This document shows, in pieces, positions 1 to 64,000 of a DNA stretch of 64,000 nt. The notes below the pieces were generated by a model, which was not told where the DNA came from, searched no databases, and saw nothing but the letters and a program-made list of their open reading frames with translations. The stretch is from positions 8,378 to 72,377 of the forward strand of contig JASBSN010000013.1 of NCBI GenBank assembly GCA_030148915.1, in the 5' to 3' direction. The first letter of the stretch is position 1. The number at the start of each line of letters is the position of its first letter. The stretch is from Thiogranum sp. (GTDB lineage Bacteria > Pseudomonadota > Gammaproteobacteria > DSM-19610). The translations under genes were made by a program, and so were the position numbers.

Positions 1-1
1 G

Positions 2-1216
2 TGGATCCCGTCGCTGATCTTTCATGGCGTTAAAACGGATCCGGTGAGAATTACGGTCCGTCCTGCGGTGGGCAAGGACGATGTGCCGATTCAGGTGAGC
101 AGCGAAGTCGGCGGCACCACAGTCTGGATCAACCAGGCGGTACGGGTCGTCATGGAAATCGATAGTGATAGCCGGTATGCCTCGCTCGAGACCGGAACAG
201 TGCAGCAGGACGGTCTCGAAATTGTGTCGGTACCCTACACGCGCACGACCAGGATGACGGATGGCAAACAGCGGACGCTGCACCGTATCGGCTGGGTTCT
301 CTACCCGCAAACCCCTGGTAAACTGACGGTTCAGCTGCCCGCTGTGGCGTACAAGCGTGACGGTGTCGTCACGCATCGGTTTTATCCTCCGAAAATCGAA
401 CTACACGTGCGGCCGTTGCCTGCGTTTGTGCCACCGACGATGCCCATCGGGCGAATGACGCTGGATGTCGCGCTTCCCGGCCGGTTTTTCCTGGTCCGTC
501 GGGAACTGGAGTTCCTGACGCTGCGGGTCACGAGTGAAGGGCCACCGGACCAGCGACCGTCCGCGGTGTTGCGCCAGCTCAAAAGCGATCGCACCGTCAC
601 CTTTTATCCTCCCCGAGACAGGGTTGACGACGGTGAACCTGACACGAACAACGTCAACGAACGCACCTTCCAGGTGCCCTTTGCACCGAAAACCATGGGG
701 CTGATCAGCCTGCCATCGGTGCGCCTGCAATACTTTGATCCATCGACGGGCAAGATAGAAACACATACGCAACCACTGGGACGCGTGCTCTCTGTCAGCC
801 AGTGGGTGGTATACACCGGACTGGCAGGGTTGGCGCTGGTGTTGTACCGGCTCATGAACTCCCTCTACCGCTGGGCTGGTCACAAATACCGCGTCTATCG
901 CGCTTATCGAAAGGCGTTGCACAGGCTCCGGCAGGCGAATACGCCGCAGGAGCTCAAGGCCGGACTCATGGAAATCGCCGGTGGCGAATGCTGGCCAACC
1001 AATCTTACCCTGGCGGTCTGGCTGGAGCGATGGAAGGGGCGCCATCCACGGCTGTCGTTCGTATCCGAGAGCGTACTCCGGCTGCAGGATTGGCTCTACG
1101 GCCCGACGGAGGCAACACTGGAGGAGGTTCGGCCTTCCCTCATAGATGCCTGCTATCGGCGGATGCCTTTGCTGAAATTCCCGGCGCTGATAAAGAAGGG
1201 TGCGTCGGCGGACTAG
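2..1216 (+). CDS. BatD-like (oxygen-tolerance/Bat cluster) protein, 5'-partial
   Basis: Frame is open from base 2 (WIPSLIFHGVKTDPVRITV). Ig-like beta-rich repeats (YPQTPGKLTVQLPAV, LPSVRLQYFDPSTGK) and a C-terminal TM helix fit BatD. Confidence 0.6.
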   Translation, partial: WIPSLIFHGVKTDPVRITVRPAVGKDDVPIQVSSEVGGTTVWINQAVRVVMEIDSDSRYASLETGTVQQDGLEIVSVPYTRTTRMTDGKQRTLHRIGWVLYPQTPGKLTVQLPAVAYKRDGVVTHRFYPPKIELHVRPLPAFVPPTMPIGRMTLDVALPGRFFLVRRELEFLTLRVTSEGPPDQRPSAVLRQLKSDRTVTFYPPRDRVDDGEPDTNNVNERTFQVPFAPKTMGLISLPSVRLQYFDPSTGKIETHTQPLGRVLSVSQWVVYTGLAGLALVLYRLMNSLYRWAGHKYRVYRAYRKALHRLRQANTPQELKAGLMEIAGGECWPTNLTLAVWLERWKGRHPRLSFVSESVLRLQDWLYGPTEATLEEVRPSLIDACYRRMPLLKFPALIKKGASAD

Positions 1217-1354
1217 CGTCAGCCCGCCGTCCGAGACGCAGCTAACCGCAAAGTGAGCTTGAGGCGGTTTACGCCATTGCGGAGCGAATTGCGCAAAATC
1301 ATCGCGACTGAAGGAAATACTTTCCGCGTCTTTCCGCGAAAGCGCTGGCCGCCG

Positions 1355-2092
1355 TCAGTACATCAATGCCGCTGTCAGCAGTGCGATGGTTTCGGTGATC
1401 TCGACCAAAGCCCCGGCGGTATCACCAGTGGTGCCTTCGATACGCCGCAGCATGAGTCGGCGCAGCGTGAAAAATGTCCCGGCAACGGCGGCCAAGAGCC
1501 ATGACGCCCCCGGCCCGGTGAGTACAGGAATGGCAAGTAGCGTGAAGACAACGGCGAGCGCGCATGCGCGCCGCGGCAGATGGTTGGCGAGCAGGCTGCC
1601 CAATCCTTGGGGACGTACATAGGGTGTGGTGAGAAACAGCAGTACCAGCACCGTGCGGCCGAGGACGGGGACCACGACGAAGAATGCCCACGCGCCGTTC
1701 GATAGGATCTGCACCAGCGCCGTGAACTTGATCAGGAGCACCAGGACCAGGGTGACGACCGCCATCGGCCCACTGCGGGGGTCTTTCATAATGGCGAGGG
1801 TCTTGTCGTGGTCGCCGTGACCGCCGACCCAGGCGTCCGCGCTGTCGGCAAGACCGTCGAGATGCAGCGCGCCGGTCACCGCAACCCAGGCTGCGAGCAG
1901 CACGGCGGCGCCGACCAGCGGCGGCGCATCGCTGAGCATCCACGCCGCGGTTGCAAGCAGCGCGCCGATGAACAGACCGACCAGCGGATAGTAGAGCAAA
2001 GATCGCCCGGTTGCCTTGGCGTCCGGCGCTCCATCGAATCGGATGGGCAATACGGTGAGAAACTGCAGGGCGATCAGCAAGGGTCGAAACAT
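1355..2092 (-). CDS. cobS: adenosylcobinamide-GDP ribazoletransferase (cobalamin synthase)
   Basis: ALQFLTVLP, GALHLDGLADSAD, IMKDPRSG and GTTGDTAGA motifs; polytopic membrane protein. Start set at MFRPLL (2092). Confidence 0.95.
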   Translation of the reverse strand: MFRPLLIALQFLTVLPIRFDGAPDAKATGRSLLYYPLVGLFIGALLATAAWMLSDAPPLVGAAVLLAAWVAVTGALHLDGLADSADAWVGGHGDHDKTLAIMKDPRSGPMAVVTLVLVLLIKFTALVQILSNGAWAFFVVVPVLGRTVLVLLFLTTPYVRPQGLGSLLANHLPRRACALAVVFTLLAIPVLTGPGASWLLAAVAGTFFTLRRLMLRRIEGTTGDTAGALVEITETIALLTAALMY

Positions 2093-2099
2093 GAAAGTC

Positions 2100-2738
2100 T
2101 CACTTCCGCTGCTTTTTTCCACGGACAGACTTTGCCAAGCCATCGTCGCCAATGTGCACGCCATGCATTCGCCCATGTGGAACCTCGAATTCGTGCCATC
2201 GCGACATCGGGACTTCAAAGACATGACAGAGCAGCACGCGGATCACGCCTCCATGCGTGACGATCAAGACATGCTGATCCGCGTATGCCGAGAGGATGTC
2301 GTTCCATGCGTCGAGCACGCGCGCCCGAAAATGCGCCAGCGATTCACCGCCGGGTGGGGGGTAGGCATCCGGATCTCGCCAGAAGCGCGCCAGCGCCTCC
2401 GGGTCCTCGGCCATGAGTTCAGCCGCACTGCGGCCTTCCCACTGGCCGAAGTGCATCTCCTTCAATCGCGTATCGAAGGTCAGCGGTAAAGAGCTCTGCC
2501 GGGCAAAATCGCTGACGAATTCCGCGCAGCGTGTCAAGGGGGAACTGATCACGCGGTCCCAATGGCCGCTATCACTGAGCGCGGCGTACATCTGCGCAAG
2601 ACCTGCCGGGGTCAGTGCATCATCCGTATGGCCGCGAAATCGGTTGCCGCCTTCGGCCTCACCGTGACGCAGGAGGCCGACGTACAGGGATGCGCTGGTG
2701 TCGCGGGAGGCAGGATGCCGGGAGCGACCGATCAGCAT
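2100..2738 (-). CDS. cobC: alpha-ribazole phosphatase (histidine phosphatase family)
   Basis: LRHG...[21 protein letters not shown] and VTHGGVIR motifs. ATG at 2738 overlaps the cobT stop. Confidence 0.85.
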
Positions 2739-3805
2739 TGCGAACTCTTTTCCGATACGCCCGCCTCGGCGAAGGTGGCCATGTCGTTGTGCAGCGCGCA
2801 GGCCATGCGCAGCAGCGGCACAGCCACCGCGGCGCCACTGCCTTCGCCCAGTCGCATGCCCAGATCGAGCAGCGGCCGCGCATCGAGCGCATCGAGTACC
2901 GTCCGATGGCCCGGTTCGGCGGAGGTGTGCGAATACAGCAACCAGCCCCCGGCGCCGGGACACAGCCGCACGGCGGCGAGCGCCGCCACCGAACTGATGA
3001 AGCCATCGACCAGTACCGGCAGACCGATGTGGGCGCAGGCGATATAGGCACCGGTCAAAGCGGCGATTTCGAAACCGCCGAGACGCCGCAGCGCCTCCAG
3101 CGGCGTGCCGTGGTGCATGCTGTGACAGGCCAGCGCGCGCCGGATGACCTCGATCTTGCGTGCTACCCCATGGCTATCAAGGCCGGTGCCCGGGCCGGCG
3201 AGGCGTTCCGGCGGCACATCGAGCAGGGCGCAGGCCAGGGCCGAGGCGGCGGTGGTGTTGCCGATCCCCATCTCGCCGCCGATGAACAACTGCGCGCCAT
3301 TCAAGCGCGCCCGTTCGGCGGCATGACGGCCGATGCCGAGGGCACGCGCGAGTTGGTAAACGTCCATCGCGGGTTCAAGCGTAAAGTTGGCGGTGCCTGG
3401 ACCGAGGCGGCAGTTCGTCACGCCGGCTAGCGGCCCAGTGTCGTGCACCGTGCCGAGGTTGACGATTTCGAACGAGGCATCCAGGGCGCGCGCCGCCACG
3501 CAGATCGCCGCGCCGCCGCGCGCGAAGTTCTTTACCATCTCGGCGGTGACGGCCTGCGGAAAGGCCGATACGTTCTCGGCGGCGACGCCATGATCGCCGG
3601 CGAACACCGCGATGTGCACGCGCTCCACGCACGGCCGTTCCGTGCCTTGCAGCGCGGCGAGGCGGATGGCGATGTCCTCCAGCCGGCCGAGCGCGCCGGC
3701 GGGCTTGGTGAGTTGCGACTGCCGGATCACGGCGGCTTGGCGCATGCCGGCGTTGGGCAGCGCCGCCGGGATGGTCAGCCATTCGCAGGTTGCGATTTCA
3801 TTCAT
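2732..3805 (-). CDS. cobT: nicotinate-nucleotide--dimethylbenzimidazole phosphoribosyltransferase
   Basis: [36 protein letters not shown] and LGEGSGA motifs. An alternative GTG start lies at 3817. Confidence 0.95.
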
Positions 3806-3813
3806 GCACACAT

Positions 3814-4344
3814 TCACACCGGTTCTCCTTTCAAGGTATGGGGCAGCCCGGCGACGGTGAGAATCACGCGGTCGCATCGTTGCGCCAGCGCCTGATGCAG
3901 CATCCCTGCCTCGTCGCAATAGCGGCGGGCGAGCACACCCAGCGGCGTGATGCCCATGTTGGTCTCGTTGCCGACCAGGATGATTTTCCCCGGTAATCCC
4001 GGCAGTGCGTCGAGCAGCGCCGCGCGTTCGCGTTCCAGCGCCTGCGTGTCGTCCGTCATGAGCAGATGGGTGAGCCACAGCGTCAGGCAGTCGACCAATA
4101 CGCAGCACCCGGTGTCGGCGCACGCGTGCAGCACTGTCGCCAGCTGCAGGGGTTCCTCGATGAGTTGCCAGTGATCCGGCCGGTGCGCGCGATGCGCGGC
4201 GATACGCGCGCGCATCTCATCGTCCTGTGCCGTGGCCGTGGCGATGTAGGTGACGGGCAGCCCGCTGGCGCTGGCGAGGCGTTCGGCCAGCTGGCTCTTG
4301 CCGGAACGCACGCCGCCGAGGATGAGTGTTTTGTATGTGCTCAT
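3814..4344 (-). CDS. cobU: bifunctional adenosylcobinamide kinase / adenosylcobinamide-phosphate guanylyltransferase
   Basis: [12 protein letters not shown]-loop, [15 protein letters not shown] and VGNETNMG motifs. Confidence 0.95.
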
Positions 4345-5810
4345 GCCGGCTCCGCCACCGGCTTGATGATCGATCGCAGCCGGGCGGTGTCGAGGTGCGC
4401 CGCCACGGCATCGGCCAGGCGCCCGATGGACGCCTCGCGCTGCGCGTGGTAGTCGAGGGTTTGCGCGTCGTCCAAACCGGACCAGGCGAGCAGCGCGGTG
4501 CAGGCCGGTGGTGATTCGAACAGGCCGTGCAGATAGGTGCCGAGGATCTGTCCGTCCTCGGAAAGCGCGCCATCGCTGCGATGTCCCAGATGTACGGCGG
4601 GGTGCGCGAGCGCGGGACCCGCCGTCACGCCCGCGTGAATCTCGTAGCCGCTGACGGGGGCGTCATCGATCGCCAATGTGCCGCGCACGTTGCGCAATTG
4701 CTTGTCACGCGCCAGCGTCGTTTCCAGATCGAACAGTCCCAGTCCGTCGCTGCTTCCGGCGTCGCCTTCGAGTCCGTAAGGATCGTGTAGCGACAAGCCG
4801 AGCATCTGGAAGCCGCCGCAGATACCGATGACTTTGCCGCCGTAACGCAGGTGCCGCCGGATCGCGGTCTCCCAGCCGTGCGCGCGCAGCCAGGCGAGAT
4901 CGGCGCGCACGCTCTTGGAGCCGGGCAGGATGATCAGGTCGGCGGCTGGAACGTTGTCGCCGGGACCAACGAAGAGCAACTCCACCTGCGGGTGCAGGCG
5001 CAACGGATCGAAATCCGTGTGATTGCTGATGCGCGGCAGGACCGGCACCACGACGTGCAACACGTTACCGTGCTTCTCGGCCTGGTGGGTCATGACGGCA
5101 TCCTCGGCTTCGAGATGCAGACCGTGCAGATACGGCAGCACGCCCAGCACCGGTCTGCCGGTGTGCCGTTCCAGCCAGTCGAGGCCCGGTTGCAGCAGGG
5201 CGATATCCCCGCGAAAGCGATTGATGACGAATCCGACGATGCGTCGTCGCTCGGTTTCACTCAGGAGTTCGAGCGTGCCGACCAGGTGCGCGAACACCCC
5301 GCCACGGTCGATGTCCGCGACGAGGATCACCGGGCAGTCCACGGCCTCGGCGAAGCCCATGTTGGCGATGTCGTGGTGGCGCAGATTGATCTCGGCCGGC
5401 GAGCCGGCGCCTTCGACGATCACCGCATCGTAGCGCGCGGCAAGACGCTGGTAGGATTCCAGCACCGCCGCCCGGGCGACGCGCTTGTAGTCGTGGTAAT
5501 CGCGCGCGTTCATGTTGGCGACCGCGCGGCCGTGGATGATCACTTGCGCGCCGGTGTCGGTATTGGGCTTGAGCAACACCGGGTTCATGTCGGTGTGCGG
5601 TTCCAGGCCACAGGCCTGCGCCTGCACCGCCTGGGCGCGGCCGATCTCGCCACCGTCAATGGTCACCGCGCTGTTCAACGCCATGTTCTGCGGTTTGAAC
5701 GGCGCAACGCGCACACCCTGGCGCGACAGCCAGCGGCACAGCGCCGTGACCAGCAGACTCTTTCCGGCGTCCGAGGTGGTGCCCTGCACCATCAGCGTAG
5801 GTGTACTCAT
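4341..5810 (-). CDS. cobQ: cobyric acid synthase
   Basis: [43 protein letters not shown] and GTYLHGLF motifs. Confidence 0.97.
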
Positions 5811-6898
5811 AAAATCACCTCGGCGGGATGCCGGACAAGCAGGCTGGGCAGCGCCGCCTCCAATCGGGTCCAATCCGCTTTATTACCCGGCAGACCGAAG
5901 CGCAGGCTGGAGGATTCGATAAACAGGCGAGTCAGGATGCCCTGGCGCGCCAATGCCTCATGCAGGTGTTGTGCGTCCGGCGTGCGCAGCCATTGGAACA
6001 AGGCGCAACCGCCATCGGGATTGAGCCCATGTCGTGCGAGCAGGGCCTGCAGTCGTGCGCCGTCAGTGCCAAGGCGTTGCCGCGCAGCGTCTTGCCAGAT
6101 GCTATCCGTGAGTGCGGACGTTGCGATCCAGCGCGCGGGAGCGCTTACGCTCCACGGACCAAGCAGGCCGTGCAGTTGCGCGAGCAGTGATGCTTGCGCG
6201 CAGACGAAGCCCACCCGCGCCCCCGCCAGGCCGAAGAACTTGCCCAGCGAACGCAACACGATCAGGCCCGGACGCGCACTGTATGCGCACAGGCTGTGTT
6301 CGGGCGTGACGTCCATGAACGCCTCGTCGACGACGAGCCAGCCGCCGCGGGCGGCGAGCCGCGCGTGCCAGTCGAGCAGTTGCTCGAGGGGAAAGCGCGC
6401 GCCGGTGGGATTGTTGGGATGGATCAGCAGCAGTACGTCGGAACCCTGCACGGCTTCGTCCAGGCGTTCCGCCGCGACAGCGGCCACCTCATGGTCTGCG
6501 CTCCGCCAGGCGTATGCATGCTCTGCGTAGCCGGGATCGAGCACGGCCACGCGCGAACGCGGGCGCAGTCGCGGCAGCACCTGAATCGCCGCCTGCGAAC
6601 CGGCCACTGGTAACACATGCCCGGCGTCGTAGTAGTCGCGCGCGGCCCGCTCCAGGCCGTCATCGTCTTCCGGCAAACGCGCCCAGCAGGATGCCGGAAC
6701 GAGGGGCACCGGCCAGCCGTTGGGATTGATGCCGGTGGAAAGATCGAGCCAGTCGGCAAGTGGAATGTCATAGCACATGGCCGCCTCGCGCAATCGGCCG
6801 CCATGGTGAAGTCCACCATACGTAGCGGGCTCGGTGAGTTCCCTGAGGGGGACGCGCAGCGCGCGTGCTGTTTCGCGTCCGGGGAAACGGTCAGGCAT
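5807..6898 (-). CDS. cobD: threonine-phosphate decarboxylase (PLP-dependent)
   Basis: HGG...[21 protein letters not shown] and [14 protein letters not shown] motifs; position between cbiB and cobQ. Confidence 0.9.
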
Positions 6899-7808
6899 GG
6901 GCAAGTCCTCCGGCGACGACCAACACTCCAAGCCACAGCCACACACCCTGTCTCACCAGTCCGAGCGCGCGTTCGATGTCGGCAACGTCCGGGGCTCTGC
7001 CGACACCCAGAACAGGCCGCTGATGCCACTCCCCCTGGTAACGGGCCGGCCCGCCCAGGGTGAGGCCCAGTGCCCCCGCGCCAGCCGCCATCACCGGCCC
7101 GGCGTTGGGGCTGTCCCATGCCGATGCCTGTGTTCGCCAGCAGCGCAGTGCCTGTCGAGTCTTGCCAAGGACCGCATAGGTGATCGCCGTGAGCCGCGCC
7201 GGAATGAAATTGAGGAGATCGTCGAGACGCGCGGCCGCCCAGCCGAAATGGAGATAGCGCTCATTGCGATAGCCCCACATGGCGTCGAGCGTATTGGCCA
7301 TCCGGTAGAGCACTGCGCCCGGTGCGCCGCCGATCGCAAACCAGAACAGCGCGCCAAATACGCCGTCGTTACCATTCTCCAGCACCGACTCGGTCGCCGC
7401 CGCAGGAATATCCAGCGCCGCCGAGTCACGGCTGACCATGCGGGCGACCAGGCGGCGCGCTTCCTCCTCATCATGTTTCCGTAACGCGGCCGCGACCGGC
7501 CGGGCGTGGTCATGCAGGCTTCTATGGCCGAGGGCAACATAGAGCATGAGTACCGTGAAGACCGTGCCAACATTGGGGAGCGCAGTGAGTGCTGCGGCGG
7601 CGGCCGTGAAGGGCAGGAGCAACAACAGTAACGCTAATGCCCCACGTCGACGGCGAGCTGGCGCTGTCATCGCGGCGTCGCCATACAGTTGTCGTTCAAG
7701 CCGTTCGGCCAGCGCGCCGAAGCCGACCAGAGGATGCCGACGGCGTGGTTCGCCCAGCAACCAGTCCAGCAGTACGGCGGCCAGTGCCAACAGTGCGGTG
7801 GTGATCAT
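6891..7808 (-). CDS. cbiB: adenosylcobinamide-phosphate synthase
   Basis: [29 protein letters not shown] and SPNAG motifs. Confidence 0.95.
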
Positions 7809-8602
7809 TGGCGCTCTGCCCATTGCTGCACGATGGCGTTCACCTGCCGCACGCCGTCGGTCAGCGCCGCCGGCCCTGGCTGAAGGATGTCGCAGGACTT
7901 GATTTCATGCAGGTGGCCGTTACGCACGGCCGGGATCGCGCCCCAACCCGTCCGTTCACATACCTGTTGAGGGTTGAAGCGCTTGCCGCACCAGGAGCCG
8001 ATGATGATGTCCGGTGCGCGGCGGATGACTTCCTCGGGGTCGGCGATGATGCGTCCTTTCGCCGCGTGGGATGCAGCGAGTTCCGCAAAGCAGTCGTCGC
8101 CGCCGGCAATCGCGATCAACTCGGACGCCCAGCCGATCCCGGAGATCAGCGGCTCGTTCCATTCCTCGAAATAAACGCGCGGGCGGCGCGGGAGGCCCGC
8201 AGCCGACCGCTCGATCGCCGCGAGCCCCGCGCGCAGTTCGGCGATCAGGCATTGCGTCTTTTGCATGGCGCCGACCATCGCGCCGAGCACATGAATCATG
8301 TCGAAGATGCCCGCCACCGTGCGCTGGTTGAACACGTGCATTTCGACTCCAGCGCGGATCAACTGCGCGGCGATGTCCGCCTGCAGATCGGAAAAGCCGA
8401 GCACCAGGTCCGGTTCGAGCGCGAGGATCTTGTCGATCTTCGCACTCGTGAACGCGGACACCTTGGGTTTCTCCTGGCGCGCCCGCGGCGGTCGCACCGT
8501 GAAACCGGAGATGCCGACGATGCGCGCCTCCTCGCCCAGGAGATACAGTGTTTCGGTGGTCTCTTCCGTGAGGCAGACGATGCGCTGCGGTCCCTGGCTC
8601 AC
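7805..8602 (-). CDS. BtuF-like cobalamin-binding protein lacking a signal peptide
   Basis: [34 protein letters not shown] and PDIIIGSW class III SBP motifs. GTG start at 8602 after a GGAG RBS. Confidence 0.75.
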
Positions 8603-9249
8603 GATTGTGTCTCCGGGTTGCCCCAGGTGTCGTGAAAGACGAACGCCTGCCATGGGCGTCTCTGGCGCCAATCTTCTTGCTCCAGCATCGGCACGGGGTA
8701 GTACGCCTCCACATGCCCGAGGCAGAGGATGGCGACGGGTCTGGCGTCCGTGGGCAGGGCGAGCAGGCGGGCGAGGGCGGCGGGATCGAACATCGAGACC
8801 CAGCCGAGCCCCAGATTTTCGGCGCGCGCCGCGAGCCACAGGTTCTGGATCGCGCAGGCGACCGAGGCGAGGTCCATCTCCGGCAGCGTGCGCCGGCCGA
8901 ATAGCGTGCCGTCGTCGGGGGCGAGCACCGCGACCAGTAGTTCCGCACACTCGCGGATGCCTTCCACCTTGAGGCGCAGAAACTCCGCCGCGCGATCGCC
9001 CAAGGCGATGGCGGTGGCATCGCGCTCCTCGGAGACCAGGGACGCAATCCGCTTGCGCATTACCACGTCCGTTACACGAATGAAACGCCACGGTTGCATG
9101 AGACCGACGCTCGGCGCCAGGTGCGCGGCCGCAAGCAGGCTGGCGAGTATCGCCGGGTCCACGGGATCGGGCAGGAAGTGACGCATGTCGCGCCGTTCGC
9201 GCATCACGCGATACACAGCGGCTTTTTCCTGTTCGGTAAATTGGGTCAT
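8599..9249 (-). CDS. bluB: 5,6-dimethylbenzimidazole synthase (nitroreductase fold)
   Basis: RRDMRHF, AHLAPSVGLMQPWRF, LKVEGI and CAIQNLWLAARAENLGLGWVS motifs. Confidence 0.93.
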   Translation of the reverse strand: MTQFTEQEKAAVYRVMRERRDMRHFLPDPVDPAILASLLAAAHLAPSVGLMQPWRFIRVTDVVMRKRIASLVSEERDATAIALGDRAAEFLRLKVEGIRECAELLVAVLAPDDGTLFGRRTLPEMDLASVACAIQNLWLAARAENLGLGWVSMFDPAALARLLALPTDARPVAILCLGHVEAYYPVPMLEQEDWRQRRPWQAFVFHDTWGNPETQS

Positions 9250-10538
9250 GGCAAAAACAGGTGTGCGGCTGCCGCAGGGTTGGAGGGGAAGTAGCCATGC
9301 AGATAGGAGGCGGTCAGCCGGCCTCGGCGATAGATCGGTTCCCCCGTGCCATGGTGTCGGGCTGCCTGTGAATACGCGATCGGGGTGAGCGGACACTCCA
9401 TCCGCGAATAATGGAAGGTGTGCCCGCGCAACTTGCCTTCGGGCAGTTCGATGCCGTGCAGGCCGAGGTTGGCGAGTTTGTCCTGCATCGTCGCGTGCCC
9501 CGGCAACAGCCCGAGCATCTCGGCTCGCCTGCCGCGTACGTCCGTCAGTGATTCCAGCAAATACAGCATGCCACCGCACTCGGCGACGATGGGACGGCCA
9601 TGGCCATGATGGGCACGTATGGCGGTAAGCATCGTTTCGTTGGTAGCGAGCCGGTCGAGGTGTAGCTCCGGATAGCCGCCCGGCAGGTAGAGCGCGTCGG
9701 CGGATGGCAGGATGTCATCCTCCAACGGCGAGAAGAACGTGAGTTCGGCGCCGAGCGCTTGCAGCAGTTCGAGATTGGCGCGGTACACAAAGGCAAAAGC
9801 CTCGTCGCGTGCCACGGCGATGCGTACGCCCGCAAGCTGCGGCGTCACGGCCTCCATCGCCGGGGCGGTGAAGCTCACCTCCGGCGGTAACGCGGGATTC
9901 ATGTCATGCAATGCCGCGGCGGCGCGCGCGATGCGCGCGTCGAGATCGCCGACCTCGGTGGCCTGCACCAAGCCGAGGTGACGCTCGGGCAGTACGATCT
10001 CCGCATCGCGCGCCAGCCAGCCTAACGGGGGAAGTCTCTGCGGCAGGCTCTCGGCGAGCATCTGATAGTGACGCTCGCCCGCGACACGGTTGGCAAACAC
10101 GCCGGCAAAGGGCAGGCCCGGGCGATAGGTCGCCAGGCCATGAGCCAGTGCGCAGAAGGTCTGGGCCATGGCGCTGCCGTCGATCACCGCGAGTACCGGA
10201 ATGCCGAACAGCATGGAGAAATCGGCGCTGGAGGGCTCGCCGTCGAACAGGCCCATGACGCCTTCGATAAGGATCAAGTCGGCCTCGCCTGCGGCTTCAT
10301 ATAACAGTTGGCGGCAGTGGTTTTCACCGCCCATCCAGAGATCGAGCTGATACACCGGATTACCGGAAGCCCGTTCCAAGATCATCGGATCGAGAAAATC
10401 CGGCCCGGTCTTGAACACGCGCACCTTGCGTCCCCGTTCGTGATGGTGACGCGCCAAGGCCGCAGTAACAGTGGTCTTGCCTTGACCGGAGGCCGGTGCG
10501 GCGATGAACAGTGCAGGGCAGCGACGAGTTCCGCTCAT
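9246..10538 (-). CDS. cobB: cobyrinate a,c-diamide synthase
   Basis: SGQGKTT, FKTGPDFLDP, EGVMGLFDG, GGYPE and AECGGMLYL motifs. Confidence 0.93.
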   Translation of the reverse strand: MSGTRRCPALFIAAPASGQGKTTVTAALARHHHERGRKVRVFKTGPDFLDPMILERASGNPVYQLDLWMGGENHCRQLLYEAAGEADLILIEGVMGLFDGEPSSADFSMLFGIPVLAVIDGSAMAQTFCALAHGLATYRPGLPFAGVFANRVAGERHYQMLAESLPQRLPPLGWLARDAEIVLPERHLGLVQATEVGDLDARIARAAAALHDMNPALPPEVSFTAPAMEAVTPQLAGVRIAVARDEAFAFVYRANLELLQALGAELTFFSPLEDDILPSADALYLPGGYPELHLDRLATNETMLTAIRAHHGHGRPIVAECGGMLYLLESLTDVRGRRAEMLGLLPGHATMQDKLANLGLHGIELPEGKLRGHTFHYSRMECPLTPIAYSQAARHHGTGEPIYRRGRLTASYLHGYFPSNPAAAAHLFLP

Positions 10539-11146
10539 AAGTCCACCCCCTTTTGCGCACGGATACCAGCGCGGAAGGCATGTTTGACGTCGCACAGCTC
10601 GGTCACGGTGTCGGCAGCATCAATCAGGGCGTCGGGCGCGGCGCGGCCGGTGATCACCACGTGCTGCATGGGCGGCCGTGCCGCCAGATCATCCAGCACG
10701 GTAGCGATGTCCAGCCAGCCGTACTTGAGCGGATAGGTGAGCTCATCGAGCACCACCAGTCCCAGGTGCTCATCGCGGAGCATCTCCCGCGCCATGGCCC
10801 AGCTGCGTTGCGCGGTCTCGGTATCGCGCGTGAGATTTTGCGTCTCCCAGGTGAAGCCCTCGCCAAGCACGTGCCAGCGCACGTTGGGGTGGGCACGAAA
10901 GAAACCTTCTTCACCCGTATCGGATCGGCCCTTGATGAACTGCGCCACGCCGACCCGTAGGCCGTGGCCGAGTGCGCGCGCCACCATGCCGAAGGCCGAA
11001 CTGGACTTGCCCTTGCCGTTGCCGGTGAGCACCAGCAGCAGGCCCTGGTCGCGATCGGCGCGTTCGATGGCGGCGTCGACCACGGCCTTCTTGCGCTGCA
11101 TGCGCGCCTGGTGGCGTTGTTCCCGATCGGTCGTGTTCATCGTCAT
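10535..11146 (-). CDS. cobO: cob(I)alamin adenosyltransferase (BtuR/CobO)
   Basis: TGNGKGKSSSAFG, QFIKG, VVLDEL and ITGRAAP..LIDAADTVTE motifs. Confidence 0.95.
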   Translation of the reverse strand: MTMNTTDREQRHQARMQRKKAVVDAAIERADRDQGLLLVLTGNGKGKSSSAFGMVARALGHGLRVGVAQFIKGRSDTGEEGFFRAHPNVRWHVLGEGFTWETQNLTRDTETAQRSWAMAREMLRDEHLGLVVLDELTYPLKYGWLDIATVLDDLAARPPMQHVVITGRAAPDALIDAADTVTELCDVKHAFRAGIRAQKGVDL

Positions 11147-11727
11147 CGCGTGGCGGTAACTTTGTGCGTCGTGTGGGCACCGCGAACGAGGCCGAACAGC
11201 GCATGCACCACGGCGGCGATGCCGACGTAGAAGGCCAGCGATTGCAGATACCTCGGGAAATACGTCAGCAACCGCCCGGCGAACTCGGCGATGGTTGGTT
11301 CAATAAAGCGACCGGAGAAGAAATAAAAGCCGCCGCTGGAGAAGAGTTCGCAGACTGCGGCGCCCGCCAGCATAGTGGCAGCCAACGGCAACAGCGTGCG
11401 CCATGCGAATCGGTGTTGCCGGGCATACCAGCGGCCCGCGAGCCACAAGGCACTGTAGGCAGGCAACAGGAACACATACGCCGGCGTGAGGCAGAAGTCG
11501 CTGGCGCCACCCCAGGTAAACGCGACGAAATCCAGCATCCAGGCCGACGCCAGCAGTGCCGGCAGAACCCAGCGCGGGCGCAGATACACACCGGCAAGAA
11601 AAAACACCGCCCAGGTGGCGCCGGGCAGGCTGTGCAGGGAGGCGAAGTGCTGGCCGCGGGTGGCGATGAGCAACAGCGCCAGCACCGCGCCGATGATGAG
11701 TTGGTTGCGATTGGAAAGTGTCGGCAT
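11143..11727 (-). CDS. btuM: BtuM-type solitary ECF S-component cobalamin transporter
   Basis: About 195-aa membrane protein directly after btuB. TR..HFAS.HSLP.A.WAVFFLAG, GG.SDFC(L)TPAY and GGFYFFSGRF match my recollection of Thiobacillus BtuM, including the Cys. Confidence 0.85.
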   Translation of the reverse strand: MPTLSNRNQLIIGAVLALLLIATRGQHFASLHSLPGATWAVFFLAGVYLRPRWVLPALLASAWMLDFVAFTWGGASDFCLTPAYVFLLPAYSALWLAGRWYARQHRFAWRTLLPLAATMLAGAAVCELFSSGGFYFFSGRFIEPTIAEFAGRLLTYFPRYLQSLAFYVGIAAVVHALFGLVRGAHTTHKVTATR

Positions 11728-11759
11728 GGCTGTCTCCTTTGGGGTTGTGTCTTTGGTTA

Positions 11760-13574
11760 TCAGGGTTGATAACGCAGGGTCACGAGCAGGCTGCGCCCCG
11801 GCTGGTTATAGAACGCGGCGGTCTCGTAGTCCTTGTCGAGTAGATTCACGATACGCGCCTGCAATCGCCAGTCGCGGGTGAGCGCATACTCGGCGCGCAG
11901 ATCGACGGTGCCATAGCCGCCAAGCCTGCGCGTGTTCGCAAGATCGTCGTAGCGTTTGCCCGCCGCGAGCAGCGTAGCGCCGAATGTGTATTGGCCGAAG
12001 CGGCGATCGGCATCGACACGGAAGGATTGGCGGGCCCGCCGCGGCAGCACGTTGCCGTCATTGGTGTCGCCGGAACGGTTCTCGGGATCGAGCAACGTCA
12101 GGTTCGTGTTCAGATCCCAGTTTCCGAGTCGCGTGCCGAGTACGGCTTCCAGGCCGCGGATGCGCGCCTGGTCGATGTTGGCGGGTGCGAAGGTGCTGGC
12201 ATCGAAGGCGATCAAATCATCGATGCGGGTCTCGTAGGCGTTGATCGTCCAGTGTCCCCAGGCGGCTTTGCTGCCAAGGCCAAGCTCGATGCTGTCTGAC
12301 TCTTCGGGCCGCAGGTTGGGATTACCAAACCCCGGGAAGTAAAGTTCGTTGAAGGTCGGTGCCTTGAAGGCGGTGCCGTAGGACGCCGTGAGCCGCAGGC
12401 CCTCGTTCAGCGCGTAACCCCAGGCCGCCCCACCGGTGTTCCGGTTGCCGAACTGTTCGTTGTCGTCACGACGCAGGGACAATTGCACATCGTGGGCGCC
12501 GAATCTCCCCTGGTACTGCGTGAACAGTCCGGTGTTGTCTCGCGAGCTGATGGCATAGGCAGTGGTGCTGTCGACCCGGTCGTCCTGGAAGTCGGTGCCG
12601 ACCGTGAGCAGATGATCGAGAGCGATGGAAAGATCGTTCTGGAAAGAGAGCGTATCCCGCTCCGTGTCGAAGCGGCTCTGGAAGGTGCCGTCCTTGAAGT
12701 TGTCGGACTCGTCGCGGCTTTGTCCTGCGGCGAGCGTGATCTGCCAGATGTCCAGTGGCGAGAAGCGCAGCGTCCCGCCCAGCACCTGTTGGATGGACTC
12801 GGATTCGTTGACGAAGCTGCCGTCGAACTCGGTGTCGCCGTCGGTATGCAGGGCGTGGATGTCCACCTCGGCGCCATTGTCGAAGCGGTAGCCCGCACGC
12901 AGGGAACCCGAGAGATTGCTGTAGCCGTCCTTGTCCGGCTCGGTGGTGAAACAGCCGGCGGAAAGGCTGCCGTTGCAGGCATTGAACCCTTCGGTGTCGA
13001 TACCGCTTGCGCTCAGGCTGAACCAGCCGCGCTCACCGCCGCCGGAAACGCCAGCCGAGGCGTTGTAGGTCTCGTAGCTGCCGCCGCCGAGACTGACATA
13101 GGGCTTTAGAGTACCGCCGCCCTTGCGTGTGAAGATCTGGATCACCCCACCGATGGCCTCGGAGCCATACAGGCTGGAACGCGGCCCGCGTACGATCTCG
13201 ATGCGTTCGATCTGTTCGACGGGAATGTCCTGGAACGCCGTAGTGCCCAGCGTCGCCGAGCCGACCTTGACGCCGTCGATCAGGACCAGCACATGGTCGG
13301 ATTCGGTACCGCGCAGGAATACCGAGGTGGCCTTGCCGGGGCCGCCGTTGTTGGCGATGTCCACACCCGGGATACCACGCAGCAGATCCTGGACGGATTG
13401 CGCCTGCTGGCGCTCGATGTCCTTGCGTGTAATGACGGTCACCGAAGCCAACGTCTCGTCCGCGGTCCGGGCGGTGCGGGTCGCGGTGACGATGACGGGA
13501 TCGATCTCGGCGGCAAAGACAGAGGGGGAGCCCAACAGCAGCAATGCCGCCGTAGGCAGACAGCGTTTCTTCAT
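11760..13574 (-). CDS. btuB: TonB-dependent vitamin B12 receptor
   Basis: Signal peptide, TonB box (VIVTATR), plug motifs (LRGTESDHVLVLIDG, RIEIVRGPRSSLYGSEAIGGVI), beta-barrel; riboswitch upstream. Start MKKRCL at 13574. Confidence 0.93.
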   Translation of the reverse strand: MKKRCLPTAALLLLGSPSVFAAEIDPVIVTATRTARTADETLASVTVITRKDIERQQAQSVQDLLRGIPGVDIANNGGPGKATSVFLRGTESDHVLVLIDGVKVGSATLGTTAFQDIPVEQIERIEIVRGPRSSLYGSEAIGGVIQIFTRKGGGTLKPYVSLGGGSYETYNASAGVSGGGERGWFSLSASGIDTEGFNACNGSLSAGCFTTEPDKDGYSNLSGSLRAGYRFDNGAEVDIHALHTDGDTEFDGSFVNESESIQQVLGGTLRFSPLDIWQITLAAGQSRDESDNFKDGTFQSRFDTERDTLSFQNDLSIALDHLLTVGTDFQDDRVDSTTAYAISSRDNTGLFTQYQGRFGAHDVQLSLRRDDNEQFGNRNTGGAAWGYALNEGLRLTASYGTAFKAPTFNELYFPGFGNPNLRPEESDSIELGLGSKAAWGHWTINAYETRIDDLIAFDASTFAPANIDQARIRGLEAVLGTRLGNWDLNTNLTLLDPENRSGDTNDGNVLPRRARQSFRVDADRRFGQYTFGATLLAAGKRYDDLANTRRLGGYGTVDLRAEYALTRDWRLQARIVNLLDKDYETAAFYNQPGRSLLVTLRYQP

Positions 13575-13579
13575 TCTTA

Positions 13580-13640
13580 TTTCCTCAGGCGCACTCACCC
13601 GCGCGCCAATCGGTGCGACACAAAGACACCGCGGAGGAAA
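13580..13640 (-). promoter_or_regulatory. putative anti-Shine-Dalgarno/SD hairpin (riboswitch expression platform)
   Basis: Minus-strand TTTCCTC (13634-13640) is complementary to the btuB RBS GAGGAAA (13580-13586). Confidence 0.45.
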
Positions 13641-13714
13641 AAGAATCAGACGGAAACAGGGGAGAAGAACGACCTGTCAGCCGCAGCATCGCCCTCCGCA
13701 ATGCCAACCAACGG

Positions 13715-13920
13715 CTTCAGGCCGGTCTCCGGGCTCGCGAGGGGTCTTGAAAGACCTGGGCGGATCGCCTTCCCACGTCGAAACGCAGTGGCTCAATGAT
13801 CCGCCGCAACTCGCTTACCGTTGCGGGGGCAGCGCCGGAATTGTTCGTTGACGAAATGTCAGGAACGCACCGGCTTCCCGTTTCATCCCTTGGGTGGATA
13901 CCTTTGGGACACCTGAAGCA
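13715..13920 (-). ncRNA. cobalamin (AdoCbl) riboswitch
   Basis: Minus strand reads GCTTCAGGTG...AAACGGGAAGCCGGTG...CCGGCGCTGCCCCCGCAACGGTAA...GCCACTG...GGGAAGG...GAGCCCGGAGACCGGCCTGAAG. The P1 ends pair (CTTCAGG/CCTGAAG). Confidence 0.95.
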
Positions 13921-13929
13921 GATTGGCGG

Positions 13930-13958
13930 AAACTATAGAAATCCCGAAGAGGTGTCAA
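13930..13958 (-). promoter_or_regulatory. sigma70 promoter for the riboswitch/btuB operon
   Basis: TTGACA-N17-TAGTTT; predicted start site falls just before riboswitch P1. Confidence 0.6.
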
Positions 13959-14141
13959 GCCCGAAAAATCAAATGGCGCCAGTTAGTTGAAGGCCAGCTG
14001 GTTGTGTTTGCTCGTAAAACAAGTGATGTGGACCACTCGATACACATGCACAGAAACCACAGCGCATCTTGATCGAGTTTCCCATTTCCTAATCTCTTTC
14101 CGCGACTCACGATAGCCCATCTCATTCTCAGTGGGCCATTC

Positions 14142-14636
14142 GTGCAGATGATCGGTAATAGATATTCACTATGCTTCTTTTTGCCGATATCGGCTCTTCT
14201 CGCGCTCCTTGTCGCCACCGTTGCACAGGCGGGTCAATTGGTAGAGAAGCGCCCCCACCTCGTCGAGGTCTTCACCACGACTGAATTGCCTGTGGGCGGT
14301 GAGGTTGCTATCACCAGCGAGGCGACTCACGCGAAAACGGAAGTCCATGTCTATGAACTGGACGGCATCCAGCGTGTCGAGGCAAAGCTGTCTCAGGGCC
14401 TTTCGGCCGACCCCGAGCAATCCAAACAAGTCGTGCTGCAACGCTTTCAGCAACTGCATGAGGATGATCACGCACGAATGCAGCGTGCCGCGATGGGCCT
14501 GGCGAAGACGATGCAGTACGGTATCGACCGCTATCCAGCCGTCGTATTCGATGGTGAGGTCGCGATCTATGGCGTGACCGACATCGACGAAGCACTGCGT
14601 CGCTATCAACAGTGGCGGGAAGGCCAAATTCGATGA
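14142..14636 (+). CDS. TIGR03757/DUF1525 family ICE protein
   Basis: Signal peptide, VEVFTT, and AMGLAKTMQYGIDRYPAVVFD..YGVTD pattern; first gene of the canonical 03757-03756-03755-TraG block. Confidence 0.85.
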   Translation: MQMIGNRYSLCFFLPISALLALLVATVAQAGQLVEKRPHLVEVFTTTELPVGGEVAITSEATHAKTEVHVYELDGIQRVEAKLSQGLSADPEQSKQVVLQRFQQLHEDDHARMQRAAMGLAKTMQYGIDRYPAVVFDGEVAIYGVTDIDEALRRYQQWREGQIR

Positions 14637-15661
14637 CAGGGCGCAGGGTTCTATCACTTGCTTTGACCGCATTTCTGGCGATACCGTTGCCTGGAAAGGC
14701 GGGTTCCATCACGACACCGGAGATCGTAGCCAAGACGACGGCCGCGGCATTTGCCTGTATGCAGTGGATGCCCATCGGTACGTGTTTCTGGTTACGCTGT
14801 TCCTGGACCGGTTGCAGTGTCAGAACTTCACTCAAGGTTGGACATTACAACCCGGACCTGGTGGTCAGCAGTTACAACGAGCTGGGCGGAAATCCCTGGG
14901 TGGAGATCCGGGCGACGCTCGGCCTTGCCCAGAAGACGGCGGCCAACGGATTGCTCGGGTCGCTATTGCCGGTCCCCATCGACAGTGCCGGCAACCGCAC
15001 CGAAGGAACGTCCGGCAACCGTGATCACAAGAACATGATCTTCCGTGAGACGGATGCCATCGGCCATCCGCTCAGTTCGCTCTCCGGCATCGTCGCAGGC
15101 GTGGGCATGTTGTGCCAGACCGAGACGACGTCCTTCGTTCCCTATTTCCAGTCCGGGCTCGATGCGCTGTCCTGGCGTCAGGAAGTGCCGGAGACCTTCT
15201 ATCCCGCGAGTTTTATTCCGGGACTGCGCGAGATAGGCACCTGGCCATTGCAGACCTGGGGTGGGGTGTATCCACGCACCGGCTGGACCACGCAGGCTGA
15301 AGAGCCCAAGGCCGCGGCCATTAACGCCCAGCGCACCGGAGACATCGTGACCCGCACGGCGCAGCCGCACGTCTACGTTCCGGTCACCGCCTCGTCGTCT
15401 TCGACCCAGCGAGTGTGGTCGCCTGGACCGCTGATGGAGAAAGACCATCGCACCGGTACCTGGCAAATGCTGGTACCGCGTACCGAGACGAGCTGCGACG
15501 TGTTCGGTACCAATGACCTGGCGACACTGACGGGGTGGGGTGGCGGTCGGGTCGATAGCGAGGGCGACTACGTTTGGAACCTCTGGCGTCCCTACAAGTG
15601 TTGCCAGCGGCGCGGTCAGTGGTTCCTGTTCGACATCGACTGGATTTCCTACCCGCCATGA
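14633..15661 (+). CDS. TIGR03756 family ICE protein (TraU-like)
   Basis: CMQW..IGTCFWL.C, KVGHYNPDLVVSSY, WG.VYPR.GW and WNLWRPYKCC motifs; ATGA overlap with the upstream gene. Confidence 0.9.
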   Translation: MTGRRVLSLALTAFLAIPLPGKAGSITTPEIVAKTTAAAFACMQWMPIGTCFWLRCSWTGCSVRTSLKVGHYNPDLVVSSYNELGGNPWVEIRATLGLAQKTAANGLLGSLLPVPIDSAGNRTEGTSGNRDHKNMIFRETDAIGHPLSSLSGIVAGVGMLCQTETTSFVPYFQSGLDALSWRQEVPETFYPASFIPGLREIGTWPLQTWGGVYPRTGWTTQAEEPKAAAINAQRTGDIVTRTAQPHVYVPVTASSSSTQRVWSPGPLMEKDHRTGTWQMLVPRTETSCDVFGTNDLATLTGWGGGRVDSEGDYVWNLWRPYKCCQRRGQWFLFDIDWISYPP

Positions 15662-17043
15662 AGCACAAGCAAAGATACTCAATGGCCACGACACACCGAT
15701 CCACGCGGATCATTCCACGCAATGCCTTCGTGTTGCTGCTGATCGCGCTGTTGCTGTCGAAAAACGCATACGCCGCCAAGGCACCGACGGAAGACAGCCT
15801 ATGGTATTACGAGATCGGCGGCGCGGAGCCGGTGTCGGCGCCTGCCAATCCTTCGGTGGTCTCAGTCACCCTGGGTGGATCGGCGCAACTCGGTATCGGT
15901 TACAGCTGCGGCAAGTTCGATCCCGTCGCGGCGGTCACCAACACGTTGAACGACATCGGTGCCGGCGTCGACAACATGATGAACGCTATGACCGCCGCAG
16001 CGAGTGCCGCCATCGCGGCCCTGCCGGCACTCATTCTGCAACGAGCCAACCCCGGACTCTACGACATGTTCCAGAATGCGCTGTTGCAGGCCGAGGAGAC
16101 CATGCAACTCGCCACCAAGTCCTGCGAACAGATGGAAGCTGAGATCGCCAAGGGCAAAAATCCCTATGCCGATCTCATCACCTTGTCCAAGGGCAACGAC
16201 TGGAAACTTCAGATGGGTGTCGGCGGCAACGACGCCGTGACCGCGAAGACCGCGGTCGAGACATCCAACGGTGACAACGGTGTCCCATGGATCGGCGGTC
16301 AGGCCGGTGGCTCGGGGCAACCGGTGCTGGAGTTCACCGGCGACATCGTCAAGGCCGGTTACAACATCAACATGAACCGTCCCATCACAGCGGCGGGACC
16401 CGTGCCGCCGGCGTCGGCAACCCGGCTGTCCGAGGTCTGGGCCACACCCGCAGACGCCAGAGACTGGGTAGTGGACGTGGTGGGCGAGAACATCGTCACC
16501 ACGTGTGATACCTGCCGCAAGGACAGCATTCCCGGCACCGGCCTGCTGCCGAAGCTCTACCAGGAATCGAGCGCGGTGACGGTGGAGATTCAGAGTCTGG
16601 TCAGCGGCGCGACGCCGCCGACTCTGGCGAACCTGGAGAACATCACCGCGCCCGGTGTGGCCATTACGCGCCAGGTCATCGAGGCGATCCGGGAGATGCC
16701 GGCCTCCGAGCAGAGCCTGATCATGGGGCGGCTGGTCTCGGAAATCAGTACCGCGCGCACGGTGGAAAAGGCCTTGTTCGCCCGGCGACTGCTACTCACC
16801 GGTCGGCAGGTGCCGGAGGTCTATGCGACCGAAGTCGCCCGTGAGCATGCCGACACCTCCATTGCCGAGTTGGATAAGGAGATCGAGAACCTACTGTTCG
16901 AGACGCGGGTGCGCAAGGAAGTCGTCTCCGACACGGTGAGCATGTTGCTGCAACGCGCCGCCGCACGCCGCCAGTCATCCTTGAACACACCCACCGTGCC
17001 GACCATCGATCCGCGGCCTTTGAGCAATGGTCGTGTTCCGTAA
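15658..17043 (+). CDS. TIGR03755 family ICE protein
   Basis: YYEIGGAEPV, YSCGKFDP, ALILQRANPGLY, KSCEQME and GVPWIGG motifs. Confidence 0.9.
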   Translation: MKHKQRYSMATTHRSTRIIPRNAFVLLLIALLLSKNAYAAKAPTEDSLWYYEIGGAEPVSAPANPSVVSVTLGGSAQLGIGYSCGKFDPVAAVTNTLNDIGAGVDNMMNAMTAAASAAIAALPALILQRANPGLYDMFQNALLQAEETMQLATKSCEQMEAEIAKGKNPYADLITLSKGNDWKLQMGVGGNDAVTAKTAVETSNGDNGVPWIGGQAGGSGQPVLEFTGDIVKAGYNINMNRPITAAGPVPPASATRLSEVWATPADARDWVVDVVGENIVTTCDTCRKDSIPGTGLLPKLYQESSAVTVEIQSLVSGATPPTLANLENITAPGVAITRQVIEAIREMPASEQSLIMGRLVSEISTARTVEKALFARRLLLTGRQVPEVYATEVAREHADTSIAELDKEIENLLFETRVRKEVVSDTVSMLLQRAAARRQSSLNTPTVPTIDPRPLSNGRVP

Positions 17044-17053
17044 CGGCATTGCC

Positions 17054-17410
17054 ATGCGCCGGCGCTGGTTCGTGCTGCTGACGCTGTTGGTGTTCGGGCT
17101 GACGTTGGGCATCGGCGCCTTCCTCTGGCACGCCGTGCAAGCCTCGTCCGTCGTCGCGATCCAGAGCCGAATCGAGGTAATGAAGCCGGTCTTCACCGCG
17201 ATTCGGTTTCTGGTAATCGGCTTGGTCGTCCTGTCATGGCCGGTGGCTACGCGAGTGCTCCATCGATGGGGGCGTGTCGATGAGGCAGGTGCGACGCGAC
17301 TGCTGTCGCTGCGTTGGCGGGTCGTGACCTGGCTGCTCGTGGTCGAACTGCTGCTCGGCCAGAATCTCCTGAGCCATTTCGTTGCTGCATTGCAGGGGGA
17401 CAGGGCATGA
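17054..17410 (+). CDS. small membrane protein of the ICE core (precedes TraG_N)
   Basis: Three hydrophobic segments; stop overlaps the TraG start; conserved position in PFGI-1-type ICEs. Confidence 0.7.
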   Translation: MRRRWFVLLTLLVFGLTLGIGAFLWHAVQASSVVAIQSRIEVMKPVFTAIRFLVIGLVVLSWPVATRVLHRWGRVDEAGATRLLSLRWRVVTWLLVVELLLGQNLLSHFVAALQGDRA

Positions 17411-18972
17411 CGGTCGACAGCTATCTCGAGCTCTTCACCACGCTGTTCGGCTGGGCCTTCTATGGCATCCTCTGGGATGTGCTGGTGGGAACGGGCATCG
17501 TGTTCCTGCCTTTTCTCGGTATTCTAATCAATAACTGGCGGGAGCCTGCCGAAGGCGGCCAGTTCGGGACCGTCACCGGCCTGTCGTTGCGCCGAATGGA
17601 GATCGAACTGTTCATCGCGCTGCTGGTCGTGGTACTGGCCGGGCAGCCGGCCGCGCTGACGCCGCTCAACTCCGGCACCCTCAGCTACACACCACCGCCA
17701 ACTTTGATCGATCCCACGCCCGCCACCGCAACGGTTGGTGCGCCCCAGAGCACCTACGGCACCACCGGGTTCACCGGTTCGCCGGCGACGGTGAACATCC
17801 CGGTGTGGTGGTATGCGGTGCTGGCGATGACCTCGGGCTTGAACCACGCCGTGGTCGAAGGCCTGCCTTCGTCCGCCGATATGCGCACCTACGAACAACA
17901 GGCCCATCTGGCCACCATCGCCGATCCGCGCCTGCGGCAGGAAGCCAGTGACTTCTTCAGCCAGTGCTATATTCCGGCGCGCTCGAAATACCAAGCCGAG
18001 CGGCCGGCAACCGCCGCGGTCAATGCACTGTTGAGCACCTACGGACCGGACGATCCCGACTGGATGGGCTCGCACGTCTACCGCGACACGCCCGGTTTTT
18101 ACGACACGTTCCGGCCGGCCATGCAGATCTCGGGCTGGACCTATAATTCGGTGCGCGACACCGAATACGATCCCGCCGCGCCGCCCACGTGGGGCAAGCC
18201 CTACTGCAAACAATGGTGGGAAGACGGCACGATCGGATTGCGAGAGAAATTGATCAACGAGGCCGATGCGACATCCGCCGGATTCTCGGGTCTCGTGGTC
18301 GCCGTAGCGCCGGTGCTGGCAACCGAGAAGCAGAACGACGCCGTCGCCCGCACCGTGCTCACCAACTCCCCACCGAGTTGGTCCAACAACGATCTCGTGG
18401 CAAACAATTCCGGCAGTACCGGTCTGCTGAGCGCGGCCGAGAACTTCGTGAAAGGCGGTCTGGCCTCGGGCGGGGTGATCACCGCATCGGCCATGTTTTC
18501 GGTCACCATGACCGCTGTCCTGCAGGCACTACCCATGGTGCAGGCCGTGCTTCTGCTCGGCATCTACGCCTTGCTGCCCATGGTGGTGGTGTTGTCGCGT
18601 TACTCCCTCTCCATGATGGTCATCGGCGCCATGGCCATCTTCACCGTCAAGTTCTGGAGCGTGCTCTGGTACCTTGCGCTGTGGGTGGATCAGAACCTCA
18701 TCATGTCCATGTACCCGGACGTCAACATCTTCCTGCAGATTTTCGCCAATCCCGGCGAGCACGATATCAAACGCATGCTGCTCAACATGATCACGACCAG
18801 CCTCTATCTGGGCTTGCCGTTGTTGTGGAGCGGGATGATGGCGTGGGCGGGGGTGAAAGTCGGACGGTCGATCGATGCAGCTGCCAACCCGCTACGGGCT
18901 CCGGCTCAAGATGCCGGGAGCCAGGGCGGAAGCATTGGGAAGATGGCGGTTACGAAAGGAATAAAGCGTTAA
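17407..18972 (+). CDS. traG: conjugal transfer protein, TraG N-terminal domain
   Basis: DSYLELFTTLFGW, VPVWWY, F..QCY.PARSK and ALPMVQAVLL motifs. Confidence 0.88.
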   Translation: MTVDSYLELFTTLFGWAFYGILWDVLVGTGIVFLPFLGILINNWREPAEGGQFGTVTGLSLRRMEIELFIALLVVVLAGQPAALTPLNSGTLSYTPPPTLIDPTPATATVGAPQSTYGTTGFTGSPATVNIPVWWYAVLAMTSGLNHAVVEGLPSSADMRTYEQQAHLATIADPRLRQEASDFFSQCYIPARSKYQAERPATAAVNALLSTYGPDDPDWMGSHVYRDTPGFYDTFRPAMQISGWTYNSVRDTEYDPAAPPTWGKPYCKQWWEDGTIGLREKLINEADATSAGFSGLVVAVAPVLATEKQNDAVARTVLTNSPPSWSNNDLVANNSGSTGLLSAAENFVKGGLASGGVITASAMFSVTMTAVLQALPMVQAVLLLGIYALLPMVVVLSRYSLSMMVIGAMAIFTVKFWSVLWYLALWVDQNLIMSMYPDVNIFLQIFANPGEHDIKRMLLNMITTSLYLGLPLLWSGMMAWAGVKVGRSIDAAANPLRAPAQDAGSQGGSIGKMAVTKGIKR

Positions 18973-19202
18973 TCCTTTTCATACCAACCAGATGCGTCAG
19001 TGCCATCGTCTAGTTTTCCGGTTCGATAGTTTAGAATTCCACCGCGGATAGAACTATTCAGCTCATCGTCGGCAGATTTTGTCTTAGCACCTGCGGCAAG
19101 GAGTAAAGCGCCGTTAAGAACGAACCGCAGGGCGGCTCTAGCCAACTGATACGACGTCCGAAAGACTAATCCGACAATCCGCTTTGATGAATTGCGTGCC
19201 AT
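18969..19202 (-). CDS. small hypothetical protein convergent on traG
   Basis: 77 aa with one hydrophobic stretch and a C-terminal GILNYRTGKLDDGTDASGWYEKD; sits where small ICE proteins commonly follow traG. Confidence 0.45.
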   Translation of the reverse strand: MARNSSKRIVGLVFRTSYQLARAALRFVLNGALLLAAGAKTKSADDELNSSIRGGILNYRTGKLDDGTDASGWYEKD

Positions 19203-19378
19203 CGAAGTTTCCTCCGCATGCAGACGAAAAACCTAATATAACCCACTTTAATTCTTCGGGTGAGATTCTCATCGTTTCTTTGCACGAAATCCGGCATGCA
19301 ATTGGGCTTCACCAGATGTCGAACTTGCTCTGCGAGTTGCTTGTAACCCTGGTTCGCATAGATGCAATCAGTGACCAA

Positions 19379-20143
19379 TCATGTGCCAAGGAACCGCTCC
19401 CGAAACGCTCGCCGGCCTTGGTCGTAAGGCGCCGGATTGGTGGCATGCGGGACCGGCGCACTTCTGTCGCCGATGAGGTAATTAATCCGATAAGTGCAGT
19501 TGCCCGATGGGTGCAGCATGCCACCGACCACCCGATCCGGCTTCAGAACACACTCCTGGATCAGACGGTCCAGCACCTTCTGGACTTGCGGCCCCAACCC
19601 GATGAATACGGCATCCCTCAGTTCTTCGACCTCCACCGCAAAGTTCTCCAGCAGGTATTGCCGCAGTAACGGGTGCTTGGTCATGTCCGGGGTGCCACGG
19701 TAATCGTTGTCCTTGACGAACACCGGATACCGCAGGAGGGATGTGGTCTGCACCAGGTGATGTGATCTGACGAATAGATCGGCCGAATCGCTCAGATCGA
19801 GCCACTGATGGAAGCCCCAATGATTGAGCTGATTGATCAGGTTGCTGCGCAGCGGCTCGCCACTGAAGGCGCCGACGCTCTTGGCGTCCCGGATCGCTTC
19901 CGCGCTGGATTTACCGGCCTGAAGCGCGCGCCGCGCTTCGTTGTTGGCGTTAACCATCTGTGTGGGGCCAGGCGTTATCCCGACCAGGACGATTCGTGCG
20001 CTCTGGTTGATGTACTCGAACGGCGCGTAGTAGATCTTCAAGTCACCGCTTGCGTCCATCAACAGTCGCGGGTCGCGCACCTCTGGAGGGTGCGCGTCAT
20101 CACATAGGACCGAAGCGTACTTCTCGATCAGACAGGTGTTCAC
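19379..20143 (-). CDS. uracil-DNA glycosylase superfamily-like protein
   Basis: IVLVGITPG (compare MUG ILFVGINPG), FIGLG strand and MLHPSG (UDG motif 2). GTG start overlaps the upstream TAG (TAGTG). Confidence 0.65.
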   Translation of the reverse strand: MNTCLIEKYASVLCDDAHPPEVRDPRLLMDASGDLKIYYAPFEYINQSARIVLVGITPGPTQMVNANNEARRALQAGKSSAEAIRDAKSVGAFSGEPLRSNLINQLNHWGFHQWLDLSDSADLFVRSHHLVQTTSLLRYPVFVKDNDYRGTPDMTKHPLLRQYLLENFAVEVEELRDAVFIGLGPQVQKVLDRLIQECVLKPDRVVGGMLHPSGNCTYRINYLIGDRSAPVPHATNPAPYDQGRRAFRERFLGT

Positions 20144-21864
20144 TATTGTACTTTTCCTTTGAAAGTCGCGCAGGTTGCGGCTGTCCCGACCGCAACCAGT
20201 AGAGACTTCGCCCTGCTCACCCCGACATAGAGCAACTCCTCGCTACGAGTCAAATCGATCGTATCCAGGCCCCATAGAATCACAATGGGGGACTCTAGCC
20301 CTTTGAAGCGCTGAATTGTGTCGATCAGGACCGTGTTGTTACTGCGAATGCCTTCCTCAAGCCAGGTTGTGGGCTTGGGCAACGGGAGTCTCCGCAAGGT
20401 TGCGTAGTAGTCGGCCTTGCGCAGAGCATCCGCAATCAAAACCGTAATGTCGCCGGCGGCGACACCCTGACGCGCGACAAGGTCAACGATCCGGGCGTTG
20501 ATCTTGGAGGCTTGGGCGTCGCGACCGGGCGACGCGTCGAACTGGACGTCGTCACCTTCAATATCGGGAGGACTGACCGGCACGCCTTTGTAGTGCTTAT
20601 ATGCAGCCAAATGAATGGGTGCGGTATTCCGGCAGTTCGTTGTCAGCGTGAAGGGCTCGTCACGTATTGGGAAGGTGCCTGCACGTGCGTATATATTCTG
20701 GTTGTCATCGTAGAAGACGTACAGCGGGCTGCGCTCGTAGTCGGAAAGTAGAAGTTCCAGGGGAACCCAGAACTCCTCGCGAAAGTCTTGCCCCTCATCA
20801 CACACAATTGCGTCATATCGGTCTGGTAGGACCTCAAGCGAATAGGCGAAAGCATTCGGTAGTTGTACGTCATAGAGATCTTTGCCCGGGTAAGTCACTT
20901 TGGCTTCAGCGACGAGGTCCCTGCCTGATGCCTGATTCGCTCTTTCGACTTGGCGATAGCAAAGCTGATGGAAACCCATCACGTCCAGGTTGGTCATCCC
21001 TGAACACAAGCTCGACAGGTGATCCGCGAGTTGTCGGTTGTAACAAGTAAGAAGCGTCTTGAACCCTTCTGAGGCTAGGCGGCGTGCCTTTTCTAGCGCA
21101 AGGACGGTTTTCCCAGTACCTGCACCACCGCTCACGGCGACCCTCCGATGTGAGCGCAGGAAATCAAGGACGCGAAGCTGGTCCTTCGTGAGCACCAATC
21201 GGCGTTCCTCCTGGTCGGCAAGGCGCGATGATACCAGTGGTGCAACGACGAATGATTTCGCGAATACCTCGCGGATCACTTCGACGCCGCGACGACCGAT
21301 AGGAGTTAAACTTCCTGCGTTGTTGCCCCAGTAAGTAAAGGCGCCGTCGATCCATTCCTTTGGGGCCTGTAGAGTGCTTGCTGAACCGATCAGGGCAGCA
21401 GGCATGTCCGGGCGACTTAGTGCGTTTGCGTCGCCAACATCAGGGAAAAATACAGCGTGGCCACGAAGCACATTCCTAAGGGCAAGACTGCGCCACCTTG
21501 GATGCTCATTCAGTTTTGAGCGAATCGAATACTTGGCCTTAAGGGCCTGACTGATAGGATTGTTGATGGGATTTTTCTGCTGATGGCGGTCCACCGAAAA
21601 CCATTCGCCGGTGGTTGCATCAAAACCTACGCCACCGCCTTTGACCTCTATGCACAGGTAGCCGTGATCAGGATGGCAAACCAAGAAGTCCGTTTCTCCA
21701 TCCTTCGCCTGCTCCTCTTCTCGCCGCAATATCCAACCGACTTGGAAGAAAACGACGTACTCCTGCGGAAGCTTATCTCTCAACGCGCGGTAGACCTTCG
21801 CTTCTGCTTGTGATGGCAGGTCGTTGAGTTGCGCCTTTGAAAGGTCAGGAATCATTGTCGTCAT
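20143..21864 (-). CDS. NERD nuclease domain fused to SF1 (UvrD-like) helicase
   Basis: NERD E.DFLV...LCIEVKGG; Walker A GGAGTGKT; Walker B VCDEGQD; TNCRNT, TIQRFKGLE and LYVGVSRAK helicase motifs. Confidence 0.9.
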   Translation of the reverse strand: MTTMIPDLSKAQLNDLPSQAEAKVYRALRDKLPQEYVVFFQVGWILRREEEQAKDGETDFLVCHPDHGYLCIEVKGGGVGFDATTGEWFSVDRHQQKNPINNPISQALKAKYSIRSKLNEHPRWRSLALRNVLRGHAVFFPDVGDANALSRPDMPAALIGSASTLQAPKEWIDGAFTYWGNNAGSLTPIGRRGVEVIREVFAKSFVVAPLVSSRLADQEERRLVLTKDQLRVLDFLRSHRRVAVSGGAGTGKTVLALEKARRLASEGFKTLLTCYNRQLADHLSSLCSGMTNLDVMGFHQLCYRQVERANQASGRDLVAEAKVTYPGKDLYDVQLPNAFAYSLEVLPDRYDAIVCDEGQDFREEFWVPLELLLSDYERSPLYVFYDDNQNIYARAGTFPIRDEPFTLTTNCRNTAPIHLAAYKHYKGVPVSPPDIEGDDVQFDASPGRDAQASKINARIVDLVARQGVAAGDITVLIADALRKADYYATLRRLPLPKPTTWLEEGIRSNNTVLIDTIQRFKGLESPIVILWGLDTIDLTRSEELLYVGVSRAKSLLVAVGTAATCATFKGKVQ

Positions 21865-24800
21865 CGGCATCTTCCAGAACACGCATGCGGAGCAAGTTCA
21901 GGGTCACGTTAGGCGTCGCCTGAGACTTCCCATCAAATAAGATCGTCAATAGCTTCGTGTTTCCGCGAGTGACAACATCCCGGATTTCCCCGGAACCCAT
22001 GTCGTGATGGTGAATCCGAGCTCCTGGGGAAAATAGCGATGAAGGATCTGCTCGCTCGTCCGTCGCTGCATCGCGCCAGTTGCCGTCAAACATGAACGCA
22101 GTTACTTGTGTCGCAGGGCTCCGGATGGGATGTACACGTATGTGCTCAGGATCAGAAACAAACTCAACCACATATAGCCAATAGCGGTCACCGTAGTCCT
22201 GAGCGTTGCTGAATTGGAGCCTTGAAAGGCCTACCCCGGTTTGGTTCCACTCGCCGTTTACGCCTTTTACTTCGATGAATCGATCCTCGCCGGTTACCGG
22301 GTTACGGCTGATGATGTCGTATCCAGGATGCGTTTGGGCCATCTGCTCTGCGATACGGCCTCGCTCTTTTTCATAGGCGCATACGGCGTCACGGGCGATA
22401 ACCTCGACGGCCAAGTTGTGCTCCGACAGGTCTTCCTGTTCACCAGCACCCGAAGAGTTTTCTTGCTTCCGTCGAACATAGGAAAGGAGGCGTCGGTCCC
22501 ATTGTTCTTTGTGCTTCGGGCGTGCTCTTTTCGGGCGACGATCGACTTGCTCTTTGTCTTTGCGGTTATCGACACCGGTTGCGGAACCATTCCGTTCGGT
22601 AGCGTCCTGGCGTGAGCCTCCTGAACCAGCTCCATGCCCGGTTTTCTCTGACGGCTCTGTTCCCGGGCGCGACCCTGGCTCTTCGGTTTGTTGATTCGGC
22701 TCTTTGCCGCCTAGGCCGGCTTCATGCTCGCCAGAAATCGCAACTGGGGTAGGCGCTGCCTCACTTTCCTCGTCGCTAGTTGGCTCCGTTGTTCCACCCA
22801 TTTCATCAAGTTTAGGTGACGTTAGATCTTCCGGGCTCCCGGATTCGGCATCTAGATAGGGAATGCCGGCGTCACTTAATTCGAGATGCGCCTCTTCGAT
22901 AGTGATTACCATCAGAGGGCGAATACTCAGCGTCAGCTTCGAGATTTCACTGCCTGATTCCTCGGGCATCAGTTGGTGGAAGAGCGCGTTCAGTACGTGC
23001 GACCAACTCCGGTCGCTTACAGGGCGCGCAAGGATTAGCCGCCCATTCTCAATGTCGTAGAACGCGTGGGCGGAGGCGGGTGGAGCAAATGTCCGATCTC
23101 CTCCGACTTGGACAGAAGCTTGTATGCGGACAGTGTCGTAGCTGACCGCCTTCAACTCCGATAGGGCCTTTCGGATCTTCTTTCGGACAGCGGTGGGCTT
23201 GTCGTGGAGTAGTCGTGCGAGAATGCTGATTCTCTCCATCAGCTTCTCAGCGAGCTGAGTCTCGTCGGCTTGCGGGCCATCTACGAACTCAAGGGTAACC
23301 TGCGCGCTCACACTAAGCCGCCGGACTCCTATCTCTTCCACAAGCGGCCAGAGTTCTGGCGCAGGCTTGCACAAGGCCTGATCGAGTTCCCCGCCAAAGA
23401 ATCCAGCATGCCACTCGCTATCCTGGAGCAAGACCTCATCGGGATGAGTCAACTGTCCCTGTAAATTCAGGATGGATGGCGCCTCCTGTAGACGTTTTAG
23501 GTCAGATGGGGTCAGTTCCTCTTGCTCATAGGCGGAAGACACGCCCGCCAGGCAGACGTCATAGACGGCGCGGTCGGGGCCAGTCACTGGCTTGGACTGT
23601 TCGAAATACTCCCCGACAATGTCCAAGAGTATGTCAACATAGTCTCGCCCTTCCGGCGTGTTCTTCACCCCGATCGCGTCAAAGAGCGGCTTGAATGACT
23701 CATAATTTCCCGGAATGGTGTAGGCGTAGCGGCCGAGCTGTTGCGGCATCCAGTACAGCTGATTAGGCCGAACGAATGTTTTCTGGCTTTCGACGTAGAT
23801 GCACCGTGATCCAGCGAGCGTGGTAATGAGTGTGTCTGAACGTTGAGCGCGCTCGTTCAAAACCTGATACGTAGAGACGTGAGGTTGTTCGCCCGTTGTG
23901 ATGCAATGTTGCAGATGGTTTATGACCAGCTGAGTCTCTGGATTGACGGATATATCAAGTTCTTCCAGCAATTCAGTTTCCAGCCGCACCGTGTTCCGGA
24001 AATCGAGAATATTGGCCTGGGAACGGAAAGCATCCGCGCGGTAGGGCGCATAGAGAGAGTCTGCTGTATACCACTCTTCTGTGTCCCCGACAGCAGGGAA
24101 GCAGGCAGCGTGCCGAAGCGCTGCGATGGCATCCTGAAACGATCTCTTTTCCTTCCATGCTTCGTAGTTGTCGCACAGGGTGTAAAATGCCTCGCCGCTC
24201 GCGCGCTTCGCATCCTCGGTCGGCTGGTATTTCTCAGCGATGGACAGCATGCGATCGACAAGATGCCTGGCGATCGGCGAGCGTCTGATTCCAAGGCTAT
24301 CGATAAATGTGTGTACTGATCGCGAATTGGGGATGCGGCTAGCGTCCAGCCAAAGGTGAAGTGAGTCACCGAGCACCTTCACAAGGTCATCGGTTCGGCG
24401 ATAAGTATTGACCGGGCGGGACCAGCCTCCATCTTGCGTAGGCACGATAGGAAACGATCCCAGTAGCCGACGAACGTCATCATCGTTAACAAGCGCTGGG
24501 TGATTAGCGAGCTCGCTGATGAGCCTTGTGTACTTCGTCACATCCAGAGGTCCACCGTCGTCGAAAAACGTCGGCAGGACCGTCTGCACAAACGCATCAA
24601 TCGTCTGCGTCTGGATCCCCAGCTTTGTCGATAGGAAATCCCTGGCTGATTCGGTGAGAACAGATGTATCCAGCAGATCCACCTGACCAGTCGGGTCCGT
24701 AAAGTCCCCGGGCAGAAGCGCTTCAGTTGCCTTAACAAGGCCACGGCTTGATTGCCATATGGGCAGGTCGCGCAGCTGCTGATAAACCGTCTTCTCGACG

Positions 24801-26629
24801 GCGCTTTGGTGGTCCAGGTCAGCGAACAGTGAGTACAGGTCGCGCAGGTCCTTCGGATCGACGCCGATGACCTCTTCGATCGGTTCGGTAGTGCACATCG
24901 AACAGACGTGAGAAACCACCGCGTGAAGATCGAGCAGCTTAATCAGCCGAGTGATCTTCGGGAACCCTGCGAGAAGACGTGAGGCAATCGCGAGTCTGGG
25001 CAGCAATGCTGCAATACGATCCGCATCCAGCCCGGCGGGCGCGGCGTAGGACTGGTTGATGGTTACCGCGAACAGATCCTCGGTGACAAGAAACGGCAAT
25101 GCCAGCAGACGCTGAATTGCAGGATTGGCGCTAGGGGTTGGTGTCCCAGATTCTGGAAGGAGGCCGTTGATGATGCTCCACATGGGCCGATAGAAATGCT
25201 CCAGCTTCTCTTCGTCGACTTCTGTCGCCCCAGCCACTTGCTGCGCCATCGCTGATTGCAGCAACCCTACCAAACGATCTAGCGTTAGGTCTTGGCCTCC
25301 CAATTGGATCATTGAATTCCGGAATGGTCGCAGGTCTTCTGTGACGAGCCGGCCACCGACCTCTAGAAGCGCCTTTGCCTGGTGTTCATTCAATGGACTG
25401 CGGGGGAGGAACACGCCGTTCGGACACTGAAGGCTGTCGTCCTGTGCCAGGGCGATATGCGATTGTGTCGCCGTGGTCTGCAATCGCTCCCAGAAACGCT
25501 TGTAACAAGGAGGATGGCCCGTCGGTTTGGACGACAGGTCGTATGCTCGGCCGAGTATCTGCCACAACTGGACGTGGCCGAGCATTTTCCGCAAGCCTTC
25601 GGGGTCGCGAGCGAGTTCTGCCGCAGCTGCGTCGATGAGCATCTCGTTCCATGCCTGCTCGTGCTGGTGTCCAGCAAATATCACGGCCTTGCGATCGGAC
25701 TCGGGGAAAAAGTCGGCGTTGATGTGCAGTGGTAGTCCCGTCAACTGCTCTGTCGGCAGAAATGCGTAGAGCAATCCCTCAGTAAGCGGCTCGGGGTCGA
25801 TTCGCAGACCTATGCTGATCTTGGTGCTGCGATGAAGGGATTCCAGTCTGGGGTGTGTCGCATAGAGGCGGTTGGCGGCATCGGCGGCGTCAGCGCGAAG
25901 GATGTGCCAGTGCTCAACCTCGCCGCTTGGCCGGAAGCTGACGATGAGGTCGGAGCCTTCGCTTCGGTCGAGGTCGCAGGCCAGCAGGAGTTGGCCATTG
26001 CGCCGTACCTCAGCCGTTCGAACATGGCGGAGAAACAGCAGACTCTTGCGCAGAACGGTCTGAAAATCTCTGGCGAGCTGTTCGATATGGGCCGGGCTGA
26101 CATGGGAGATCCCAAGCGCCAGACGCGCCTCAGAGTTAGGGTCGTCCGCCCACGGAAGAAAGAAAGACGTACCGCTGGGCTCGTCAAAAGGTTCGATGAA
26201 CCATTGCCCCTGCTCGGGGTGAAGGGTCAGTTTGATGCCCGACGAGCGGATCTCGGGGTGGTCAGTAACTTGGTAGGTCGAGACGAAGCCAATGCCAAAG
26301 CGCCCGATGTTCTCACCACGTGAGAGTTTTCCGCCGCTGCCTACGTCTGCGATGCGATGGTAATCGCAACTGTAGTTGTTTGTGGCGATGAAGCCGCAAG
26401 GTCGTGAATGAAGATCACCGCAGTAGGTGAACAGGCCGCTGTTGCACACCAGAAGGCCGTGATCCGTGATGTCGAAAACTATCCGCTCGGCCACGGCGTC
26501 GTCCGCATTCTGGATGAGCTCGAGCGCCATCACGTCGTAACCCTGCAGCCCGGCCAGGTGGCTTCGGATGTTGCCGAGAAGGTTTGCGGTGTACGAGCCG
26601 CTTAGCCTGGTTGGGGCTGCCTGATCCAT
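21845..26629 (-). CDS. sacsin-like GHKL ATPase with C-terminal DUF3883 (NOV-C, PD-(D/E)XK) nuclease and a Tudor/SH3-like tail
   Basis: ELIQNADDA, GRFGIGFVS and LPLHINADF sacsin motifs; GYDIIS...RFIEVKG...LSRLQ DUF3883 motifs; AGGAG RBS before MDQAAP. Confidence 0.85.
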   Translation of the reverse strand: MDQAAPTRLSGSYTANLLGNIRSHLAGLQGYDVMALELIQNADDAVAERIVFDITDHGLLVCNSGLFTYCGDLHSRPCGFIATNNYSCDYHRIADVGSGGKLSRGENIGRFGIGFVSTYQVTDHPEIRSSGIKLTLHPEQGQWFIEPFDEPSGTSFFLPWADDPNSEARLALGISHVSPAHIEQLARDFQTVLRKSLLFLRHVRTAEVRRNGQLLLACDLDRSEGSDLIVSFRPSGEVEHWHILRADAADAANRLYATHPRLESLHRSTKISIGLRIDPEPLTEGLLYAFLPTEQLTGLPLHINADFFPESDRKAVIFAGHQHEQAWNEMLIDAAAAELARDPEGLRKMLGHVQLWQILGRAYDLSSKPTGHPPCYKRFWERLQTTATQSHIALAQDDSLQCPNGVFLPRSPLNEHQAKALLEVGGRLVTEDLRPFRNSMIQLGGQDLTLDRLVGLLQSAMAQQVAGATEVDEEKLEHFYRPMWSIINGLLPESGTPTPSANPAIQRLLALPFLVTEDLFAVTINQSYAAPAGLDADRIAALLPRLAIASRLLAGFPKITRLIKLLDLHAVVSHVCSMCTTEPIEEVIGVDPKDLRDLYSLFADLDHQSAVEKTVYQQLRDLPIWQSSRGLVKATEALLPGDFTDPTGQVDLLDTSVLTESARDFLSTKLGIQTQTIDAFVQTVLPTFFDDGGPLDVTKYTRLISELANHPALVNDDDVRRLLGSFPIVPTQDGGWSRPVNTYRRTDDLVKVLGDSLHLWLDASRIPNSRSVHTFIDSLGIRRSPIARHLVDRMLSIAEKYQPTEDAKRASGEAFYTLCDNYEAWKEKRSFQDAIAALRHAACFPAVGDTEEWYTADSLYAPYRADAFRSQANILDFRNTVRLETELLEELDISVNPETQLVINHLQHCITTGEQPHVSTYQVLNERAQRSDTLITTLAGSRCIYVESQKTFVRPNQLYWMPQQLGRYAYTIPGNYESFKPLFDAIGVKNTPEGRDYVDILLDIVGEYFEQSKPVTGPDRAVYDVCLAGVSSAYEQEELTPSDLKRLQEAPSILNLQGQLTHPDEVLLQDSEWHAGFFGGELDQALCKPAPELWPLVEEIGVRRLSVSAQVTLEFVDGPQADETQLAEKLMERISILARLLHDKPTAVRKKIRKALSELKAVSYDTVRIQASVQVGGDRTFAPPASAHAFYDIENGRLILARPVSDRSWSHVLNALFHQLMPEESGSEISKLTLSIRPLMVITIEEAHLELSDAGIPYLDAESGSPEDLTSPKLDEMGGTTEPTSDEESEAAPTPVAISGEHEAGLGGKEPNQQTEEPGSRPGTEPSEKTGHGAGSGGSRQDATERNGSATGVDNRKDKEQVDRRPKRARPKHKEQWDRRLLSYVRRKQENSSGAGEQEDLSEHNLAVEVIARDAVCAYEKERGRIAEQMAQTHPGYDIISRNPVTGEDRFIEVKGVNGEWNQTGVGLSRLQFSNAQDYGDRYWLYVVEFVSDPEHIRVHPIRSPATQVTAFMFDGNWRDAATDERADPSSLFSPGARIHHHDMGSGEIRDVVTRGNTKLLTILFDGKSQATPNVTLNLLRMRVLEDADDDNDS

Positions 26630-26717
26630 TCGTGCTCCTGGGCTTCTCAAAGACGGGCTTTATTGGTTGAAGTTGATTGCGTCCATCAGCGTCCCAATCG
26701 CTTCACATTGCTCGCAG

Positions 26718-27095
26718 TTAACGAGTCTGAACAGACTTGTTGTTCGGATGTTCGCTGTCGGAAAGCTCTTTTGCCGTCCCCAGTAATTGTTCAATGCTCT
26801 GGGGCGTCAGTCCGGCCTCTTTGATGTATCGAATCAGATTCATGGCTTCTGGATTCTCGTGGAGGTAATCAACGATCTCCGGGTCCGTGGATGAGGAAAG
26901 CCGGAAAAGGACATCGGGATCGGCGGCGAGTGTTTTTGCCAACGCCTTGATAATCTCGGGACTTGGCGGGCGTTCTTTGCCGCGCTCAATGCGGCTAAGG
27001 TAGGCCGGTGATATTCCGACCAAACCTGCAGTTTCGCGCAGGCCCAAGTCTTGGGCGGTACGCAAATCCCGAATAGTCTCGCCAAACGCCTTCAT
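26718..27095 (-). CDS. XRE-family helix-turn-helix regulator
   Basis: FGETIRDLR...LRETA..VGISPAYLSRIERG..PPS pattern. Confidence 0.9.
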   Translation of the reverse strand: MKAFGETIRDLRTAQDLGLRETAGLVGISPAYLSRIERGKERPPSPEIIKALAKTLAADPDVLFRLSSSTDPEIVDYLHENPEAMNLIRYIKEAGLTPQSIEQLLGTAKELSDSEHPNNKSVQTR

Positions 27096-27131
27096 GCTGA
27101 GAAATATATATCAGTGTTTAGTGTTATGCAA
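27096..27131 (-). promoter_or_regulatory. sigma70 promoter giving a (near-)leaderless XRE transcript
   Basis: TTGCAT-N17-TATATT-N7-ATG, with no SD. Confidence 0.55.
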
Positions 27132-27245
27132 CAGTTAATTTATCTGGTATAGTTTGGCAATGTATGGAAAAGTTACCCGTGTTGAGAACCCAAAGAACCC
27201 TATTGTATGTATAGGTTAATGGGTTGCTAGCTCCGGGAGAAAAGC

Positions 27246-27452
27246 ATGCAAAATGAAGAAATGCTGAAGATCAAGGACGTTGCTGCGTTGCTAAAGGTCG
27301 GTGAAAAGACCATCTATTCCATGGCGCAATCCGGCGAGCTACCGGCATTCAAGGTCCGCGGGCAGTGGCGATTTTCCCGGAAGGATATTGATGACTGGAT
27401 CGTGAAGCAGAAGAACACAACCCACGATCTAGATAGGAACCATAGCCAATGA
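27246..27452 (+). CDS. excisionase-like HTH protein (MAD1-like)
   Basis: MLKIKDVAALLKV...IY.MAQSGELPAFKVRGQWRF (HTH_17); first gene of the MADS-type operon. Confidence 0.85.
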   Translation: MQNEEMLKIKDVAALLKVGEKTIYSMAQSGELPAFKVRGQWRFSRKDIDDWIVKQKNTTHDLDRNHSQ

Positions 27453-27479
27453 ATTCAACCTTCTGTAGCGGAGTTTGAT

Positions 27480-29549
27480 ATGGGAAAGAATAAGAAACAG
27501 GCGGAGAACACAATCGCTGCAGGATATACGCTCGACTATGTCTCCGGAGAACCAATTAAGGAAACCAAGAAAGAGCTGGTACGCCAGCGGGTCGCTCGTG
27601 CCCTGATCCATGAGTACGGCTTTTCACCGGAAGACATGGAGCTGGATTTCTCAATCGGTGGGCGCAAGAAGGTGGACGTCGCCATTTTTCATCATGGCGA
27701 GGAGCACACGATTGAAAACATAAGTCGCGCTGCGATCTGCCGGCCTGAGCCCAATGTCGGTAAGAACGCCGTGCGTATACGGGACTTTGATCAGGCTGCG
27801 AAGGACCTGGATGAACTTGAGAGCATCATGCAAGAGGTCGAGGCCATTAAGTACGGGTTATGGACAAACGGGCTCGAGTTTTTTTTCCTCGAGAAGGAAA
27901 AAAAGCGTTTCGAAACCAAGTGCAACCCGATAGGTGATTGGCCGATGGCAGAAGAGTCTGTCGGCACCAAAGAGGTCTTTTCCGATGCGCACACCCGTGT
28001 CGCTGACAACGAGATGCTCAAAATTACCTTTCGCCGCTGCCATAACTTCATCCATGGCAATGAGGGCATGCCGAAGGATGCAGCTTTCTGGCAGTTCCTG
28101 TATCTCATCTTCTGCAAAATGCATGACGAGAATCTACGCGCTAAACAGCGCAAAGCCTGGAAGCGCCGCTTTTGGGCTGGCCCTAAGGAACAGTTCGATC
28201 CTAAGGGGCGTAAGGAGATACGTGGGCGGATTGAGGAGCTTTTTACCGAAGTCAAAAAACAATACAAGAATATCTTTCGCGGTAACGAGGAAATAACCCT
28301 GTCCGACCGGGCGCTAGCTTTTATTGTATCCGAGCTGGCCAAATACGATTTCACCCGCACTGATGTGGATGCCAAGGGCGTCGCCTATCAGGAACTGGTG
28401 GGCGTCAATCTACGTGGCGACCGAGGCCAATACTTTACACCACGGGGAGTGGTGAAGCTTGTCGTGGAAATGCTCGATCCCAAAGAGAATGAAACACTGC
28501 TGGACCCTGCATGTGGCACCGGCGGTTTCCTGGTTGCCACGCTTGCTCATATGTTGAAGAAATTCCGGGATGAGCAGGATACATCGCCTGGCGATGAGAC
28601 CAGTACCGAATTCCTGAATGTTCATGAACGCTTGAAAGAGTACGCGGCCGCTAACGTCTTCGGGGCCGACTTCGATCCGTTCTTGATCCGCGCCGCACAG
28701 ATGAACATGGTGCTGGCGGGTGATGGCCGTGGTCACATCTACAACATCAACTCGCTTGAATTCCCCCTGGGGCACTTGGCAGACCTGACAAATGCCAAAA
28801 AAGAAATTCCACTCGGCTCGGTCGATATCATCGCCACCAATCCTCCATTTGGTTCGGACATCCCGATTACCGACAAGCACATCCTAGAGCAGTATGAACT
28901 GGCCCATAACTGGGAATCGGACGGGGAAGGTGGTTTCCGCAACACTGGCGTTTCTAAAGGCAGCGTCGCACCCGAGATTCTCTTCATCGAGCGCTGTATC
29001 AAATGGTTGAAACCAGGCGCTGGACGCATGGGTATCGTCTTGCCTGATGGTGTTTTGGGGAACCCGGCAGCGGAGTACATCCGTTGGTGGATTATGCGCG
29101 AAACGCAGGTGCTTGCCTCCGTCGATCTGCCAGTGGAGGCTTTTATCGCCGAAGCCAATGTCAACATCCTCACCAGCCTGCTGTTTCTGCGTCGCAAGAG
29201 TGACCAAGAAAAACGCGCGGAGGTATTAGGCGGCATTGAGGAGTACCCAGTCTTCATGGCGGTGGCGGACAAGGTTGGTTTCGACCGTCGTGGCAACAAG
29301 CTATACAAGCGCACGCCCGATGGTGAAGAAATCGTCGAACCTCGTCAGCATGAAGAAAAGTTCAGAATTAAGGGCGAGTGGGTTAAGCGGGTTCTTACAC
29401 GTAAAGAGAAGGTTGAAGATAACGACTTGCCTGTCATCGCTGAAAAGTACCGAGAATTTCTTGCAGAACTTGATGGATTGACACCTGCCAAGAAGAAATC
29501 ACCGGGTAGGGCGAAAGGGTCGGCCAACAAGAAGGTGGCGGTGCGATGA
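27480..29549 (+). CDS. N6-adenine DNA methyltransferase with N-terminal HsdR_N-like domain (MAD2-like, copy 1)
   Basis: RGQYFTP, LDPACGTGGFL (motif I), NPPF (motif IV, 28839-28850) and GIVLPDGVL. Confidence 0.9.
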   Translation: MGKNKKQAENTIAAGYTLDYVSGEPIKETKKELVRQRVARALIHEYGFSPEDMELDFSIGGRKKVDVAIFHHGEEHTIENISRAAICRPEPNVGKNAVRIRDFDQAAKDLDELESIMQEVEAIKYGLWTNGLEFFFLEKEKKRFETKCNPIGDWPMAEESVGTKEVFSDAHTRVADNEMLKITFRRCHNFIHGNEGMPKDAAFWQFLYLIFCKMHDENLRAKQRKAWKRRFWAGPKEQFDPKGRKEIRGRIEELFTEVKKQYKNIFRGNEEITLSDRALAFIVSELAKYDFTRTDVDAKGVAYQELVGVNLRGDRGQYFTPRGVVKLVVEMLDPKENETLLDPACGTGGFLVATLAHMLKKFRDEQDTSPGDETSTEFLNVHERLKEYAAANVFGADFDPFLIRAAQMNMVLAGDGRGHIYNINSLEFPLGHLADLTNAKKEIPLGSVDIIATNPPFGSDIPITDKHILEQYELAHNWESDGEGGFRNTGVSKGSVAPEILFIERCIKWLKPGAGRMGIVLPDGVLGNPAAEYIRWWIMRETQVLASVDLPVEAFIAEANVNILTSLLFLRRKSDQEKRAEVLGGIEEYPVFMAVADKVGFDRRGNKLYKRTPDGEEIVEPRQHEEKFRIKGEWVKRVLTRKEKVEDNDLPVIAEKYREFLAELDGLTPAKKKSPGRAKGSANKKVAVR

Positions 29550-31567
29550 ACGATCGAATTGATGACGTCAATGATGATCAGCAGGATGCTGCCGAAGAGA
29601 GCGGCTCCGATAATTTTTTCATCGACATTCTGACCGGCAACAAGGAGAGCGCCTCGGCCAAGAAGCTGCTGGTGCAGAAGGTTCTGCGTCAACTCATCGA
29701 GAGCTACGGCTTTGACCGGGACGATCTGGAGGTCAACTATAACCCCCAGATCCCCGGCCAGGGGCGCAAGCGCATTGACATCGCGATTTTCCGTCCCGAT
29801 GCCGAGCACAACAACGACAACCTGCAGCGGATTATCGTCTGCAAGAATCAGAAGAAGCGCGACAAGCTTCGTTCCATTACCGAGGCCGACGCCGACCTGC
29901 GTGAGCTCAAGGAGCTGCTGGAGCTGATCCCCGGCGCGACGCTGGGCATGTGGACAAACGGCCAGGAAGAGTTCCTGTTCCAGGTCGAGCGCACCCGCTT
30001 CGAGGTCCGGCCCAAGCCGCTGGGTGTGTGGCCGGTTCCTGGTGAACGTACCACCGATCTCGACCGCACGGGCGGTGTCATTCAGGTTAGCGCCGAAGCG
30101 GAGGATCTGGAAGACGCCCTGCTGCGCTGCCGTCAGTATCTGAACCGCAACCTGGGACTCGATCACAAGGATTCCTTCAAGCAGTTGGCCGTGCTGATGC
30201 TGGCCAAGATCCACGATGAGACCCTGCCCACCGGCGAGCGCAAATTCTGGATCAGGGGCGACGAGCCATTCACCGAGGTCGGCCAACAGGCCATTGCCCA
30301 GCGCATCAACGAATCCATTACCGCTGCCAAGGCCTGGCAGCCGAACCTGCTGACCCGTGGTTGGGATCTGACGCTGGAACCTCTCGAGACCGCACGCGTG
30401 GTGATGGAGCTGGCCCGTTACTCTCTGAGTGAAACCCAACCTCGTTTCCGTACTGGGGCCTTCCGTGCGGTCTCCCGCAGCGTGATGGACGGCCGTGAGG
30501 GCCGTTATCCCACACCGCTCAACGTGGCCGAAATGGCAGTGGATATGCTCGACCCACAACCCGGCGAACGCATCATGGACTGCTCCAGCGGCACCGGCAC
30601 CTTCCTGGCCATGACCGCCACACACATCTTCAAGAAAAAACTGGCGGCCATGGGCACCACGCCTGAAGAGCCCACCAACGAACAGATCCGCCAGGCGCAA
30701 AACGAAACCGCTGCTTGGGCGGCCAGCAACGCCTTGGGTTGCGACATCGATCCCTTCCTGGCCGTCGCCAGCCGGATGAATCTGCTGTTCACCACTGGCA
30801 ACCCGGGCCGCGTGTTCCGCATCGATGCCCGCACGTTCCCGGACGGTGATCTGGATGGCATCGAGGCGGCACGCCTGGCCATGCCACTGGGCAGCATGGA
30901 TGTGGTTCTGCTCAACCCCTGGTTCTCCACCCAAGAGACGGTGAGCGACACCTCCATTCTGGAGCGCTACGACCTGGGCAACAACTGGGAGCGCGACGAG
31001 GAAGGCGGATTCCGCAACACCGGCAATCTGAACGCCGGCGGCGTGCCGCCCGAGGTGCTGTTTATCGAGCGCGCCCTGCAATGGGTGAAGCCCGGCACCG
31101 GCCGCGTGGGCATCCTGTTGCCCGATGGCTTGCTGGGCAATCCCGGCGATGAGTACGTGCGCTGGTGGATTCTGCGCCACTGCGAGGTCTTGGCCTCGGT
31201 TGACCTGCCGGTGGAGCCGTTCAAGGTCACGGTCAAGGAATATGGCCTGACGCCCGCCTTGCCCAGTCTCCTGGTACTGCGCCGCCGCAGCCAGGAGGAG
31301 CTCATCAATACCGAGCACCCGGAATACAAGGTCTTCATGGCCGTGGTGGACCGGGCCGGTGTCGACGCCCGGGGAAATCTCCTGTTCCAGCGAGCCCCCG
31401 ATGGAGAGGAACTGGTTTTCGATGAGGAGGTGATCGAGCGGGTTCGAGAAGGTGGTGAAGTGGAAATCCGTCGGACTACACGCCGCAACCGCCGCGTTCA
31501 TGACGAGCTGCCGCTGGTGGCAGCGAAATACAAGGAATTTCGCGCAACCGGCGAGGTGACGTTATGA
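29546..31567 (+). CDS. second HsdM-like methyltransferase paralog with altered catalytic motif (MAD2-like, copy 2)
   Basis: GRYPTP, MDCSSGTGTFL, NPWF (30914-30925) and GILLPDGLLGNP; shares GGFRNTG and PE.LFIER blocks with copy 1. Confidence 0.85.
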   Translation: MNDRIDDVNDDQQDAAEESGSDNFFIDILTGNKESASAKKLLVQKVLRQLIESYGFDRDDLEVNYNPQIPGQGRKRIDIAIFRPDAEHNNDNLQRIIVCKNQKKRDKLRSITEADADLRELKELLELIPGATLGMWTNGQEEFLFQVERTRFEVRPKPLGVWPVPGERTTDLDRTGGVIQVSAEAEDLEDALLRCRQYLNRNLGLDHKDSFKQLAVLMLAKIHDETLPTGERKFWIRGDEPFTEVGQQAIAQRINESITAAKAWQPNLLTRGWDLTLEPLETARVVMELARYSLSETQPRFRTGAFRAVSRSVMDGREGRYPTPLNVAEMAVDMLDPQPGERIMDCSSGTGTFLAMTATHIFKKKLAAMGTTPEEPTNEQIRQAQNETAAWAASNALGCDIDPFLAVASRMNLLFTTGNPGRVFRIDARTFPDGDLDGIEAARLAMPLGSMDVVLLNPWFSTQETVSDTSILERYDLGNNWERDEEGGFRNTGNLNAGGVPPEVLFIERALQWVKPGTGRVGILLPDGLLGNPGDEYVRWWILRHCEVLASVDLPVEPFKVTVKEYGLTPALPSLLVLRRRSQEELINTEHPEYKVFMAVVDRAGVDARGNLLFQRAPDGEELVFDEEVIERVREGGEVEIRRTTRRNRRVHDELPLVAAKYKEFRATGEVTL

Positions 31568-32979
31568 GCAGAAAGTTTCAGTGTAAGGTTGTGCCAAGTA
31601 TCTGGATTGAACACAACGGTCGCCGCCTTGACTGCGGGCCTTATGTGTCAGGAGCGATAGAAGCAAAAGAGCTTCTGAGTCAGATGAACACAACTCCGCT
31701 GACGGATTTGACCACTGGGCATAAGGGCGGGATCTACAACGGTTCACCCTTTGTCCGGAACTATGTGGAAGATCCAGATCATGGCGTTCCATTTTTGACC
31801 ACATCCTCTTTGCTTCAGGCTGACCTGACCAATCTTTCACTGCTGAGCAAGCGAGATGCCCGCTCCAGGCAGCTTAGTTTCCTCGAAATAAAGCCGGGTA
31901 TGACTCTCATTACCTGCTCTGGAAGCATCGGCAGAATGGCCTATGCCAGGTCAGACATGAAGGGAGTTTGGTCAAATCAGGACATCATGAAGGTTGTCCC
32001 AAATCCAGACTTAATTAAATCTGGATATCTCTATGCCTACCTATGCAGCAAGTTCGGAGTCCCTCTTATTGCCTCCGGAACATATGGCGCAATTATTCCG
32101 CATATTGAGCCGCAGCATATCGCAGATCTCCCTGTCCCGCGCCTTGGCATCGTGGAAGATCAGGCTCATGAGCTAATTCAACAAGCCGCAAACAAACGCG
32201 TTGATGCCAGCAGAATCATTGCGAGAGCTATCGCGCAATTAGAAAGTGCCGCGGGCTTACAAGCGCTACCTTGCAGTAAGTCAGATGGCATTCCACTCAG
32301 CTTGAGTGTCACACCTTCTTCGAACTTGATGAAGCGGATGGACGGCGCCTTTCATAGTTTGTTTCATCGTGATGCTGTAAGGGCTCTCGAAACCGCATCG
32401 GTTCCGACGACCACTGTAGCGAATAAGGCGGTATCCATAGTCGAGCCAAAACGATTCAAGAGAATCCAGATTGATGATCCAGAGTTTGGTATTCCAATGT
32501 TCGGAACATCGGCATTGATGTGGGCGGACCCACAGCCCAGCTATCTCATACCAAAAAACATGAGTGACATTGATGAGCTGTTGGTAGATCAGAAGACAGT
32601 GCTCGTTCCTCGATCTGGGCAGATATCTGGCATTATCGGCACTGCCGTCCTTCCTTATGGCGCCATAGTTGGATCTGCTGTCTCAGAAGATGCAATTAGA
32701 ATTAATTGCTCGAATGAGATTATTGCCGGTTTTCTTTTCATTGTACTTAGGTCCGAGTATGGGCGCCGCCAACTCAAAGCTCGCGCATACGGCTCCTCCA
32801 TCCCGCATCTAGATGTTAACCAGATCGGGGAAACTCTGGTGCCTGACCTAGATGATGAGGTCATCGAGGAGATTGGTGCAATGGGCCTACAGAGCGCCAA
32901 ACTTCGACATGAGGCCATTGAACACGAAAGCAAAGCCCGCCGCCTCGTAGAACGTGCAATCGAAGAGGGCGGCCGCTAA
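31564..32979 (+). CDS. HsdS-like specificity subunit (MAD5-like)
   Basis: Two TRD-like repeats with LITCSGSIG/LVPRSG.I.G and YGAIIPHIE...LPVP/YGSSIPHLD...VP conserved blocks. Confidence 0.88.
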   Translation: MSRKFQCKVVPSIWIEHNGRRLDCGPYVSGAIEAKELLSQMNTTPLTDLTTGHKGGIYNGSPFVRNYVEDPDHGVPFLTTSSLLQADLTNLSLLSKRDARSRQLSFLEIKPGMTLITCSGSIGRMAYARSDMKGVWSNQDIMKVVPNPDLIKSGYLYAYLCSKFGVPLIASGTYGAIIPHIEPQHIADLPVPRLGIVEDQAHELIQQAANKRVDASRIIARAIAQLESAAGLQALPCSKSDGIPLSLSVTPSSNLMKRMDGAFHSLFHRDAVRALETASVPTTTVANKAVSIVEPKRFKRIQIDDPEFGIPMFGTSALMWADPQPSYLIPKNMSDIDELLVDQKTVLVPRSGQISGIIGTAVLPYGAIVGSAVSEDAIRINCSNEIIAGFLFIVLRSEYGRRQLKARAYGSSIPHLDVNQIGETLVPDLDDEVIEEIGAMGLQSAKLRHEAIEHESKARRLVERAIEEGGR

Positions 32980-35900
32980 TGGCAAAAGTCATACCCATCG
33001 GGCAACCCGCGAACGAATCTGAGCGCCAGGCCATCGGCTTCCTTCGGGACCATCTTCCCGAGGGGTGGCTGATCTTCCACAACTTCGAGATGCGCCAAGG
33101 GCAGGAGGTGTTCGAAATCGACATCGCCATCCTCGCGCCTCATGCAGTGTATCTGGTGGATGTCAAAGGGACGCGGGGCAACATCGATGTGTATGGTTCT
33201 AAGTGGTATCCCGAGGGGCGGCAGCCGTTCTTCTCGCCGTTGGCCAAGCTGCGCAGCCATGCCAAGACGATGGCCACCATCATCCGCGAAAGCAACACCG
33301 GCCTGATCGAGCTGCGCAAGGCCCATGTGCATGCCGCCGTGCTGCTCACCGCCGATGATGCCGCCGTGTTGGACCAGGCGGGCATCGACAGTCCGGACGT
33401 GACCGACTTCAAGCACTGCCTGAAATACTTCCGCGACGCGAGCCGCATTCCAGACAGCCGGCTGGATAACATAACCCGCTTCAAGTCCCAGATCGCCAAG
33501 GCGATCACCGGCAACGCTAGACCTAAGAGCGCGGCGCTGGTGTTCCGCGACTGGCAGGTGGAAGAGAAGTTGGGCGGCACCGACCGCTACACCGAATACC
33601 GCGCCAAGCACAACCTGTTGGGTAAGAGTGGCGGCATGGCCCGCCTGCGGGTCTATCAGGCCGACCCTTACCAGGACGAGGCGGCCCGCAAGGAAGAGTT
33701 CAAGAAGATCAGCAACGCCTATCGCGCCGTGGCACACATGCCGACTCACGCCAACGTGCTGGCGGTGAAGGATCTGTTCGTCTCCGATGACGAAGATAAG
33801 GTGGTGCTGGTCACCGAGGATCTGCCCGGCCAGGCCCTGCGTCTGCACATCAATAAGGCCTCAATGGCGCTGACATTTGACCAGAAACTCCAGGTGATGC
33901 GCGACGTGCTGTCGGCCCTGGACCACGCGCACCGGCATGAGGTGATTCACCGCAACCTCACCCCGGATGCCATCCTGGTGACCAAGGGCGGCCAAGCACG
34001 GGTGACCGGTTTCGATTTCGCCCGGGTGGGCAAGAACCGCACCTCCACCATCGCCGATCAGGTGGTGGATGATCTGGAAGTCGCCTATCAGGCTCCGGAG
34101 TGCTTCAAGGACCCGACCCAGGCCAGCATTGCCTCCGACCTCTATGCCGCCGGGCTGATTTTTTATGAGCTGCTGACTGGTGAGCTGCCCTTTGAAAGCG
34201 TCGACCAGATGATGGAGGCCGACGGTAGATTCCCGATGAAGCCCTCGGAGCACAAGCCGGACCTGCCCAAAGGGATCGATGAGTGGCTGCAGAAGTTCTG
34301 CGAGTTTGACCCCGAGGACCGTCATACCAGCGCTGCCATCGCCCGCAAAGTCCTGGATGATCTGATTCTGCCTGAGGCCAAGAGCGACTCGGCCCCAGAT
34401 GCGAGCGGCCCCGCCGTGGTTGTGCCGCAGCTCCCGGATGACCTGATGAGCCTGCCACAGGATTTCATTCTGGCCGATCGCTTCCGTATTCAGAAGAAGC
34501 TCGGCAGCGGCGGCTTTGGGGTCGCCTACAAGGTATTCGATTCACTTGGCGATGTGGTGCGGGTCATCAAGTTGGTGACCAGGGACCGCCGCAGCGTGTA
34601 CGAACGGCTGCGCCGCGAATACAAGACCCTGACCAATCTGCCCGACCATCCGCATGTGGTGAAGGTGATCTGGGCGGATCGCATGGCCGACGCCAAGCAG
34701 ACACCGTACATCGTTTTTGAATACGTGGAAGGTCTGGACGTCTCCGATCTGATCGACGCCGAGGCGCTGTCGCTGGATGATGCCGTGCGCATCGTGCGTG
34801 AGGCTGCCGATGGGCTGGCCCATCTTCACAAGCACGGCGTTTACCATCAGGACGTCAAGCCCTCCAATCTGCTGTGGACCGATAAAGGCGTCCGCATCAT
34901 CGATTTCAACGTCGCGGTCTCCGAAAACGACGAGGTTCGAGGCGGTGGCGGTACGCGCCGCTACCTGCCGCCGGATTACGATTGCTCCTCCGAGCCGGAT
35001 GCTTCAGATCGGATGGACCGAGATCTCTATGCCCTGGGCATCTCCTTCTACGAGTGCCTGACCGGCAAGTATCCTTTCGACGACCCCACACCGCCGATCA
35101 AGACTCAGCCCAAGGACCCTAAGCAGTTCAAGGGCTGCGCCGACCTCAGCTCTTCGCTGATCAATGTGCTGGTAAAGATGATCGCGCCGGAGCGCGAGAA
35201 CCGCTTCGCATCGGCGGAAGAGTTCTTGATCGCCCTAGCAGAGGTCAAACGCCTGCGCTCGGTGCTGACGACCGGCGAGATTGGTGCCGGACCCAAGGTG
35301 GTATCCAAGCTGGGCTTCGAGCCTATCAAGCCAAACACCAACCCCTTTGTCACCCATCTTCTGACTCTCTATAGCCAGAGTCAGGTGTCCAACGCGGGTA
35401 CCCGTGGCCTCGACGAAATTGGCAAGGCTACCTACGTACCGACCTATCTGGACGAGAAGCTCAAGCCCGCACTGCTCAAGGGAGAGTTCCGCCTGGTCAT
35501 CATCAGCGGTAACGCCGGAGATGGTAAGACGGCCTTCATTCAGCAGTTCGAGGCATTTGCCGAGAGCAAGGGCGCACAGATACGGCGCGGTGCGAATGGA
35601 GCCGTTTTCCAGCTCAAGGGACACGCCTACCAGAGCAACTACGACGGCAGCCAGGATGAAGGCGACGAGCGCAATGATGCCGTGCTGCAGAAATTCTTTG
35701 CCCCCTTCGCGGGCAAGGACGCTTCCGGATGGCCCGAGAATCAGACCCGCCTGATCGCTATCAACGAGGGTCGTCTGGTCGATTTCTTCCTGGAGCATGA
35801 AGAAGAGTTCGCGGTGCTCGCCAAGCAGATCCAGCACGGCTTGGCCGGAGTCGCTCCGGAAGGCGGTGTCGCGGTCATCAACCTCAACCTGCGGTCGGTG

Positions 35901-37130
35901 GTCGCCGAACCCGAGGAAGGTCAGCCTTCGATTCTGGAGCGCCTGATTGCCCGCATGACGAAGCAGGAATACTGGCAGGCCTGCGAAAAGTGCGATCTCA
36001 AGGGCAAATGCTTTGCCTATCACAACGCCCGGACCTTCCAGGACTCGGTTGCCGGTCCCAAGGTAATTGAACGTTTGAAGATGCTCTATACCATCACCCA
36101 CCTGCGCGGCCGACTACATATCACCATGCGCGACCTGCGGTCGGCGCTGGGATTCATGCTGGTGGGCACCCAGGATTGTGACGGCATTCACCAACTGTAT
36201 CAGAACGGCGGTGAAGAGACCCAGAATCGCATCCTTGACGGCTTCTATTTCAACTCGTGGCTTGGGGGGGCGGAAGGTTCCAATGACCGGTTGATTTCGC
36301 TGCTGCGCGAGATCGACGTCGCCGAAGTCAGCAACCCCGATCTGGACCGCGAACTTGGCTTCCTTGACCCCAAGACCAAGGCCATGAGCCGCTTCTCATT
36401 TGCGGAGCGCGCCGGGTACGACGATGAACTGGTAGAGACGCTGTTTCGTAATCTGCCTCGCGATTACTCGTCGAAGCACCGTGCTCGACTGATCGCCAAG
36501 CACCGGAATTACCTCTCTCACATGCGCCGGCGCCATTTCTTTGAGCGCCGCGACATCGGCTGGAAAGAGATGCTGCCTTATGGAAGCATCGATCCTTTTC
36601 TGGATGCCATTAAGCAGCCTGGAGCGAAAAGCACTGATGAGGTTACCGCCATGCTCCGGGCTATCAACCGGGGCGAAGGTCTGAGCGATCCGGCGCGGTT
36701 GGGCAACCAGTTGGCGCTGCGTGTCCGGCAGGTGGACAAGGGCACGATTCGCAGTTACCGCCTCTTTGATGGGGACCGTTCCACGCTCCGCACTGAGCAG
36801 GAAACGCTGGCCCATCCTTTCCTCGAGTGCCTGTCTCAAGCGCTAGTGCTGCTTTACGACTCCGGCGACGGACACAAGGCCAGCCTGCGCATCAATCTCG
36901 ACATCTATGAAATGCTGATGCGGCTCAACAATGGCTACAGGCCCAGCATCGAGGAACAGGAAGGTTTCTTGTTGAGTTTGGCGGTATTTAAGAATCTTCT
37001 GGCTTCAGTTCCCTACAAAGAAGTTTTGCTAACTAAAGCGGGACACAAATTCTATGAAATCCGTCGGGAGGACGACGGGTTGCTGGCGATGAGAGTTTCA
37101 GAGAAGGGGGCTGATTACCATGTCAATTAA
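32979..37130 (+). CDS. NERD + tandem Ser/Thr kinase domains + P-loop ATPase (MAD6-like)
   Basis: NERD EID...LVDVKG; kinase 1 HRNLTP..ILV; kinase 2 GSGGFG..HQDVKPSNLL..DF; ISGNAGDGKT Walker A. Confidence 0.88.
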   Translation: MAKVIPIGQPANESERQAIGFLRDHLPEGWLIFHNFEMRQGQEVFEIDIAILAPHAVYLVDVKGTRGNIDVYGSKWYPEGRQPFFSPLAKLRSHAKTMATIIRESNTGLIELRKAHVHAAVLLTADDAAVLDQAGIDSPDVTDFKHCLKYFRDASRIPDSRLDNITRFKSQIAKAITGNARPKSAALVFRDWQVEEKLGGTDRYTEYRAKHNLLGKSGGMARLRVYQADPYQDEAARKEEFKKISNAYRAVAHMPTHANVLAVKDLFVSDDEDKVVLVTEDLPGQALRLHINKASMALTFDQKLQVMRDVLSALDHAHRHEVIHRNLTPDAILVTKGGQARVTGFDFARVGKNRTSTIADQVVDDLEVAYQAPECFKDPTQASIASDLYAAGLIFYELLTGELPFESVDQMMEADGRFPMKPSEHKPDLPKGIDEWLQKFCEFDPEDRHTSAAIARKVLDDLILPEAKSDSAPDASGPAVVVPQLPDDLMSLPQDFILADRFRIQKKLGSGGFGVAYKVFDSLGDVVRVIKLVTRDRRSVYERLRREYKTLTNLPDHPHVVKVIWADRMADAKQTPYIVFEYVEGLDVSDLIDAEALSLDDAVRIVREAADGLAHLHKHGVYHQDVKPSNLLWTDKGVRIIDFNVAVSENDEVRGGGGTRRYLPPDYDCSSEPDASDRMDRDLYALGISFYECLTGKYPFDDPTPPIKTQPKDPKQFKGCADLSSSLINVLVKMIAPERENRFASAEEFLIALAEVKRLRSVLTTGEIGAGPKVVSKLGFEPIKPNTNPFVTHLLTLYSQSQVSNAGTRGLDEIGKATYVPTYLDEKLKPALLKGEFRLVIISGNAGDGKTAFIQQFEAFAESKGAQIRRGANGAVFQLKGHAYQSNYDGSQDEGDERNDAVLQKFFAPFAGKDASGWPENQTRLIAINEGRLVDFFLEHEEEFAVLAKQIQHGLAGVAPEGGVAVINLNLRSVVAEPEEGQPSILERLIARMTKQEYWQACEKCDLKGKCFAYHNARTFQDSVAGPKVIERLKMLYTITHLRGRLHITMRDLRSALGFMLVGTQDCDGIHQLYQNGGEETQNRILDGFYFNSWLGGAEGSNDRLISLLREIDVAEVSNPDLDRELGFLDPKTKAMSRFSFAERAGYDDELVETLFRNLPRDYSSKHRARLIAKHRNYLSHMRRRHFFERRDIGWKEMLPYGSIDPFLDAIKQPGAKSTDEVTAMLRAINRGEGLSDPARLGNQLALRVRQVDKGTIRSYRLFDGDRSTLRTEQETLAHPFLECLSQALVLLYDSGDGHKASLRINLDIYEMLMRLNNGYRPSIEEQEGFLLSLAVFKNLLASVPYKEVLLTKAGHKFYEIRREDDGLLAMRVSEKGADYHVN

Positions 37131-38802
37131 AGGACGCGACAAGGAATTCAGAATCCCAAAAGTTTCTTATCTCGATTTCAAGCATATCGAGATGGATCGT
37201 GTTCTGACAATGTTGTTTCCGCGTCTGAAATATGACGGTTACGGAAGCCGCCGGCCGCCCCGAGGAGGGGATCTTTCAGTTGATGAGTTTCTGGAGGACT
37301 TTCTGGAACATCCTGAATGGTTCGCCGGTTTCGACAAGCATCCGGACGTTGCTCGCGCCTGGATCGAAACTGACTTGATGGATATGGTGAATCGCGGCAA
37401 AAGTAACCAAGCTCTTGCTGCTCCACGTCCTCTTCACGGCAACACCTATAAGTTTCGTAATGCGAAGCACACCCGTGACTATGGCGCGGCCGAGCAGATT
37501 TATTGGATGCTTTTCTATGCCCGAAAAGGCAAGGGACAAGCGGCGCGTGACGCCTTGAAGCGGTTCTTCTTCCCGGGGATCGACCTGGTGACGGATCGCT
37601 ACGACCCCAACGCATCCGTCGATGTGGAAACGCAGGCCATCCTGCGTCTGGATCACCAAGTCAGCCAAGACATGAAGGACTCCAAAGAACCTTCACGTTT
37701 CCAACCGCTGTGCATCGGCCAGGCCGACATCATGGCCGACGACATTCTGCGGCTTCTGGCCTATGAGCCCTATATTCCGCGCTCCGTGCTGGTCGATTAC
37801 CTCAAGACCCTGATGGCCTTCCACCTAGCGCTCTACCACCTCAAGCTACTGCAGATGCTGCCCAAGCTGGTGAAGCAGCGCGCCGGCAACGATCTCTGCA
37901 CCACGAAGGAATGTCCGATTAATCCAGGCCTCGACAATGCGCTGGAAGGCTGTCCATACCGGGTGGCGCTGATCGTGGATATGGGCGACGTCAACAATCC
38001 GCATATGGCCGAGCTGGCGCGCAAGTCAACGGACCGACTCTATCGCCAGATTCCAGCCTTCGTGCAGGCCAATTTCATCGTTAAGAAGCTCGATGAGATG
38101 GCGGAATATTTGAGCAAAAAGACGGGCAAGCTTGCCACGCCAGGGAGCGGTGTGTTCAGCGTCGGCGATCTGGTTTACCTGTTGAAGGCTGAGCACGACG
38201 CCGAACGCCAAGCCTACTTCAAGTTTCGCCTGGCCAGCTTGATAGAGGAGTCGACCTCGGGGAATGAGGACGTCGATCCGGAGATCCGGGACGTCACCGC
38301 CATGGGGCTCGGCGAGTTTGAATCCTTTATCGAAATCTTGATGGCGTATCGTGGCAAGTATCACCGCCAGTACATCACGGAATGCCTGGATTCGCTTCTA
38401 CTGAAGAACAAGGAGAACGGCCTTCTCGCCCAACCTCGAACCAAGGGAAGTCCCCGGCGGTTTGTGCTGGGGAGCAAGCTACTGGAGGTGCTGCTTCAGG
38501 TGGCCGTGCTCACTCAGGATAGTGGGCGCTTCGTGACCCGCGAGGTCCGCATCGAGGAGTTGCTAGCATTCCTTGGAAACCGCTACGGCATTCATATTGA
38601 CCGGTTACCGGAAGGAGTCCAGGCCAATGGCAGCATTCTGGACAGACGCGCCTTGCGCCTCAACGTGGAAGCCTTCAAGCGTCGCCTGCGCGAAATCGGG
38701 TTCTACGAAGACCTGTCGGATGCTTACGTGACCCAGAAGGTTTCTCCCCGCTATGCAATTGAGAGAAATCACGGAACAGATAAGAACAAGAGGCACCCAT
38801 GA
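37120..38802 (+). CDS. MAD7-like protein (positionally DptG-like)
   Basis: 560 aa, coupled between the MAD6- and MAD8-like genes. C-terminal LREIGFYEDLSDAYVTQ resembles DptG-type termini. Confidence 0.7.
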   Translation: MSIKGRDKEFRIPKVSYLDFKHIEMDRVLTMLFPRLKYDGYGSRRPPRGGDLSVDEFLEDFLEHPEWFAGFDKHPDVARAWIETDLMDMVNRGKSNQALAAPRPLHGNTYKFRNAKHTRDYGAAEQIYWMLFYARKGKGQAARDALKRFFFPGIDLVTDRYDPNASVDVETQAILRLDHQVSQDMKDSKEPSRFQPLCIGQADIMADDILRLLAYEPYIPRSVLVDYLKTLMAFHLALYHLKLLQMLPKLVKQRAGNDLCTTKECPINPGLDNALEGCPYRVALIVDMGDVNNPHMAELARKSTDRLYRQIPAFVQANFIVKKLDEMAEYLSKKTGKLATPGSGVFSVGDLVYLLKAEHDAERQAYFKFRLASLIEESTSGNEDVDPEIRDVTAMGLGEFESFIEILMAYRGKYHRQYITECLDSLLLKNKENGLLAQPRTKGSPRRFVLGSKLLEVLLQVAVLTQDSGRFVTREVRIEELLAFLGNRYGIHIDRLPEGVQANGSILDRRALRLNVEAFKRRLREIGFYEDLSDAYVTQKVSPRYAIERNHGTDKNKRHP

Positions 38803-41800
38803 GTGACGCGTTCACCAAGCTTTCCCAGGACACATTGAACGCGGCGGTTGCTGGTCTGCTGTGCCCGCGTATCGAAGCGATTCTGGGTGACCGAGGCCCA
38901 GGCCATTGCATGCGGGTTACCGATCTCGATGACGACGTAATGGAGTCGGTCTGCAAGGAACTGCGCCGAACCCGGATCGACGGGAACATTTTTATCCTCG
39001 GCAGCCACGACCAGGAGGGCCAACCATACCGGGTGACCTCCACCAAGCTGGTGGAGTTACGCAACCCTGACGCCAACGGCGAGCTGCGTCAGCCTTTGCT
39101 GGTCTTCATACCGACCTCGCTCCGCACCAGCGCCGAGGATTCTTTTGGTGTGGCGACTTTCGAGGAGCTGACCTTCACCATGATCTACGAGGATCTTATC
39201 AGTTCACTGCTTGACCGGCTGCCGTCAACGCTGGTCGGCTATGTGCGCGATCTCTTGGGCATCCTCACGGAGGAGGGGTGGTTTTTTGCCGACGACATTT
39301 CACGCGTGCGGTACCTTCTTACGGCGCTCGAAAACGGAATTGATGGAGAAACCCTCGGGGCCAGTCTGTATGAATTGACTTTGATTCCGGACTTCAGGCT
39401 TTTTGCCGATCCCGGGATGGTCAATGGCAAGATTCGCCGGAACCTTGGTAGCGTCCGCAGCCTGATGGCTTCTCACAAGTCAGTTCGCGGCCGCATCGCG
39501 GATCTGGGACTCAGCGACAAAGCCCTGGAGTCACGCCTGTTCAGCTATTTTGAGAAATACGATGTCCAGGAGCCGGAATCGTGGACGCCTCCCATCGCGA
39601 CCGACAAGAGTTGGTGGAGTATATCGTTCGACAAGTGGACGTTCCAGCAAGAGCTTTCTCTGGATAAGGTTCTGTTGACGGTATTAGAAACGGATCTTCC
39701 GGTAGTGCAGGAAGATGAAACCGATGATCAGTTATCTGAGCTGATTGGGCAACAGGTACTGATTCCCAATGATCGTCGGAAAATGAACGTGGTCTTTGAA
39801 GTCAAGCCGCACCCGAGCAAGGTCAGCGGTCTAGACCACTTTACGGTACAGATTATCTCGCAAAACGATGGTCCAGTCGGGAAATCCAAGAAAGTTAAGG
39901 CCTGGACACCGACCCGCTTCCAATGCACGACTAACCTGGCCAAGCTCAACAAGATCGAATTCGAAGAGGGATGGCATTTCATCCGCGTCCTGCCTTGGAC
40001 TGGCGATGGCGATCCGATCCCGCTGGAAGCGGATTCTAGTTCCGAGGGCGCTAAACGCTCCTATGAGAGTGAGCCTTTCTACGTCCTGCCCGGTGGCAGC
40101 ATCGAGGAAGAACCGCCGCAACGAGCCATACCCATTGAACAGAGTCTGGAGCATGCGCGTTTCCGGCTGCAATTGACTGCGCTGGGAGATGAGCGCGATC
40201 CGGAGGAGATTGCCATCAGCGGTGTCGTCTGGGCTGAGGGCAGTCGGTCAAAGAGGGCCGCCCGTCAGGAAACCTTACTGGCGAAATTCGGACGTGAAGG
40301 CGCTGTTCAGATTCCGCTCTCGCGTATGCTCAAAACCATAGAGCAGCGTATTTTGGCAGAGCCCAAACATCCGTCGGGCTGGCGAATGCAGATCAATCTC
40401 GATACCGCCGAGCCGCCCTCCGAGGTTGGACTTACACTGCCAGCTTCTGCCGCGATGGCATCCTTTCTGGCCGCTCGAGAAGAATTCTTCGCAGCAGTGC
40501 GTAAAGACACTGCCGAGCTAATCATGCAAGGTCTTTCGTTCCGCGACTCGGAAAAGGAGTGCCTTGCGTATGCCGAGGCTTACCTCGACTTGGTAAGGAA
40601 TCTTGTCCGTCAGGCTGAGACAACTTCTGGGGCCGAGCGCCAGCATCACCTGCAAGCCCTCCGAAACGTTTTGGCCGTTGATTCCATTCATGTCATTTTG
40701 ACCGATTTCCGTGGAAGACACCGGGAAGCAGTTTTGGTTTCCCCAACCCATCCGCTCCGCTCTTTATGGCTGAGCAGTTGGGTTACTTTGGGCAAGGACT
40801 GGATTGAAACAATCAAGGCCGGCGGAAAGGATCACATTCCTCATGTCCGCTCTGCGCTGCTGGATGGTCTCGTGCCGTCAGCCTATCCCGTGGGTGTGCC
40901 CGTCGAGGATGGCCGCATCTTTACACCGGTCGACAACTTCAATGCGTTCTGGGCGCTCTATGCCCCAACAACCGAGGAAAATTCACGCGGTTTGATGGCG
41001 GAAATATGTTCGGCTTTGGGTTTGGCTGAGCCTTCCACCGCAGGAACGGATATTTCCGGGAGGGTCATGGCAGACAAGATCGAGCGCTATCTCTCCCAAC
41101 ATCCGTATGTGCGGGAGCTATCGCTGAATATCTTCAATCCAGGTGCCGGTTCGGTGATTGCGGATGCTCTGCTATCGCTCCAGCAGAAGCGTGAGCATGC
41201 CGATTTGCGCTACGATATCCGACTCTTTACCTCCGACCCTGACTCGCCGGTTTTGGGTGAGGCGCTAGAATCGATGGTCCGTCCCGGATCAACCGTGAAC
41301 GAGGCCGCTGATGCGTTTGCGACCTCTACGGGCAGTCATCTGTTCTCCAAGCTCAATTTGGCCAAGCACACGCTGAGCGAATTTCACGCAAATGCGAAGG
41401 AATTCCCTGCACACATTAGCGTTCTCCTGGACGTATTTCCCGCCGAGGAGCTCTCGGTAGCTGAAAAACCGATGGGGGTAGCCCCATTGCACGGCCTGAT
41501 ACAAGATTTTGATACCGAATTTGTTGACGACGATTCTGGTACTTACTGGAATAAGCGGCCGGTTGTTGGGCGCTCTCTTGGTGCGGATAACCACGCGGCA
41601 TGCTTCGATTTACTGTCATCCCTGAGCCGACACCTCTGTTTTGCGACCTCGGCGGTCGCAGCCTCGGGTGCCAGTTTTAAAGCCGTGCCCGTCGTGACCC
41701 TTGGCCTCGATGTGGCTCAACGAGAACTGATCTACGAAGTCCACCAGATCAGCGACTGGGTGTTCACCATCGACCGAAACATGGGGATTGAGTTCTTCGA

Positions 41801-44255
41801 CCATGGCGGGCGGAAGAACAGACCGGACTATCTGATTGACTATGTGCCGGGAGCCAGTGCTCAGGCGACACATAATTTGATCATCTCCTCGCGCTCGACT
41901 GATGAGTTGGAGGCGATGCTGAAGCCGGTGCTACGTGAGTATGGGTTGTCCGCTGACGGCGAGCAATCGGTTCAAATCCTGGCAAACCTCCGATCACTTT
42001 CCGGCCAGCTCGCCCTAAAGCTTATTTCTGCACGCACACAACAGGCGGAAGCACTTGGCCTGGCTTTGGCGCGTCTCTATCTCGAATATCAGGGTGCATT
42101 GAGCAACCAGGTTATTGTGCCGTTGGATGCGCACTCTGACCTTTATCATTCGGTAGGTGAATATGATTATCTCCTGGATGAGATAAGTCTCAAACGAACA
42201 GATCTAGCTTTGTTTGACCTTGATTTAAGTTCCCGAACGATTACCTGCAATTTGGTAGAAGTTAAATGCTACGCGAGCGTTGGCGGCTTCTCGGCTTACA
42301 ATCAGCTTAAGGAAAGTGTTTCACTGCAAATTAATCAGAGCGAGCGTATTCTCCAGCGCCACTTCGATCCGTCACTGAAAACTCCGGATCGACCAGATAG
42401 ATTGTTGAAGAGCCGTGAGTTGGCGCAAATACTTCGTTTTTATCTGGAGCGCTCCCTACGTTACGGGATATTTGATGCCACCGCCGCGCAGGAAGCGCGA
42501 GGCTTACTCGAATCCATTGAGCAGGGCTACTCGCTTCAGTTCAGACGTTGCGCCCTGATCTTCGACTTCGACAAGACCGGAACCGAAGCACCGGACAACG
42601 AAGTGGGCATTGAATTCCATCGCATCGGCAAGGATCTCATTCACGCCTTGCTGGACAACTGCCGCGAACCTGTTTCGACTCAAGTTGACGAAGAACCGAC
42701 TACGCACCTTCTCAGCGAGCAGTTCATACCGAATGTGCCGAAACTCCAGGCCGCGGCCTTTATCGCGCCCAAGAGAGCGCGATCGACGTCCTGGACGTTG
42801 GATGAGCTCTGGGTCGATAAGCCGGAAGCACCGATCACACCGCCAATACCTCCGGCAGCAGCCGAAGCACCTGCGTCTGCTCAAGAAGCGGTAGAGCAGG
42901 CGGAATCTGTCGAGAAAACACCTCCGACCTCCATTGCTCCTGACGAAGAAAAGGAGGACGAACAGACTGCCGTGGCTGCCGTGCCGGGAGCGCCTCCTCA
43001 AGCTGGGCCTGAAGCGCCAGAGCACCCGGTAACTGAGTCTGCGCCACAAGCAGGGGTCAGCTATGACATCATGCTTGGCGTCAATGGTAACTCGCCCCAG
43101 TACGGATTACTCGGAGAGGTCTCCGGCAGAAAGGTAGCACTGGATCTCAACCACACCCACACGATAAGTCTCTTTGGGGTTCAAGGCGGCGGCAAGAGTT
43201 ACACCCTTGGAACAGTGATCGAGATGGCCTCCACGCCGCTTCAGCATATCAATGTGCTGCCAAGCCCGCTCGCCACGGTCATTTTCCATTACAGCCCGAC
43301 ACAGGATTATGCGCCAGAGTTTACTTCGATGATTAATGCGAACTCGGTGGATGAGGAGATCGGGATTCTTCGTGAGCGTTACAAAGCCGACCCGGAAGCT
43401 CTGAAGGATGTGCTGATCCTTACTCCTACGAATAAGGTGGATGACCGCCGGGCCGAGTACCCCGACATCGAGGTGAAGCCCATTGCGTTCTCCGCTTCTG
43501 AGCTCAAAGCGGCTCATTGGAAATTCCTGATGGGAGCGATTGGTAGTCAAAGCATGTATATGCGGCAGATCAATCTAATCATGCGAGGACTCCGTGATAA
43601 CCTGACGTTGGATGCGCTCCGAACAGGCATTGACAACTCCGGGCTGTCCGATCACCTGAAAGAATTGGCGCAGACGCGTCTATTGTTTGCCAGCGAGTAC
43701 ATCGATGATAACCAGCGCCTTCAAGACCTGATCCGTCCTGGCCGCTTGATCATCGTGGACCTGCGCGACGAATACATTGAAAAAGATGAAGCACTTGGCC
43801 TTTTCGTGGTGATGCTGCAAATATTCTCTGAGGCCACCTACATGGGGAGCTCCTTCAACAAGCTGGTTGTATTCGACGAAGCTCATAAATACATCGAGAG
43901 CGATGATTTGGTCTCTGGCCTGGTCGAAGTGGTTAGAGAGATGCGACACAAAGGGACAAGTATCATGGTCGCGTCCCAGGACCCTCCATCGGTGCCCGTG
44001 TCACTAATTGAGTTGTCGTCACAGATCATTATGCACAAGTTCAATTCACCAGCCTGGCTCAAGCATATCCAGAAGGCCAATGCCGCGCTCGGCGAACTGA
44101 CCTCCGAGAAGATGAGCCATCTTGGTGCGGGCGAAGCCTATGTCTGGTCGAGCAAGGCCTCGGACGATTCTTTCACCAGAGGTGCCGTGAAGATAAAGTG
44201 CCGTCCTCGCATTACGCAACACGGTGGCGGCACCAAAACGGCTGTGGGCCGGTAA
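38799..44255 (+). CDS. large HerA/FtsK-like ATPase (MAD8-like; DptH-like)
   Basis: C-terminal GVQGGGKSYT Walker A, VVFDEAH Walker B and ASQDP; a Pro/Ala/Glu-rich linker precedes the ATPase. Confidence 0.82.
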   Translation: MSDAFTKLSQDTLNAAVAGLLCPRIEAILGDRGPGHCMRVTDLDDDVMESVCKELRRTRIDGNIFILGSHDQEGQPYRVTSTKLVELRNPDANGELRQPLLVFIPTSLRTSAEDSFGVATFEELTFTMIYEDLISSLLDRLPSTLVGYVRDLLGILTEEGWFFADDISRVRYLLTALENGIDGETLGASLYELTLIPDFRLFADPGMVNGKIRRNLGSVRSLMASHKSVRGRIADLGLSDKALESRLFSYFEKYDVQEPESWTPPIATDKSWWSISFDKWTFQQELSLDKVLLTVLETDLPVVQEDETDDQLSELIGQQVLIPNDRRKMNVVFEVKPHPSKVSGLDHFTVQIISQNDGPVGKSKKVKAWTPTRFQCTTNLAKLNKIEFEEGWHFIRVLPWTGDGDPIPLEADSSSEGAKRSYESEPFYVLPGGSIEEEPPQRAIPIEQSLEHARFRLQLTALGDERDPEEIAISGVVWAEGSRSKRAARQETLLAKFGREGAVQIPLSRMLKTIEQRILAEPKHPSGWRMQINLDTAEPPSEVGLTLPASAAMASFLAAREEFFAAVRKDTAELIMQGLSFRDSEKECLAYAEAYLDLVRNLVRQAETTSGAERQHHLQALRNVLAVDSIHVILTDFRGRHREAVLVSPTHPLRSLWLSSWVTLGKDWIETIKAGGKDHIPHVRSALLDGLVPSAYPVGVPVEDGRIFTPVDNFNAFWALYAPTTEENSRGLMAEICSALGLAEPSTAGTDISGRVMADKIERYLSQHPYVRELSLNIFNPGAGSVIADALLSLQQKREHADLRYDIRLFTSDPDSPVLGEALESMVRPGSTVNEAADAFATSTGSHLFSKLNLAKHTLSEFHANAKEFPAHISVLLDVFPAEELSVAEKPMGVAPLHGLIQDFDTEFVDDDSGTYWNKRPVVGRSLGADNHAACFDLLSSLSRHLCFATSAVAASGASFKAVPVVTLGLDVAQRELIYEVHQISDWVFTIDRNMGIEFFDHGGRKNRPDYLIDYVPGASAQATHNLIISSRSTDELEAMLKPVLREYGLSADGEQSVQILANLRSLSGQLALKLISARTQQAEALGLALARLYLEYQGALSNQVIVPLDAHSDLYHSVGEYDYLLDEISLKRTDLALFDLDLSSRTITCNLVEVKCYASVGGFSAYNQLKESVSLQINQSERILQRHFDPSLKTPDRPDRLLKSRELAQILRFYLERSLRYGIFDATAAQEARGLLESIEQGYSLQFRRCALIFDFDKTGTEAPDNEVGIEFHRIGKDLIHALLDNCREPVSTQVDEEPTTHLLSEQFIPNVPKLQAAAFIAPKRARSTSWTLDELWVDKPEAPITPPIPPAAAEAPASAQEAVEQAESVEKTPPTSIAPDEEKEDEQTAVAAVPGAPPQAGPEAPEHPVTESAPQAGVSYDIMLGVNGNSPQYGLLGEVSGRKVALDLNHTHTISLFGVQGGGKSYTLGTVIEMASTPLQHINVLPSPLATVIFHYSPTQDYAPEFTSMINANSVDEEIGILRERYKADPEALKDVLILTPTNKVDDRRAEYPDIEVKPIAFSASELKAAHWKFLMGAIGSQSMYMRQINLIMRGLRDNLTLDALRTGIDNSGLSDHLKELAQTRLLFASEYIDDNQRLQDLIRPGRLIIVDLRDEYIEKDEALGLFVVMLQIFSEATYMGSSFNKLVVFDEAHKYIESDDLVSGLVEVVREMRHKGTSIMVASQDPPSVPVSLIELSSQIIMHKFNSPAWLKHIQKANAALGELTSEKMSHLGAGEAYVWSSKASDDSFTRGAVKIKCRPRITQHGGGTKTAVGR

Positions 44256-44467
44256 GGCGTTTTGGATATGCTCATTGCTGTCGATTGTAGTGATCGTGAT
44301 TCCAAAGTGAGGAAGCGCACGCTTCTCGTCATTTCTGTTTTTCAAGAAAAGAAAAGTCATGATGAACTAGTAGTTCGATCAGTACGAGATAGCTTCATGG
44401 ATCAATTCTTTCCTGGGGCAGGATCGATACAGGCGCTACTTCGTCGCAAATCGAGAGTTGTTATGGT

Positions 44468-45883
44468 ATGACTGGACAAGATATCCAGATTCGCAATCTC
44501 ATATTTATCAGTCACGCAAATCCTGCAGATAATGACTTCACAGCATGGCTGGGAGGTCGACTTTCGGCAATGGGCTATAGGGTGTGGGCTGATCTGAGAG
44601 ACCTTAAAGGTGGGAGTAAACACTGGCAAGAAATCGAGAGAAAGATCCGGGATGAAGCTGTTAAAGTCTTAGTTGTAACTACGCGCGCGTCGCGTACTGC
44701 AGAGGGGGTGGATAACGAGATCAATATTGCGAAGGGCATCGAAAAAGAGCTTGCGTTGAAAGAATTTATTATCCAGCTAAAAGTAGATGACCTTCCTTAC
44801 ACGCAACTGCCGCCCGCTCTAAATAACCGGTTAGCGATATCCTTTAGAGATGACTGGGGAAGCGGATTGCGCAAGCTTACTAAACAGTTGGCCGAGGAGA
44901 GGGTTCCAAAAGTTAACTCGGACCACGCCGCAGTAGAGTTGTTCTCGACGGCGCTACAGGATAAATCGGACGAACTTGTAACTACTAAAGAACCTGCATT
45001 TGCTAGTTGGCTTCCAATCAATGTTCCGGACAAGCTGCATGTGTATACATTCCCCAGCGCAGCAAAGGTCATGGAGGAAAAACTTCTTAGTGCAGACATT
45101 CCGGCGTATTCGTTCTCGAATACGCTAATTGCCTTCGCTGTACCGGACACCGTTTCGTATGGTGTTGGTGTTCCTGTAAATCATCTTCGCCATGCTGAGA
45201 CTGCCACGGAGACGTGGCTAGACGAACGGTCTCTTACCGAATTCGCAATACAGAGGAAAGACCGGAGACGAGTATTCAATGGATTACTGAATGCTGCATG
45301 GGAAATCGCGCTTCGGGGTTTTGGATGTGTCGAATATCAACTGGCTCGCGAGCGTGCATACTTTATTCCATCTCATGACAAACGGCCGGTTAAGCAGCCA
45401 TACAATGATCCCATGGATCGAAAAACAAGGCCTATAACACTCGTCGGAGAAAGTAAGAAATATTCGTCTCTTTGGCACGCAGCAGTTTCAGCGCGAGCTT
45501 CACTAAGCCCGATTCCTGTCTACTCGATACGGTTGCATGTGGCGTTTACAGATGATGGTGTTACGACGATTGCGGATGGAGAAAAAGCATTTCGCCTCAG
45601 GAAGTCGTTCTGTAAGTCATTCTGGAATGATCGGTGGAGGCGTATTCTTTTTGCACTATTTAGCCGGCTCACGAACGGAAATGACGAAATTGTGCTCGGG
45701 ACAGGTGGCGGGGAATCTATTAAGGTCGGTTTTCCTCTGGCACTGGAAATACCATATTCGATAGCCAGTGACTTGGCGGTTCAGGTGGATGAAAGCGAAG
45801 ACGACGACAGCGTCGGTGAGGTTGACGGTGCAGATTTCTACGCTGATTTTAATGAAGAAGAAGAGGGTGGCGATGGTGAATAG
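44468..45883 (+). CDS. TIR-APAZ effector of a SPARTA system
   Basis: IFISHANPADNDFTAWL...GYRVW.D...W.EIE..IR; catalytic Glu in GVDNEINIA; APAZ region; acidic tail; coupled to a short pAgo. Confidence 0.93.
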   Translation: MTGQDIQIRNLIFISHANPADNDFTAWLGGRLSAMGYRVWADLRDLKGGSKHWQEIERKIRDEAVKVLVVTTRASRTAEGVDNEINIAKGIEKELALKEFIIQLKVDDLPYTQLPPALNNRLAISFRDDWGSGLRKLTKQLAEERVPKVNSDHAAVELFSTALQDKSDELVTTKEPAFASWLPINVPDKLHVYTFPSAAKVMEEKLLSADIPAYSFSNTLIAFAVPDTVSYGVGVPVNHLRHAETATETWLDERSLTEFAIQRKDRRRVFNGLLNAAWEIALRGFGCVEYQLARERAYFIPSHDKRPVKQPYNDPMDRKTRPITLVGESKKYSSLWHAAVSARASLSPIPVYSIRLHVAFTDDGVTTIADGEKAFRLRKSFCKSFWNDRWRRILFALFSRLTNGNDEIVLGTGGGESIKVGFPLALEIPYSIASDLAVQVDESEDDDSVGEVDGADFYADFNEEEEGGDGE

Positions 45884-47390
45884 TGAGATGATTCTGCTAG
45901 AGGAACCGTCCCTTGAGTTCGGGTTTGTTCAAAGATCTAGTTTTCCAAAAGATGGACTGTTGCTATTTGGTCCGCCGACGGAGGAAGGGCAGCCGTCTGT
46001 CATTCGCTATGGATTGGTTGGAACAAGGCGTGGTATCCAGCTATTTAAGAAGTGGCTGGCAAGGGTGCAAGGGGTAATCCCTTCGGCTAAGCCAGAAAAG
46101 GCCCATTTCCAATACTGGCCAGGTTTCTCGGCTGTGTTCAATGCGAATTGGTCGACTACACCATTGGCGGAATATGAACTAGATGAAGTAGAACTAAGTC
46201 GTACGGTACGATTGGATGATCGCCATCATGCAATATATAAGACCGCTAGTTTAATCGAGAACCCAATTGCAAGGCACTGTCGAGAAGAAGACCGTGAACC
46301 GGACCTATGGTTTGTCGTAATTCCGGACGAGATCCACTATTTTGGAAGGCCGAAGTCAATCGTGCCGGCGTCACTGCGTGAATCGTCTGGTAAGACTTTG
46401 GGTAAAAAAGCAGCCAGGGATTTCCTCGAATACGGAGACTTGTTCGATGATTTTACCGAGGAAGCGCGCATTTATCAGTTTGATCTGGATTTTCATGCGC
46501 AAATAAAGGCGCGCCTTCTAGGTAAGGCAGTTCTCCAGATAGTGAGAGAATCAACACTCTCCGATGGCGAATATATACAAGATGGACAGATTAAGGTTAG
46601 AAAGATGCAGGATCCTGCCACAACGGCGTGGAATTTATGTACCACTGCATACTTTAAGTCGCAAGGTAGCCCATGGCGTCTCGCTGACATCAGAAAAGGT
46701 GTTTGCTATATCGGGCTTGTCTACAAGCGTGACGAAACACAGCCAACACATGAGAATGTATGTTGTGGTGCCCAAATGTTTTTGGATTCTGGAGATGGGG
46801 TTGTTTTTCGAGGCGCAATGGGACCTTGGGCGTCGGAAGATAACCGTGAATATCACCTTTCTACGGAGGCAGCACAAGACTTGATGAATACTGTCTTGCA
46901 GGCATATCTAGCAAAGCATGGAAACCCGCCGGCTGAGGTATTCATTCATGGGCGAACAGATTTCAACGATGAAGAATGGGCAGGATTTTCGCGGGCAGTA
47001 GGAGATGGAATTCAGCTGACGGGCGTAAAAATACGAAAATCTAATCGATTAAAAGTCTATCGAGCAGGAAAGAAGCCGCTTGTCAGAGGAACGGCTTGGG
47101 TATTGAATGATCGAAAGGCCTATTTATGGTCTAGTGGCTATATCCCGAGATTGGCGACGTATCCGGGGTGGGAGGTACCGAATCCTTTGGAAGTGGAGAT
47201 TCAACGCGGGGAGGCTTCTATAAAAACCGTGCTAAAAGATGTGCTCGGTTTGACGAAGCTAAACTACAACGCTTGCCTATATGGAGATAGCAAGCCGGTT
47301 ACGCTGCGATTTGCAGACATCGTTGGCAACATCTTGACCGCAACACCAGATAAAGATCATCCACCGCTTCCCTTTAAATATTACATCTGA
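45873..47390 (+). CDS. short prokaryotic Argonaute (MID-PIWI) of SPARTA
   Basis: LEEPSLEFG...PKDGLLLFGP, QIKARLL, WRLADIRKGVCYIGLVYK, CCGAQMFLDSGDG and LTKLNYNAC...PVTLRFAD.VG.IL motifs. Confidence 0.95.
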   Translation: MVNSEMILLEEPSLEFGFVQRSSFPKDGLLLFGPPTEEGQPSVIRYGLVGTRRGIQLFKKWLARVQGVIPSAKPEKAHFQYWPGFSAVFNANWSTTPLAEYELDEVELSRTVRLDDRHHAIYKTASLIENPIARHCREEDREPDLWFVVIPDEIHYFGRPKSIVPASLRESSGKTLGKKAARDFLEYGDLFDDFTEEARIYQFDLDFHAQIKARLLGKAVLQIVRESTLSDGEYIQDGQIKVRKMQDPATTAWNLCTTAYFKSQGSPWRLADIRKGVCYIGLVYKRDETQPTHENVCCGAQMFLDSGDGVVFRGAMGPWASEDNREYHLSTEAAQDLMNTVLQAYLAKHGNPPAEVFIHGRTDFNDEEWAGFSRAVGDGIQLTGVKIRKSNRLKVYRAGKKPLVRGTAWVLNDRKAYLWSSGYIPRLATYPGWEVPNPLEVEIQRGEASIKTVLKDVLGLTKLNYNACLYGDSKPVTLRFADIVGNILTATPDKDHPPLPFKYYI

Positions 47391-47536
47391 GATTGATAAG
47401 CAGTATTACAGGAATTCCAGGATGCACTGGGAAGAGGCCGATGAGGAACGGTTCGCGCAAGAGTGTACGGTATAACAGTGCAAGCAGGTGTATACGTACT
47501 GACCAGATTGGCTGTCAAGGCGGGCTTGTCGCCACC

Positions 47537-48781
47537 TGTACAAGTCTCGTATTTCCCCGACACCCGGGACCTCCGCGCGTAGTCTAAGCCGCATCTGGGA
47601 TTGTTGTCTCCTCTGAGGCATCCGGAATGAACGGCGGCAGCTCCTCAACGCCGAGTGCATCGCGCAACGCCTGCGCCGGTGTGCGACCTTTCAGGCGATA
47701 GCCTTGATGCGTCCGTTCGAGGTTGTAGTAGTTGATGAAGGTGTCCAGGTCGCGCTGGATCTCGTCTGGCTGGATGTACCAGGTCTGGCGTCCGGCCACA
47801 CGGAAGCACTCGTCGAGCAAGGTGCGGTTCATGCGTTCGACGAAGCCGTTGGTGCGCGGTGAGCGGATGCGGGTGGTGCGGTGCTCGATGTCGTGCATGG
47901 CGAGCAACAACTCGTAGGGATGTTGCTCTTTCACCCCGCAGAACTCGCGGCCGTTGTCCGTGAGCACGGCGCCGACGGATACGCCCAAGGCCTCGTAGAA
48001 CGGCAGCACGCGTTCATAGAAGGTGTCGGCGGCGGTGATGGGCATCTTCGAGGTGTAGACCTTGGCGAAGGCGAGCGAGCAGAACACGTCGACCACGACC
48101 TGGACGTAGACTTTGCCGACGCCTTTGAGCGTGCCCCAGTAAAAGGTGTCCTGGTTCAGCAGTTCGCCGGGCCGGTTGGCTTCGACGTGACGCATGCGGA
48201 AGTCGCAGGAGTGCCGTTCCAGGAGACGGATCTGCTGATCGTTGAGCACGAACGTGGTGTCCTGCGCGTGCTGTTCCAGACGCATCAGCCGTTTGTGCCG
48301 GGTGAGCAGATCGTGCCGCTGCCAGACGCCGCGCACCCCGGACGGGCTGACGTTCACGCCTTGCAGGCGCAGCTCGTTGGCGACGCGTTGAGCACCGATG
48401 GTCGGGCGTTCGAGGGCCATGGCCAGGATCCGTTCCTCGACCTCGGGTGACACCCGGTTGGGGTGCGGGTGGCGGGGACCGCGACGGCTCTCCACCAGGC
48501 CGGCCACGCCGCCCATCTGGAAGGCGCGCCGGACTTCGTAGAAGGTGTCGCGGTGGTAGCCCATGATCTTGCAGGCCTTGGACACGTTGCCAAGCTCCTC
48601 GGCCAGTTGCAGCAAAGACAGCTTGCGCTTGGTACTCTGTGTCAGTGTGGTCATCGGGTCTCTCCTGAGTAGTTGGTTGGGTCGCACTTACCAATCTACG
48701 ATGGAGATCCCGGTGGCTGCACCTGTCACCCTCGATGGGGCGCCAGGGGCGGCACTGTCGGATAAATACTCAACTCATTCA
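47537..48781 (-). mobile_element. IS481-family insertion sequence, complete, with 7-bp target duplication
   Basis: Imperfect 26-bp terminal IRs (TGTACAAGTCTCGTATTTCCCCGACA vs TGAATGAGTTGAGTATTTATCCGACA, 18/26). CGCCACC at both 47530-47536 and 48782-48788. Confidence 0.9.
47584..48654 (-). CDS. IS481-family transposase
   Basis: KLSLLQLAEELGNVSKAC HTH; DDE triad in NQDT, TDNGREF and GFVERMNRT. Confidence 0.95.
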   Translation of the reverse strand: MTTLTQSTKRKLSLLQLAEELGNVSKACKIMGYHRDTFYEVRRAFQMGGVAGLVESRRGPRHPHPNRVSPEVEERILAMALERPTIGAQRVANELRLQGVNVSPSGVRGVWQRHDLLTRHKRLMRLEQHAQDTTFVLNDQQIRLLERHSCDFRMRHVEANRPGELLNQDTFYWGTLKGVGKVYVQVVVDVFCSLAFAKVYTSKMPITAADTFYERVLPFYEALGVSVGAVLTDNGREFCGVKEQHPYELLLAMHDIEHRTTRIRSPRTNGFVERMNRTLLDECFRVAGRQTWYIQPDEIQRDLDTFINYYNLERTHQGYRLKGRTPAQALRDALGVEELPPFIPDASEETTIPDAA

Positions 48782-48860
48782 CGCCACCGCCTTTGGTGCT
48801 CTGGTGATGGTGACTCTCAAGGCCATCGGATCCCCGAAATGCGGATCGGTCCTGGCATGG

Positions 48861-49514
48861 TCAGCGCTGCCTCCCCCGATGTTTATTGAAGCCACACTGG
48901 GGGCAGGTCTCGCGCCGGCGGCCTCGGGATTGGAGCGGCAACTGGAAGCCACAATCACGGCAGCGATGCCGGTGGTAAAGCCGGCAGCCGGGACAAATGC
49001 GTTTCTTACTGTCCACGGGCGAGAGAAAGGACGTTCCGCAGTCCTGACAAGGTCTCTCATGCCAGGTCTCCATGTTGACCAGGCGAGGTACATGCACGAC
49101 GCGGGTCAGGTCAAAGAGTGGCTCGCCAATCAGTCGCTCATAGGCTTCAAACGCATCGATCAATGCTCGTGCCGCGCTGCGTCCGGTTTGTAACAGACGA
49201 TGCTGCAGGCGCCAGACTAGGGTCGCCTGTAACATGCGACGATCATGCGCCCGGTACCAGGTGTCGGTGAACGGCATCTGTCCCGGAGGCGAAGGTTCGC
49301 CGTGCAACTGCCGATAGAGGCGGTTGACCGTGGTCTTTTCCAGGCCGGTCAATTGCGCGACCAGTCCCGCTCGAGCACCGAGCTGGATGAGGCGCGCGGA
49401 TTCCTGGATGCGCGTGGCATAGCCACACAGCTCCACCGTGCAAACCGCGCGATCGGCTTTGGCGAAAGGACAAAGGCTGGAAAGCAACACCGACGAATCG
49501 GTTCCAGGTTTCAT
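48861..49514 (-). CDS. FlhC-like (SetC/AcaC-type) activator with an extra Zn ribbon
   Basis: LI.LGAR...L..LY..LHG.PSP.GQ.PF...WY; C..C...CP.C Zn site; additional CRDC...CPQC. Confidence 0.8.
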   Translation of the reverse strand: MKPGTDSSVLLSSLCPFAKADRAVCTVELCGYATRIQESARLIQLGARAGLVAQLTGLEKTTVNRLYRQLHGEPSPPGQMPFTDTWYRAHDRRMLQATLVWRLQHRLLQTGRSAARALIDAFEAYERLIGEPLFDLTRVVHVPRLVNMETWHERPCQDCGTSFLSPVDSKKRICPGCRLYHRHRCRDCGFQLPLQSRGRRRETCPQCGFNKHRGRQR

Positions 49515-49529
49515 GGCTCATCCTCCCAG

Positions 49530-49823
49530 TCATAGCACTGTGAACAGCGTGGCGTGTTCCATAATGGTCGCGAGCTCTTCCGCACGCCCCTCGCGCAGGG
49601 CAGCGAACAACCGCGACCACCACCAAGTCTCCTGGCGGGGAATCAACAGTGGCAGTTTGATCTGGGCGATCTGCGACAATTGGTATGGAGTCAGCTCCGC
49701 CAGCATGTACGCTAGGTCGTCGCCGAGACCCGTCAGCGTCGCAGCCAGTTGCGGATCCTGCCGGGTAAGATCGCGGGCGTGAATCAGATATTGCAGATTT
49801 ATCTGTGAGAAATCGTATGTCAT
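49530..49823 (-). CDS. FlhD-like (SetD/AcaD-type) activator subunit
   Basis: INLQYLIHARDL...D...A...G........L..L...QL..IA....PL..PR pattern, directly upstream of the flhC-like gene. Confidence 0.7.
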   Translation of the reverse strand: MTYDFSQINLQYLIHARDLTRQDPQLAATLTGLGDDLAYMLAELTPYQLSQIAQIKLPLLIPRQETWWWSRLFAALREGRAEELATIMEHATLFTVL

Positions 49824-50152
49824 CGTTGTAACCCTCCATGGCATTTTTCATACGTCGTCAATCCCTTATCGGACGATCCGCGACCCTGTTGTAATTTCGC
49901 TGTAACGTTGGCGGGGATCGTCCAGCATCCATCGATGGCTTCGGCCACCATGCGCGCCTCGAAATAGACCCGTCGACCCAGCTGTCGCCGCGCCTCGCCC
50001 AGCGCCACCGCCAGCGGTTGGCGTTGGCGCGCAATGGCCATACGCACCCCGTTCGGGCTGAGGTGCATCACCTCGGCTAAGTGCTTGAATGTCAACAATG
50101 GCCCGTAGTGCGCGAGCAGGTACTCGTGTGTTGCAGAGAGGGGTTCGGTCAC
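49820..50152 (-). CDS. excisionase/AlpA-like DNA-binding protein
   Basis: YLLAHYGPLLTFKHLAEV...SPNGVR...GRRVYF; GGAG RBS before GTG at 50152; ATGA overlap with the flhD-like gene. Confidence 0.7.
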   Translation of the reverse strand: MTEPLSATHEYLLAHYGPLLTFKHLAEVMHLSPNGVRMAIARQRQPLAVALGEARRQLGRRVYFEARMVAEAIDGCWTIPANVTAKLQQGRGSSDKGLTTYEKCHGGLQR

Positions 50153-50203
50153 CGCCAGTGCTCCCAAGTGCTGGTGCGTGGCGATATGTTAAGTCGCTGT
50201 TGT

Positions 50204-50241
50204 AAAAGAAAAAGAAGAAAAGGCGGCGGCATGGGGGCCGC
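50204..50241 (-). terminator. possible intrinsic terminator after the peptidase gene
   Basis: GCGGC-N6-GCCGC hairpin, then CGCC and a long T-rich run on the minus strand; spacing is atypical. Confidence 0.3.
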
Positions 50242-50313
50242 TTTCGGGGCTTTATCAGGCGGATGGATGTGCTAGGCGCAGGCCGTGCAGTGAAGAGCTG
50301 GCTCCGTATCTGA

Positions 50314-50380
50314 TGTATATAGAATAAATAAAATACAATAATATAGAATATATACTTTATGTTGTTTATAATTTAATAAC
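50314..50380. other. extremely AT-rich patch with two TATAGAATA direct repeats
   Basis: About 8 G/C in about 67 bp; TATAGAATA at 50318-50326 and 50342-50350. Confidence 0.8.
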
Positions 50381-50408
50381 CGAGCGTCCCGGCAGTCACA
50401 TTGGCTGT

Positions 50409-51065
50409 CTACAGCAGCCGCATTTGCCTAAAAGGGGGGTGCTTCCTGCAATGTGCAAACGGATGTTCTCCACCCGGTACCCAGAACAAGTCCATCTGGC
50501 CGGTCGATGCAGCGCGATTAGCGAGCAGCGTATCGATCACTTCCTCGCCGTCCATGCGTCGCGCCCGTAACAGTGCTTCGGCCAGTGTGCGCGTCATGGC
50601 CGATACGCGGGGTAATCGAAAAAACTGTCGGCAATCCTCTTTGATCAGGTCACACCAGCGACCGACGTGGCGATGAAAATAATCGCGCACAAAGGCGTAC
50701 CGGTCTTCATCCGGAATAAGCGCCAGTTTCCGCAATTCATCCCCTAAAGCGCCATTGATCAGCTCGTCATCCGGGACCAGATTGAATTCCGCCTCCGCGA
50801 TGGCGCCGGCATCGCTGATCCAGAACTCTTCGCGCCACAAACGAAGCAGTTCTGGCGGCATTCGGCCGCGGCGATTCGCCTCCTCGGCAAGCTGTGCCAA
50901 GCGCGCCTCAATGGATTCCCTCCATGCCGCCCCCGTCGAATGGGAGGTGAGCTCGACCCATAGCAGCGTGCGCCCGAGCAGCAGAATGACGACCGCGTGC
51001 CCCGCTTCATGGTAGGCCGTGGCGAGCCAGGAAAAGGATTCGCTTCGATATCGGTTGTCAGCCAT
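50409..51065 (-). CDS. standalone HEXXH zinc metallopeptidase (M41-like motif)
   Basis: ATAYHEAGHAVV followed by AG.IAE, as in the FtsH M41 domain; no AAA domain. Confidence 0.7.
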   Translation of the reverse strand: MADNRYRSESFSWLATAYHEAGHAVVILLLGRTLLWVELTSHSTGAAWRESIEARLAQLAEEANRRGRMPPELLRLWREEFWISDAGAIAEAEFNLVPDDELINGALGDELRKLALIPDEDRYAFVRDYFHRHVGRWCDLIKEDCRQFFRLPRVSAMTRTLAEALLRARRMDGEEVIDTLLANRAASTGQMDLFWVPGGEHPFAHCRKHPPFRQMRLL

Positions 51066-51081
51066 CGCGGCTACTCACCTA

Positions 51082-51116
51082 TTGCGCCATGTTTTAGTGT
51101 GTAGTATATAGTACAC
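51082..51116 (+). promoter_or_regulatory. promoter/operator for a leaderless XRE gene
   Basis: TTGCGC-N17-TATATA (or TATAGT). Palindrome GTGTA-N8-TACAC (51099-51116) abuts the ATG; no SD. Confidence 0.5.
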
Positions 51117-51467
51117 ATGACATTCGGACAATTCATCCGTGATCGGCGGGAAAGGCTGCGGGAGACGGATCGGCGCTTCTCGGTGCGGCAGGTGGCACAA
51201 CGCATCTGCGTGGAGCCGGCCTACCTCAGCAAGATCGAGCGGGAGGAGGTGGCGCCGCCCTCCGAGGAGAAGATCCGGGCCTTGGCGCAGGAGTTGGGAG
51301 AGGACGTGGATGTCTTGCTGGCGATGGCCGGGAAGGTGTCGTCGGACCTGCTGGCGATCATCCGCAAGCGGCCGACGCTCTTCGCCGACCTGATCCGGCA
51401 ACTCAAGTCCAGTCCCGATCACGCGATTCTGCGGGTAGTGCGCAAGGTGCGCGACGGCGACTGGTAA
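51117..51467 (+). CDS. XRE-family helix-turn-helix regulator
   Basis: FGQFIRDRR...SVRQVA....EPAYLSKIER..PPSEE; paralog of 26718-27095. Confidence 0.9.
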   Translation: MTFGQFIRDRRERLRETDRRFSVRQVAQRICVEPAYLSKIEREEVAPPSEEKIRALAQELGEDVDVLLAMAGKVSSDLLAIIRKRPTLFADLIRQLKSSPDHAILRVVRKVRDGDW

Positions 51468-51486
51468 ACGAAGGGGAGGAGTAAGC

Positions 51487-52482
51487 ATGATCGAACTAAA
51501 CAACGACGTTTTGAGTTTCCGCTTTCCGGAAGTGCATGCCAAGGCAGGTTGCCGGATCGACTTCCAGCGTACCCTGCGCATCCCGGATGACAATCGCGAC
51601 TATCCACTTCCTCCCGGTCTGGGCTGTTTCCCCGTCGCGCACGTGGATGACCATGCAGAGAAGCTGCCTGCTGCGTGGCACCGGCGCGGCGGGGTGTTCC
51701 TTCCCATGTACCAGGCCGAGGCTCTCTGGCTACATTTTTCGGGCGGCTATCCCTGTGCCATCAAGATCGCCGCCGGGAAGATAAATGCCGTGTCCGGTGC
51801 CGCCTGGACCAATGACCTCTCGGCCGACCAGCAGGACTATGTTGTCACGCCTGAGCAACCCTGGCTGGACGGCTTCAATGTTTCGAAGGGCTATATCCGG
51901 CAGTTCGTGGCCATGCCATTGGGGGAAGGATACACGGCAGAGGAGCAGATCGCCGGCGAGGCCGAGCACGGCGGGTTGCAGATCATCGTCTATCCCATGA
52001 AGCGCGAGGTGTATGCCGAGCATTTCGAGAAACCTATCGTTCACGAAGAGCTGAATTATCTGGCACAACCTGCGTATTGCCGCCGCGCGACGGCCGAGCC
52101 GGATATGGGTCTGGCTCCTGGCGGCCTGATGCGTCAGGAAATCTACGAGGATGAATACGGCACCGACGCCTGGGATCAGGAACAGGGCGCTCGCTGCTTC
52201 GTGCATATGGCCAACAGCGCGATGTACCAGGCGATCACCGGCCGCCGACCGCCACACAAGCCGCCAACAGCCATGGACTACACCCGGGCCGGACTGCCGT
52301 GGTTCGACTACTACAGTGACGGCAAGGCACTGCCGGGCGCGGGCCTGCTCGGTAAGCTGACCAGCGTCGCCGCCAAGATCATCGAGAAAGGCAGCTTGCC
52401 GCTTGACGGCAATGACCCGGTGGAGCCTGGCGCGATTAAACAGCTCGGGAAGGCGCACAGTGTGAGGGATGGGGAGTTTTGA
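51487..52482 (+). CDS. conserved hypothetical protein
   Basis: Strong RBS, normal codon usage, and conserved-looking blocks (FQRTLRIPDD..YPLPPGLG.FP, PMYQAEALW, QPWLDG, RQFVAMPLG.GYTAEEQ); no function recognised. Confidence 0.8.
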   Translation: MIELNNDVLSFRFPEVHAKAGCRIDFQRTLRIPDDNRDYPLPPGLGCFPVAHVDDHAEKLPAAWHRRGGVFLPMYQAEALWLHFSGGYPCAIKIAAGKINAVSGAAWTNDLSADQQDYVVTPEQPWLDGFNVSKGYIRQFVAMPLGEGYTAEEQIAGEAEHGGLQIIVYPMKREVYAEHFEKPIVHEELNYLAQPAYCRRATAEPDMGLAPGGLMRQEIYEDEYGTDAWDQEQGARCFVHMANSAMYQAITGRRPPHKPPTAMDYTRAGLPWFDYYSDGKALPGAGLLGKLTSVAAKIIEKGSLPLDGNDPVEPGAIKQLGKAHSVRDGEF

Positions 52483-52790
52483 TACGGGTTTACCCCCTCA
52501 ATGAATGGCAGTGCATGGGAAGGGAATGATTCTATACGTAAACAGAATTTCTGATGACCTACCCGTTCGACCGGACGTCCGGCTCAGCCGCTGGCGACGC
52601 TTACAAAACAACTGTAAATCAATAGATTTTGGTTAATCCTTAGATTTCGTTCGCTCGAGGATCGGCCCCAGAAGGCGAGGGCGAAGATCCAAGGCATTTA
52701 CCGGCAGGTAGCAGTGGCGAACTTCAAAGCCAAACTGCTTCCTGGCAACTTTACTGTGGTTGAAGTGAACCGGTATGATCAACAAAAATC

Positions 52791-53354
52791 TTGAAAAAAC
52801 GGGGGGTTCTGATGCCAACAGTTGGATGGATTCAGGAAACGGCAGTTGACCGCTACTGGGAACGTGGCGGGTTAGGTGACCAGTATCCACCAACGCCCAT
52901 GATTCACTACTGCGCTTACTGCACTAGGCAGTTTGAATCCACCAAAGAGTTATCTACGCACATCAGCGTCGATCACCCCGTTGAAAGGCCCGTCATATTT
53001 ATTGGCAACAGGGCAGCGCTCTCCGAGCAAACCATTAGAACCCCTCTCAGCAAAAATGACTTAGTGGAGAAATATAAAAATAGATTGCCTCCGCTATGGA
53101 GCCCAACAAGAAGGCAGCACTACGAGAAAATGTATTACGTTCCTTGTTCACTATGCCAAAGAACTTGGCACCAGATACAGTTGGCGGGAAGTGAAAAGTG
53201 CCCATGCGGCATTGGTTCGGTAAAAGAATGTGATGCAAAGAAACGTAGAGCCAGGATCAGTGAATGGCAGAGCTTGCTCAAATCTGAAGAGAGCACTATT
53301 AACGATAGTGATTTTTCTGTAGTGAAGGGTGCTGATTGCAAGGGAATCCAATAA
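52791..53354 (+). CDS. hypothetical protein with a C2H2-like zinc finger, possibly truncated or chimeric
   Basis: CAYC...STKELSTHISVDH; low-GC context; C-terminal half looks unrelated. Confidence 0.4.
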   Translation: MKKRGVLMPTVGWIQETAVDRYWERGGLGDQYPPTPMIHYCAYCTRQFESTKELSTHISVDHPVERPVIFIGNRAALSEQTIRTPLSKNDLVEKYKNRLPPLWSPTRRQHYEKMYYVPCSLCQRTWHQIQLAGSEKCPCGIGSVKECDAKKRRARISEWQSLLKSEESTINDSDFSVVKGADCKGIQ

Positions 53355-53516
53355 GTGTTGAATTGCATGCTCGATCGACCCATTTTGACCGCGTATTGCG
53401 TTAAATATCTGCTTCGTTTCCTGGCGCAATAACGGCTTGTACTCGTATATTGGAAGATCTGTAGAGGGTCAGCACTCAATGCAAATGGTGGATCAGGATT
53501 CGATGCCAATTAACAT

Positions 53517-54902
53517 TTGAGAGAAATCATGTTTGTCAGAGTAGCCGCAGTTGCTGGTGTACTGATCGTCATCGCTTTGCTGATCCTAAGTGGCAGATAC
53601 GTAGGCGTTGGTGAAGCCATGCGCTTTACCGACGACCTTGAACACTTCAAGTATGGATCGATAGGTGCGGAAGTAGACGGCTATCCGTATAAAGTCTGGA
53701 TGGCACTACCCGTCATCTTCAAGGATCGACTTCCCGGGGGCTACGAAAGCTTTGGCTTTCATCGGGAACCCAGTCATACGCTCCCGGTCGGTATATCCGT
53801 TCGCCGGTATGGTATAGATCGCGTCGGATTCAATTGCGCAACGTGCCATTCGACGACGGTTGACGGCGGCGCCATAATTCCGGGAGCTCCTGCGGTTCGA
53901 CTTGATCTTCAAGCATACGTTGATTTTCTCTTGCAGGCCTCCGTCGACAAACGATTCGATGCCGACGCGATATTCGAAGCCTTGAGTACCCTGAACGAAC
54001 CGTTGGGCCTGATCGATCGACTGGTCTATCGATGGGTAATCATTCCGCAAATCCGTCGGCAAGCTTCGTCTGTTATCGAAGACAATAGTTGGATGACGAC
54101 GCGACCGCGGTTTGGCCCGGGTCGCACGGATGCGGGAAACCCGTGGCGTTTCAGGTTTGGGATGCACCCGAAGGACGACGACACCATCGCCACCGTTGAC
54201 TTTCCTTCCTTGTGGAATCAAGGTATTCGACAGAGTGCTTGGCTGCACTGGGACGGAAACAATAATTCACTACAAGAACGCAATTTATCTGCAGCCCTTG
54301 CAGGCGGTGCTCGCGCAGATTCGCTAGATTTCAAGAGCATTGCGCGCGTAGAAGACTGGTCCTTGAATGCGCCGCCACCCCTTTACCCATTCGACGTGGA
54401 TACGGCCCTTGCCTCACGCGGTGCTCAAATATACGCCGGCAGCGGCTGCATCGAGTGTCACGACAAGGGTGGTGCGAGCTACGGTGGGACCACGCCGATA
54501 GCTGAAGTCGGTACAGACCGGAAACGATTAGATGCGTTTTCGAACGAATTACTGCGCAACTTCGGGTCCGTCGGCAAAGGCACGCCGTGGCAATTCAGCC
54601 ACTATCGCAAAAGCGATGGCTATGCTAACAGTCCGCTAGATGGTATCTGGGCAAGAGCGCCATACTTACACAACGGTTCAGTTCCGAACCTTTACTCGTT
54701 GTTGGCTGCACCTGGCGCTCGTCCGGCTCGCTTTTATCGTGGATGCGACGAGTACAACTCGGAAATGGTCGGGTTTGACTGCGAGTCGGGGTTTCTGTAC
54801 GACACGGCGATGCCCGGCAATGGCAATGGTGGGCATGAATACGGCACGACTCTACCCGGGTCAGATAAAAGAGCATTGCTGGAGTATCTGAAAACCCTTT
54901 AA
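53517..54902 (+). CDS. RoxA-like di-heme c-type cytochrome (N-terminal membrane anchor)
   Basis: CATCH and CIECH heme motifs; GPGRTDA; PLDGIWARAPYLHNGSVP; GNGGHEYG. Confidence 0.8.
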   Translation: MREIMFVRVAAVAGVLIVIALLILSGRYVGVGEAMRFTDDLEHFKYGSIGAEVDGYPYKVWMALPVIFKDRLPGGYESFGFHREPSHTLPVGISVRRYGIDRVGFNCATCHSTTVDGGAIIPGAPAVRLDLQAYVDFLLQASVDKRFDADAIFEALSTLNEPLGLIDRLVYRWVIIPQIRRQASSVIEDNSWMTTRPRFGPGRTDAGNPWRFRFGMHPKDDDTIATVDFPSLWNQGIRQSAWLHWDGNNNSLQERNLSAALAGGARADSLDFKSIARVEDWSLNAPPPLYPFDVDTALASRGAQIYAGSGCIECHDKGGASYGGTTPIAEVGTDRKRLDAFSNELLRNFGSVGKGTPWQFSHYRKSDGYANSPLDGIWARAPYLHNGSVPNLYSLLAAPGARPARFYRGCDEYNSEMVGFDCESGFLYDTAMPGNGNGGHEYGTTLPGSDKRALLEYLKTL

Positions 54903-54919
54903 CCAGTTGAGTATGTCAA

Positions 54920-57613
54920 ATGACCAAGCTGTTTCGGCGATTCACGATTGTGGCTGGCGCAGTGATCGGGCTGATTGTAGTAGCCAGTGTTGTTTTTTTC
55001 ATTGCATTGCCCTACAACCCCGCTCCGCTGAGTGCTTCCGTCATTCATGACCGCGTGGATCTGATCTACGAAGCGGCTGCCATCACCGTACCGCACACGG
55101 AACTCGACGATAACGGCAGTCGTCAAGCCAACCTGGAAGTATTTCAGTCGGCCGCAAGCGGCAATCCCCTTTCGTTTGAAGAAAGCTCGCAATACCGAAA
55201 ATCGTACCAAGCGGTACTTCTGCACAATCAAAACTATCTGGCGCGATTCGACCGGAACCTTACGCCGATGAAAGATGTGCGAATGGAGGATAGCAATAAT
55301 GTTCGTTCTTTTGGGATAGAAGGTTTTCACGATCATCATGATCAGTCGATTAGATCGAATACAGCCGATCTTGTTCGGGAGTTGGATCGCGTACGCAACT
55401 CAAAGAATCCAATCACCCGGGTAGTCAATGCCCTTCTTTCTTACAAGGATCTCACAGATGTGCTCCTTCACGCAGCAACTGTACCGGAGACAAAGTCGGT
55501 TCCATACATCCCGCCGGAAAAGTCGCCAGGCACACGTATCGAAGTCGACATCGAGTATGTGTTGCGGGAGTTCAAAGAAGCGCAATTTCAACCGGTCAAT
55601 TCGCCTGAGTACAAGTCGCATGTGCATGCAGCCCTTGACCGATACGACATGGTCGTGAAATACGTACAGTCGGAGATTGATGCGGCACTTGGTTCGGTCG
55701 CGCGGACGTATGTTGGCAATTGGGGTTCTTGGCAGTCGCTGGGGCCTGATCTCGAAGGACGTGTCGCGGAACGAATGCCACGAGGTTGCCTGCCTACGGT
55801 AGATGAATCAAACGGTCTCAGTGATTGCGACAGGGCGGCTTTTTACCACACTCCTGAAGGTAGTGAGCTCATTCCGCTCGCGTGGTACCGCGCGTTAAAA
55901 AACGCGCATACGGGACGACTATTTGCCGAAGACTACGATCGGTTTGGCCTTATAGGGGATCCCAACGGACCCATTGGGTTGGCGGTCGGGTTGTCCGTTT
56001 CGCAGCAGGACGTGCTCGGGCTCAAAGTTGTAGGTGTGAACTGCGCGGCTTGCCACACGGCGGAATTTCGCTATAACGGACAACGCTACCGGGTTGATGG
56101 CGCGCCCGCTATGTTTGATATCGCCAGGTTCCTCGGTGAACTGATTGATTCCCTGAAGGCGACGCTTGCTTCTCCATCGGAATTGACCAACTTCCTGGTG
56201 AGCCTGCAAACGAGTTCTGACATAGCTACGTTCAACGCTGCCATGGCTTCTGGCCATTTCGATACAGAGTTTCCCGCCGCACTGTCAATGTTCAAGGGCG
56301 ACAAAGAAGGAGTACAGCTCGGTGGCATACCGGCTTCGGAGATTCGGGAGAGTCTCGTGCGTATCGTCGCCGAAGAACAGGCCGTTATTGAACGTGAGTT
56401 GGCGCAACACCCCGAGAACCTGAAACACCAAACTCTGGCTCGGGATGAGAAGCTCAAACAGCTGGCACTCATATATAACGTCCGTGAAAGGGTTGACGAT
56501 GTTGGCCCGTTTTCCATGCACAAGGAATTCTCAATCGAGCCATCAGACCCGAGGTTGGCGAAATTGCGCTCCGCGACAGTCGACGCTAACAGCTGGTGGC
56601 AACTGGTGCGTCATGAAGTGCACGCCCTTATCGCCCGAATCGAATTCCTAAAGAACCTGGCGATTAAAACCGCGGATGCGGATGCGGGTTACGGTCGCCT
56701 CGACGCGTTCGGTGCAGCGAGGAACTTACTGTTTGGTGAGGACTTCGGCGTAACCGGCAAGACGGCACCCGTATCGTTTCCGGCGCTTTGGGGATTTGAC
56801 AACAAGGCGTGGCTGCATTGGACGGCGAATACGAATTCCGTCCTCGAAAGAAACATGGGACAGGCACTGGGCCTGGGTGCGGTAGTCCTGTCCGATGGCG
56901 TATCGTCAACGATCGATGTCGAAAACCTGCATCAACTTGAGCTATTGGCCCGAAAGATCGAGCCGCCGAAATGGCCGGAGTCCCTGTTTCAGCCAATAGA
57001 CCGCGACAAGGCGGATGAAGGAAGGCGAGTATATGACGAAAACTGCGCGGTATGTCACAACAAGGGCCACACGCTGAGCAATGGGCTGGTGAACTATCCG
57101 CTCTTTTCGATAGACAGGGTCGGTACGGACGATCTTGCGGCACGAAATTTTGACGCGCCTGTCGGTGACCGTCCATTTTACGAAAGGTCCGGAGCGATAT
57201 TGGCGCGTATTAAGCGTGCCTATTTCGACGCCCATCCAGACAGTATCGACTACGAATTCGGGCGTGATCCGGTCGTATGGCGGAGCCCATTGTCGGACGT
57301 GGCAACAAAACCGAAAGTATATCCGGCCCTGCCGCTAGACGGTATCTGGGCAAGAGCGCCGTATTTACACAACAATTCGGTTGCATCTCTTCGCGATCTG
57401 TTATTGCCGGGACACGAACGACCGGCAGTGGTGATCGTTGGATCCCGAGAATACGACCCGACCACGGTCGGATTCAGCCAAGAAGAAATTCCTGACAGGA
57501 CGTTCGCAATTGATACCGGAAAACCCGGCAATTCGAATCGCGGCCACGAATACGGAACGTCTTTGAATAGCGAGCAAAAGAACAGCTTGCTGGAGTACCT
57601 GAAAACGCTATGA
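54920..57613 (+). CDS. large RoxA-like di-heme c-type cytochrome with an extra N-terminal domain
   Basis: TM anchor; CAACH and CAVCH; GYGRLDAFG; PLDGIWARAPYLHNNSV; GNSNRGHEYG. Confidence 0.8.
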   Translation: MTKLFRRFTIVAGAVIGLIVVASVVFFIALPYNPAPLSASVIHDRVDLIYEAAAITVPHTELDDNGSRQANLEVFQSAASGNPLSFEESSQYRKSYQAVLLHNQNYLARFDRNLTPMKDVRMEDSNNVRSFGIEGFHDHHDQSIRSNTADLVRELDRVRNSKNPITRVVNALLSYKDLTDVLLHAATVPETKSVPYIPPEKSPGTRIEVDIEYVLREFKEAQFQPVNSPEYKSHVHAALDRYDMVVKYVQSEIDAALGSVARTYVGNWGSWQSLGPDLEGRVAERMPRGCLPTVDESNGLSDCDRAAFYHTPEGSELIPLAWYRALKNAHTGRLFAEDYDRFGLIGDPNGPIGLAVGLSVSQQDVLGLKVVGVNCAACHTAEFRYNGQRYRVDGAPAMFDIARFLGELIDSLKATLASPSELTNFLVSLQTSSDIATFNAAMASGHFDTEFPAALSMFKGDKEGVQLGGIPASEIRESLVRIVAEEQAVIERELAQHPENLKHQTLARDEKLKQLALIYNVRERVDDVGPFSMHKEFSIEPSDPRLAKLRSATVDANSWWQLVRHEVHALIARIEFLKNLAIKTADADAGYGRLDAFGAARNLLFGEDFGVTGKTAPVSFPALWGFDNKAWLHWTANTNSVLERNMGQALGLGAVVLSDGVSSTIDVENLHQLELLARKIEPPKWPESLFQPIDRDKADEGRRVYDENCAVCHNKGHTLSNGLVNYPLFSIDRVGTDDLAARNFDAPVGDRPFYERSGAILARIKRAYFDAHPDSIDYEFGRDPVVWRSPLSDVATKPKVYPALPLDGIWARAPYLHNNSVASLRDLLLPGHERPAVVIVGSREYDPTTVGFSQEEIPDRTFAIDTGKPGNSNRGHEYGTSLNSEQKNSLLEYLKTL

Positions 57614-57783
57614 ATACCATGGCCGCTCCAGACAAACGCATAATCGGGTTCGAAGAGCTCTCCCGGGGCTTCGATAAATCGAGCAAGGGCCTCATGCGTA
57701 TGTTCGGGCCAAAAGGGCATCCCCAGGCGAGTAAGCTGTTTGCGGTGATCCATTACCTGCGGGAGCAGCGGTGGATATACTAG
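57610..57783 (+). CDS. possible 57-aa ORF coupled to the cytochrome gene (absent from the ORF track)
   Basis: ATGA overlap; MNTMAAPDKRIIGFEELSRGFDKSSKGLMRMFGPKGHPQASKLFAVIHYLREQRWIY. Confidence 0.3.
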   Translation: MNTMAAPDKRIIGFEELSRGFDKSSKGLMRMFGPKGHPQASKLFAVIHYLREQRWIY

Positions 57784-57947
57784 AAGTCAAATCTCGGAAA
57801 GTAGCCTAAAAATTGAATAATTTCTCGTTTACAATCGGCTGGGGAACACGGACGGCGGAAGCGATTGATCTCCTCCTGGAGAGGTTCGCCGAGCATCGAA
57901 TCTCTATCGTGAGAGTTCAGTGTAACAGTGCGTAATCACCGGCATGT

Positions 57948-58075
57948 GGATTGGTCCTCGCATGGTCAGCGCTGCCTCCCTCGATGTTTGTCGAAGCCAT
58001 ACTGGGCACGGTGTCTCGTGCCGGCGCCCTTGGGAGGGAACGGCAACAATCGTGACAGCGTGCCGGTGCCAAACC
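57948..58075 (-). pseudogene. diverged relic of the 3' end of the flhC-like gene
   Basis: Direct repeat of about 48843-48990, including an exact 21-mer GCATGGTCAGCGCTGCCTCCC; minus strand still ends GFDKHRGRQR-stop. Confidence 0.8.
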
Positions 58076-58129
58076 AGTGGTATAGTTCGCTGAGAATCAG
58101 CCCGAGCAGGGCTCCATTCATTTATCAGT

Positions 58130-58163
58130 TACGCCAGAATTACGCCTACGCCAAATCTACGCC
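58130..58163 (+). repeat. four TACGCC copies (possible integrase arm-type sites)
   Basis: TACGCC at 58130, 58141, 58147 and 58158, about 35-70 bp inside the att-like core. Confidence 0.6.
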
Positions 58164-58196
58164 AAGGCCCTATAAGTAATTGATGACAAATTGAGT

Positions 58197-58218
58197 ACGA
58201 CCCCGGCCCCGGGCACCA
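58197..58218 (+). other. att-like duplicated tRNA 3' end (probably tRNA-Leu)
   Basis: (TACGACC)CCGGC-CCCGGGC-A-CCA reads as a degenerate T-loop, 3' T-stem, 3' acceptor stem, discriminator and CCA; the 5' part of the tRNA is absent. Confidence 0.7.
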
Positions 58219-58567
58219 ATCGCTTCTCACGCCTTTTCCCGCTGTTAAAATCCTCGACAAAATCGGTTCAACTCCCTCATTCCGCTCTAACCTCATGAAA
58301 CTGAATTAATAACCGTTAGGTTCGCGGGTAAAAAAGTAGATATTATTTACACCGTATTACGGATATCCACAATAGCCAGTATACGGCTGGCGGGACGGGT
58401 TATTACTCGTTTAATTTACATAACTATATGAAAAATAATGTAAGATTAACCTTTATCAGCAGGGGGCGATGAGCAGCGAAAATCCATGGACCGGGCAAAA
58501 AAGACGGAAAACTTTACACTAAAATTTTTTTTCTTTTTTTAATCCTTATTATTCATGTAGATATAAA

Positions 58568-58584
58568 TTGGTATTTATCTTGCT
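58568..58584 (+). promoter_or_regulatory. sigma54 -24/-12 promoter candidate
   Basis: TTGG-TATTTATC-TTGCT has exact GG-N10-GC spacing; AT tracts upstream; about 185 bp before the 58768 ATG. Confidence 0.5.
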
Positions 58585-58767
58585 TATTGATGTGAAGTCA
58601 TCGCGAAGCGCCTTGCTGTTCGACAACGCTCAAATCGGAGCTTGTGGGCAGGCACGATGCCGGGGTTATGTATATGAAATGTTATAGCGTGTGGTCTACA
58701 CTTAACACACTATAAATAGCCCGATAATCAGGTAGCGATAGTTAGTCACAACTTTATTGGAAGGGTT

Positions 58768-59367
58768 ATGAGCAAGAATAATGAACGCAAAAGCGCCGCA
58801 CGGGGCGGGGAATTACGCAGAGGGTTGTATATTGGCTTGATCGGCTGCTTGCTGGCCGGACCGGTGTTGGCCGGTAGCGAACAGAGTGCCGTGGTGATTA
58901 CCGCCGAACAGCCGGTGATTACTGCGGAACAGCCGGTGGTTACCGTCGAATCCGGCCCCGACATTTCCCTGCGTGACACCGAGGTCGCCGCTACTGCACC
59001 TGAGTCCGAGTCGGCCTCCGCCATTCCTCAGACCGCTTTAAGAGGTGGGGGGATGCCAGGGATGCCTGAGACGGCAGCCGAATCGGCAATGATCAAAGCC
59101 GATGTTGCGTTGGCTGTTACGGGGGCGCCGGCCGTAGAGGCGGCGGTGCAGGCTCCGGTTTACAGCATGTCGGCTTCGGCCAATCCCGAGCAATACGCGC
59201 GGCCCGGAAGATTGCAGAAAGCCGCTGTTGCAGCCGATGTCGCCGGCGGCCGAGAGGCGAGCGCCGGCGCGGCGGCCGACAAAGAAGGGCCGGCCGTGCC
59301 TTATGCGCTGGTCCTGGCGTTGATCGCCCTGATTAGCTTGGTGCCAGTCTCACGTCGTAATTACTAA
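58768..59367 (+). CDS. secreted Ala-rich low-complexity protein with a PEP-CTERM-like C-terminal sorting signal
   Basis: Signal peptide (LIGCLLAGPVLA), VITAEQP tandem repeat, and C-terminal VPY-ALVLALIALISLVPV-SRR. Confidence 0.65.
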   Translation: MSKNNERKSAARGGELRRGLYIGLIGCLLAGPVLAGSEQSAVVITAEQPVITAEQPVVTVESGPDISLRDTEVAATAPESESASAIPQTALRGGGMPGMPETAAESAMIKADVALAVTGAPAVEAAVQAPVYSMSASANPEQYARPGRLQKAAVAADVAGGREASAGAAADKEGPAVPYALVLALIALISLVPVSRRNY

Positions 59368-59631
59368 ACTGTCTGCTCCGGGCGACAATCGCACGCCCGG
59401 CAGCAGGCGGCTGTTTTGATTTGGTAAAATCCCTTCGTTTAGCCCATATTTCCCGTTAAACTAATCGTTTAAGAAGCGCCCGATGATGCCGTTAGCCTGC
59501 CTGCGCGGCGGCAACCTTGTGCGGCCTGTGGCATGTGTGGCATTTGTGGCGGGGAGCATGGCGGAGAGACTAAGGACTTGCAATGGATGGTGATCCGGAC
59601 GATGCAGTAACCCTTCCCCGAATGGGCAACG

Positions 59632-61275
59632 ATGAATAACCTCCTGGCACTCGTAGCGGCAATGGCCATCAGCATGGTGCTGATACCCTTGATGTCGCGT
59701 CTGGCCCCACGCCTTGGGCTGGTGGATATCCCGAGCCAGCGCAAGGTGCACGCCGAACCCATCCCCCGCGTGGGGGGCGTCGGCATTGTCGTCGGCAGTC
59801 TGGTGCCGCTGATGCTGTTGCTGGCGCCGGATAAACTGAGTCAGTCCTATGTTTACGGCGCCTCGGTGCTGTTTCTGTTCGGGCTTTGGGATGATGTGTT
59901 TGAAATCGGGCACTACCCGAAGTTCATCGGCCAGGTTGTCGCCGCGCTGATTGTCATCCTCTACGGCGATCTGTATGTGGTGCACTTTCCTTTCGTGCCT
60001 GGCGGCGAGATTCCTGCAGAGATCGGCATCCCCTTTACGCTGATAGCCGTGGTGGGGATGATCAACGCTATCAACCATTCCGACGGCCTCGACGGTCTGG
60101 CCGGTGGTGAGTCGCTGTTCAGTCTGGGTGCGATCGGCTTATTGGCGTTTTTTGTCAGCGACGGCGAAGTGGCGCTGACCGTCGCCTTTACCGTCATCGG
60201 CGGTATTCTCGGTTTTTTGCGTTATAACACGCATCCGGCACGCGTCTTCATGGGCGATTCCGGCAGTCAGTTCATCGGTTATACGCTGGCATTTCTGGCC
60301 ATCCTGCTGACGCAGAGAGTCGACGTCAATCTCAGCCCCTCCGTGGTGGTGCTGCTGTTGGGCCTACCCATTGCCGACATTCTCGTGGTGCTGATTAAAC
60401 GGGCCCGCGGCGGTATGAACATTTTCCAGGCCACGCGCAACCACATCCATCATCGCCTGCTCGATCTCGGCTTTGTGCATCGCGAGTCGGTAATTATTAT
60501 TTATTCGCTGCAGATGATATTTGTCACCACCGGCGCCGTGCTCAGGCTGGAATCCGACTTTATTATCGTTAGCGTGTACGTGATCTATTGCCTGGCGATT
60601 TTCGGTGCCGTGAATGTCGCCGAGCACAAGGGTTGGAAACTGCACAGACAGGCGAGCAACAATCAGACCAAAGTCATGGCGCACGAAGTGCTCAAGCACG
60701 TGCTGGTGGTCATTCCGCGACGTTTTCTCGCGATCAGTATTCCGTTTTTTCTCATCGGTGCGAGCCTGTTCGTGGAAACTGTGCCCGAGGATTTCGCCAA
60801 AATGTCACTGTTGGTGGCGGCGCTGATTCTGCTCGACCTGTTCGTCGGCAGCGGGCAGCACTCACTGATGCGCCGCGCCCTGATTTACGTTATCGCCGCG
60901 CAGGTGGGGTATCTGTGGGTCACTTACCGCCCGGCTTACTGGAGCGGCTTTGCCGAGCTTGGCGAAGCGCTGTTTTTCAGTTTGATTGCGCTGGCGTTCG
61001 CCGCGGCGGTGAAGTTTTCTCCGCGGCGACGCAAGATTGAGTTTGACCTGACCGCAACCGATTATCTGGTGGCCTTCTGTCTGCTGGCGGTACTGATTAT
61101 CTCGCGCGGACACCTCTGGGGCAGCGGCAGCGTCACCTTTGTTGTGCAGATGATTATTGTGTTTTACGCCTGTGAGTTGCTGATTACGGAAAAACGCGGT
61201 GGTTGGAGCTGGCTGAGTATAGGCTCCATGCTGGCCGGTGTTGCGCTGGGGGTGCGGGGGCTGCTGTATGGCTAG
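59632..61275 (+). CDS. wecA: WecA/MraY (GT4) polyprenyl-phosphate sugar-1-phosphate transferase with extra C-terminal membrane domain
   Basis: KVH..PIPRVGG, GLWDD, INAINHSDGLDGLA, FMGDSGS and HIHHRL motifs. Confidence 0.85.
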   Translation: MNNLLALVAAMAISMVLIPLMSRLAPRLGLVDIPSQRKVHAEPIPRVGGVGIVVGSLVPLMLLLAPDKLSQSYVYGASVLFLFGLWDDVFEIGHYPKFIGQVVAALIVILYGDLYVVHFPFVPGGEIPAEIGIPFTLIAVVGMINAINHSDGLDGLAGGESLFSLGAIGLLAFFVSDGEVALTVAFTVIGGILGFLRYNTHPARVFMGDSGSQFIGYTLAFLAILLTQRVDVNLSPSVVVLLLGLPIADILVVLIKRARGGMNIFQATRNHIHHRLLDLGFVHRESVIIIYSLQMIFVTTGAVLRLESDFIIVSVYVIYCLAIFGAVNVAEHKGWKLHRQASNNQTKVMAHEVLKHVLVVIPRRFLAISIPFFLIGASLFVETVPEDFAKMSLLVAALILLDLFVGSGQHSLMRRALIYVIAAQVGYLWVTYRPAYWSGFAELGEALFFSLIALAFAAAVKFSPRRRKIEFDLTATDYLVAFCLLAVLIISRGHLWGSGSVTFVVQMIIVFYACELLITEKRGGWSWLSIGSMLAGVALGVRGLLYG

Positions 61276-62497
61276 CGCGCATCAGGCCCCGCTGGCGGCC
61301 GCTGTCAGTGATTTTCTGGTGATTGGCGCCGGCGTCATAGGGCTCAATCTGGCCCTGGAGGCCAGACGGCGTTTCCCCGACGCCAGCGTCACGCTGATTG
61401 AGAAAGAGCGCGACTGCGGCGAGCATGCCAGTGGTCGCAACAGCGGTGTGCTGCATGCGGGATTTTATTACACGGCGAACAGCCTGAAAGCGCGGCTGAC
61501 CCGCGACGGCAATCGGCGCATGGCGCGCTTTTGCGACGAACAGGGCTTGGGCATCAACCGCTGCGGCAAACTCGTGGTGGCAAAAAACGCCGATGAGTTG
61601 CCGGTGCTCGATGAGCTTATGTCCAGGGCACAGGCCAACGGCGTGGAGCTGCACAAAATCAGCGCTAAAGAGGCCGCGGAAATCGAGCCCCGGGTGCGCA
61701 CGCACGAATACGCTTTGTTTTCGCCGACCACGGCCAGCGTCGATCCGCGGCAAGTGATGGCGGCATTTGTGGCCAATGCCCGGCGGGAGGGCATTGTGAT
61801 TCGTACCAACACCCGGTACCTGGGACACAGCAATGGGGTCGTGAAAACCACCCAGGGTGATATCAGCGCAGGCTACGTGATCAACAGCGCCGGCTTGTAC
61901 GCCGATAAAATCGCCAACGGCTATGGGTTCTCGCAACACTATCGGATTCTGCCCTTCAAGGGTTTGTATCTGTATGCCAACGACAAAGCGCAGGGGCTGA
62001 GAACCAATATCTATCCGGTTCCCGATTTGCGTAATCCTTTTCTTGGTGTGCACCACACGGTAACCCTCGATGGGCGCGCCAAGATCGGGCCGACTGCCAT
62101 ACCCTGTTTCTGGCGGGAGCACTACCGGGGTCTGGAAAATTTCAGTGCCCGTGAGTTTTTGGAAGTGGTGGGGCGCGAAGCCCAGCTCTTTATCCGCAAC
62201 GACTTCGGTTTTCGCAAGCTTGCCTGGGAGGAGATGCAAAAGGCCTATCGGCCGCGTATCGTCGAGCTTGCCGGCGAACTGATTAACGATGCCAGGGCGG
62301 AGCAATATACAAAATGGGGCGCCCCCGGTATCCGTGCACAGCTATTGGATGTGCGCACGCGCAAACTGGAAATGGATTTCGTCATGGAAGGGGACGATAA
62401 GTCTTTCCACATACTGAACGCCGTGTCGCCGGCGTTCACCTGCGCCACCTCGTTCAGCGAATACGTATTTGATCAGATCAGCCGGTTAACCCACTGA
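61268..62497 (+). CDS. LhgO-like FAD-dependent oxidoreductase
   Basis: IGAGVIG, HASGRNSGVLHAGFYY, GLYADKIA, PFLGVH and GIRAQL motifs. Confidence 0.85.
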   Translation: MASAHQAPLAAAVSDFLVIGAGVIGLNLALEARRRFPDASVTLIEKERDCGEHASGRNSGVLHAGFYYTANSLKARLTRDGNRRMARFCDEQGLGINRCGKLVVAKNADELPVLDELMSRAQANGVELHKISAKEAAEIEPRVRTHEYALFSPTTASVDPRQVMAAFVANARREGIVIRTNTRYLGHSNGVVKTTQGDISAGYVINSAGLYADKIANGYGFSQHYRILPFKGLYLYANDKAQGLRTNIYPVPDLRNPFLGVHHTVTLDGRAKIGPTAIPCFWREHYRGLENFSAREFLEVVGREAQLFIRNDFGFRKLAWEEMQKAYRPRIVELAGELINDARAEQYTKWGAPGIRAQLLDVRTRKLEMDFVMEGDDKSFHILNAVSPAFTCATSFSEYVFDQISRLTH

Positions 62498-62550
62498 GCC
62501 TTTTCTATCCACCCTTATTCGGTCATTGAGATTCACAAGGAGAACCACCC

Positions 62551-63795
62551 ATGGCGGTTGAACAACGAAAATGTCGCTTTTGCGCGAGTGAACTGCAAGT
62601 TTCTGTTGCGGATTTGGGTATGTCTCCCGTGTCCAACGACAACATTAAACCGGAAAATCTGAGCGCCATGGAACCGTTTTATCCGCTGCACGCCTGGGTT
62701 TGCGAGCAGTGCTGGCTGGTTCAGTTGCAGCAATTTCAGGCGGCCGATGCCATCTTCAGCGACGAATACGCCTATTTTTCGTCGTTTTCGAAAAGCTGGC
62801 TCGAGCATGCCAGGCAATATTCACTAAAGGTCACCGAGCGATTTAATATCAACGACAGCTCCCAGGTGGTCGAAATTGCCAGTAATGACGGTTATTTGTT
62901 GAAAAATTTCAAGCAGGTCGGCGCAAAAATACTCGGTGTCGAACCCTGCGCGAATGTAGCCAAAGCGGCCGAAGAAATCGGTATCCCCTCCTTGGTCAAG
63001 TTTTTCGGGGTCAATACGGCCAAGGAAATGGTCGCAGACGGCATCCGCGCCGACTTGCTGGTCGGCAACAATGTGCTCGCGCACGTCCCGGAGCTGAATG
63101 ATTTTGTCGAAGGGATGAAAATACTGCTATCACCCGAGGGAATTATCACCATGGAATTCCCGCACCTTAAAAAGTTAATCGAATACAACCAGTTTGACAC
63201 CATTTATCACGAGCACTTCTCCTACTTCTCGTTGGTGACCGTGGAAAAAGTGTTTGCCGCTCACGGACTGGTGATCTTCGACGTGGAGGAAATTCCCACC
63301 CACGGTGGTTCCCTGCGCATCTATGCCCGACATGAAGCAAACCCGTCCCGGCCCGTGCTCGATGCGGTAAACGCGCTGCGCGAGCTGGAGATACAGGCGG
63401 GTTTTACCGATCGCGAGATATATGCAAGCTATGCCGAAAAGGTAAAAGAAACCAAACGCAAATTGCTCTCTTTTCTTATCGAGGCGAAAAATCAGGGCAA
63501 AACGATCGCCGGCTATGGAGCGCCCGCCAAGGGCAATACGTTGCTAAATTTCTGCGGTGTCCGCAACGATTTCGTCGATTACACGGTGGATTTGAGCCCG
63601 CACAAGCAGGGGCTTTTTCTACCCGGCACCCATCTGCCTATTTATTCTCCGGAACAGATAAAAGAGACCAAGCCGGATTATCTGCTGATATTACCCTGGA
63701 ACCTCAAAGAAGAAATCATGCAGCAGATGGATTTTATCCGCGACTGGGGCGGTAAGTTCGTCGTGCCTATTCCGCAGCTGCAGGTGTGCGATTGA
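62551..63795 (+). CDS. SAM-dependent NDP-sugar C-methyltransferase
   Basis: N-terminal CRFC Zn site; EIASNDGYLL, QFDTIYHEH, GYGAPAKGNTLLN and LILPWN motifs. Confidence 0.9.
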   Translation: MAVEQRKCRFCASELQVSVADLGMSPVSNDNIKPENLSAMEPFYPLHAWVCEQCWLVQLQQFQAADAIFSDEYAYFSSFSKSWLEHARQYSLKVTERFNINDSSQVVEIASNDGYLLKNFKQVGAKILGVEPCANVAKAAEEIGIPSLVKFFGVNTAKEMVADGIRADLLVGNNVLAHVPELNDFVEGMKILLSPEGIITMEFPHLKKLIEYNQFDTIYHEHFSYFSLVTVEKVFAAHGLVIFDVEEIPTHGGSLRIYARHEANPSRPVLDAVNALRELEIQAGFTDREIYASYAEKVKETKRKLLSFLIEAKNQGKTIAGYGAPAKGNTLLNFCGVRNDFVDYTVDLSPHKQGLFLPGTHLPIYSPEQIKETKPDYLLILPWNLKEEIMQQMDFIRDWGGKFVVPIPQLQVCD

Positions 63796-63829
63796 GCCAC
63801 TGTATAGATATCGAAATTCGAGGTGACAC

Positions 63830-64000
63830 ATGTCCGACGCAGCGGGTTCTCCCATAGCCGTACAAGCGGGAGAAAAAATGTACGACTTGGTAAAGGAGCT
63901 ATACCCCATCTGTCGCAGTATCACCGGGGACGGGGTACGCCTGACCCTGGATATCATCAAGCAACGGATCCCGCTGACCGTTCATGAGGTGCCCAGTGGA
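63830..64000 (+). CDS. DUF4910-domain (aminopeptidase-like) protein, 3'-partial
   Basis: MSDAAG...ELYPICRSITGDGVRLTLDIIKQRIPLTVHEVPSG runs off the window end. Confidence 0.8.
   Translation, partial: MSDAAGSPIAVQAGEKMYDLVKELYPICRSITGDGVRLTLDIIKQRIPLTVHEVPSG

Follow-up and report, generated by a model that had tools for sequence, protein, structure and literature searches.

The UDG-like gene that closes a three-gene operon in the window, i.e., in the complete stretch of 64,000 nucleotides of Thiogranum DNA analyzed here, should encode, with a probability of about one-half, an autonomous and mobile Brig-like defense glycosylase that represents a distinct clade and was captured by a Type I-G Tiamat operon. 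A self-contained glycosylase module would spread horizontally within defense islands and, in the Thiogranum lineage, would have joined the Tiamat operon at its 3' end, where it would be translationally coupled. The evidence consists of a UDG fold, conserved motifs of the active-site type, an accessory and mobile distribution of the gene, and its repeated placement behind different defense cassettes. Glycosylases with a UDG fold have reportedly been recognized as a class of anti-phage effectors only between 2024 and 2026, with Brig1, Brig2, and Brig3, each of them directed against a different modified base. If active, the UDG-like protein would add a new specificity to this effector class and would provide a marker gene for defense islands. 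The positions of all features are listed in Table 1.

Table 1. Positions of the UDG-like gene, its neighbors in the window, and elements at homologous loci
Feature	Sequence	Position	Strand	Description
TraU and TraG_N conjugation genes	Window	14612-18972	+	Flank the defense island
UDG-like gene	Window	19379-20143	-	254 aa; GTG start; listed ORF with translation
Gene junction	Window	20141-20160	-	One-base overlap of the helicase stop TAG (20145-20143) and the GTG start (20143-20141)
Purine-rich stretch AAAGGAAAAG	Window	20160-20151		Ahead of the GTG start
NERD + UvrD-type SF1 helicase	Window	20143-21882	-	579 aa; Pfam NERD 3.8e-10, UvrD_C_2 2.8e-9, UvrD-helicase 4.6e-7; PADLOC RTasNERD-Hel 1.1e-66
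TmtA (Tiamat)	Window	21845-26650	-	1601 aa; sacsin/GHL ATPase N-terminus, NOV_C (DUF3883) nuclease region, C-terminal extension; PADLOC PDLC03969 2245.6 bits over 9-1591; Pfam SACS 1.5e-18, NOV_C 2.9e-18
XRE-type HTH regulator	Window	26718-27095	-	125 aa; Pfam HTH_31 3.9e-15; PADLOC capH 2.9e-13
MADS-type system, full	Window	27480-44255	+	Two mad2-like N6-methyltransferases, mad5 (specificity subunit), mad6 (NERD+kinase, 1383 aa), mad7, mad8-like (1818 aa)
Short pAgo + TIR-APAZ, SPARTA-type pair	Window	44468-47390	+	pAgo class I 6.6e-203; TIR-APAZ 9e-115
rve transposase	Window	47584-48687		Closes the island near 48 kb
169-aa ORF	L009	9445-9954		Cys-rich (CxxC...CxC), without known domain
169-aa ORF	L007	2989-3495		As above
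Conserved 3' stretch	L009	10763-10985		Non-coding, about 215 nt
SRAP gene	L042	9177-9902		Abasic-site crosslinking, HMCES/YedK family
Gene cluster	L069	2067-6452		On Ralstonia mannitolilytica plasmid pRMAN01

Sequence motifs, fold, and superfamily membership

The ORF of the UDG-like protein is a genuine conserved gene. In a 90%-clustered database, 473 homologues were found at E<=1e-3, every one of them annotated as "hypothetical," and the start position is kept among the homologues. An exhaustive profile search gave 1,620 clusters (50% identity) at the same threshold, 427 of them below 1e-30, so the family is large; only some distant relatives reach the Pfam UDG model.

Motif A, G55-I-T57-P-G59, is located within ARIVLVGITPGPTQM, with Q62 beyond it, and motif B, H211-P-S-G-N215, within GGMLHPSGNCTYR; the motif A stretch IVLVGITPGPTQM is likewise present in the protein. 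The sequence F93-S-G95...R99 follows downstream of motif A, and S135 and P140 are positioned on or past strand 2 of the predicted fold. The motifs VLVGITPG and LHPSG, which the first-pass annotation had taken as signs of a UDG-superfamily protein, were both found in the 254-aa translation. Its statement that the protein possesses neither the GQDPY of family 1 nor the Cys cluster of family 4 agrees with the sequence and with the family alignments. GITPG occurs instead of GQDPY, the water-activating loop of family-1 UNG, and the GE(A/G)PG and GLAPG motifs of the family-4 and family-5 Fe-S UDGs are likewise missing from the protein. It contains four cysteines (C4, C14, C198, and C216), and the family alignments include no invariant or nearly invariant Cys column, which separates the protein from these Fe-S families.

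Among 56 relatives with 31-59% identity, the residues P41, A49, T57, G59, F93, G95, R99, G184, H211, and R219 are invariant, and G55 of motif A is nearly so. Judged from these alignments, the clade signature is G-[IVL]-T-P-G..Q / F-S-G..R / H-P-S-G-[NA]-N, with the invariant Thr in motif A as its putative hallmark.

The window protein itself gave no match in Pfam, even at E<=10, and none in NCBIfam or PADLOC. With 32 homologues as input, AlphaFold2 produced a model with a pLDDT of 95.1 and a pTM of 0.90. The model shows an alpha/beta fold whose four-stranded sheet is parallel (predicted strands 51-55, 131-135, 179-183, and 205-209), in which GITPG directly follows strand 1 and HPS directly follows strand 4. 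These are the places of the UDG motifs A and B in the canonical UDG families 1-6 (UNG, MUG/TDG, SMUG1, the family-4/5 Fe-S UDGs, and HDG). In a Foldseek search against the PDB, ranks 1-28 were all chains of the UDG superfamily (SMUG1, family-4 UDG, and UdgX), and TDG appeared at rank 38; the scores were weak (E 2e-3 to 8e-2, TM 0.35-0.52), though the probability was as high as 0.99. Phage UDGs were among the top matches in BFVD, the viral fold library, with a probability of 0.99.

Evidence from the relatives is in line with the model. PF03167, the Pfam UDG family, was matched by 34 of the 56 relatives, with a best E of 2.6e-7, and one relative, P0162, exceeds the gathering cut-off. The hhalign comparison of the family with a canonical UDG profile was weak (E 0.005), and against the canonical UDGs of the host, profile-profile comparison yielded motif alignments that were collinear but weak. 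The structure prediction and fold search that had been proposed as a check sustain the assignment to the UDG superfamily: the top matches in both fold libraries are UDGs. The protein is a divergent member of the superfamily and would belong to a distinct clade that has no name. An identity from a sequence match in the PDB was rejected, since searches there returned chance matches only, whether started from the protein alone, from the family profile, or from a distant member. ARPP, a protein of the ARG-centric systems (Iyer et al. 2022, PMC9503650), was also dismissed as an identity because its fold is beta-rich. Domain fusions of distant relatives were also uninformative, with one fusion to GGACT/AIG2 and other extensions without a known domain.

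Putative active site and relation to the Brig glycosylases

The catalytic position in motif A is occupied by Asp in UNG, by Glu in family 4, and by Asn in MUG, SMUG, and Brig1. In the UDG-like protein, T57 would replace this water-positioning residue. F93 would be the base-stacking aromatic residue, in an F-S-G context that is comparable to A-F-S of UNG and P-F-x-G of family 4, H211 would be the leaving-group histidine, and N215 would correspond to the wedge position, which in UNG lies within HPSPL. Beyond the motifs already mentioned as missing and the Thr at the catalytic position, the protein differs from the canonical UDGs by a helical insertion (residues 60-91, about 30 in all) that separates motif A from the stacking Phe, and by a gene that is accessory and mobile, not core.

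A Thr at this position could mean weak or no hydrolysis. Family-5 UDGs are active with Ala at the same position, and Thr may therefore be compatible with catalysis. It is very unlikely that the protein is a catalytically dead reader or a decoy with a UDG fold, for instance for phage Ugi-like inhibitors, which would bind without cutting. A Thr at a position that is Asp, Glu, or Asn in every well-studied active family but family 5 would fit such a protein, and so would a window sequence that stays below the Pfam UDG threshold. The residues of the putative pocket, T57, F93, H211, R99, and R219, are nevertheless invariant, as expected of an enzyme, and the activity of family 5 also argues against a loss of catalysis.

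Like Brig1, Brig2, and Brig3, a defense glycosylase of this kind would flip a non-canonical base of the invading DNA into its pocket and would cut the N-glycosidic bond of this base, and the resulting abasic sites would block phage replication. The His of motif B stabilizes the O2 leaving group of pyrimidines; the substrate is probably a modified pyrimidine because this His is invariant in the family. The uracil-reading Asn of UNG appears to be replaced by Ser or Thr.

Brig1 is an alpha-glucosyl-5hmC DNA glycosylase of the UDG superfamily that protects against T-even phages, and its family was delimited by PSI-BLAST (PMC11078745). With the Brig1 sequence given in the supplement of this publication, BLASTP returned an E of 0.34 over 10 residues only, and hhalign gave probabilities of 0.8-1.9%, covering 31 columns with the profile of 32 sequences and 15 columns with that of 56 sequences, in the motif A region. 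Membership in the Brig1 family was rejected at the sequence level because no similarity beyond motif A was detectable by either method. The suggested analogy to Brig1 thus holds for the fold and for the kinds of neighboring genes and fails for sequence kinship. Both proteins comprise a single domain of about 250-260 aa with a UDG fold, structure searches likewise return family-4 and SMUG-type UDGs, the form of motif A is similar (LVVLGLNPG in Brig1, IVLVGITPG here), and both are "hypothetical protein" entries in the databases. The neighbors of the Brig1 homologues, and of Brig1 and Brig3 taken together, include ADP-ribosylglycohydrolase (ARH), NERD, DUF3883, and Wadjet (PMC11078745, supplement 3; bioRxiv 10.64898/2026.02.25.707755), and neighbors of the same kinds occur in the UDG-like family. 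Differences are Asn in motif A of Brig1 and Thr in that of the UDG-like protein, the HPS motif B in the latter, and the taxonomic range, which is mostly proteobacterial for the UDG-like family and actinobacterial for the Brig1 family. By eye, N145-F-E147 of Brig1 aligns with T-S135-L-L, so the cytosine-reading Glu of Brig1 is probably not kept.

Brig2 and Brig3 likewise belong to the UDG superfamily and are defense glycosylases encoded in operons or islands. Modified thymidines are the substrates of Brig2 (bioRxiv 10.1101/2025.10.29.685425), whose homologues are spread over similar taxa (Pseudomonadota, Bacillota); five accessions of the UDG-like family were absent from the part of the Brig2 supplementary tables that was searched. 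Brig3 excises 5hmC, uses N225 as its wedge, and is encoded in a brig3-bapA operon that adjoins an ARH gene (bioRxiv 10.64898/2026.02.25.707755). Its N50-P-S...E55 parallels T57-P-G...Q62 of the UDG-like protein, in which N215 is likewise an Asn at the wedge position of motif B. An ARH gene is located immediately upstream of a pair formed by a 169-aa ORF and the UDG-like gene in six loci. In the window, no BapA-like gene adjoins the UDG-like gene, which is a difference from Brig3. The UDG-like family may be a branch of the Brig2 or the Brig3 family, both of which were compared by description only.

Third gene of a Type I-G Tiamat operon

The UDG-like gene is the last of three in the order TmtA, NERD+UvrD helicase, UDG-like gene. 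As the first-pass annotation had claimed, its setting is a defense operon, with TmtA and the helicase directly upstream on the same strand. The two upstream genes correspond to Type I-G Tiamat, which is described as a two-gene system of TmtA and a NERD helicase, with a TmtA C-terminus predicted to recruit this helicase; a glycosylase is nowhere mentioned in that preprint (bioRxiv 10.64898/2026.09.30.754977). The window agrees with this type in possessing TmtA with the NERD helicase next door and differs by the third gene, which is present in about 16% of related loci. The junction of the last two genes and the purine-rich stretch AAAGGAAAAG ahead of the GTG start suggest translational coupling of the UDG-like gene to the helicase gene. 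The same abutting junction, with an overlap of 1-4 nt, occurs in five other loci (L007, L011, L013, L016, and L028). The XRE-type regulator gene upstream of TmtA is divergent from the MADS operon, and its product could serve either system.

Two censuses were used to evaluate how tightly the gene is tied to Tiamat. The forward census comprised 63 species-level loci encoding the UDG-like protein, and only the five loci named above carry TmtA and the helicase upstream. The reverse census started from the NERD helicase and comprised 80 metagenome loci that encode close relatives of it. TmtA was next to the helicase in all of those with enough upstream sequence. Of the 76 Tiamat I-G loci whose downstream sequence spans 150 nt or more, 12 contain the UDG-like gene: 6 among the 56 with 800 nt or more and 6 among the 20 with 150-800 nt. 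Since few helicase loci carry it, the gene is an optional add-on to Tiamat, and an obligate third Tiamat gene is ruled out. The description as "embedded" in a defense operon applies to its place at the end of the operon and its overlapping start, and not to a role as an obligate part of the system.

These data also bear on the explanation that the protein is an integral third subunit of Tiamat I-G without an independent function, in which a sensor of modified bases or lesions, or a nick-maker, licenses the NERD helicase and the Tiamat nuclease. The one-base overlap of stop and start codon and the junction kept in five other species would be expected from such a subunit. Moreover, a single subclade of the tree (support 86/96) holds five of the six Tiamat-linked copies, which were therefore inherited together with the cassette. 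This explanation is nevertheless distinctly unlikely, considering the small share of Tiamat I-G loci that carry the gene and the published two-gene composition. Near-identical copies also occur behind Wadjet or ARH cassettes or with only the 169-aa partner. In addition, the TmtA-helicase pair of L007 separates the 169-aa ORF from the UDG-like gene, apparently after insertion of this Tiamat cassette into an older module made up of these two genes.

Improbable as well is a coupled system of "base-excision restriction" formed by the UDG-like enzyme and Type I-G Tiamat. The glycosylase would recognize a phage-specific modified base and would produce abasic sites or nicks, at which the NERD/UvrD helicase would load and feed single strands to the Tiamat nuclease. 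Base excision would then supply the discrimination between self and non-self that Tiamat I-G, because it has no methyltransferase, otherwise does not possess. Also for an autonomous glycosylase captured by the operon, abasic sites or nicks could, speculatively, serve as entry points for the NERD helicase and the Tiamat ssDNase. The Tiamat-linked copies are a simple test case for the cooperation of a glycosylase with a helicase-nuclease system.

Other systems accompany the operon in the window. A full MADS-type system is followed directly by the SPARTA-type pair, which lies ahead of the rve transposase gene, and the G+C content falls across the island. TonB-dependent receptor and cobyrinic-acid amidotransferase-like genes are located left of TraU and TraG_N. 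The defense island is probably the cargo of an integrative conjugative element or of a remnant thereof. A conserved backbone gene of such an element beside TraG was considered and rejected: except for the cassette, no gene of the element or island in the window recurs near the homologues.

Mobility of the gene and contexts of the homologues

Elsewhere in its genome, the host encodes four canonical PF03167 proteins, which are by their motifs of the family-4, the family-5, the GQAPG/HPSPRN, and the MUG-like type. The family-4 and family-5 proteins among them show the Cys ligands and the GE(A/G)PG/GLAPG features. The UDG-like gene was absent from all 24 genomes of the same genus and all 16 of the same class that were searched. 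A housekeeping role is unlikely because the host possesses four canonical UDGs and these 40 relatives do without the gene. Distribution and context together argue, short of proof, for an accessory, conflict-related role.

Copies with 85-88% amino acid identity, and with 91-95% DNA identity over about 1.5 kb, are present in Gamma-, Beta-, and Alphaproteobacteria, in genera including Pseudomonas, Dokdonella, Undibacterium, Comamonas, Cellvibrio, Marinospirillum, and Methylocaldum. Plasmids carry the family in 29 records, and none was found among 50,697 phage records.

The cassettes upstream of the UDG-like gene differ, so that the family is repeatedly wired behind unrelated systems such as Tiamat I-G, Wadjet, and ARH/WYL. 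Wadjet JetC-JetD precede the gene in five loci, a 646-aa ARH in four, and another TmtA type together with an ARH in two; a PsyrT-like helicase with a WYL regulator represents a further upstream cassette. In the clade of at least 78% identity, TmtA, JetCD, or PsyrT was encoded within 10 kb in 16 of the 29 loci, and ARH and/or WYL in three more. None of the six defense proteins of the panel was found near members of the more distant clade, a count that is a lower bound only because the panel is narrow. The partners of distant homologues were an HTH protein of about 330 aa (seven loci), DUF3228, DUF7673, an HD domain, and a VRR-NUC nuclease. Ordinary chromosomal settings also occur: the homologue in L002-L004 is positioned between metF and ahcY with DUF3228 upstream, and that in L001 amid metabolic genes.

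Such non-defense contexts of some homologues would agree with a repair glycosylase for uracil, hypoxanthine, or another lesion that travels as cargo, for example in order to protect the DNA of the mobile element, and is no anti-phage effector. The protein shares the His of motif B and the stacking Phe with families that excise uracil, and weak uracil activity is retained by Brig1 (PMC11078745) and Brig3 (bioRxiv 10.64898/2026.02.25.707755). An SRAP gene directly upstream of the homologue in L042 would fit a repair setting too; this pairing would also be sensible if the UDG-like protein creates abasic sites. A repair enzyme as cargo is nevertheless unlikely in view of the four canonical enzymes already in the host, the 40 of 40 relatives without the gene, the patchy distribution with recent transfer, and the enrichment beside defense cassettes. 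In the comparison of the motifs, the probable replacement of the uracil-reading Asn by Ser or Thr and of the catalytic Asp, Glu, or Asn by Thr also speaks against it.

Several smaller elements accompany the gene. In 11 loci, the 169-aa ORF is located upstream of the UDG-like gene at a distance of 42-46 nt (46 nt in ten of the 11), with a WYL regulator farther upstream. It may be a functional partner of the UDG-like gene; the ORF and the WYL regulator are both absent from the window. Truncated copies are recurrent and retain the conserved 3' element described below. In L046-L050, L052, L056, and L062, only the C-terminal half (residues about 130-252) is present, at 75-81% identity. These remnants occur in Stutzerimonas, Pseudomonas, Parapusillimonas, and Nitrosomonas and in the plasmid hits H5 and H6; the plasmid-borne remnants adjoin a LysR regulator.

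The non-coding stretch that immediately follows the UDG-like gene on its 3' side is conserved to 90-95% between genera. Besides L009, it occurs in L006-L008, L011-L015, L017-L019, L023, and L052, and it is absent from the window. It contains a T-loop-like GGTTCAATTCC and ends sharply at GGTTCCACCCCACCACCA, followed by a locus-specific terminator. No Rfam family, tRNA, or tmRNA matched this stretch, and RNAalifold placed 64 pairs in it with almost no covariation. The stretch may represent a structured RNA, or else the terminus of a mobile unit. On the Ralstonia plasmid, about 2.5 kb from a homologue of 85% identity, a cluster of genes for a DNA cytosine methyltransferase, a nucleoside 2-deoxyribosyltransferase, a phage Gp37/Gp68-family protein, and a PAPS-reductase-family protein may represent a DNA-modification module.

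What the first reader, a model, noticed from the sequence alone, without database searches (positions are those of the whole stretch)
27246..44255. MADS-type system variant: duplicated methyltransferase, no MAD3/MAD4
The order HTH, MTase, MTase, HsdS, NERD-kinase-ATPase, MAD7-like, HerA-like ATPase matches the methylation-associated defence system described in Pseudomonas aeruginosa. Here the AAA ATPase/MAD4 pair as I recall it is replaced by a second MTase. The last three components resemble a DptF/G/H-type restriction module wired to methylation rather than phosphorothioation (inference).
Basis: partly seen in the sequence, partly recalled or inferred. Interest (0 to 1): 0.7.

Follow-up and report, generated by a model that had tools for sequence, protein, structure and literature searches.

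The report
Ordinary seven-gene MADS defence operon
This is an intact copy of the known anti-phage system MADS, in its two-methyltransferase layout that lacks MAD3/MAD4; that layout is already named gene by gene in public E. coli annotations and was the commonest one among the related loci I surveyed, so it is ordinary.

Summary
Window 27246-44255 (+) is one tightly packed operon: HTH, two methyltransferases, specificity subunit, NERD-kinase-ATPase, MAD7, HerA-type ATPase. All seven proteins pass NCBI's curated equivalog cut-offs for MAD1, MAD2 (twice), MAD5, MAD6, MAD7 and MAD8, and they match the PADLOC mad models. MAD3 and MAD4 are absent from the locus and from the 99%-complete genome.

RefSeq E. 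coli genomes carry the same layout, annotated mads1-mads2-mads2-mads5-mads6-mads7-mads8. In my survey of 80 related loci, 47 of 66 readable ones (window included) have the same two methyltransferases, against 9 with MAD3+MAD4. The original MADS paper already treats MAD3/4 as accessory and mentions gene duplications.

The DptFGH resemblance is real: the MAD6 C-terminus matches SspF at 2e-28, MAD7 matches SspG, and MAD8 matches SspH/DndH plus HerA. It is also already published.

Two points are less well known. The second methyltransferase is an old paralogue (38% identity) with an invariant NPWF in place of NPPF. It never co-occurs with MAD3/MAD4, which occupy the same slot in other loci. Its role is untested.

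The operon lies in a horizontally acquired defence island, next to Tiamat and SPARTA-like systems.

The parts
26718..27095 (-). Divergently transcribed XRE-family HTH regulator that travels with the MADS cassette
   Evidence: Pfam HTH_31/HTH_3. It is 72% identical to the HTH gene at the same position in E. coli L010. It is also present upstream in L009 and in several survey loci where the region is visible.
27246..27452 (+). MAD1, small HTH_17 (excisionase/MerR-like) DNA-binding protein
   Evidence: NCBIfam NF047737 89.1 bits (cut-off 80); PADLOC mad1 5e-8; Pfam HTH_17 1e-17.
27480..29549 (+). MAD2a, N6-adenine DNA methyltransferase with canonical motifs (DPACGTGGF; NPPF at nt 28839-28850) and an N-terminal HSDR_N_2 domain
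   Evidence: NCBIfam MAD2 1037.7 bits (cut-off 720); PADLOC mad2 5e-89; Pfam N6_Mtase 1e-30; motifs.
29546..31567 (+). MAD2b, paralogous methyltransferase-like subunit with DCSSGTGTF and NPWF (nt 30914-30925) in place of NPPF
   Evidence: NCBIfam MAD2 810.7 bits (cut-off 720). It is 38% identical to MAD2a over the full length. NPWF and GTGTF are invariant in 47 loci.
31564..32979 (+). MAD5, two-TRD specificity (HsdS-like) subunit; the fast-varying part of the cassette
   Evidence: NCBIfam MAD5 486 bits (cut-off 400); PADLOC mad5 2e-34. It is only 42-44% identical to L009/L010, while the large proteins MAD2a-MAD8 are 82-95% identical and the small MAD1 and XRE proteins 72-74%.
32979..37130 (+). 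MAD6: NERD nuclease (nt 33012-33344), pseudokinase (HRN; nt 33678-34349), Ser/Thr kinase (nt 34485-35210), SspF/DndF-like P-loop module (nt 35379-37130, Walker A GNAGDGKT)
   Evidence: NCBIfam MAD6 860 bits (cut-off 460); Pfam NERD and Pkinase; PADLOC mad6 2e-123 and PglW 4e-67; C-terminal 583 aa match SspF 2.4e-28 and DndF 5e-8; motifs.
37120..38802 (+). MAD7, DndG/SspG-like subunit
   Evidence: NCBIfam MAD7 674.6 bits (cut-off 410); PADLOC mad7 2e-122 and SspG 2e-7. It is the only copy in the genome.
38799..44255 (+). MAD8, DndH/SspH-like giant protein with a PD-(D/E)xK-type motif (D1140...E1154-V-K1156, nt 42213-42266) and a C-terminal HerA/FtsK ATPase (nt 43113-44255; Walker A GVQGGGKS, Walker B DEAH)
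   Evidence: NCBIfam MAD8 233 bits (cut-off 175); PADLOC mad8 1e-41, SspH 2e-6, DndH 2e-5, HerA 1e-5; PDB TdpA/HerA weak hits; the D/E/K and Walker residues are invariant in 10 diverse MAD8.

Best explanation
This is an intact, horizontally acquired copy of the methylation-associated defence system MADS in its seven-gene layout, MAD1-MAD2a-MAD2b-MAD5-MAD6-MAD7-MAD8, with a divergent XRE regulator in front. Shown here: family membership of every gene, absence of MAD3/MAD4, conservation of the layout, and intact motifs. Inferred from the P. aeruginosa type system and from type I restriction-modification (R-M) biology: MAD2a, MAD2b and MAD5 form a type I-like methyltransferase. By analogy with the known M1-M2-S enzymes it is probably a heterotrimer, since the gene order is the same. 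It marks host DNA with m6A at a bipartite site set by the two target-recognition domains (TRDs) of MAD5. MAD6, MAD7 and MAD8 form a DndFGH/SspFGH-type sensor and effector complex that acts on unmethylated incoming DNA. The candidate nucleases are the NERD domain of MAD6 and the PD-(D/E)xK-type motif of MAD8. The HerA/FtsK ATPase of MAD8 would be the motor, and the kinase and P-loop module of MAD6 would handle sensing or regulation. MAD1 and the XRE protein would control expression. The strongly divergent MAD5 gives this copy its own target sequence.
For: All seven proteins exceed the NCBIfam equivalog cut-offs and match the PADLOC mad1/2/5/6/7/8 models. The identical layout is PGAP-annotated in E. 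coli APEC E956 and present in Pseudoxanthomonas spadix. 47 of 66 readable loci carry MAD2a(NPPF)+MAD2b(NPWF), 43 of them with exactly this layout. MAD7 relatives at about 90% identity or more are named MAD7 by NCBI in Aeromonas, Burkholderia, Thiobacillus and Pseudoxanthomonas. Catalytic and Walker motifs are intact and conserved. MAD5 is 42-44% identical between loci, against 82-95% for the other large proteins MAD2a-MAD8. The published definition makes MAD6-8 mandatory and MAD1/2/5 and MAD3/4 accessory; the type system makes m6A on both strands of TCAGNNNNTCC and protects against phage. For acquisition: 0 of 36 same-genus or same-family species genomes have MAD7, G+C is 53-60% in the operon against 62-67% in the first 12 kb of the window, and there are ICE and other defence genes alongside.
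Against: No methylome or phage assay exists for this layout, so activity and mechanism are extrapolated. In P. aeruginosa SMC4386 both MAD3 and MAD4 are needed for defence, so a MAD3/4-less system cannot work in exactly the same way. MAD2b's NPWF motif is non-canonical and may not catalyse methyl transfer. HMMER searches of the PDB did not recover DndG or DndH for MAD7 or MAD8. The Dnd link therefore rests on the PADLOC profiles and on published HHpred results.
Confidence: 0.9

Rival explanations
1. This is a mechanistically distinct MADS subtype in which MAD2b takes over the role of the MAD3-MAD4 OLD-like ATPase-nuclease module. MAD2b could be a catalytically dead scaffold that yields hemimethylated sites, or an enzyme with another chemistry such as m4C. 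Restriction would then depend only on MAD6-8.
For: MAD2b and MAD3+MAD4 occupy the same slot between MAD2a and MAD5 and never co-occur in 66 readable loci. NPWF, GTGTF and GCD are invariant in 47 MAD2b, and MAD2b is at least as conserved as MAD2a, 91-94% against 89-90%. So it is under selection and is not a decaying copy. M1(NPPF)-M2(NPPY)-S type I enzymes with the same gene order exist and make m6A plus m4C.
Against: There are no functional data. NPWF matches no characterised catalytic motif. Mutual exclusivity may only reflect an exchangeable accessory slot, which also holds SoFic, SIR2-like or nothing. The annotation resources already lump both forms together as MADS.
Confidence: 0.3
2. These are two independent neighbouring systems rather than one: a type I/IIB-like orphan methyltransferase (MAD2a/2b/5) next to a stand-alone DndFGH-like restriction system (MAD6-8).
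For: Rakesh et al. argue that DndFGH is a stand-alone counter-invader system often decoupled from its modification genes. The closest solved relative of MAD2 is the type IIB enzyme RM.BsaXI. The own genome has no DndC.
Against: Gene order and tight spacing are conserved, with overlapping stop and start codons, in more than 60 loci across about a dozen phyla. In SMC4386, mad5 could be deleted only together with mad2 or mad3, and mad2 and mad6-8 are each needed for defence. That links the two halves genetically.
Confidence: 0.07
3. This is an inactive relic carried along in a decaying mobile element.
For: The island carries an IS-type integrase gene (47584-48687). Pseudogenised MADS copies exist elsewhere, for example L058 and the split MAD8 in L019.
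Against: All seven ORFs are full length relative to their homologues and have intact motifs. There are no internal stops.
Confidence: 0.03

Closest known systems
MADS of Pseudomonas aeruginosa SMC4386 (Maestri et al., bioRxiv 10.1101/2023.03.30.534895; Cell Host Microbe 2024)
   Same: MAD1, MAD2, MAD5, MAD6, MAD7 and MAD8 are orthologues by curated HMMs. The operon order is the same. It has a type I-like methyltransferase plus specificity subunit and a DndFGH-like distal module.
   Different: There is no MAD3 (ATPase) or MAD4 (Toprim/DUF4276) pair, which is required in SMC4386. A second, divergent MAD2 paralogue with NPWF sits in that slot instead. MAD5 is different, so the target site is different.
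RefSeq-annotated seven-gene MADS of E. coli (e.g. APEC E956, NZ_CP087294, mads1-mads2-mads2-mads5-mads6-mads7-mads8)
   Same: The layout is identical, including the divergent HTH gene. The large proteins MAD2a, MAD2b, MAD6, MAD7 and MAD8 are 82-91% identical, and MAD1 and the XRE protein 72%. The NPPF/NPWF pair is the same.
   Different: MAD5 is only 44% identical, so the specificity differs. The host and the flanking mobile element also differ.
DndFGH / SspFGH (DptFGH) restriction modules of phosphorothioation systems
   Same: The MAD6 C-terminus matches SspF/DndF. MAD7 matches SspG (and DndG by published HHpred). MAD8 matches SspH/DndH in size, collinear middle region and HerA/FtsK C-terminus. 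NERD-pseudokinase-kinase fusions to DndF are catalogued (PMC10853773).
   Different: It is linked to methyltransferase and specificity genes rather than to dndABCDE or sspABCD. There is no DndC in the genome. Sequence similarity is remote for MAD7 and MAD8.
Type I M1-M2-S heterotrimeric methyltransferases (Morgan et al. 2016, PMC5100572; PacII, PMC9613975)
   Same: There are two paralogous M genes followed by one two-TRD S gene. The upstream copy carries NPPF and the S-adjacent copy carries a different motif IV.
   Different: The second motif here is NPWF, not NPPY. There is no HsdR. The MAD2 proteins carry an N-terminal HSDR_N_2 domain and are closer to type IIB RM.BsaXI than to HsdM.
PglW of BREX type 2
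   Same: The N-terminal NERD, pseudokinase and kinase arrangement is shared (PADLOC PglW 4e-67 over MAD6 residues 14-751).
   Different: The C-terminal half is SspF/DndF-like, not the PglW wHTH/iSTAND module. There are no PglX, PglZ or BrxC genes.

Membership tests
MADS | MAD6, MAD7 and MAD8 present (mandatory genes of the authors' MacSyFinder model) | tested here: met
   NCBIfam equivalogs: 860 bits (cut-off 460), 675 (410) and 233 (175). PADLOC mad6 2e-123, mad7 2e-122, mad8 1e-41.
MADS | MAD2 methyltransferase and MAD5 specificity subunit in the same operon | tested here: met
   Two MAD2 hits at 1038 and 811 bits (cut-off 720) and MAD5 at 486 bits (cut-off 400). The genes are contiguous and overlapping.
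MADS | MAD1 HTH protein at the head of the operon | tested here: met
   NF047737 89.1 bits (cut-off 80).
MADS | MAD3 ATPase and MAD4 Toprim nuclease (accessory in the detection model, essential in the type strain) | tested here: not met
   NF047739 and NF047734 give no hit in the own genome. A positive control worked for MAD4. PADLOC mad4 gives no hit. PADLOC mad3 hits only generic ABC ATPases on other contigs.
MADS | m6A methylation of a bipartite site, and methylation-dependent protection from phage and plasmids | not testable with these tools
   This needs a methylome and plating or transformation assays. It is known only for SMC4386.
DndFGH/SspFGH | Three-protein module with an F-type P-loop kinase, a G subunit, and an H subunit carrying a REase motif and a HerA/FtsK ATPase | tested here: met
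   SspF 2.4e-28, nearly full length. SspG 2.4e-7, SspH 2.4e-6, DndH 1.6e-5, HerA 1e-5. The D...EVK and Walker motifs are conserved. The MAD7 and MAD8 matches are weak.
DndFGH/SspFGH | Genetic linkage to a phosphorothioation module (dndABCDE or sspABCD) | tested here: not met
   There are no such genes in the operon. The DndC model TIGR03183 gives no hit in the genome. The ssp genes were not searched genome-wide.
Type I M1-M2-S methyltransferase | Two paralogous M subunits with NPPF and NPPY motifs plus one S subunit, associated with HsdR | tested here: not met
   The gene order M-M-S and the NPPF in the first copy are met. The second copy has NPWF, not NPPY, and there is no HsdR. The heterotrimer itself was not tested.
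BREX type 2 (Pgl) | PglW together with PglX, PglZ and BrxC/D | tested here: not met
   Only the N-terminal half of MAD6 matches PglW (profile positions 16-767 of 1403). No other BREX gene is in the operon.

The most novel reading that the evidence does not exclude
The commonest MADS layout among the loci surveyed, this one, is mechanistically different from the studied P. aeruginosa type. A conserved NPWF paralogue (MAD2b) pairs with MAD2a on one specificity subunit and stands in for the MAD3-MAD4 OLD-like nuclease. It would give either hemimethylation or a second kind of base modification, and restriction would be carried by the DndFGH-like MAD6-8 module alone.
Probability: 0.3. Interest if true: 0.5.

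Novelty: already known. Interest (0 to 1): 0.2.

Why it matters
As a finding it mostly confirms existing annotation. A standard pipeline (PGAP, DefenseFinder or PADLOC) would label this locus MADS. The residual value is comparative. The experimentally studied eight-gene P. aeruginosa system was the minority layout among the relatives surveyed here. Most had a two-methyltransferase form with no OLD-like MAD3-MAD4 nuclease, and how that form restricts DNA is untested. Anyone generalising from the MAD3-MAD4 structural work should know this.

Tried and rejected
- The PADLOC mad3 model is non-specific. It hit 99 ABC-type ATPase stretches in the own genome and also matched in all 14 control genomes. 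I replaced it with the NCBIfam MAD3 and MAD4 equivalogs plus a positive control.
- MAD7 alignments of 45 and 17 sequences were too diverse for the search for related loci. An 8-sequence alignment worked.
- PDB sequence and profile searches found nothing for MAD7, for the MAD6 C-terminus or for the MAD7 profile. For MAD8 they gave only weak HerA/DUF87/TdpA hits. No solved DndG or DndH was recovered by HMMER.
- MANTIS (Gao_RL) was considered because of hemimethylation, but it is a different BREX-related system.
- The Cell Host & Microbe version of the MADS paper is not held, so I used the preprint and its supplements.
- The careful maximum-likelihood tree did not finish, so only the quick IQ-TREE tree was used. 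Its deep branching should not be over-read.
- I did not predict structures. They would not settle whether NPWF is catalytic.
Full report
**Observation**

The stretch 27246-44255 holds seven co-directional ORFs on the + strand. They are packed with 1-11 nt overlaps, or a 27-nt gap in one case.
- 27246-27452: HTH_17 protein, 68 aa.
- 27480-29549 and 29546-31567: two N6_Mtase proteins with N-terminal HSDR_N_2 domains, 689 and 673 aa.
- 31564-32979: a 471-aa protein with no Pfam hit but strong specificity-subunit hits in PADLOC.
- 32979-37130: a 1383-aa protein with NERD and two kinase domains.
- 37120-38802: a 560-aa protein.
- 38799-44255: an 1818-aa protein.

**Identity**

PADLOC matches are mad1 (5e-8), mad2 for both methyltransferases (5e-89 and 5e-49), mad5 (2e-34), mad6 (2e-123), mad7 (2e-122) and mad8 (1e-41). 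NCBIfam, the model set PGAP uses for naming, has equivalog models for every MADS protein, and all seven proteins exceed the curated cut-offs:

| Protein | Bits | Cut-off |
|---|---|---|
| MAD1 | 89 | 80 |
| MAD2a | 1038 | 720 |
| MAD2b | 811 | 720 |
| MAD5 | 486 | 400 |
| MAD6 | 860 | 460 |
| MAD7 | 675 | 410 |
| MAD8 | 233 | 175 |

MAD3 and MAD4 are truly missing.
- The specific models NF047739 and NF047734 find nothing in the 99%-complete genome.
- The MAD4 model scores above its cut-off in two genomes that carry the eight-gene form, so the search itself works.
- The PADLOC mad3 model turned out to be a generic ABC-ATPase detector and was discarded.

**Is the layout unusual? No.**

- A blastn search with the MAD7 gene found ten complete E. 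coli genomes. In APEC E956 the RefSeq annotation reads HTH(-), mads1, mads2, mads2, mads5, mads6, mads7, mads8.
- Pseudoxanthomonas spadix has the same eight genes next to ICE transfer genes.
- MAD7 proteins about 90% or more identical to this one occur in Aeromonas, Burkholderia, Thiobacillus, Pseudoxanthomonas and Terracidiphilus. NCBI names the first four MAD7; the Terracidiphilus copy is labelled a hypothetical protein.
- A scan of one genome per prokaryotic species with a MAD7 alignment found 211 relatives, and the best 80 loci were fetched. I classified them with phmmer and ORF maps.

Of 66 loci (window included) where the MAD2-to-MAD5 region is readable:

| Content between MAD2a and MAD5 | Loci |
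|---|---|
| MAD2a(NPPF)+MAD2b(NPWF), exactly as here | 43 |
| MAD2b present, with an extra inserted gene or a cut 5' end | 4 |
| Single MAD2, then MAD3 and MAD4 | 9 |
| Fic (SoFic) gene | 4 |
| SIR2-like gene | 3 |
| Single MAD2 with nothing identifiable in the slot | 2 |
| Clp-like gene plus an unknown gene (L075) | 1 |

The MAD3 and MAD4 calls were confirmed by NCBIfam at 516 bits (cut-off 420) and 257 bits (cut-off 160), and by PADLOC at 1e-41 and 6e-15. On a quick MAD7 tree the two-methyltransferase form is spread over the whole tree. The MAD3/4 form appears at seven or more separate places, mostly on long branches. The sample favours relatives of the query, so the proportions are not a census.

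The MADS authors already reported that MAD3/4 are 'not reliably detected in all systems' and made them accessory.

**The DptFGH inference**

- The C-terminal 583 residues of MAD6 match SspF nearly end to end (2.4e-28) and DndF (5e-8).
- MAD7 matches SspG (2.4e-7).
- MAD8 matches SspH (2.4e-6) and DndH (1.6e-5) at collinear positions, and HerA at its C-terminus.

This link is real but published. The MADS preprint's supplementary notes give Mad7 = DndG/DptG (HHpred 99.5%) and Mad8 = HerA, and list PglW, SspF and DndF hits for Mad6. Rakesh, Aravind and Krishnan catalogued DndF proteins with NERD, inactive-kinase and active-kinase fusions, and argued that DndFGH is often decoupled from phosphorothioation. 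The own genome has no DndC.

**Anatomy bearing on mechanism**

- MAD2a has DPACGTGGF and NPPF. MAD2b has DCSSGTGTF, a retained acidic motif II (GCD) and NPWF.
- The two are only 38% identical, so the duplication is old.
- Across 47 loci, MAD2b's NPWFST and GTGTFLA are invariant. The single MAD2 of MAD3/4-type loci is a MAD2a orthologue.
- MAD2b is at least as conserved as MAD2a, so it is under selection.
- The gene order NPPF-M, variant-M, S copies the type I M1-M2-S enzymes, which make m6A plus m4C. By analogy I infer a MAD2a-MAD2b-MAD5 heterotrimer.
- Whether NPWF is catalytic cannot be decided from sequence.
- MAD5 is 42-44% identical between loci whose other large proteins (MAD2a-MAD8) are 82-95% identical. 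That is the usual signature of specificity swapping.
- MAD6 keeps a NERD D...DVK motif, an HRN pseudokinase, an HQD/DFN kinase and a Walker A.
- MAD8 keeps D1140...E1154-V-K1156 and Walker A/B residues, invariant in ten diverse homologues, including those from MAD3/4-type loci.

Without MAD3-MAD4, shown to be an ATPase-nuclease heterotetramer required in P. aeruginosa, the nuclease activity must come from the MAD6 NERD domain and/or the MAD8 REase motif. This is inference.

**Context**

The operon lies in a defence island:
- a TraG_N conjugation gene at 17314-18972;
- Tiamat TmtA (21845-26650) with a NERD-UvrD helicase (20143-21882);
- the MADS cassette with its XRE gene (26718-27095);
- a TIR-APAZ plus short pAgo pair (44468-47390);
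- an IS-type integrase (47584-48687).

G+C is 53-60% in the operon against 62-67% in the first 12 kb of the window. None of 33 same-genus or 3 same-family species genomes has MAD7. The system was therefore acquired horizontally, as in other hosts.

**Verdict**

This is a correct reading of an ordinary, already catalogued system. The one thread worth a specialist's attention is the untested role of the NPWF paralogue, together with its mutual exclusivity with MAD3-MAD4. There is no co-occurrence in 66 loci; the hypergeometric probability is 2.5e-6 if phylogeny is ignored.

Noticed in passing
Loci L011-L090 (region between MAD2a and MAD5, about locus positions 2300-4450): The slot between MAD2a and MAD5 is exchangeable: MAD2b in 47 loci, MAD3+MAD4 in 9, a Fic/SoFic gene in 4, a SIR2-like gene in 3, a Clp-like gene plus an unknown gene in L075, and nothing in L038. 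No locus has a full MAD2b together with MAD3/4. L037 and L053 keep MAD2b fragments next to the newcomer.
   Followed up: partly
window 29546-31567 (NPWF at 30914-30925): MAD2b's motif IV is NPWF and its motif I is D-x-S-x-GTGTF. Both are invariant in 47 homologues from many phyla, while MAD2a keeps NPPF. No characterised methyltransferase with NPWF is known to me.
   Followed up: partly
window 26718-27095 (-): An XRE-family HTH gene is conserved divergently upstream of MAD1 in E. coli (72% identity), Pseudoxanthomonas and several other loci. In PADLOC it resembles CapH and R-M control proteins. It is probably the cassette's regulator, although it is not counted among mad1-8.
   Followed up: partly
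window 27480-27900 and 29546-30000 (N-termini of both MAD2 copies): Both MAD2 proteins carry an HSDR_N_2 (PD-(D/E)xK-like) N-terminal domain, and their closest solved relative is the type IIB enzyme RM.BsaXI (8w0p). I did not establish whether this domain is an active nuclease.
   Followed up: no
window 20143-26650 (-) and 44468-47390 (+): MADS is flanked by a Tiamat TmtA gene (PADLOC E-value 0, 2246 bits) with a NERD-UvrD helicase on one side, and by a TIR-APAZ plus short pAgo (SPARTA-like) pair on the other. An IS-type integrase lies at 47584-48687 and an ICE TraG_N gene at 17314-18972.
   Followed up: partly
L035 (uncultured Collinsella MAG contig) versus L010 (E. coli): The MAD7 of a 'Collinsella' metagenome bin is identical to the E. 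coli protein, and all gene lengths match. This is probably a mis-binned E. coli contig rather than transfer into Actinomycetota.
   Followed up: no
L058, L019, L060, L061: Decayed MADS copies exist. L058 is fragmented throughout, L019 and L060 have a split MAD8, and L061 has a fragmented MAD2b.
   Followed up: no
window 29484-29549: The window's MAD2a ends in a Lys-rich tail of about 22 residues (PAKKKSPGRAKGSANKKVAVR) that is absent from the E. coli and Pseudoxanthomonas orthologues.
   Followed up: no

What the first reader, a model, noticed from the sequence alone, without database searches (positions are those of the whole stretch)
29546..31567. Methyltransferase paralog with NPWF instead of NPPF
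Copy 1 has the canonical DPACGTGGF and NPPF; copy 2 has DCSSGTGTF and NPWF. Heterodimeric type I M1M2S enzymes are known in which NPPF makes m6A and NPPY makes m4C. NPWF could be a third chemistry, or a dead scaffold producing hemimethylated sites.
Basis: partly seen in the sequence, partly recalled or inferred. Interest (0 to 1): 0.65.

Follow-up and report, generated by a model that had tools for sequence, protein, structure and literature searches.

The report
Second MADS methyltransferase with NPWF motif
The gene is the second of two paired methyltransferase-like subunits in a widespread variant of the known MADS anti-phage system; its odd NPWF motif is conserved in every relative found, so it marks an untested, probably altered function and not an error.

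Summary
Observation confirmed. Window 29546-31567 (+) encodes a 673-aa paralog (38% identity) of the upstream methyltransferase (27480-29549). It has DCSSGTGTF and NPWF where copy 1 has DPACGTGGF and NPPF.

The pair is not a classical type I system. It sits in a MADS operon: XRE, MAD1, MAD2a, MAD2b, MAD5 (S), MAD6 kinase, MAD7, MAD8. MAD3 and MAD4 are absent from the whole genome. The same operon occurs in about 60 species across many phyla and in 10 E. coli RefSeq genomes, where PGAP names both genes MAD2.

NPW[F/Y] is present in all about 165 orthologs (57-96% identity) and in no other representative of the wider family. Copy 1 is the ortholog of canonical MAD2. Copy 2 sits on a very long stem branch, then evolves under strong purifying selection (dN/dS about 0.07).

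Its differences from the family consensus cluster in the AdoMet/base-pocket motifs X, I, III and IV. That remodelled pocket is the most constrained part of the protein, and the ribose-binding acid varies only D/E.

Decay, private mutation and sequencing error are excluded. Whether copy 2 methylates, only binds, or reads methylation is untested. My best reading is a ligand-binding, non-conventional partner of MAD2a on MAD5. This is a new variant of a known kind.

The parts
26718..27095 (-). Divergent XRE-family HTH regulator in front of the operon
   Evidence: Pfam HTH_31/HTH_3. Conserved in this position and orientation in most related loci at 62-90% identity. E. coli records annotate a helix-turn-helix gene at the same place.
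27246..27452 (+). MAD1, small excisionase-type HTH protein (68 aa)
   Evidence: ORF found. It is 72% identical to the E. coli protein that PGAP annotates as mads1.
27480..29549 (+). MAD2a (copy 1): canonical MAD2 methyltransferase, with an HSDR_N_2-like N-domain plus a gamma-class N6-MTase; DPACGTGGF (nt 28503-28529), NPPF (nt 28839-28850)
   Evidence: NCBIfam NF047738 scores 1037.7 bits (cut-off 720), Pfam N6_Mtase 107 bits. It is 60% identical to the single MAD2 of a canonical MAD3/MAD4-containing operon on a Piscinibacter plasmid.
29546..31567 (+). MAD2b (copy 2, the finding): diverged MAD2 paralog with DCSSGTGTF (nt 30578-30604) and NPWF (nt 30914-30925; Trp codon 30920-30922)
   Evidence: NF047738 scores 810.7 bits, Pfam N6_Mtase only 42 bits. 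ATGA overlaps link it to both neighbouring genes. The AF2 model has pLDDT 79 and its best full-length structural match is the BsaXI RM subunit.
31564..32979 (+). MAD5, type-I-like specificity (S) subunit with two target-recognition halves
   Evidence: NF047740 scores 486 bits. The N-terminal half is semi-conserved and the C-terminal half hypervariable across 49 loci.
32979..37130 (+). MAD6, NERD domain plus two protein-kinase domains
   Evidence: NF047741 scores 860 bits; Pfam NERD and Pkinase x2.
37120..38802 (+). MAD7 (DptG/SspG-like)
   Evidence: NF047733 scores 675 bits; PADLOC mad7, with a weak SspG match.
38799..44255 (+). MAD8 (DptH/HerA-like ATPase, 1818 aa)
   Evidence: NF047742 scores 233 bits; PADLOC mad8, with weak SspH/DndH/HerA matches.

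Best explanation
The gene encodes MAD2b, a neofunctionalised duplicate of the MADS methyltransferase MAD2. It belongs to a widespread, horizontally mobile MADS subtype with the order XRE, MAD1, MAD2a, MAD2b, MAD5, MAD6, MAD7, MAD8 and no MAD3/MAD4. SHOWN: (1) MAD2a is the ortholog of canonical MAD2, and MAD2b is an extra paralog always in the same operon. (2) After duplication MAD2b changed rapidly. Its departures from family-wide conserved residues cluster in the AdoMet/target-base pocket: motif X YFTP to YPTP, motif I DPACGTGG to DCSSGTGT, motif III NSL to DAR, motif IV TNPPFG to LNPWFS. (3) Since then it has been under strong purifying selection, strongest in that pocket. It keeps the GxG loop, the ribose-binding carboxylate (D or E only), Asn and Pro-1 of motif IV, and three of the four base-cage residues; the fourth, a Pro, has become Trp. 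INFERRED: MAD2b still binds AdoMet or a similar nucleoside and a flipped base. It sits with MAD2a on the two-lobed S subunit MAD5, either as an asymmetric M1-M2-S core (as in PacII-type type I enzymes and BsaXI-type (RM)2S enzymes) or as an alternative M2-S complex sharing the same S. Its role is then not ordinary m6A writing. MAD2a writes the protective m6A. MAD2b holds or probes the site, most likely sensing its methylation state or licensing the complex, and couples recognition to the MAD6-MAD7-MAD8 effector branch.
For: System identity: NCBIfam and PADLOC hits above cut-off for MAD2 (twice), MAD5, MAD6, MAD7 and MAD8. PGAP gives the same names in E. coli. MAD3 and MAD4 are absent from the 99%-complete genome.
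Fixed architecture: all loci with enough flank among the 60 recovered, from more than 10 phyla, show the same gene order. ATGA stop/start overlaps join M1/M2 and M2/MAD5.
Orthology: the canonical Piscinibacter MAD2 is 60% identical to M1 and 38% to M2. In the tree the M2 clade has 100 support, a stem of 1.4 changes per site and short internal branches, and it nests with M1 plus canonical MAD2 (support 99).
Motif: NPW[F/Y] is in all about 165 orthologs and in no other family representative.
Pocket-focused change: of 70 family-conserved columns, M2 changes 17. Twelve of these lie in motifs X, I, III and IV, by my own assignment of columns to motifs (Fisher p = 7e-4).
Pocket constraint: entropy is 0.19 bits in the pocket motifs versus 0.62 in the rest of the MTase domain (p = 5e-8). 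The motif II acid is 42 D and 5 E. D427, R429, N457, P458, W459, F460 and S461 are invariant in 47 sequences.
Selection: dN/dS is about 0.07, like MAD6 and MAD7.
Fold: the AF2 model has pLDDT 79, with the MTase core mostly 80-95, and its best matches are BsaXI RM, HsdM and PacII M subunits.
Cage mapping: in PacII the base cage is the motif X loop Phe, the second Pro of NPPY, Tyr, and the motif VIII Phe. The PacII alignment shows the loop aromatic corresponds to the Tyr retained in M2 (Y321). The only cage change is therefore Pro to Trp.
Against: No biochemical or methylome data for this subtype could be reached. Catalytic status, AdoMet binding and subunit stoichiometry are all inferred. Asn and Phe of motif IV, the Pro whose carbonyl binds the amino group, and the cofactor loop are intact, so ordinary methyl transfer is not excluded. 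Strong conservation of motif residues can also be structural. In the published single-MAD2 system, both strands are methylated without any second paralog, so a separate 'reader' is not obligatory for MADS. A few loci carry a damaged M2 with otherwise largely intact genes (L051, L054, L057). This could be assembly error or tolerated loss.
Confidence: 0.45

Rival explanations
1. MAD2b is a fully active DNA adenine methyltransferase. MAD2a and MAD2b each methylate one half-site of the bipartite MAD5 target in an M1-M2-S enzyme, and NPWF is simply a tolerated variant of NPPF.
For: The catalytic Asn, the first Pro and the stacking Phe are invariant. The GxG loop, motif II acid, motifs V-VIII and the motif VIII Phe are retained. 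Type I M1M2S enzymes with two active, different M subunits exist. Purifying selection is strong.
Against: Known active M1/M2 pairs differ only subtly in their catalytic pockets (NPPF/NPPY, AGEF/AAEF). MAD2b has replaced 12 of about 24 universally conserved pocket-motif residues in four motifs at once. No other representative among the 150 best 50%-identity representatives of the wider family tolerates a non-Pro at this position. Single-MAD2 MADS already methylates both strands, so a second writer has no obvious need.
Confidence: 0.3
2. MAD2b is a catalytically and cofactor-dead structural scaffold (METTL14-like). It only fills the second M position on MAD5, so sites become hemimethylated.
For: The Pfam N6_Mtase score drops from 107 to 42 bits. 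Motifs X, I, III and IV are all altered. A bulky Trp replaces a cage-lining Pro.
Against: The altered pocket is the most constrained region of the protein, and the ribose-binding acid varies only D/E. A ligand-free scaffold would not need this. The GxG loop and the base cage are kept.
Confidence: 0.12
3. MAD2b has a different chemistry or substrate: m4C or another base, or a protein amide such as a MAD6-8 component.
For: The pocket is remodelled but constrained. Small motif IV changes switch m6A to m4C in type I systems. From general knowledge, (N/D)PPY enzymes also methylate glutamine amides (PrmC/HemK).
Against: There is no direct evidence. The protein keeps the whole HsdM/BsaXI-like DNA-enzyme architecture and pairs with a DNA specificity subunit.
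Confidence: 0.1
4. NPWF is a private mutation, sequencing error or sign of a decaying pseudogene.
For: None found.
Against: About 165 orthologs from many phyla carry NPW[F/Y]. TGG differs from CCN by at least two bases. The ORF is intact with dN/dS about 0.07.
Confidence: 0.01

Closest known systems
MAD2 of the methylation-associated defence system (MADS) of Pseudomonas aeruginosa SMC4386 (Maestri et al., bioRxiv 10.1101/2023.03.30.534895; MAD3-MAD4 structure PMC13662399)
   Same: Same operon family, with MAD1, MAD2, MAD5, MAD6, MAD7 and MAD8 all above NCBIfam cut-offs. Copy 2 itself passes the MAD2 model (810 > 720 bits). [quoted passage not shown]
   Different: The published system has one MAD2 plus the MAD3/MAD4 ATPase-nuclease. 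Here MAD3/MAD4 are absent and a second, strongly diverged MAD2 with NPWF lies between MAD2 and MAD5. No paper found describes the altered motif or tests the second copy.
Non-canonical type I M1M2S methyltransferases (Morgan et al. 2016, PMC5100572; PacII structure, PMC9613975)
   Same: Two different HsdM-like subunits are encoded next to one two-TRD S subunit, and motif IV differs between the paralogs. PacII M chains are among the structural matches.
   Different: PacII-type M2 keeps NPPY and is an active m4C enzyme. Those systems have HsdR. Here motif IV has Trp for the second Pro, four pocket motifs are changed, each subunit carries an extra N-terminal nuclease-like domain, and the effectors are MAD6-8.
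BsaXI type IIB RM subunit (PDB 8W0P/8W2P)
   Same: It is the best sequence and full-length fold match. It has an N-terminal PD-(D/E)xK-like domain fused to a gamma-class MTase and works with a separate S subunit as (RM)2S.
   Different: BsaXI uses two identical, active RM subunits. In MAD2a and MAD2b the (D/E)xK acid appears replaced (I-C-R and V-C-K, by inspection), and MAD2b has the NPWF pocket.
Catalytic/non-catalytic methyltransferase pairs such as METTL3-METTL14, and the division of labour in the EcoP15I Mod dimer (own knowledge, not tested here)
   Same: They share the idea of one writer subunit plus one paralogous or identical subunit that binds substrate but does not methylate.
   Different: METTL14 has lost cofactor-binding features, whereas MAD2b keeps them under constraint. 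There is no evidence yet that MAD2b is inactive.

Membership tests
MADS defence system | Adjacent MAD6 (kinase), MAD7 and MAD8, which are mandatory in the authors' MacSyFinder model | tested here: met
   NF047741 scores 860 bits, NF047733 675 bits, NF047742 233 bits, all above cut-off. The model definition was read.
MADS defence system | MAD2 N6-methyltransferase plus MAD5 specificity subunit | tested here: met
   NF047738 (two genes) and NF047740 are above cut-off.
MADS defence system | MAD3 ATPase and MAD4 Toprim-like nuclease (accessory in the model, essential in the type strain) | tested here: not met
   No hit above cut-off in the whole genome: NF047739 best 20.6 bits, PDLC04136 none. They are also absent from the related loci and from the E. 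coli records.
MADS defence system | Methylation-dependent anti-phage activity | not testable with these tools
   Needs phage and methylome experiments.
MAD2 (NCBIfam NF047738 equivalog) | Full-length score above the curated cut-off | tested here: met
   Copy 2 scores 810.7 bits against 720. Copy 1 scores 1037.7.
MAD2 (NCBIfam NF047738 equivalog) | Orthology to the characterised MAD2 (same function implied by 'equivalog') | tested here: not met
   Copy 1, not copy 2, groups with canonical MAD2 (60% versus 38% identity). Copy 2 forms a separate clade on a 1.4 changes-per-site stem.
Gamma-class N6-adenine DNA methyltransferase | Class I MTase fold with motif I GxG and the motif II acid | tested here: met
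   Pfam N6_Mtase scores 42 bits (GA 20.4). DCSSGTGTF and D400 (D/E) are present. The AF2 model matches HsdM/BsaXI.
Gamma-class N6-adenine DNA methyltransferase | Motif IV (D/N/S)-P-P-(Y/F/W) | tested here: not met
   The motif is N-P-W-F, invariant in the clade. All other family representatives in which motif IV was located have NPP[FYW].
Gamma-class N6-adenine DNA methyltransferase | AdoMet-dependent methyl transfer to adenine N6 | not testable with these tools
   Needs an enzyme assay or methylome.
Type I M1M2S (m6A/m4C) R-M systems | Two distinct M genes with one S gene | tested here: met
   Gene order is M1, M2, S with overlapping stop/start codons.
Type I M1M2S (m6A/m4C) R-M systems | M2 with NPPY, and an HsdR restriction subunit | tested here: not met
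   M2 has NPWF. No HsdR is in the operon; MAD6-8 follow instead.
Type IIB (BsaXI-like) RM subunit | Active N-terminal PD-(D/E)xK nuclease fused to the MTase | tested here: inconclusive
   The architecture and fold match. By inspection of the aligned third strand, the acid of (D/E)xK is Ile/Val in both copies. There was no profile-level or structural check of the active site.

The most novel reading that the evidence does not exclude
MAD2b is a bacterial pseudo-methyltransferase 'reader'. It shares the specificity subunit MAD5 with the writer MAD2a, binds AdoMet, and flips the target adenine into a Trp-reinforced cage without methylating it. It thereby tells unmethylated from m6A DNA and licenses the MAD6-MAD7-MAD8 effectors. 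This MADS subtype would then have split 'write' and 'read' between two paralogs, in an operon that has no MAD3/MAD4 module.
Probability: 0.25. Interest if true: 0.8.

Novelty: new variant of a known kind. Interest (0 to 1): 0.5.

Why it matters
MADS is a recently described defence system whose recognition-to-restriction logic is still unknown. The two-MAD2 subtype appears to be common: about 60 GTDB species from many phyla carry it, as do enterobacteria. RefSeq currently gives both genes the same name and the same implied function. Showing that the second copy is a distinct, frozen lineage with a remodelled but constrained catalytic pocket gives a precise handle for experiments (W459, P322, R429, N457). 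These could reveal how methylation state is read in MADS, or extend the known sequence space of motif IV in amino-methyltransferases. It also argues for a separate family model and name (MAD2b) in annotation pipelines.

Tried and rejected
(1) Private mutation or sequencing error: rejected by the ortholog survey and the two-base codon difference.

(2) 'MAD2b functionally replaces MAD3/MAD4': weakened. A Hymenobacter plasmid MADS has a single MAD2 and neither MAD3/4 nor MAD2b. Locus L037 has an AAA_21/AAA_15 ATPase plus a 282-aa gene inserted between M1 and M2; this ATPase is not MAD3 by NCBIfam (31 bits against a 420 cut-off).

(3) Linking the asymmetric conservation of MAD5 (semi-conserved N-half, hypervariable C-half) to the M1/M2 asymmetry: rejected. 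The same pattern holds against the MAD5 of a single-MAD2 canonical operon.

(4) 'The motif X cage Phe is lost in MAD2b and compensated by Trp': rejected. Alignment to PacII shows the cage aromatic (F171) corresponds to the retained Tyr, and the F-to-P change is the neighbouring residue.

(5) Literature: no paper uses 'NPWF' in this sense. The final MADS paper is not held. No paper on MAD2/MAD5/MAD6 biochemistry was found.

(6) Methylome evidence for strains carrying the operon could not be reached with these tools.

The position of W459 relative to the pocket could only be inferred by homology.
Full report
OBSERVATION. The ORF at 29546-31567 (+) encodes 673 aa. It aligns over its whole length with the upstream 689-aa ORF (27480-29549) at 38% identity, E 2e-148. 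Copy 1 has DPACGTGGF (residues 342-350) and NPPF (454-457). Copy 2 has DCSSGTGTF (345-353) and NPWF (457-460), in the same alignment columns. The Trp codon TGG (nt 30920-30922) differs from any Pro codon by at least two bases.

WHAT THE LOCUS IS. Pfam finds HSDR_N_2 plus N6_Mtase in both copies: 107 bits in copy 1 and only 42 bits in copy 2. NCBIfam and PADLOC identify the whole block as a methylation-associated defence system (MADS). MAD2 matches twice (1037.7 and 810.7 bits, cut-off 720). It is followed by the MAD5 specificity subunit, the MAD6 NERD/kinase protein, MAD7 and MAD8. A 68-aa MAD1 lies at 27246-27452, and a divergent XRE gene at 26718-27095.

MADS was described in P. aeruginosa SMC4386 as an eight-gene operon, mad1-8. 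There a single mad2 gives m6A on both strands of TCAGNNNNTCC, and mad3/mad4 encode an OLD-like ATPase-nuclease. In this window MAD3 and MAD4 are missing, and neither is found anywhere in the 99%-complete genome. All junctions from MAD2a to MAD8 overlap; M1/M2 and M2/MAD5 are ATGA overlaps. This suggests co-translation of subunits of one machine.

HOW GENERAL IT IS. A scan of one genome per GTDB species returned 60 loci. They come from Pseudomonadota, Desulfobacterota, Acidobacteriota, Chloroflexota, Bacillota, Actinomycetota, Verrucomicrobiota, Patescibacteria and others. Every locus with enough flank has the same order: XRE(-), M1, M2, MAD5, MAD6, MAD7, MAD8. Most proteins are 80-95% identical, but MAD5 is only 34-59% identical.

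Ten complete E. coli genomes carry the same operon. PGAP names both methyltransferase genes 'mads2 ... MAD2', and no mads3/4 is annotated. The E. coli copy 2 is 91% identical and also has NPWF. [quoted passage not shown] I found no text that describes the second copy or its motif.

IS NPWF CONSERVED? Of the 120 closest 90%-identity clusters, 119 have NPWF and one has NPWY. All 45 full-length orthologs from the genome loci have NPWF, including the most distant at 57-60% identity. In an exhaustive HMMER search of 1.84 billion representatives, the copy-2 lineage collapses to the query's own cluster plus one other full-length representative (60% identity). The next hits are 37% identical. Every other full-length representative in which I could locate motif IV has NPP[F/Y/W]. 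NPWF is therefore a fixed, derived character of one tight lineage.

ORIGIN. A Piscinibacter plasmid carries a canonical MADS: MAD1, one MAD2, MAD3, MAD4, MAD5-8, with MAD3 and MAD4 above NCBIfam cut-offs. Its MAD2 is 60% identical to copy 1 and 38% to copy 2, and has NPPF. A Hymenobacter plasmid has a single MAD2 and neither MAD3/4 nor a second copy.

In a maximum-likelihood tree the copy-2 clade has support 100. It sits on a stem of 1.4 changes per site with short internal branches, and joins the clade of copy 1 plus canonical MAD2 (support 99). The copy-1 and copy-2 subtrees have the same deep order. So copy 1 (MAD2a) is the ortholog of the characterised enzyme. Copy 2 (MAD2b) is a duplicate that changed fast once and has then co-diverged with its partner.

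WHAT CHANGED AND WHAT WAS KEPT. I took the 70 alignment columns that are at least 80% conserved in 95 non-MAD2b family members. MAD2b keeps 53 and changes 17. By my own assignment of columns to motifs, twelve of the 17 lie in four motifs:
- Motif X: D to R, G to T, and YFTP to YPTP.
- Motif I: PAC to CSS, and G to T.
- Motif III: SL to AR.
- Motif IV: T to L, P to W, and G to S.
The clustering gives Fisher p = 7e-4.

Kept are the Asp and GxG-F of motif I, the Gly and acid of motif II, Asn-Pro and Phe of motif IV, and motifs V-VIII. Within the MAD2b clade the pocket motifs are far more constrained than the rest of the MTase domain (mean entropy 0.19 versus 0.62 bits, p = 5e-8). The motif II acid, which binds the AdoMet ribose in this enzyme class (established knowledge), varies only between D (42 sequences) and E (5). 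D427, R429, N457, P458, W459, F460 and S461 are invariant. dN/dS against the window copy is about 0.07, the same as MAD6 and MAD7.

In the PacII M1M2S-DNA structure the flipped base sits in a cage made of a motif X loop Phe, the second Pro of NPPY, the Tyr, and a motif VIII Phe. The Asn side chain and the first Pro carbonyl hold the amino group. Mutating the loop Phe or Asn/Tyr abolishes or strongly reduces that subunit's activity. Aligning MAD2a to PacII shows that the loop aromatic corresponds to the Tyr of Q-Y-F-T-P, which MAD2b keeps as Y321. MAD2b thus keeps the hydrogen-bonding elements and three cage residues; the fourth, a Pro, is Trp. The equivalence of the motif VIII Phe rests on motif position only.

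An AlphaFold2 model (pLDDT 79, MTase core mostly 80-95) has normal class I topology around motif IV. Its best full-length match is the type IIB RM subunit of BsaXI, followed by HsdM and PacII M chains. BsaXI is also the best PDB sequence hit for both copies. By inspection, both copies lack the acid of the (D/E)xK nuclease motif in their N-terminal domains (I-C-R and V-C-K). I did not test this further.

INTERPRETATION. The data exclude error, private mutation and pseudogene decay. They also argue against a cofactor-blind scaffold, because a pocket with no ligand would not be the most constrained region and would not keep a D/E-only ribose-binding acid. They argue, less strongly, against an ordinary second m6A writer. 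Known active M1/M2 pairs differ only subtly in their catalytic pockets (NPPF/NPPY, AGEF/AAEF). No other family representative in which motif IV was located tolerates a non-Pro here. And single-MAD2 MADS already methylates both strands.

My best reading (0.45) is that MAD2b is a ligand-binding, non-conventional partner of MAD2a on MAD5. It would act either in one asymmetric M1-M2-S core or in an alternative complex sharing the S subunit. It would hold or probe the target site and couple recognition to MAD6-8. The rivals are an active half-site writer (0.30), a dead scaffold giving hemimethylation (0.12), and a different chemistry or substrate (0.10). None can be settled without a methylome and biochemistry.

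LEADS THAT FAILED. MAD5 has a semi-conserved N-terminal half (median 54% identity, essentially one cluster) and a hypervariable C-terminal half (23%, 15 clusters). The same pattern appears against the MAD5 of the canonical single-MAD2 operon, so it says nothing about MAD2b.

The idea that MAD2b replaces MAD3/4 is weakened by the Hymenobacter operon, which has neither. It is also weakened by L037, where an AAA_21/AAA_15 ATPase and a 282-aa gene sit between M1 and M2.

A few loci have a damaged MAD2b: L051 has an internal deletion, L054 a stop codon, and L057 two frameshifts. L058 and L060 show general decay. Most of these are low-coverage assemblies or MAGs, so I draw no conclusion from them.

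EARLIER NOTES OF THIS SCAN. Notes on this genome and on two others describe the same pair and the same motif and reach a similar reading. I treated them as leads. The conservation survey, orthology, pocket statistics and PacII mapping above were done independently here.

VERDICT. This is a real, strongly conserved feature in a known system. It is a new variant of a known kind, with a clear experimental handle and moderate interest.

Noticed in passing
window 31564-32979 (MAD5) and 48 orthologs in L001-L060: The S subunit is asymmetric in conservation. Residues about 46-215 have median 54% pairwise identity and form one cluster. Residues about 216-440 have 23% identity and fall into 15 sequence types. 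The same holds against the MAD5 of a canonical single-MAD2 operon. MADS may therefore keep one half-site reader nearly constant and swap only the other.
   Followed up: partly
L037 6984-10004; L006 4256-5395; L054 8762-9883; L025 8865-9992; L046 8322-9485: Extra genes are inserted in-operon between MAD2a and MAD2b or between MAD2b and MAD5. They are an AAA_21/AAA_15 ATPase plus a 282-aa protein (L037), Fic-type proteins with HPFxxGNGR (L006, L054), and putative metallopeptidases, one with a weak M78/IrrE-like match (L025) and one with an HExxH motif (L046). These junctions look like docking sites for accessory modules.
   Followed up: partly
window 27246-44255: The operon is compositionally mosaic. 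GC3 is 0.61 for MAD2a, 0.77 for MAD2b, 0.50 for MAD5, 0.75 for MAD6, 0.68 for MAD7 and 0.62 for MAD8. Against the closest loci, MAD2a has saturated dS (about 2) while MAD2b and MAD6 have dS of 0.3-0.7. This suggests recombination that exchanged the MAD1-MAD2a segment.
   Followed up: partly
window 27480-29549 and 29546-31567, N-terminal about 160 residues: Both MAD2 copies carry an HSDR_N_2 (PD-(D/E)xK-like) domain with an invariant Asp and an invariant Cys, but a hydrophobic residue where the (D/E) of (D/E)xK is expected (I-C-R and V-C-K). It is probably a non-catalytic nuclease-fold domain.
   Followed up: partly
window 21845-26650 (-): A 1601-aa sacsin-type ATPase with a NOV_C/DUF3883 C-terminal domain matches the PADLOC Tiamat TmtA model over its full length (2245 bits). 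It lies directly upstream of the MADS operon.
   Followed up: no
window 44468-47390 (+): A TIR-domain protein (Pfam TIR_2) overlaps a 540-aa ORF with no family hit, directly downstream of MAD8 and followed by an IS481 transposase (47584-48687, -). Another note of this scan reads the pair as SPARTA (TIR-APAZ plus short Argonaute).
   Followed up: no
window 29345-31501 (-): A 718-aa antisense ORF spans almost the whole MAD2b gene. It is most likely a by-product of the high GC3 (0.77) of the sense frame and not a gene.
   Followed up: no
L027 11927-13074: An IS3-family transposase is inserted at the MAD2b/MAD5 junction in a Rhodocyclaceae MAG. It truncates the MAD2b C-terminus and the MAD5 N-terminus.
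   Followed up: no
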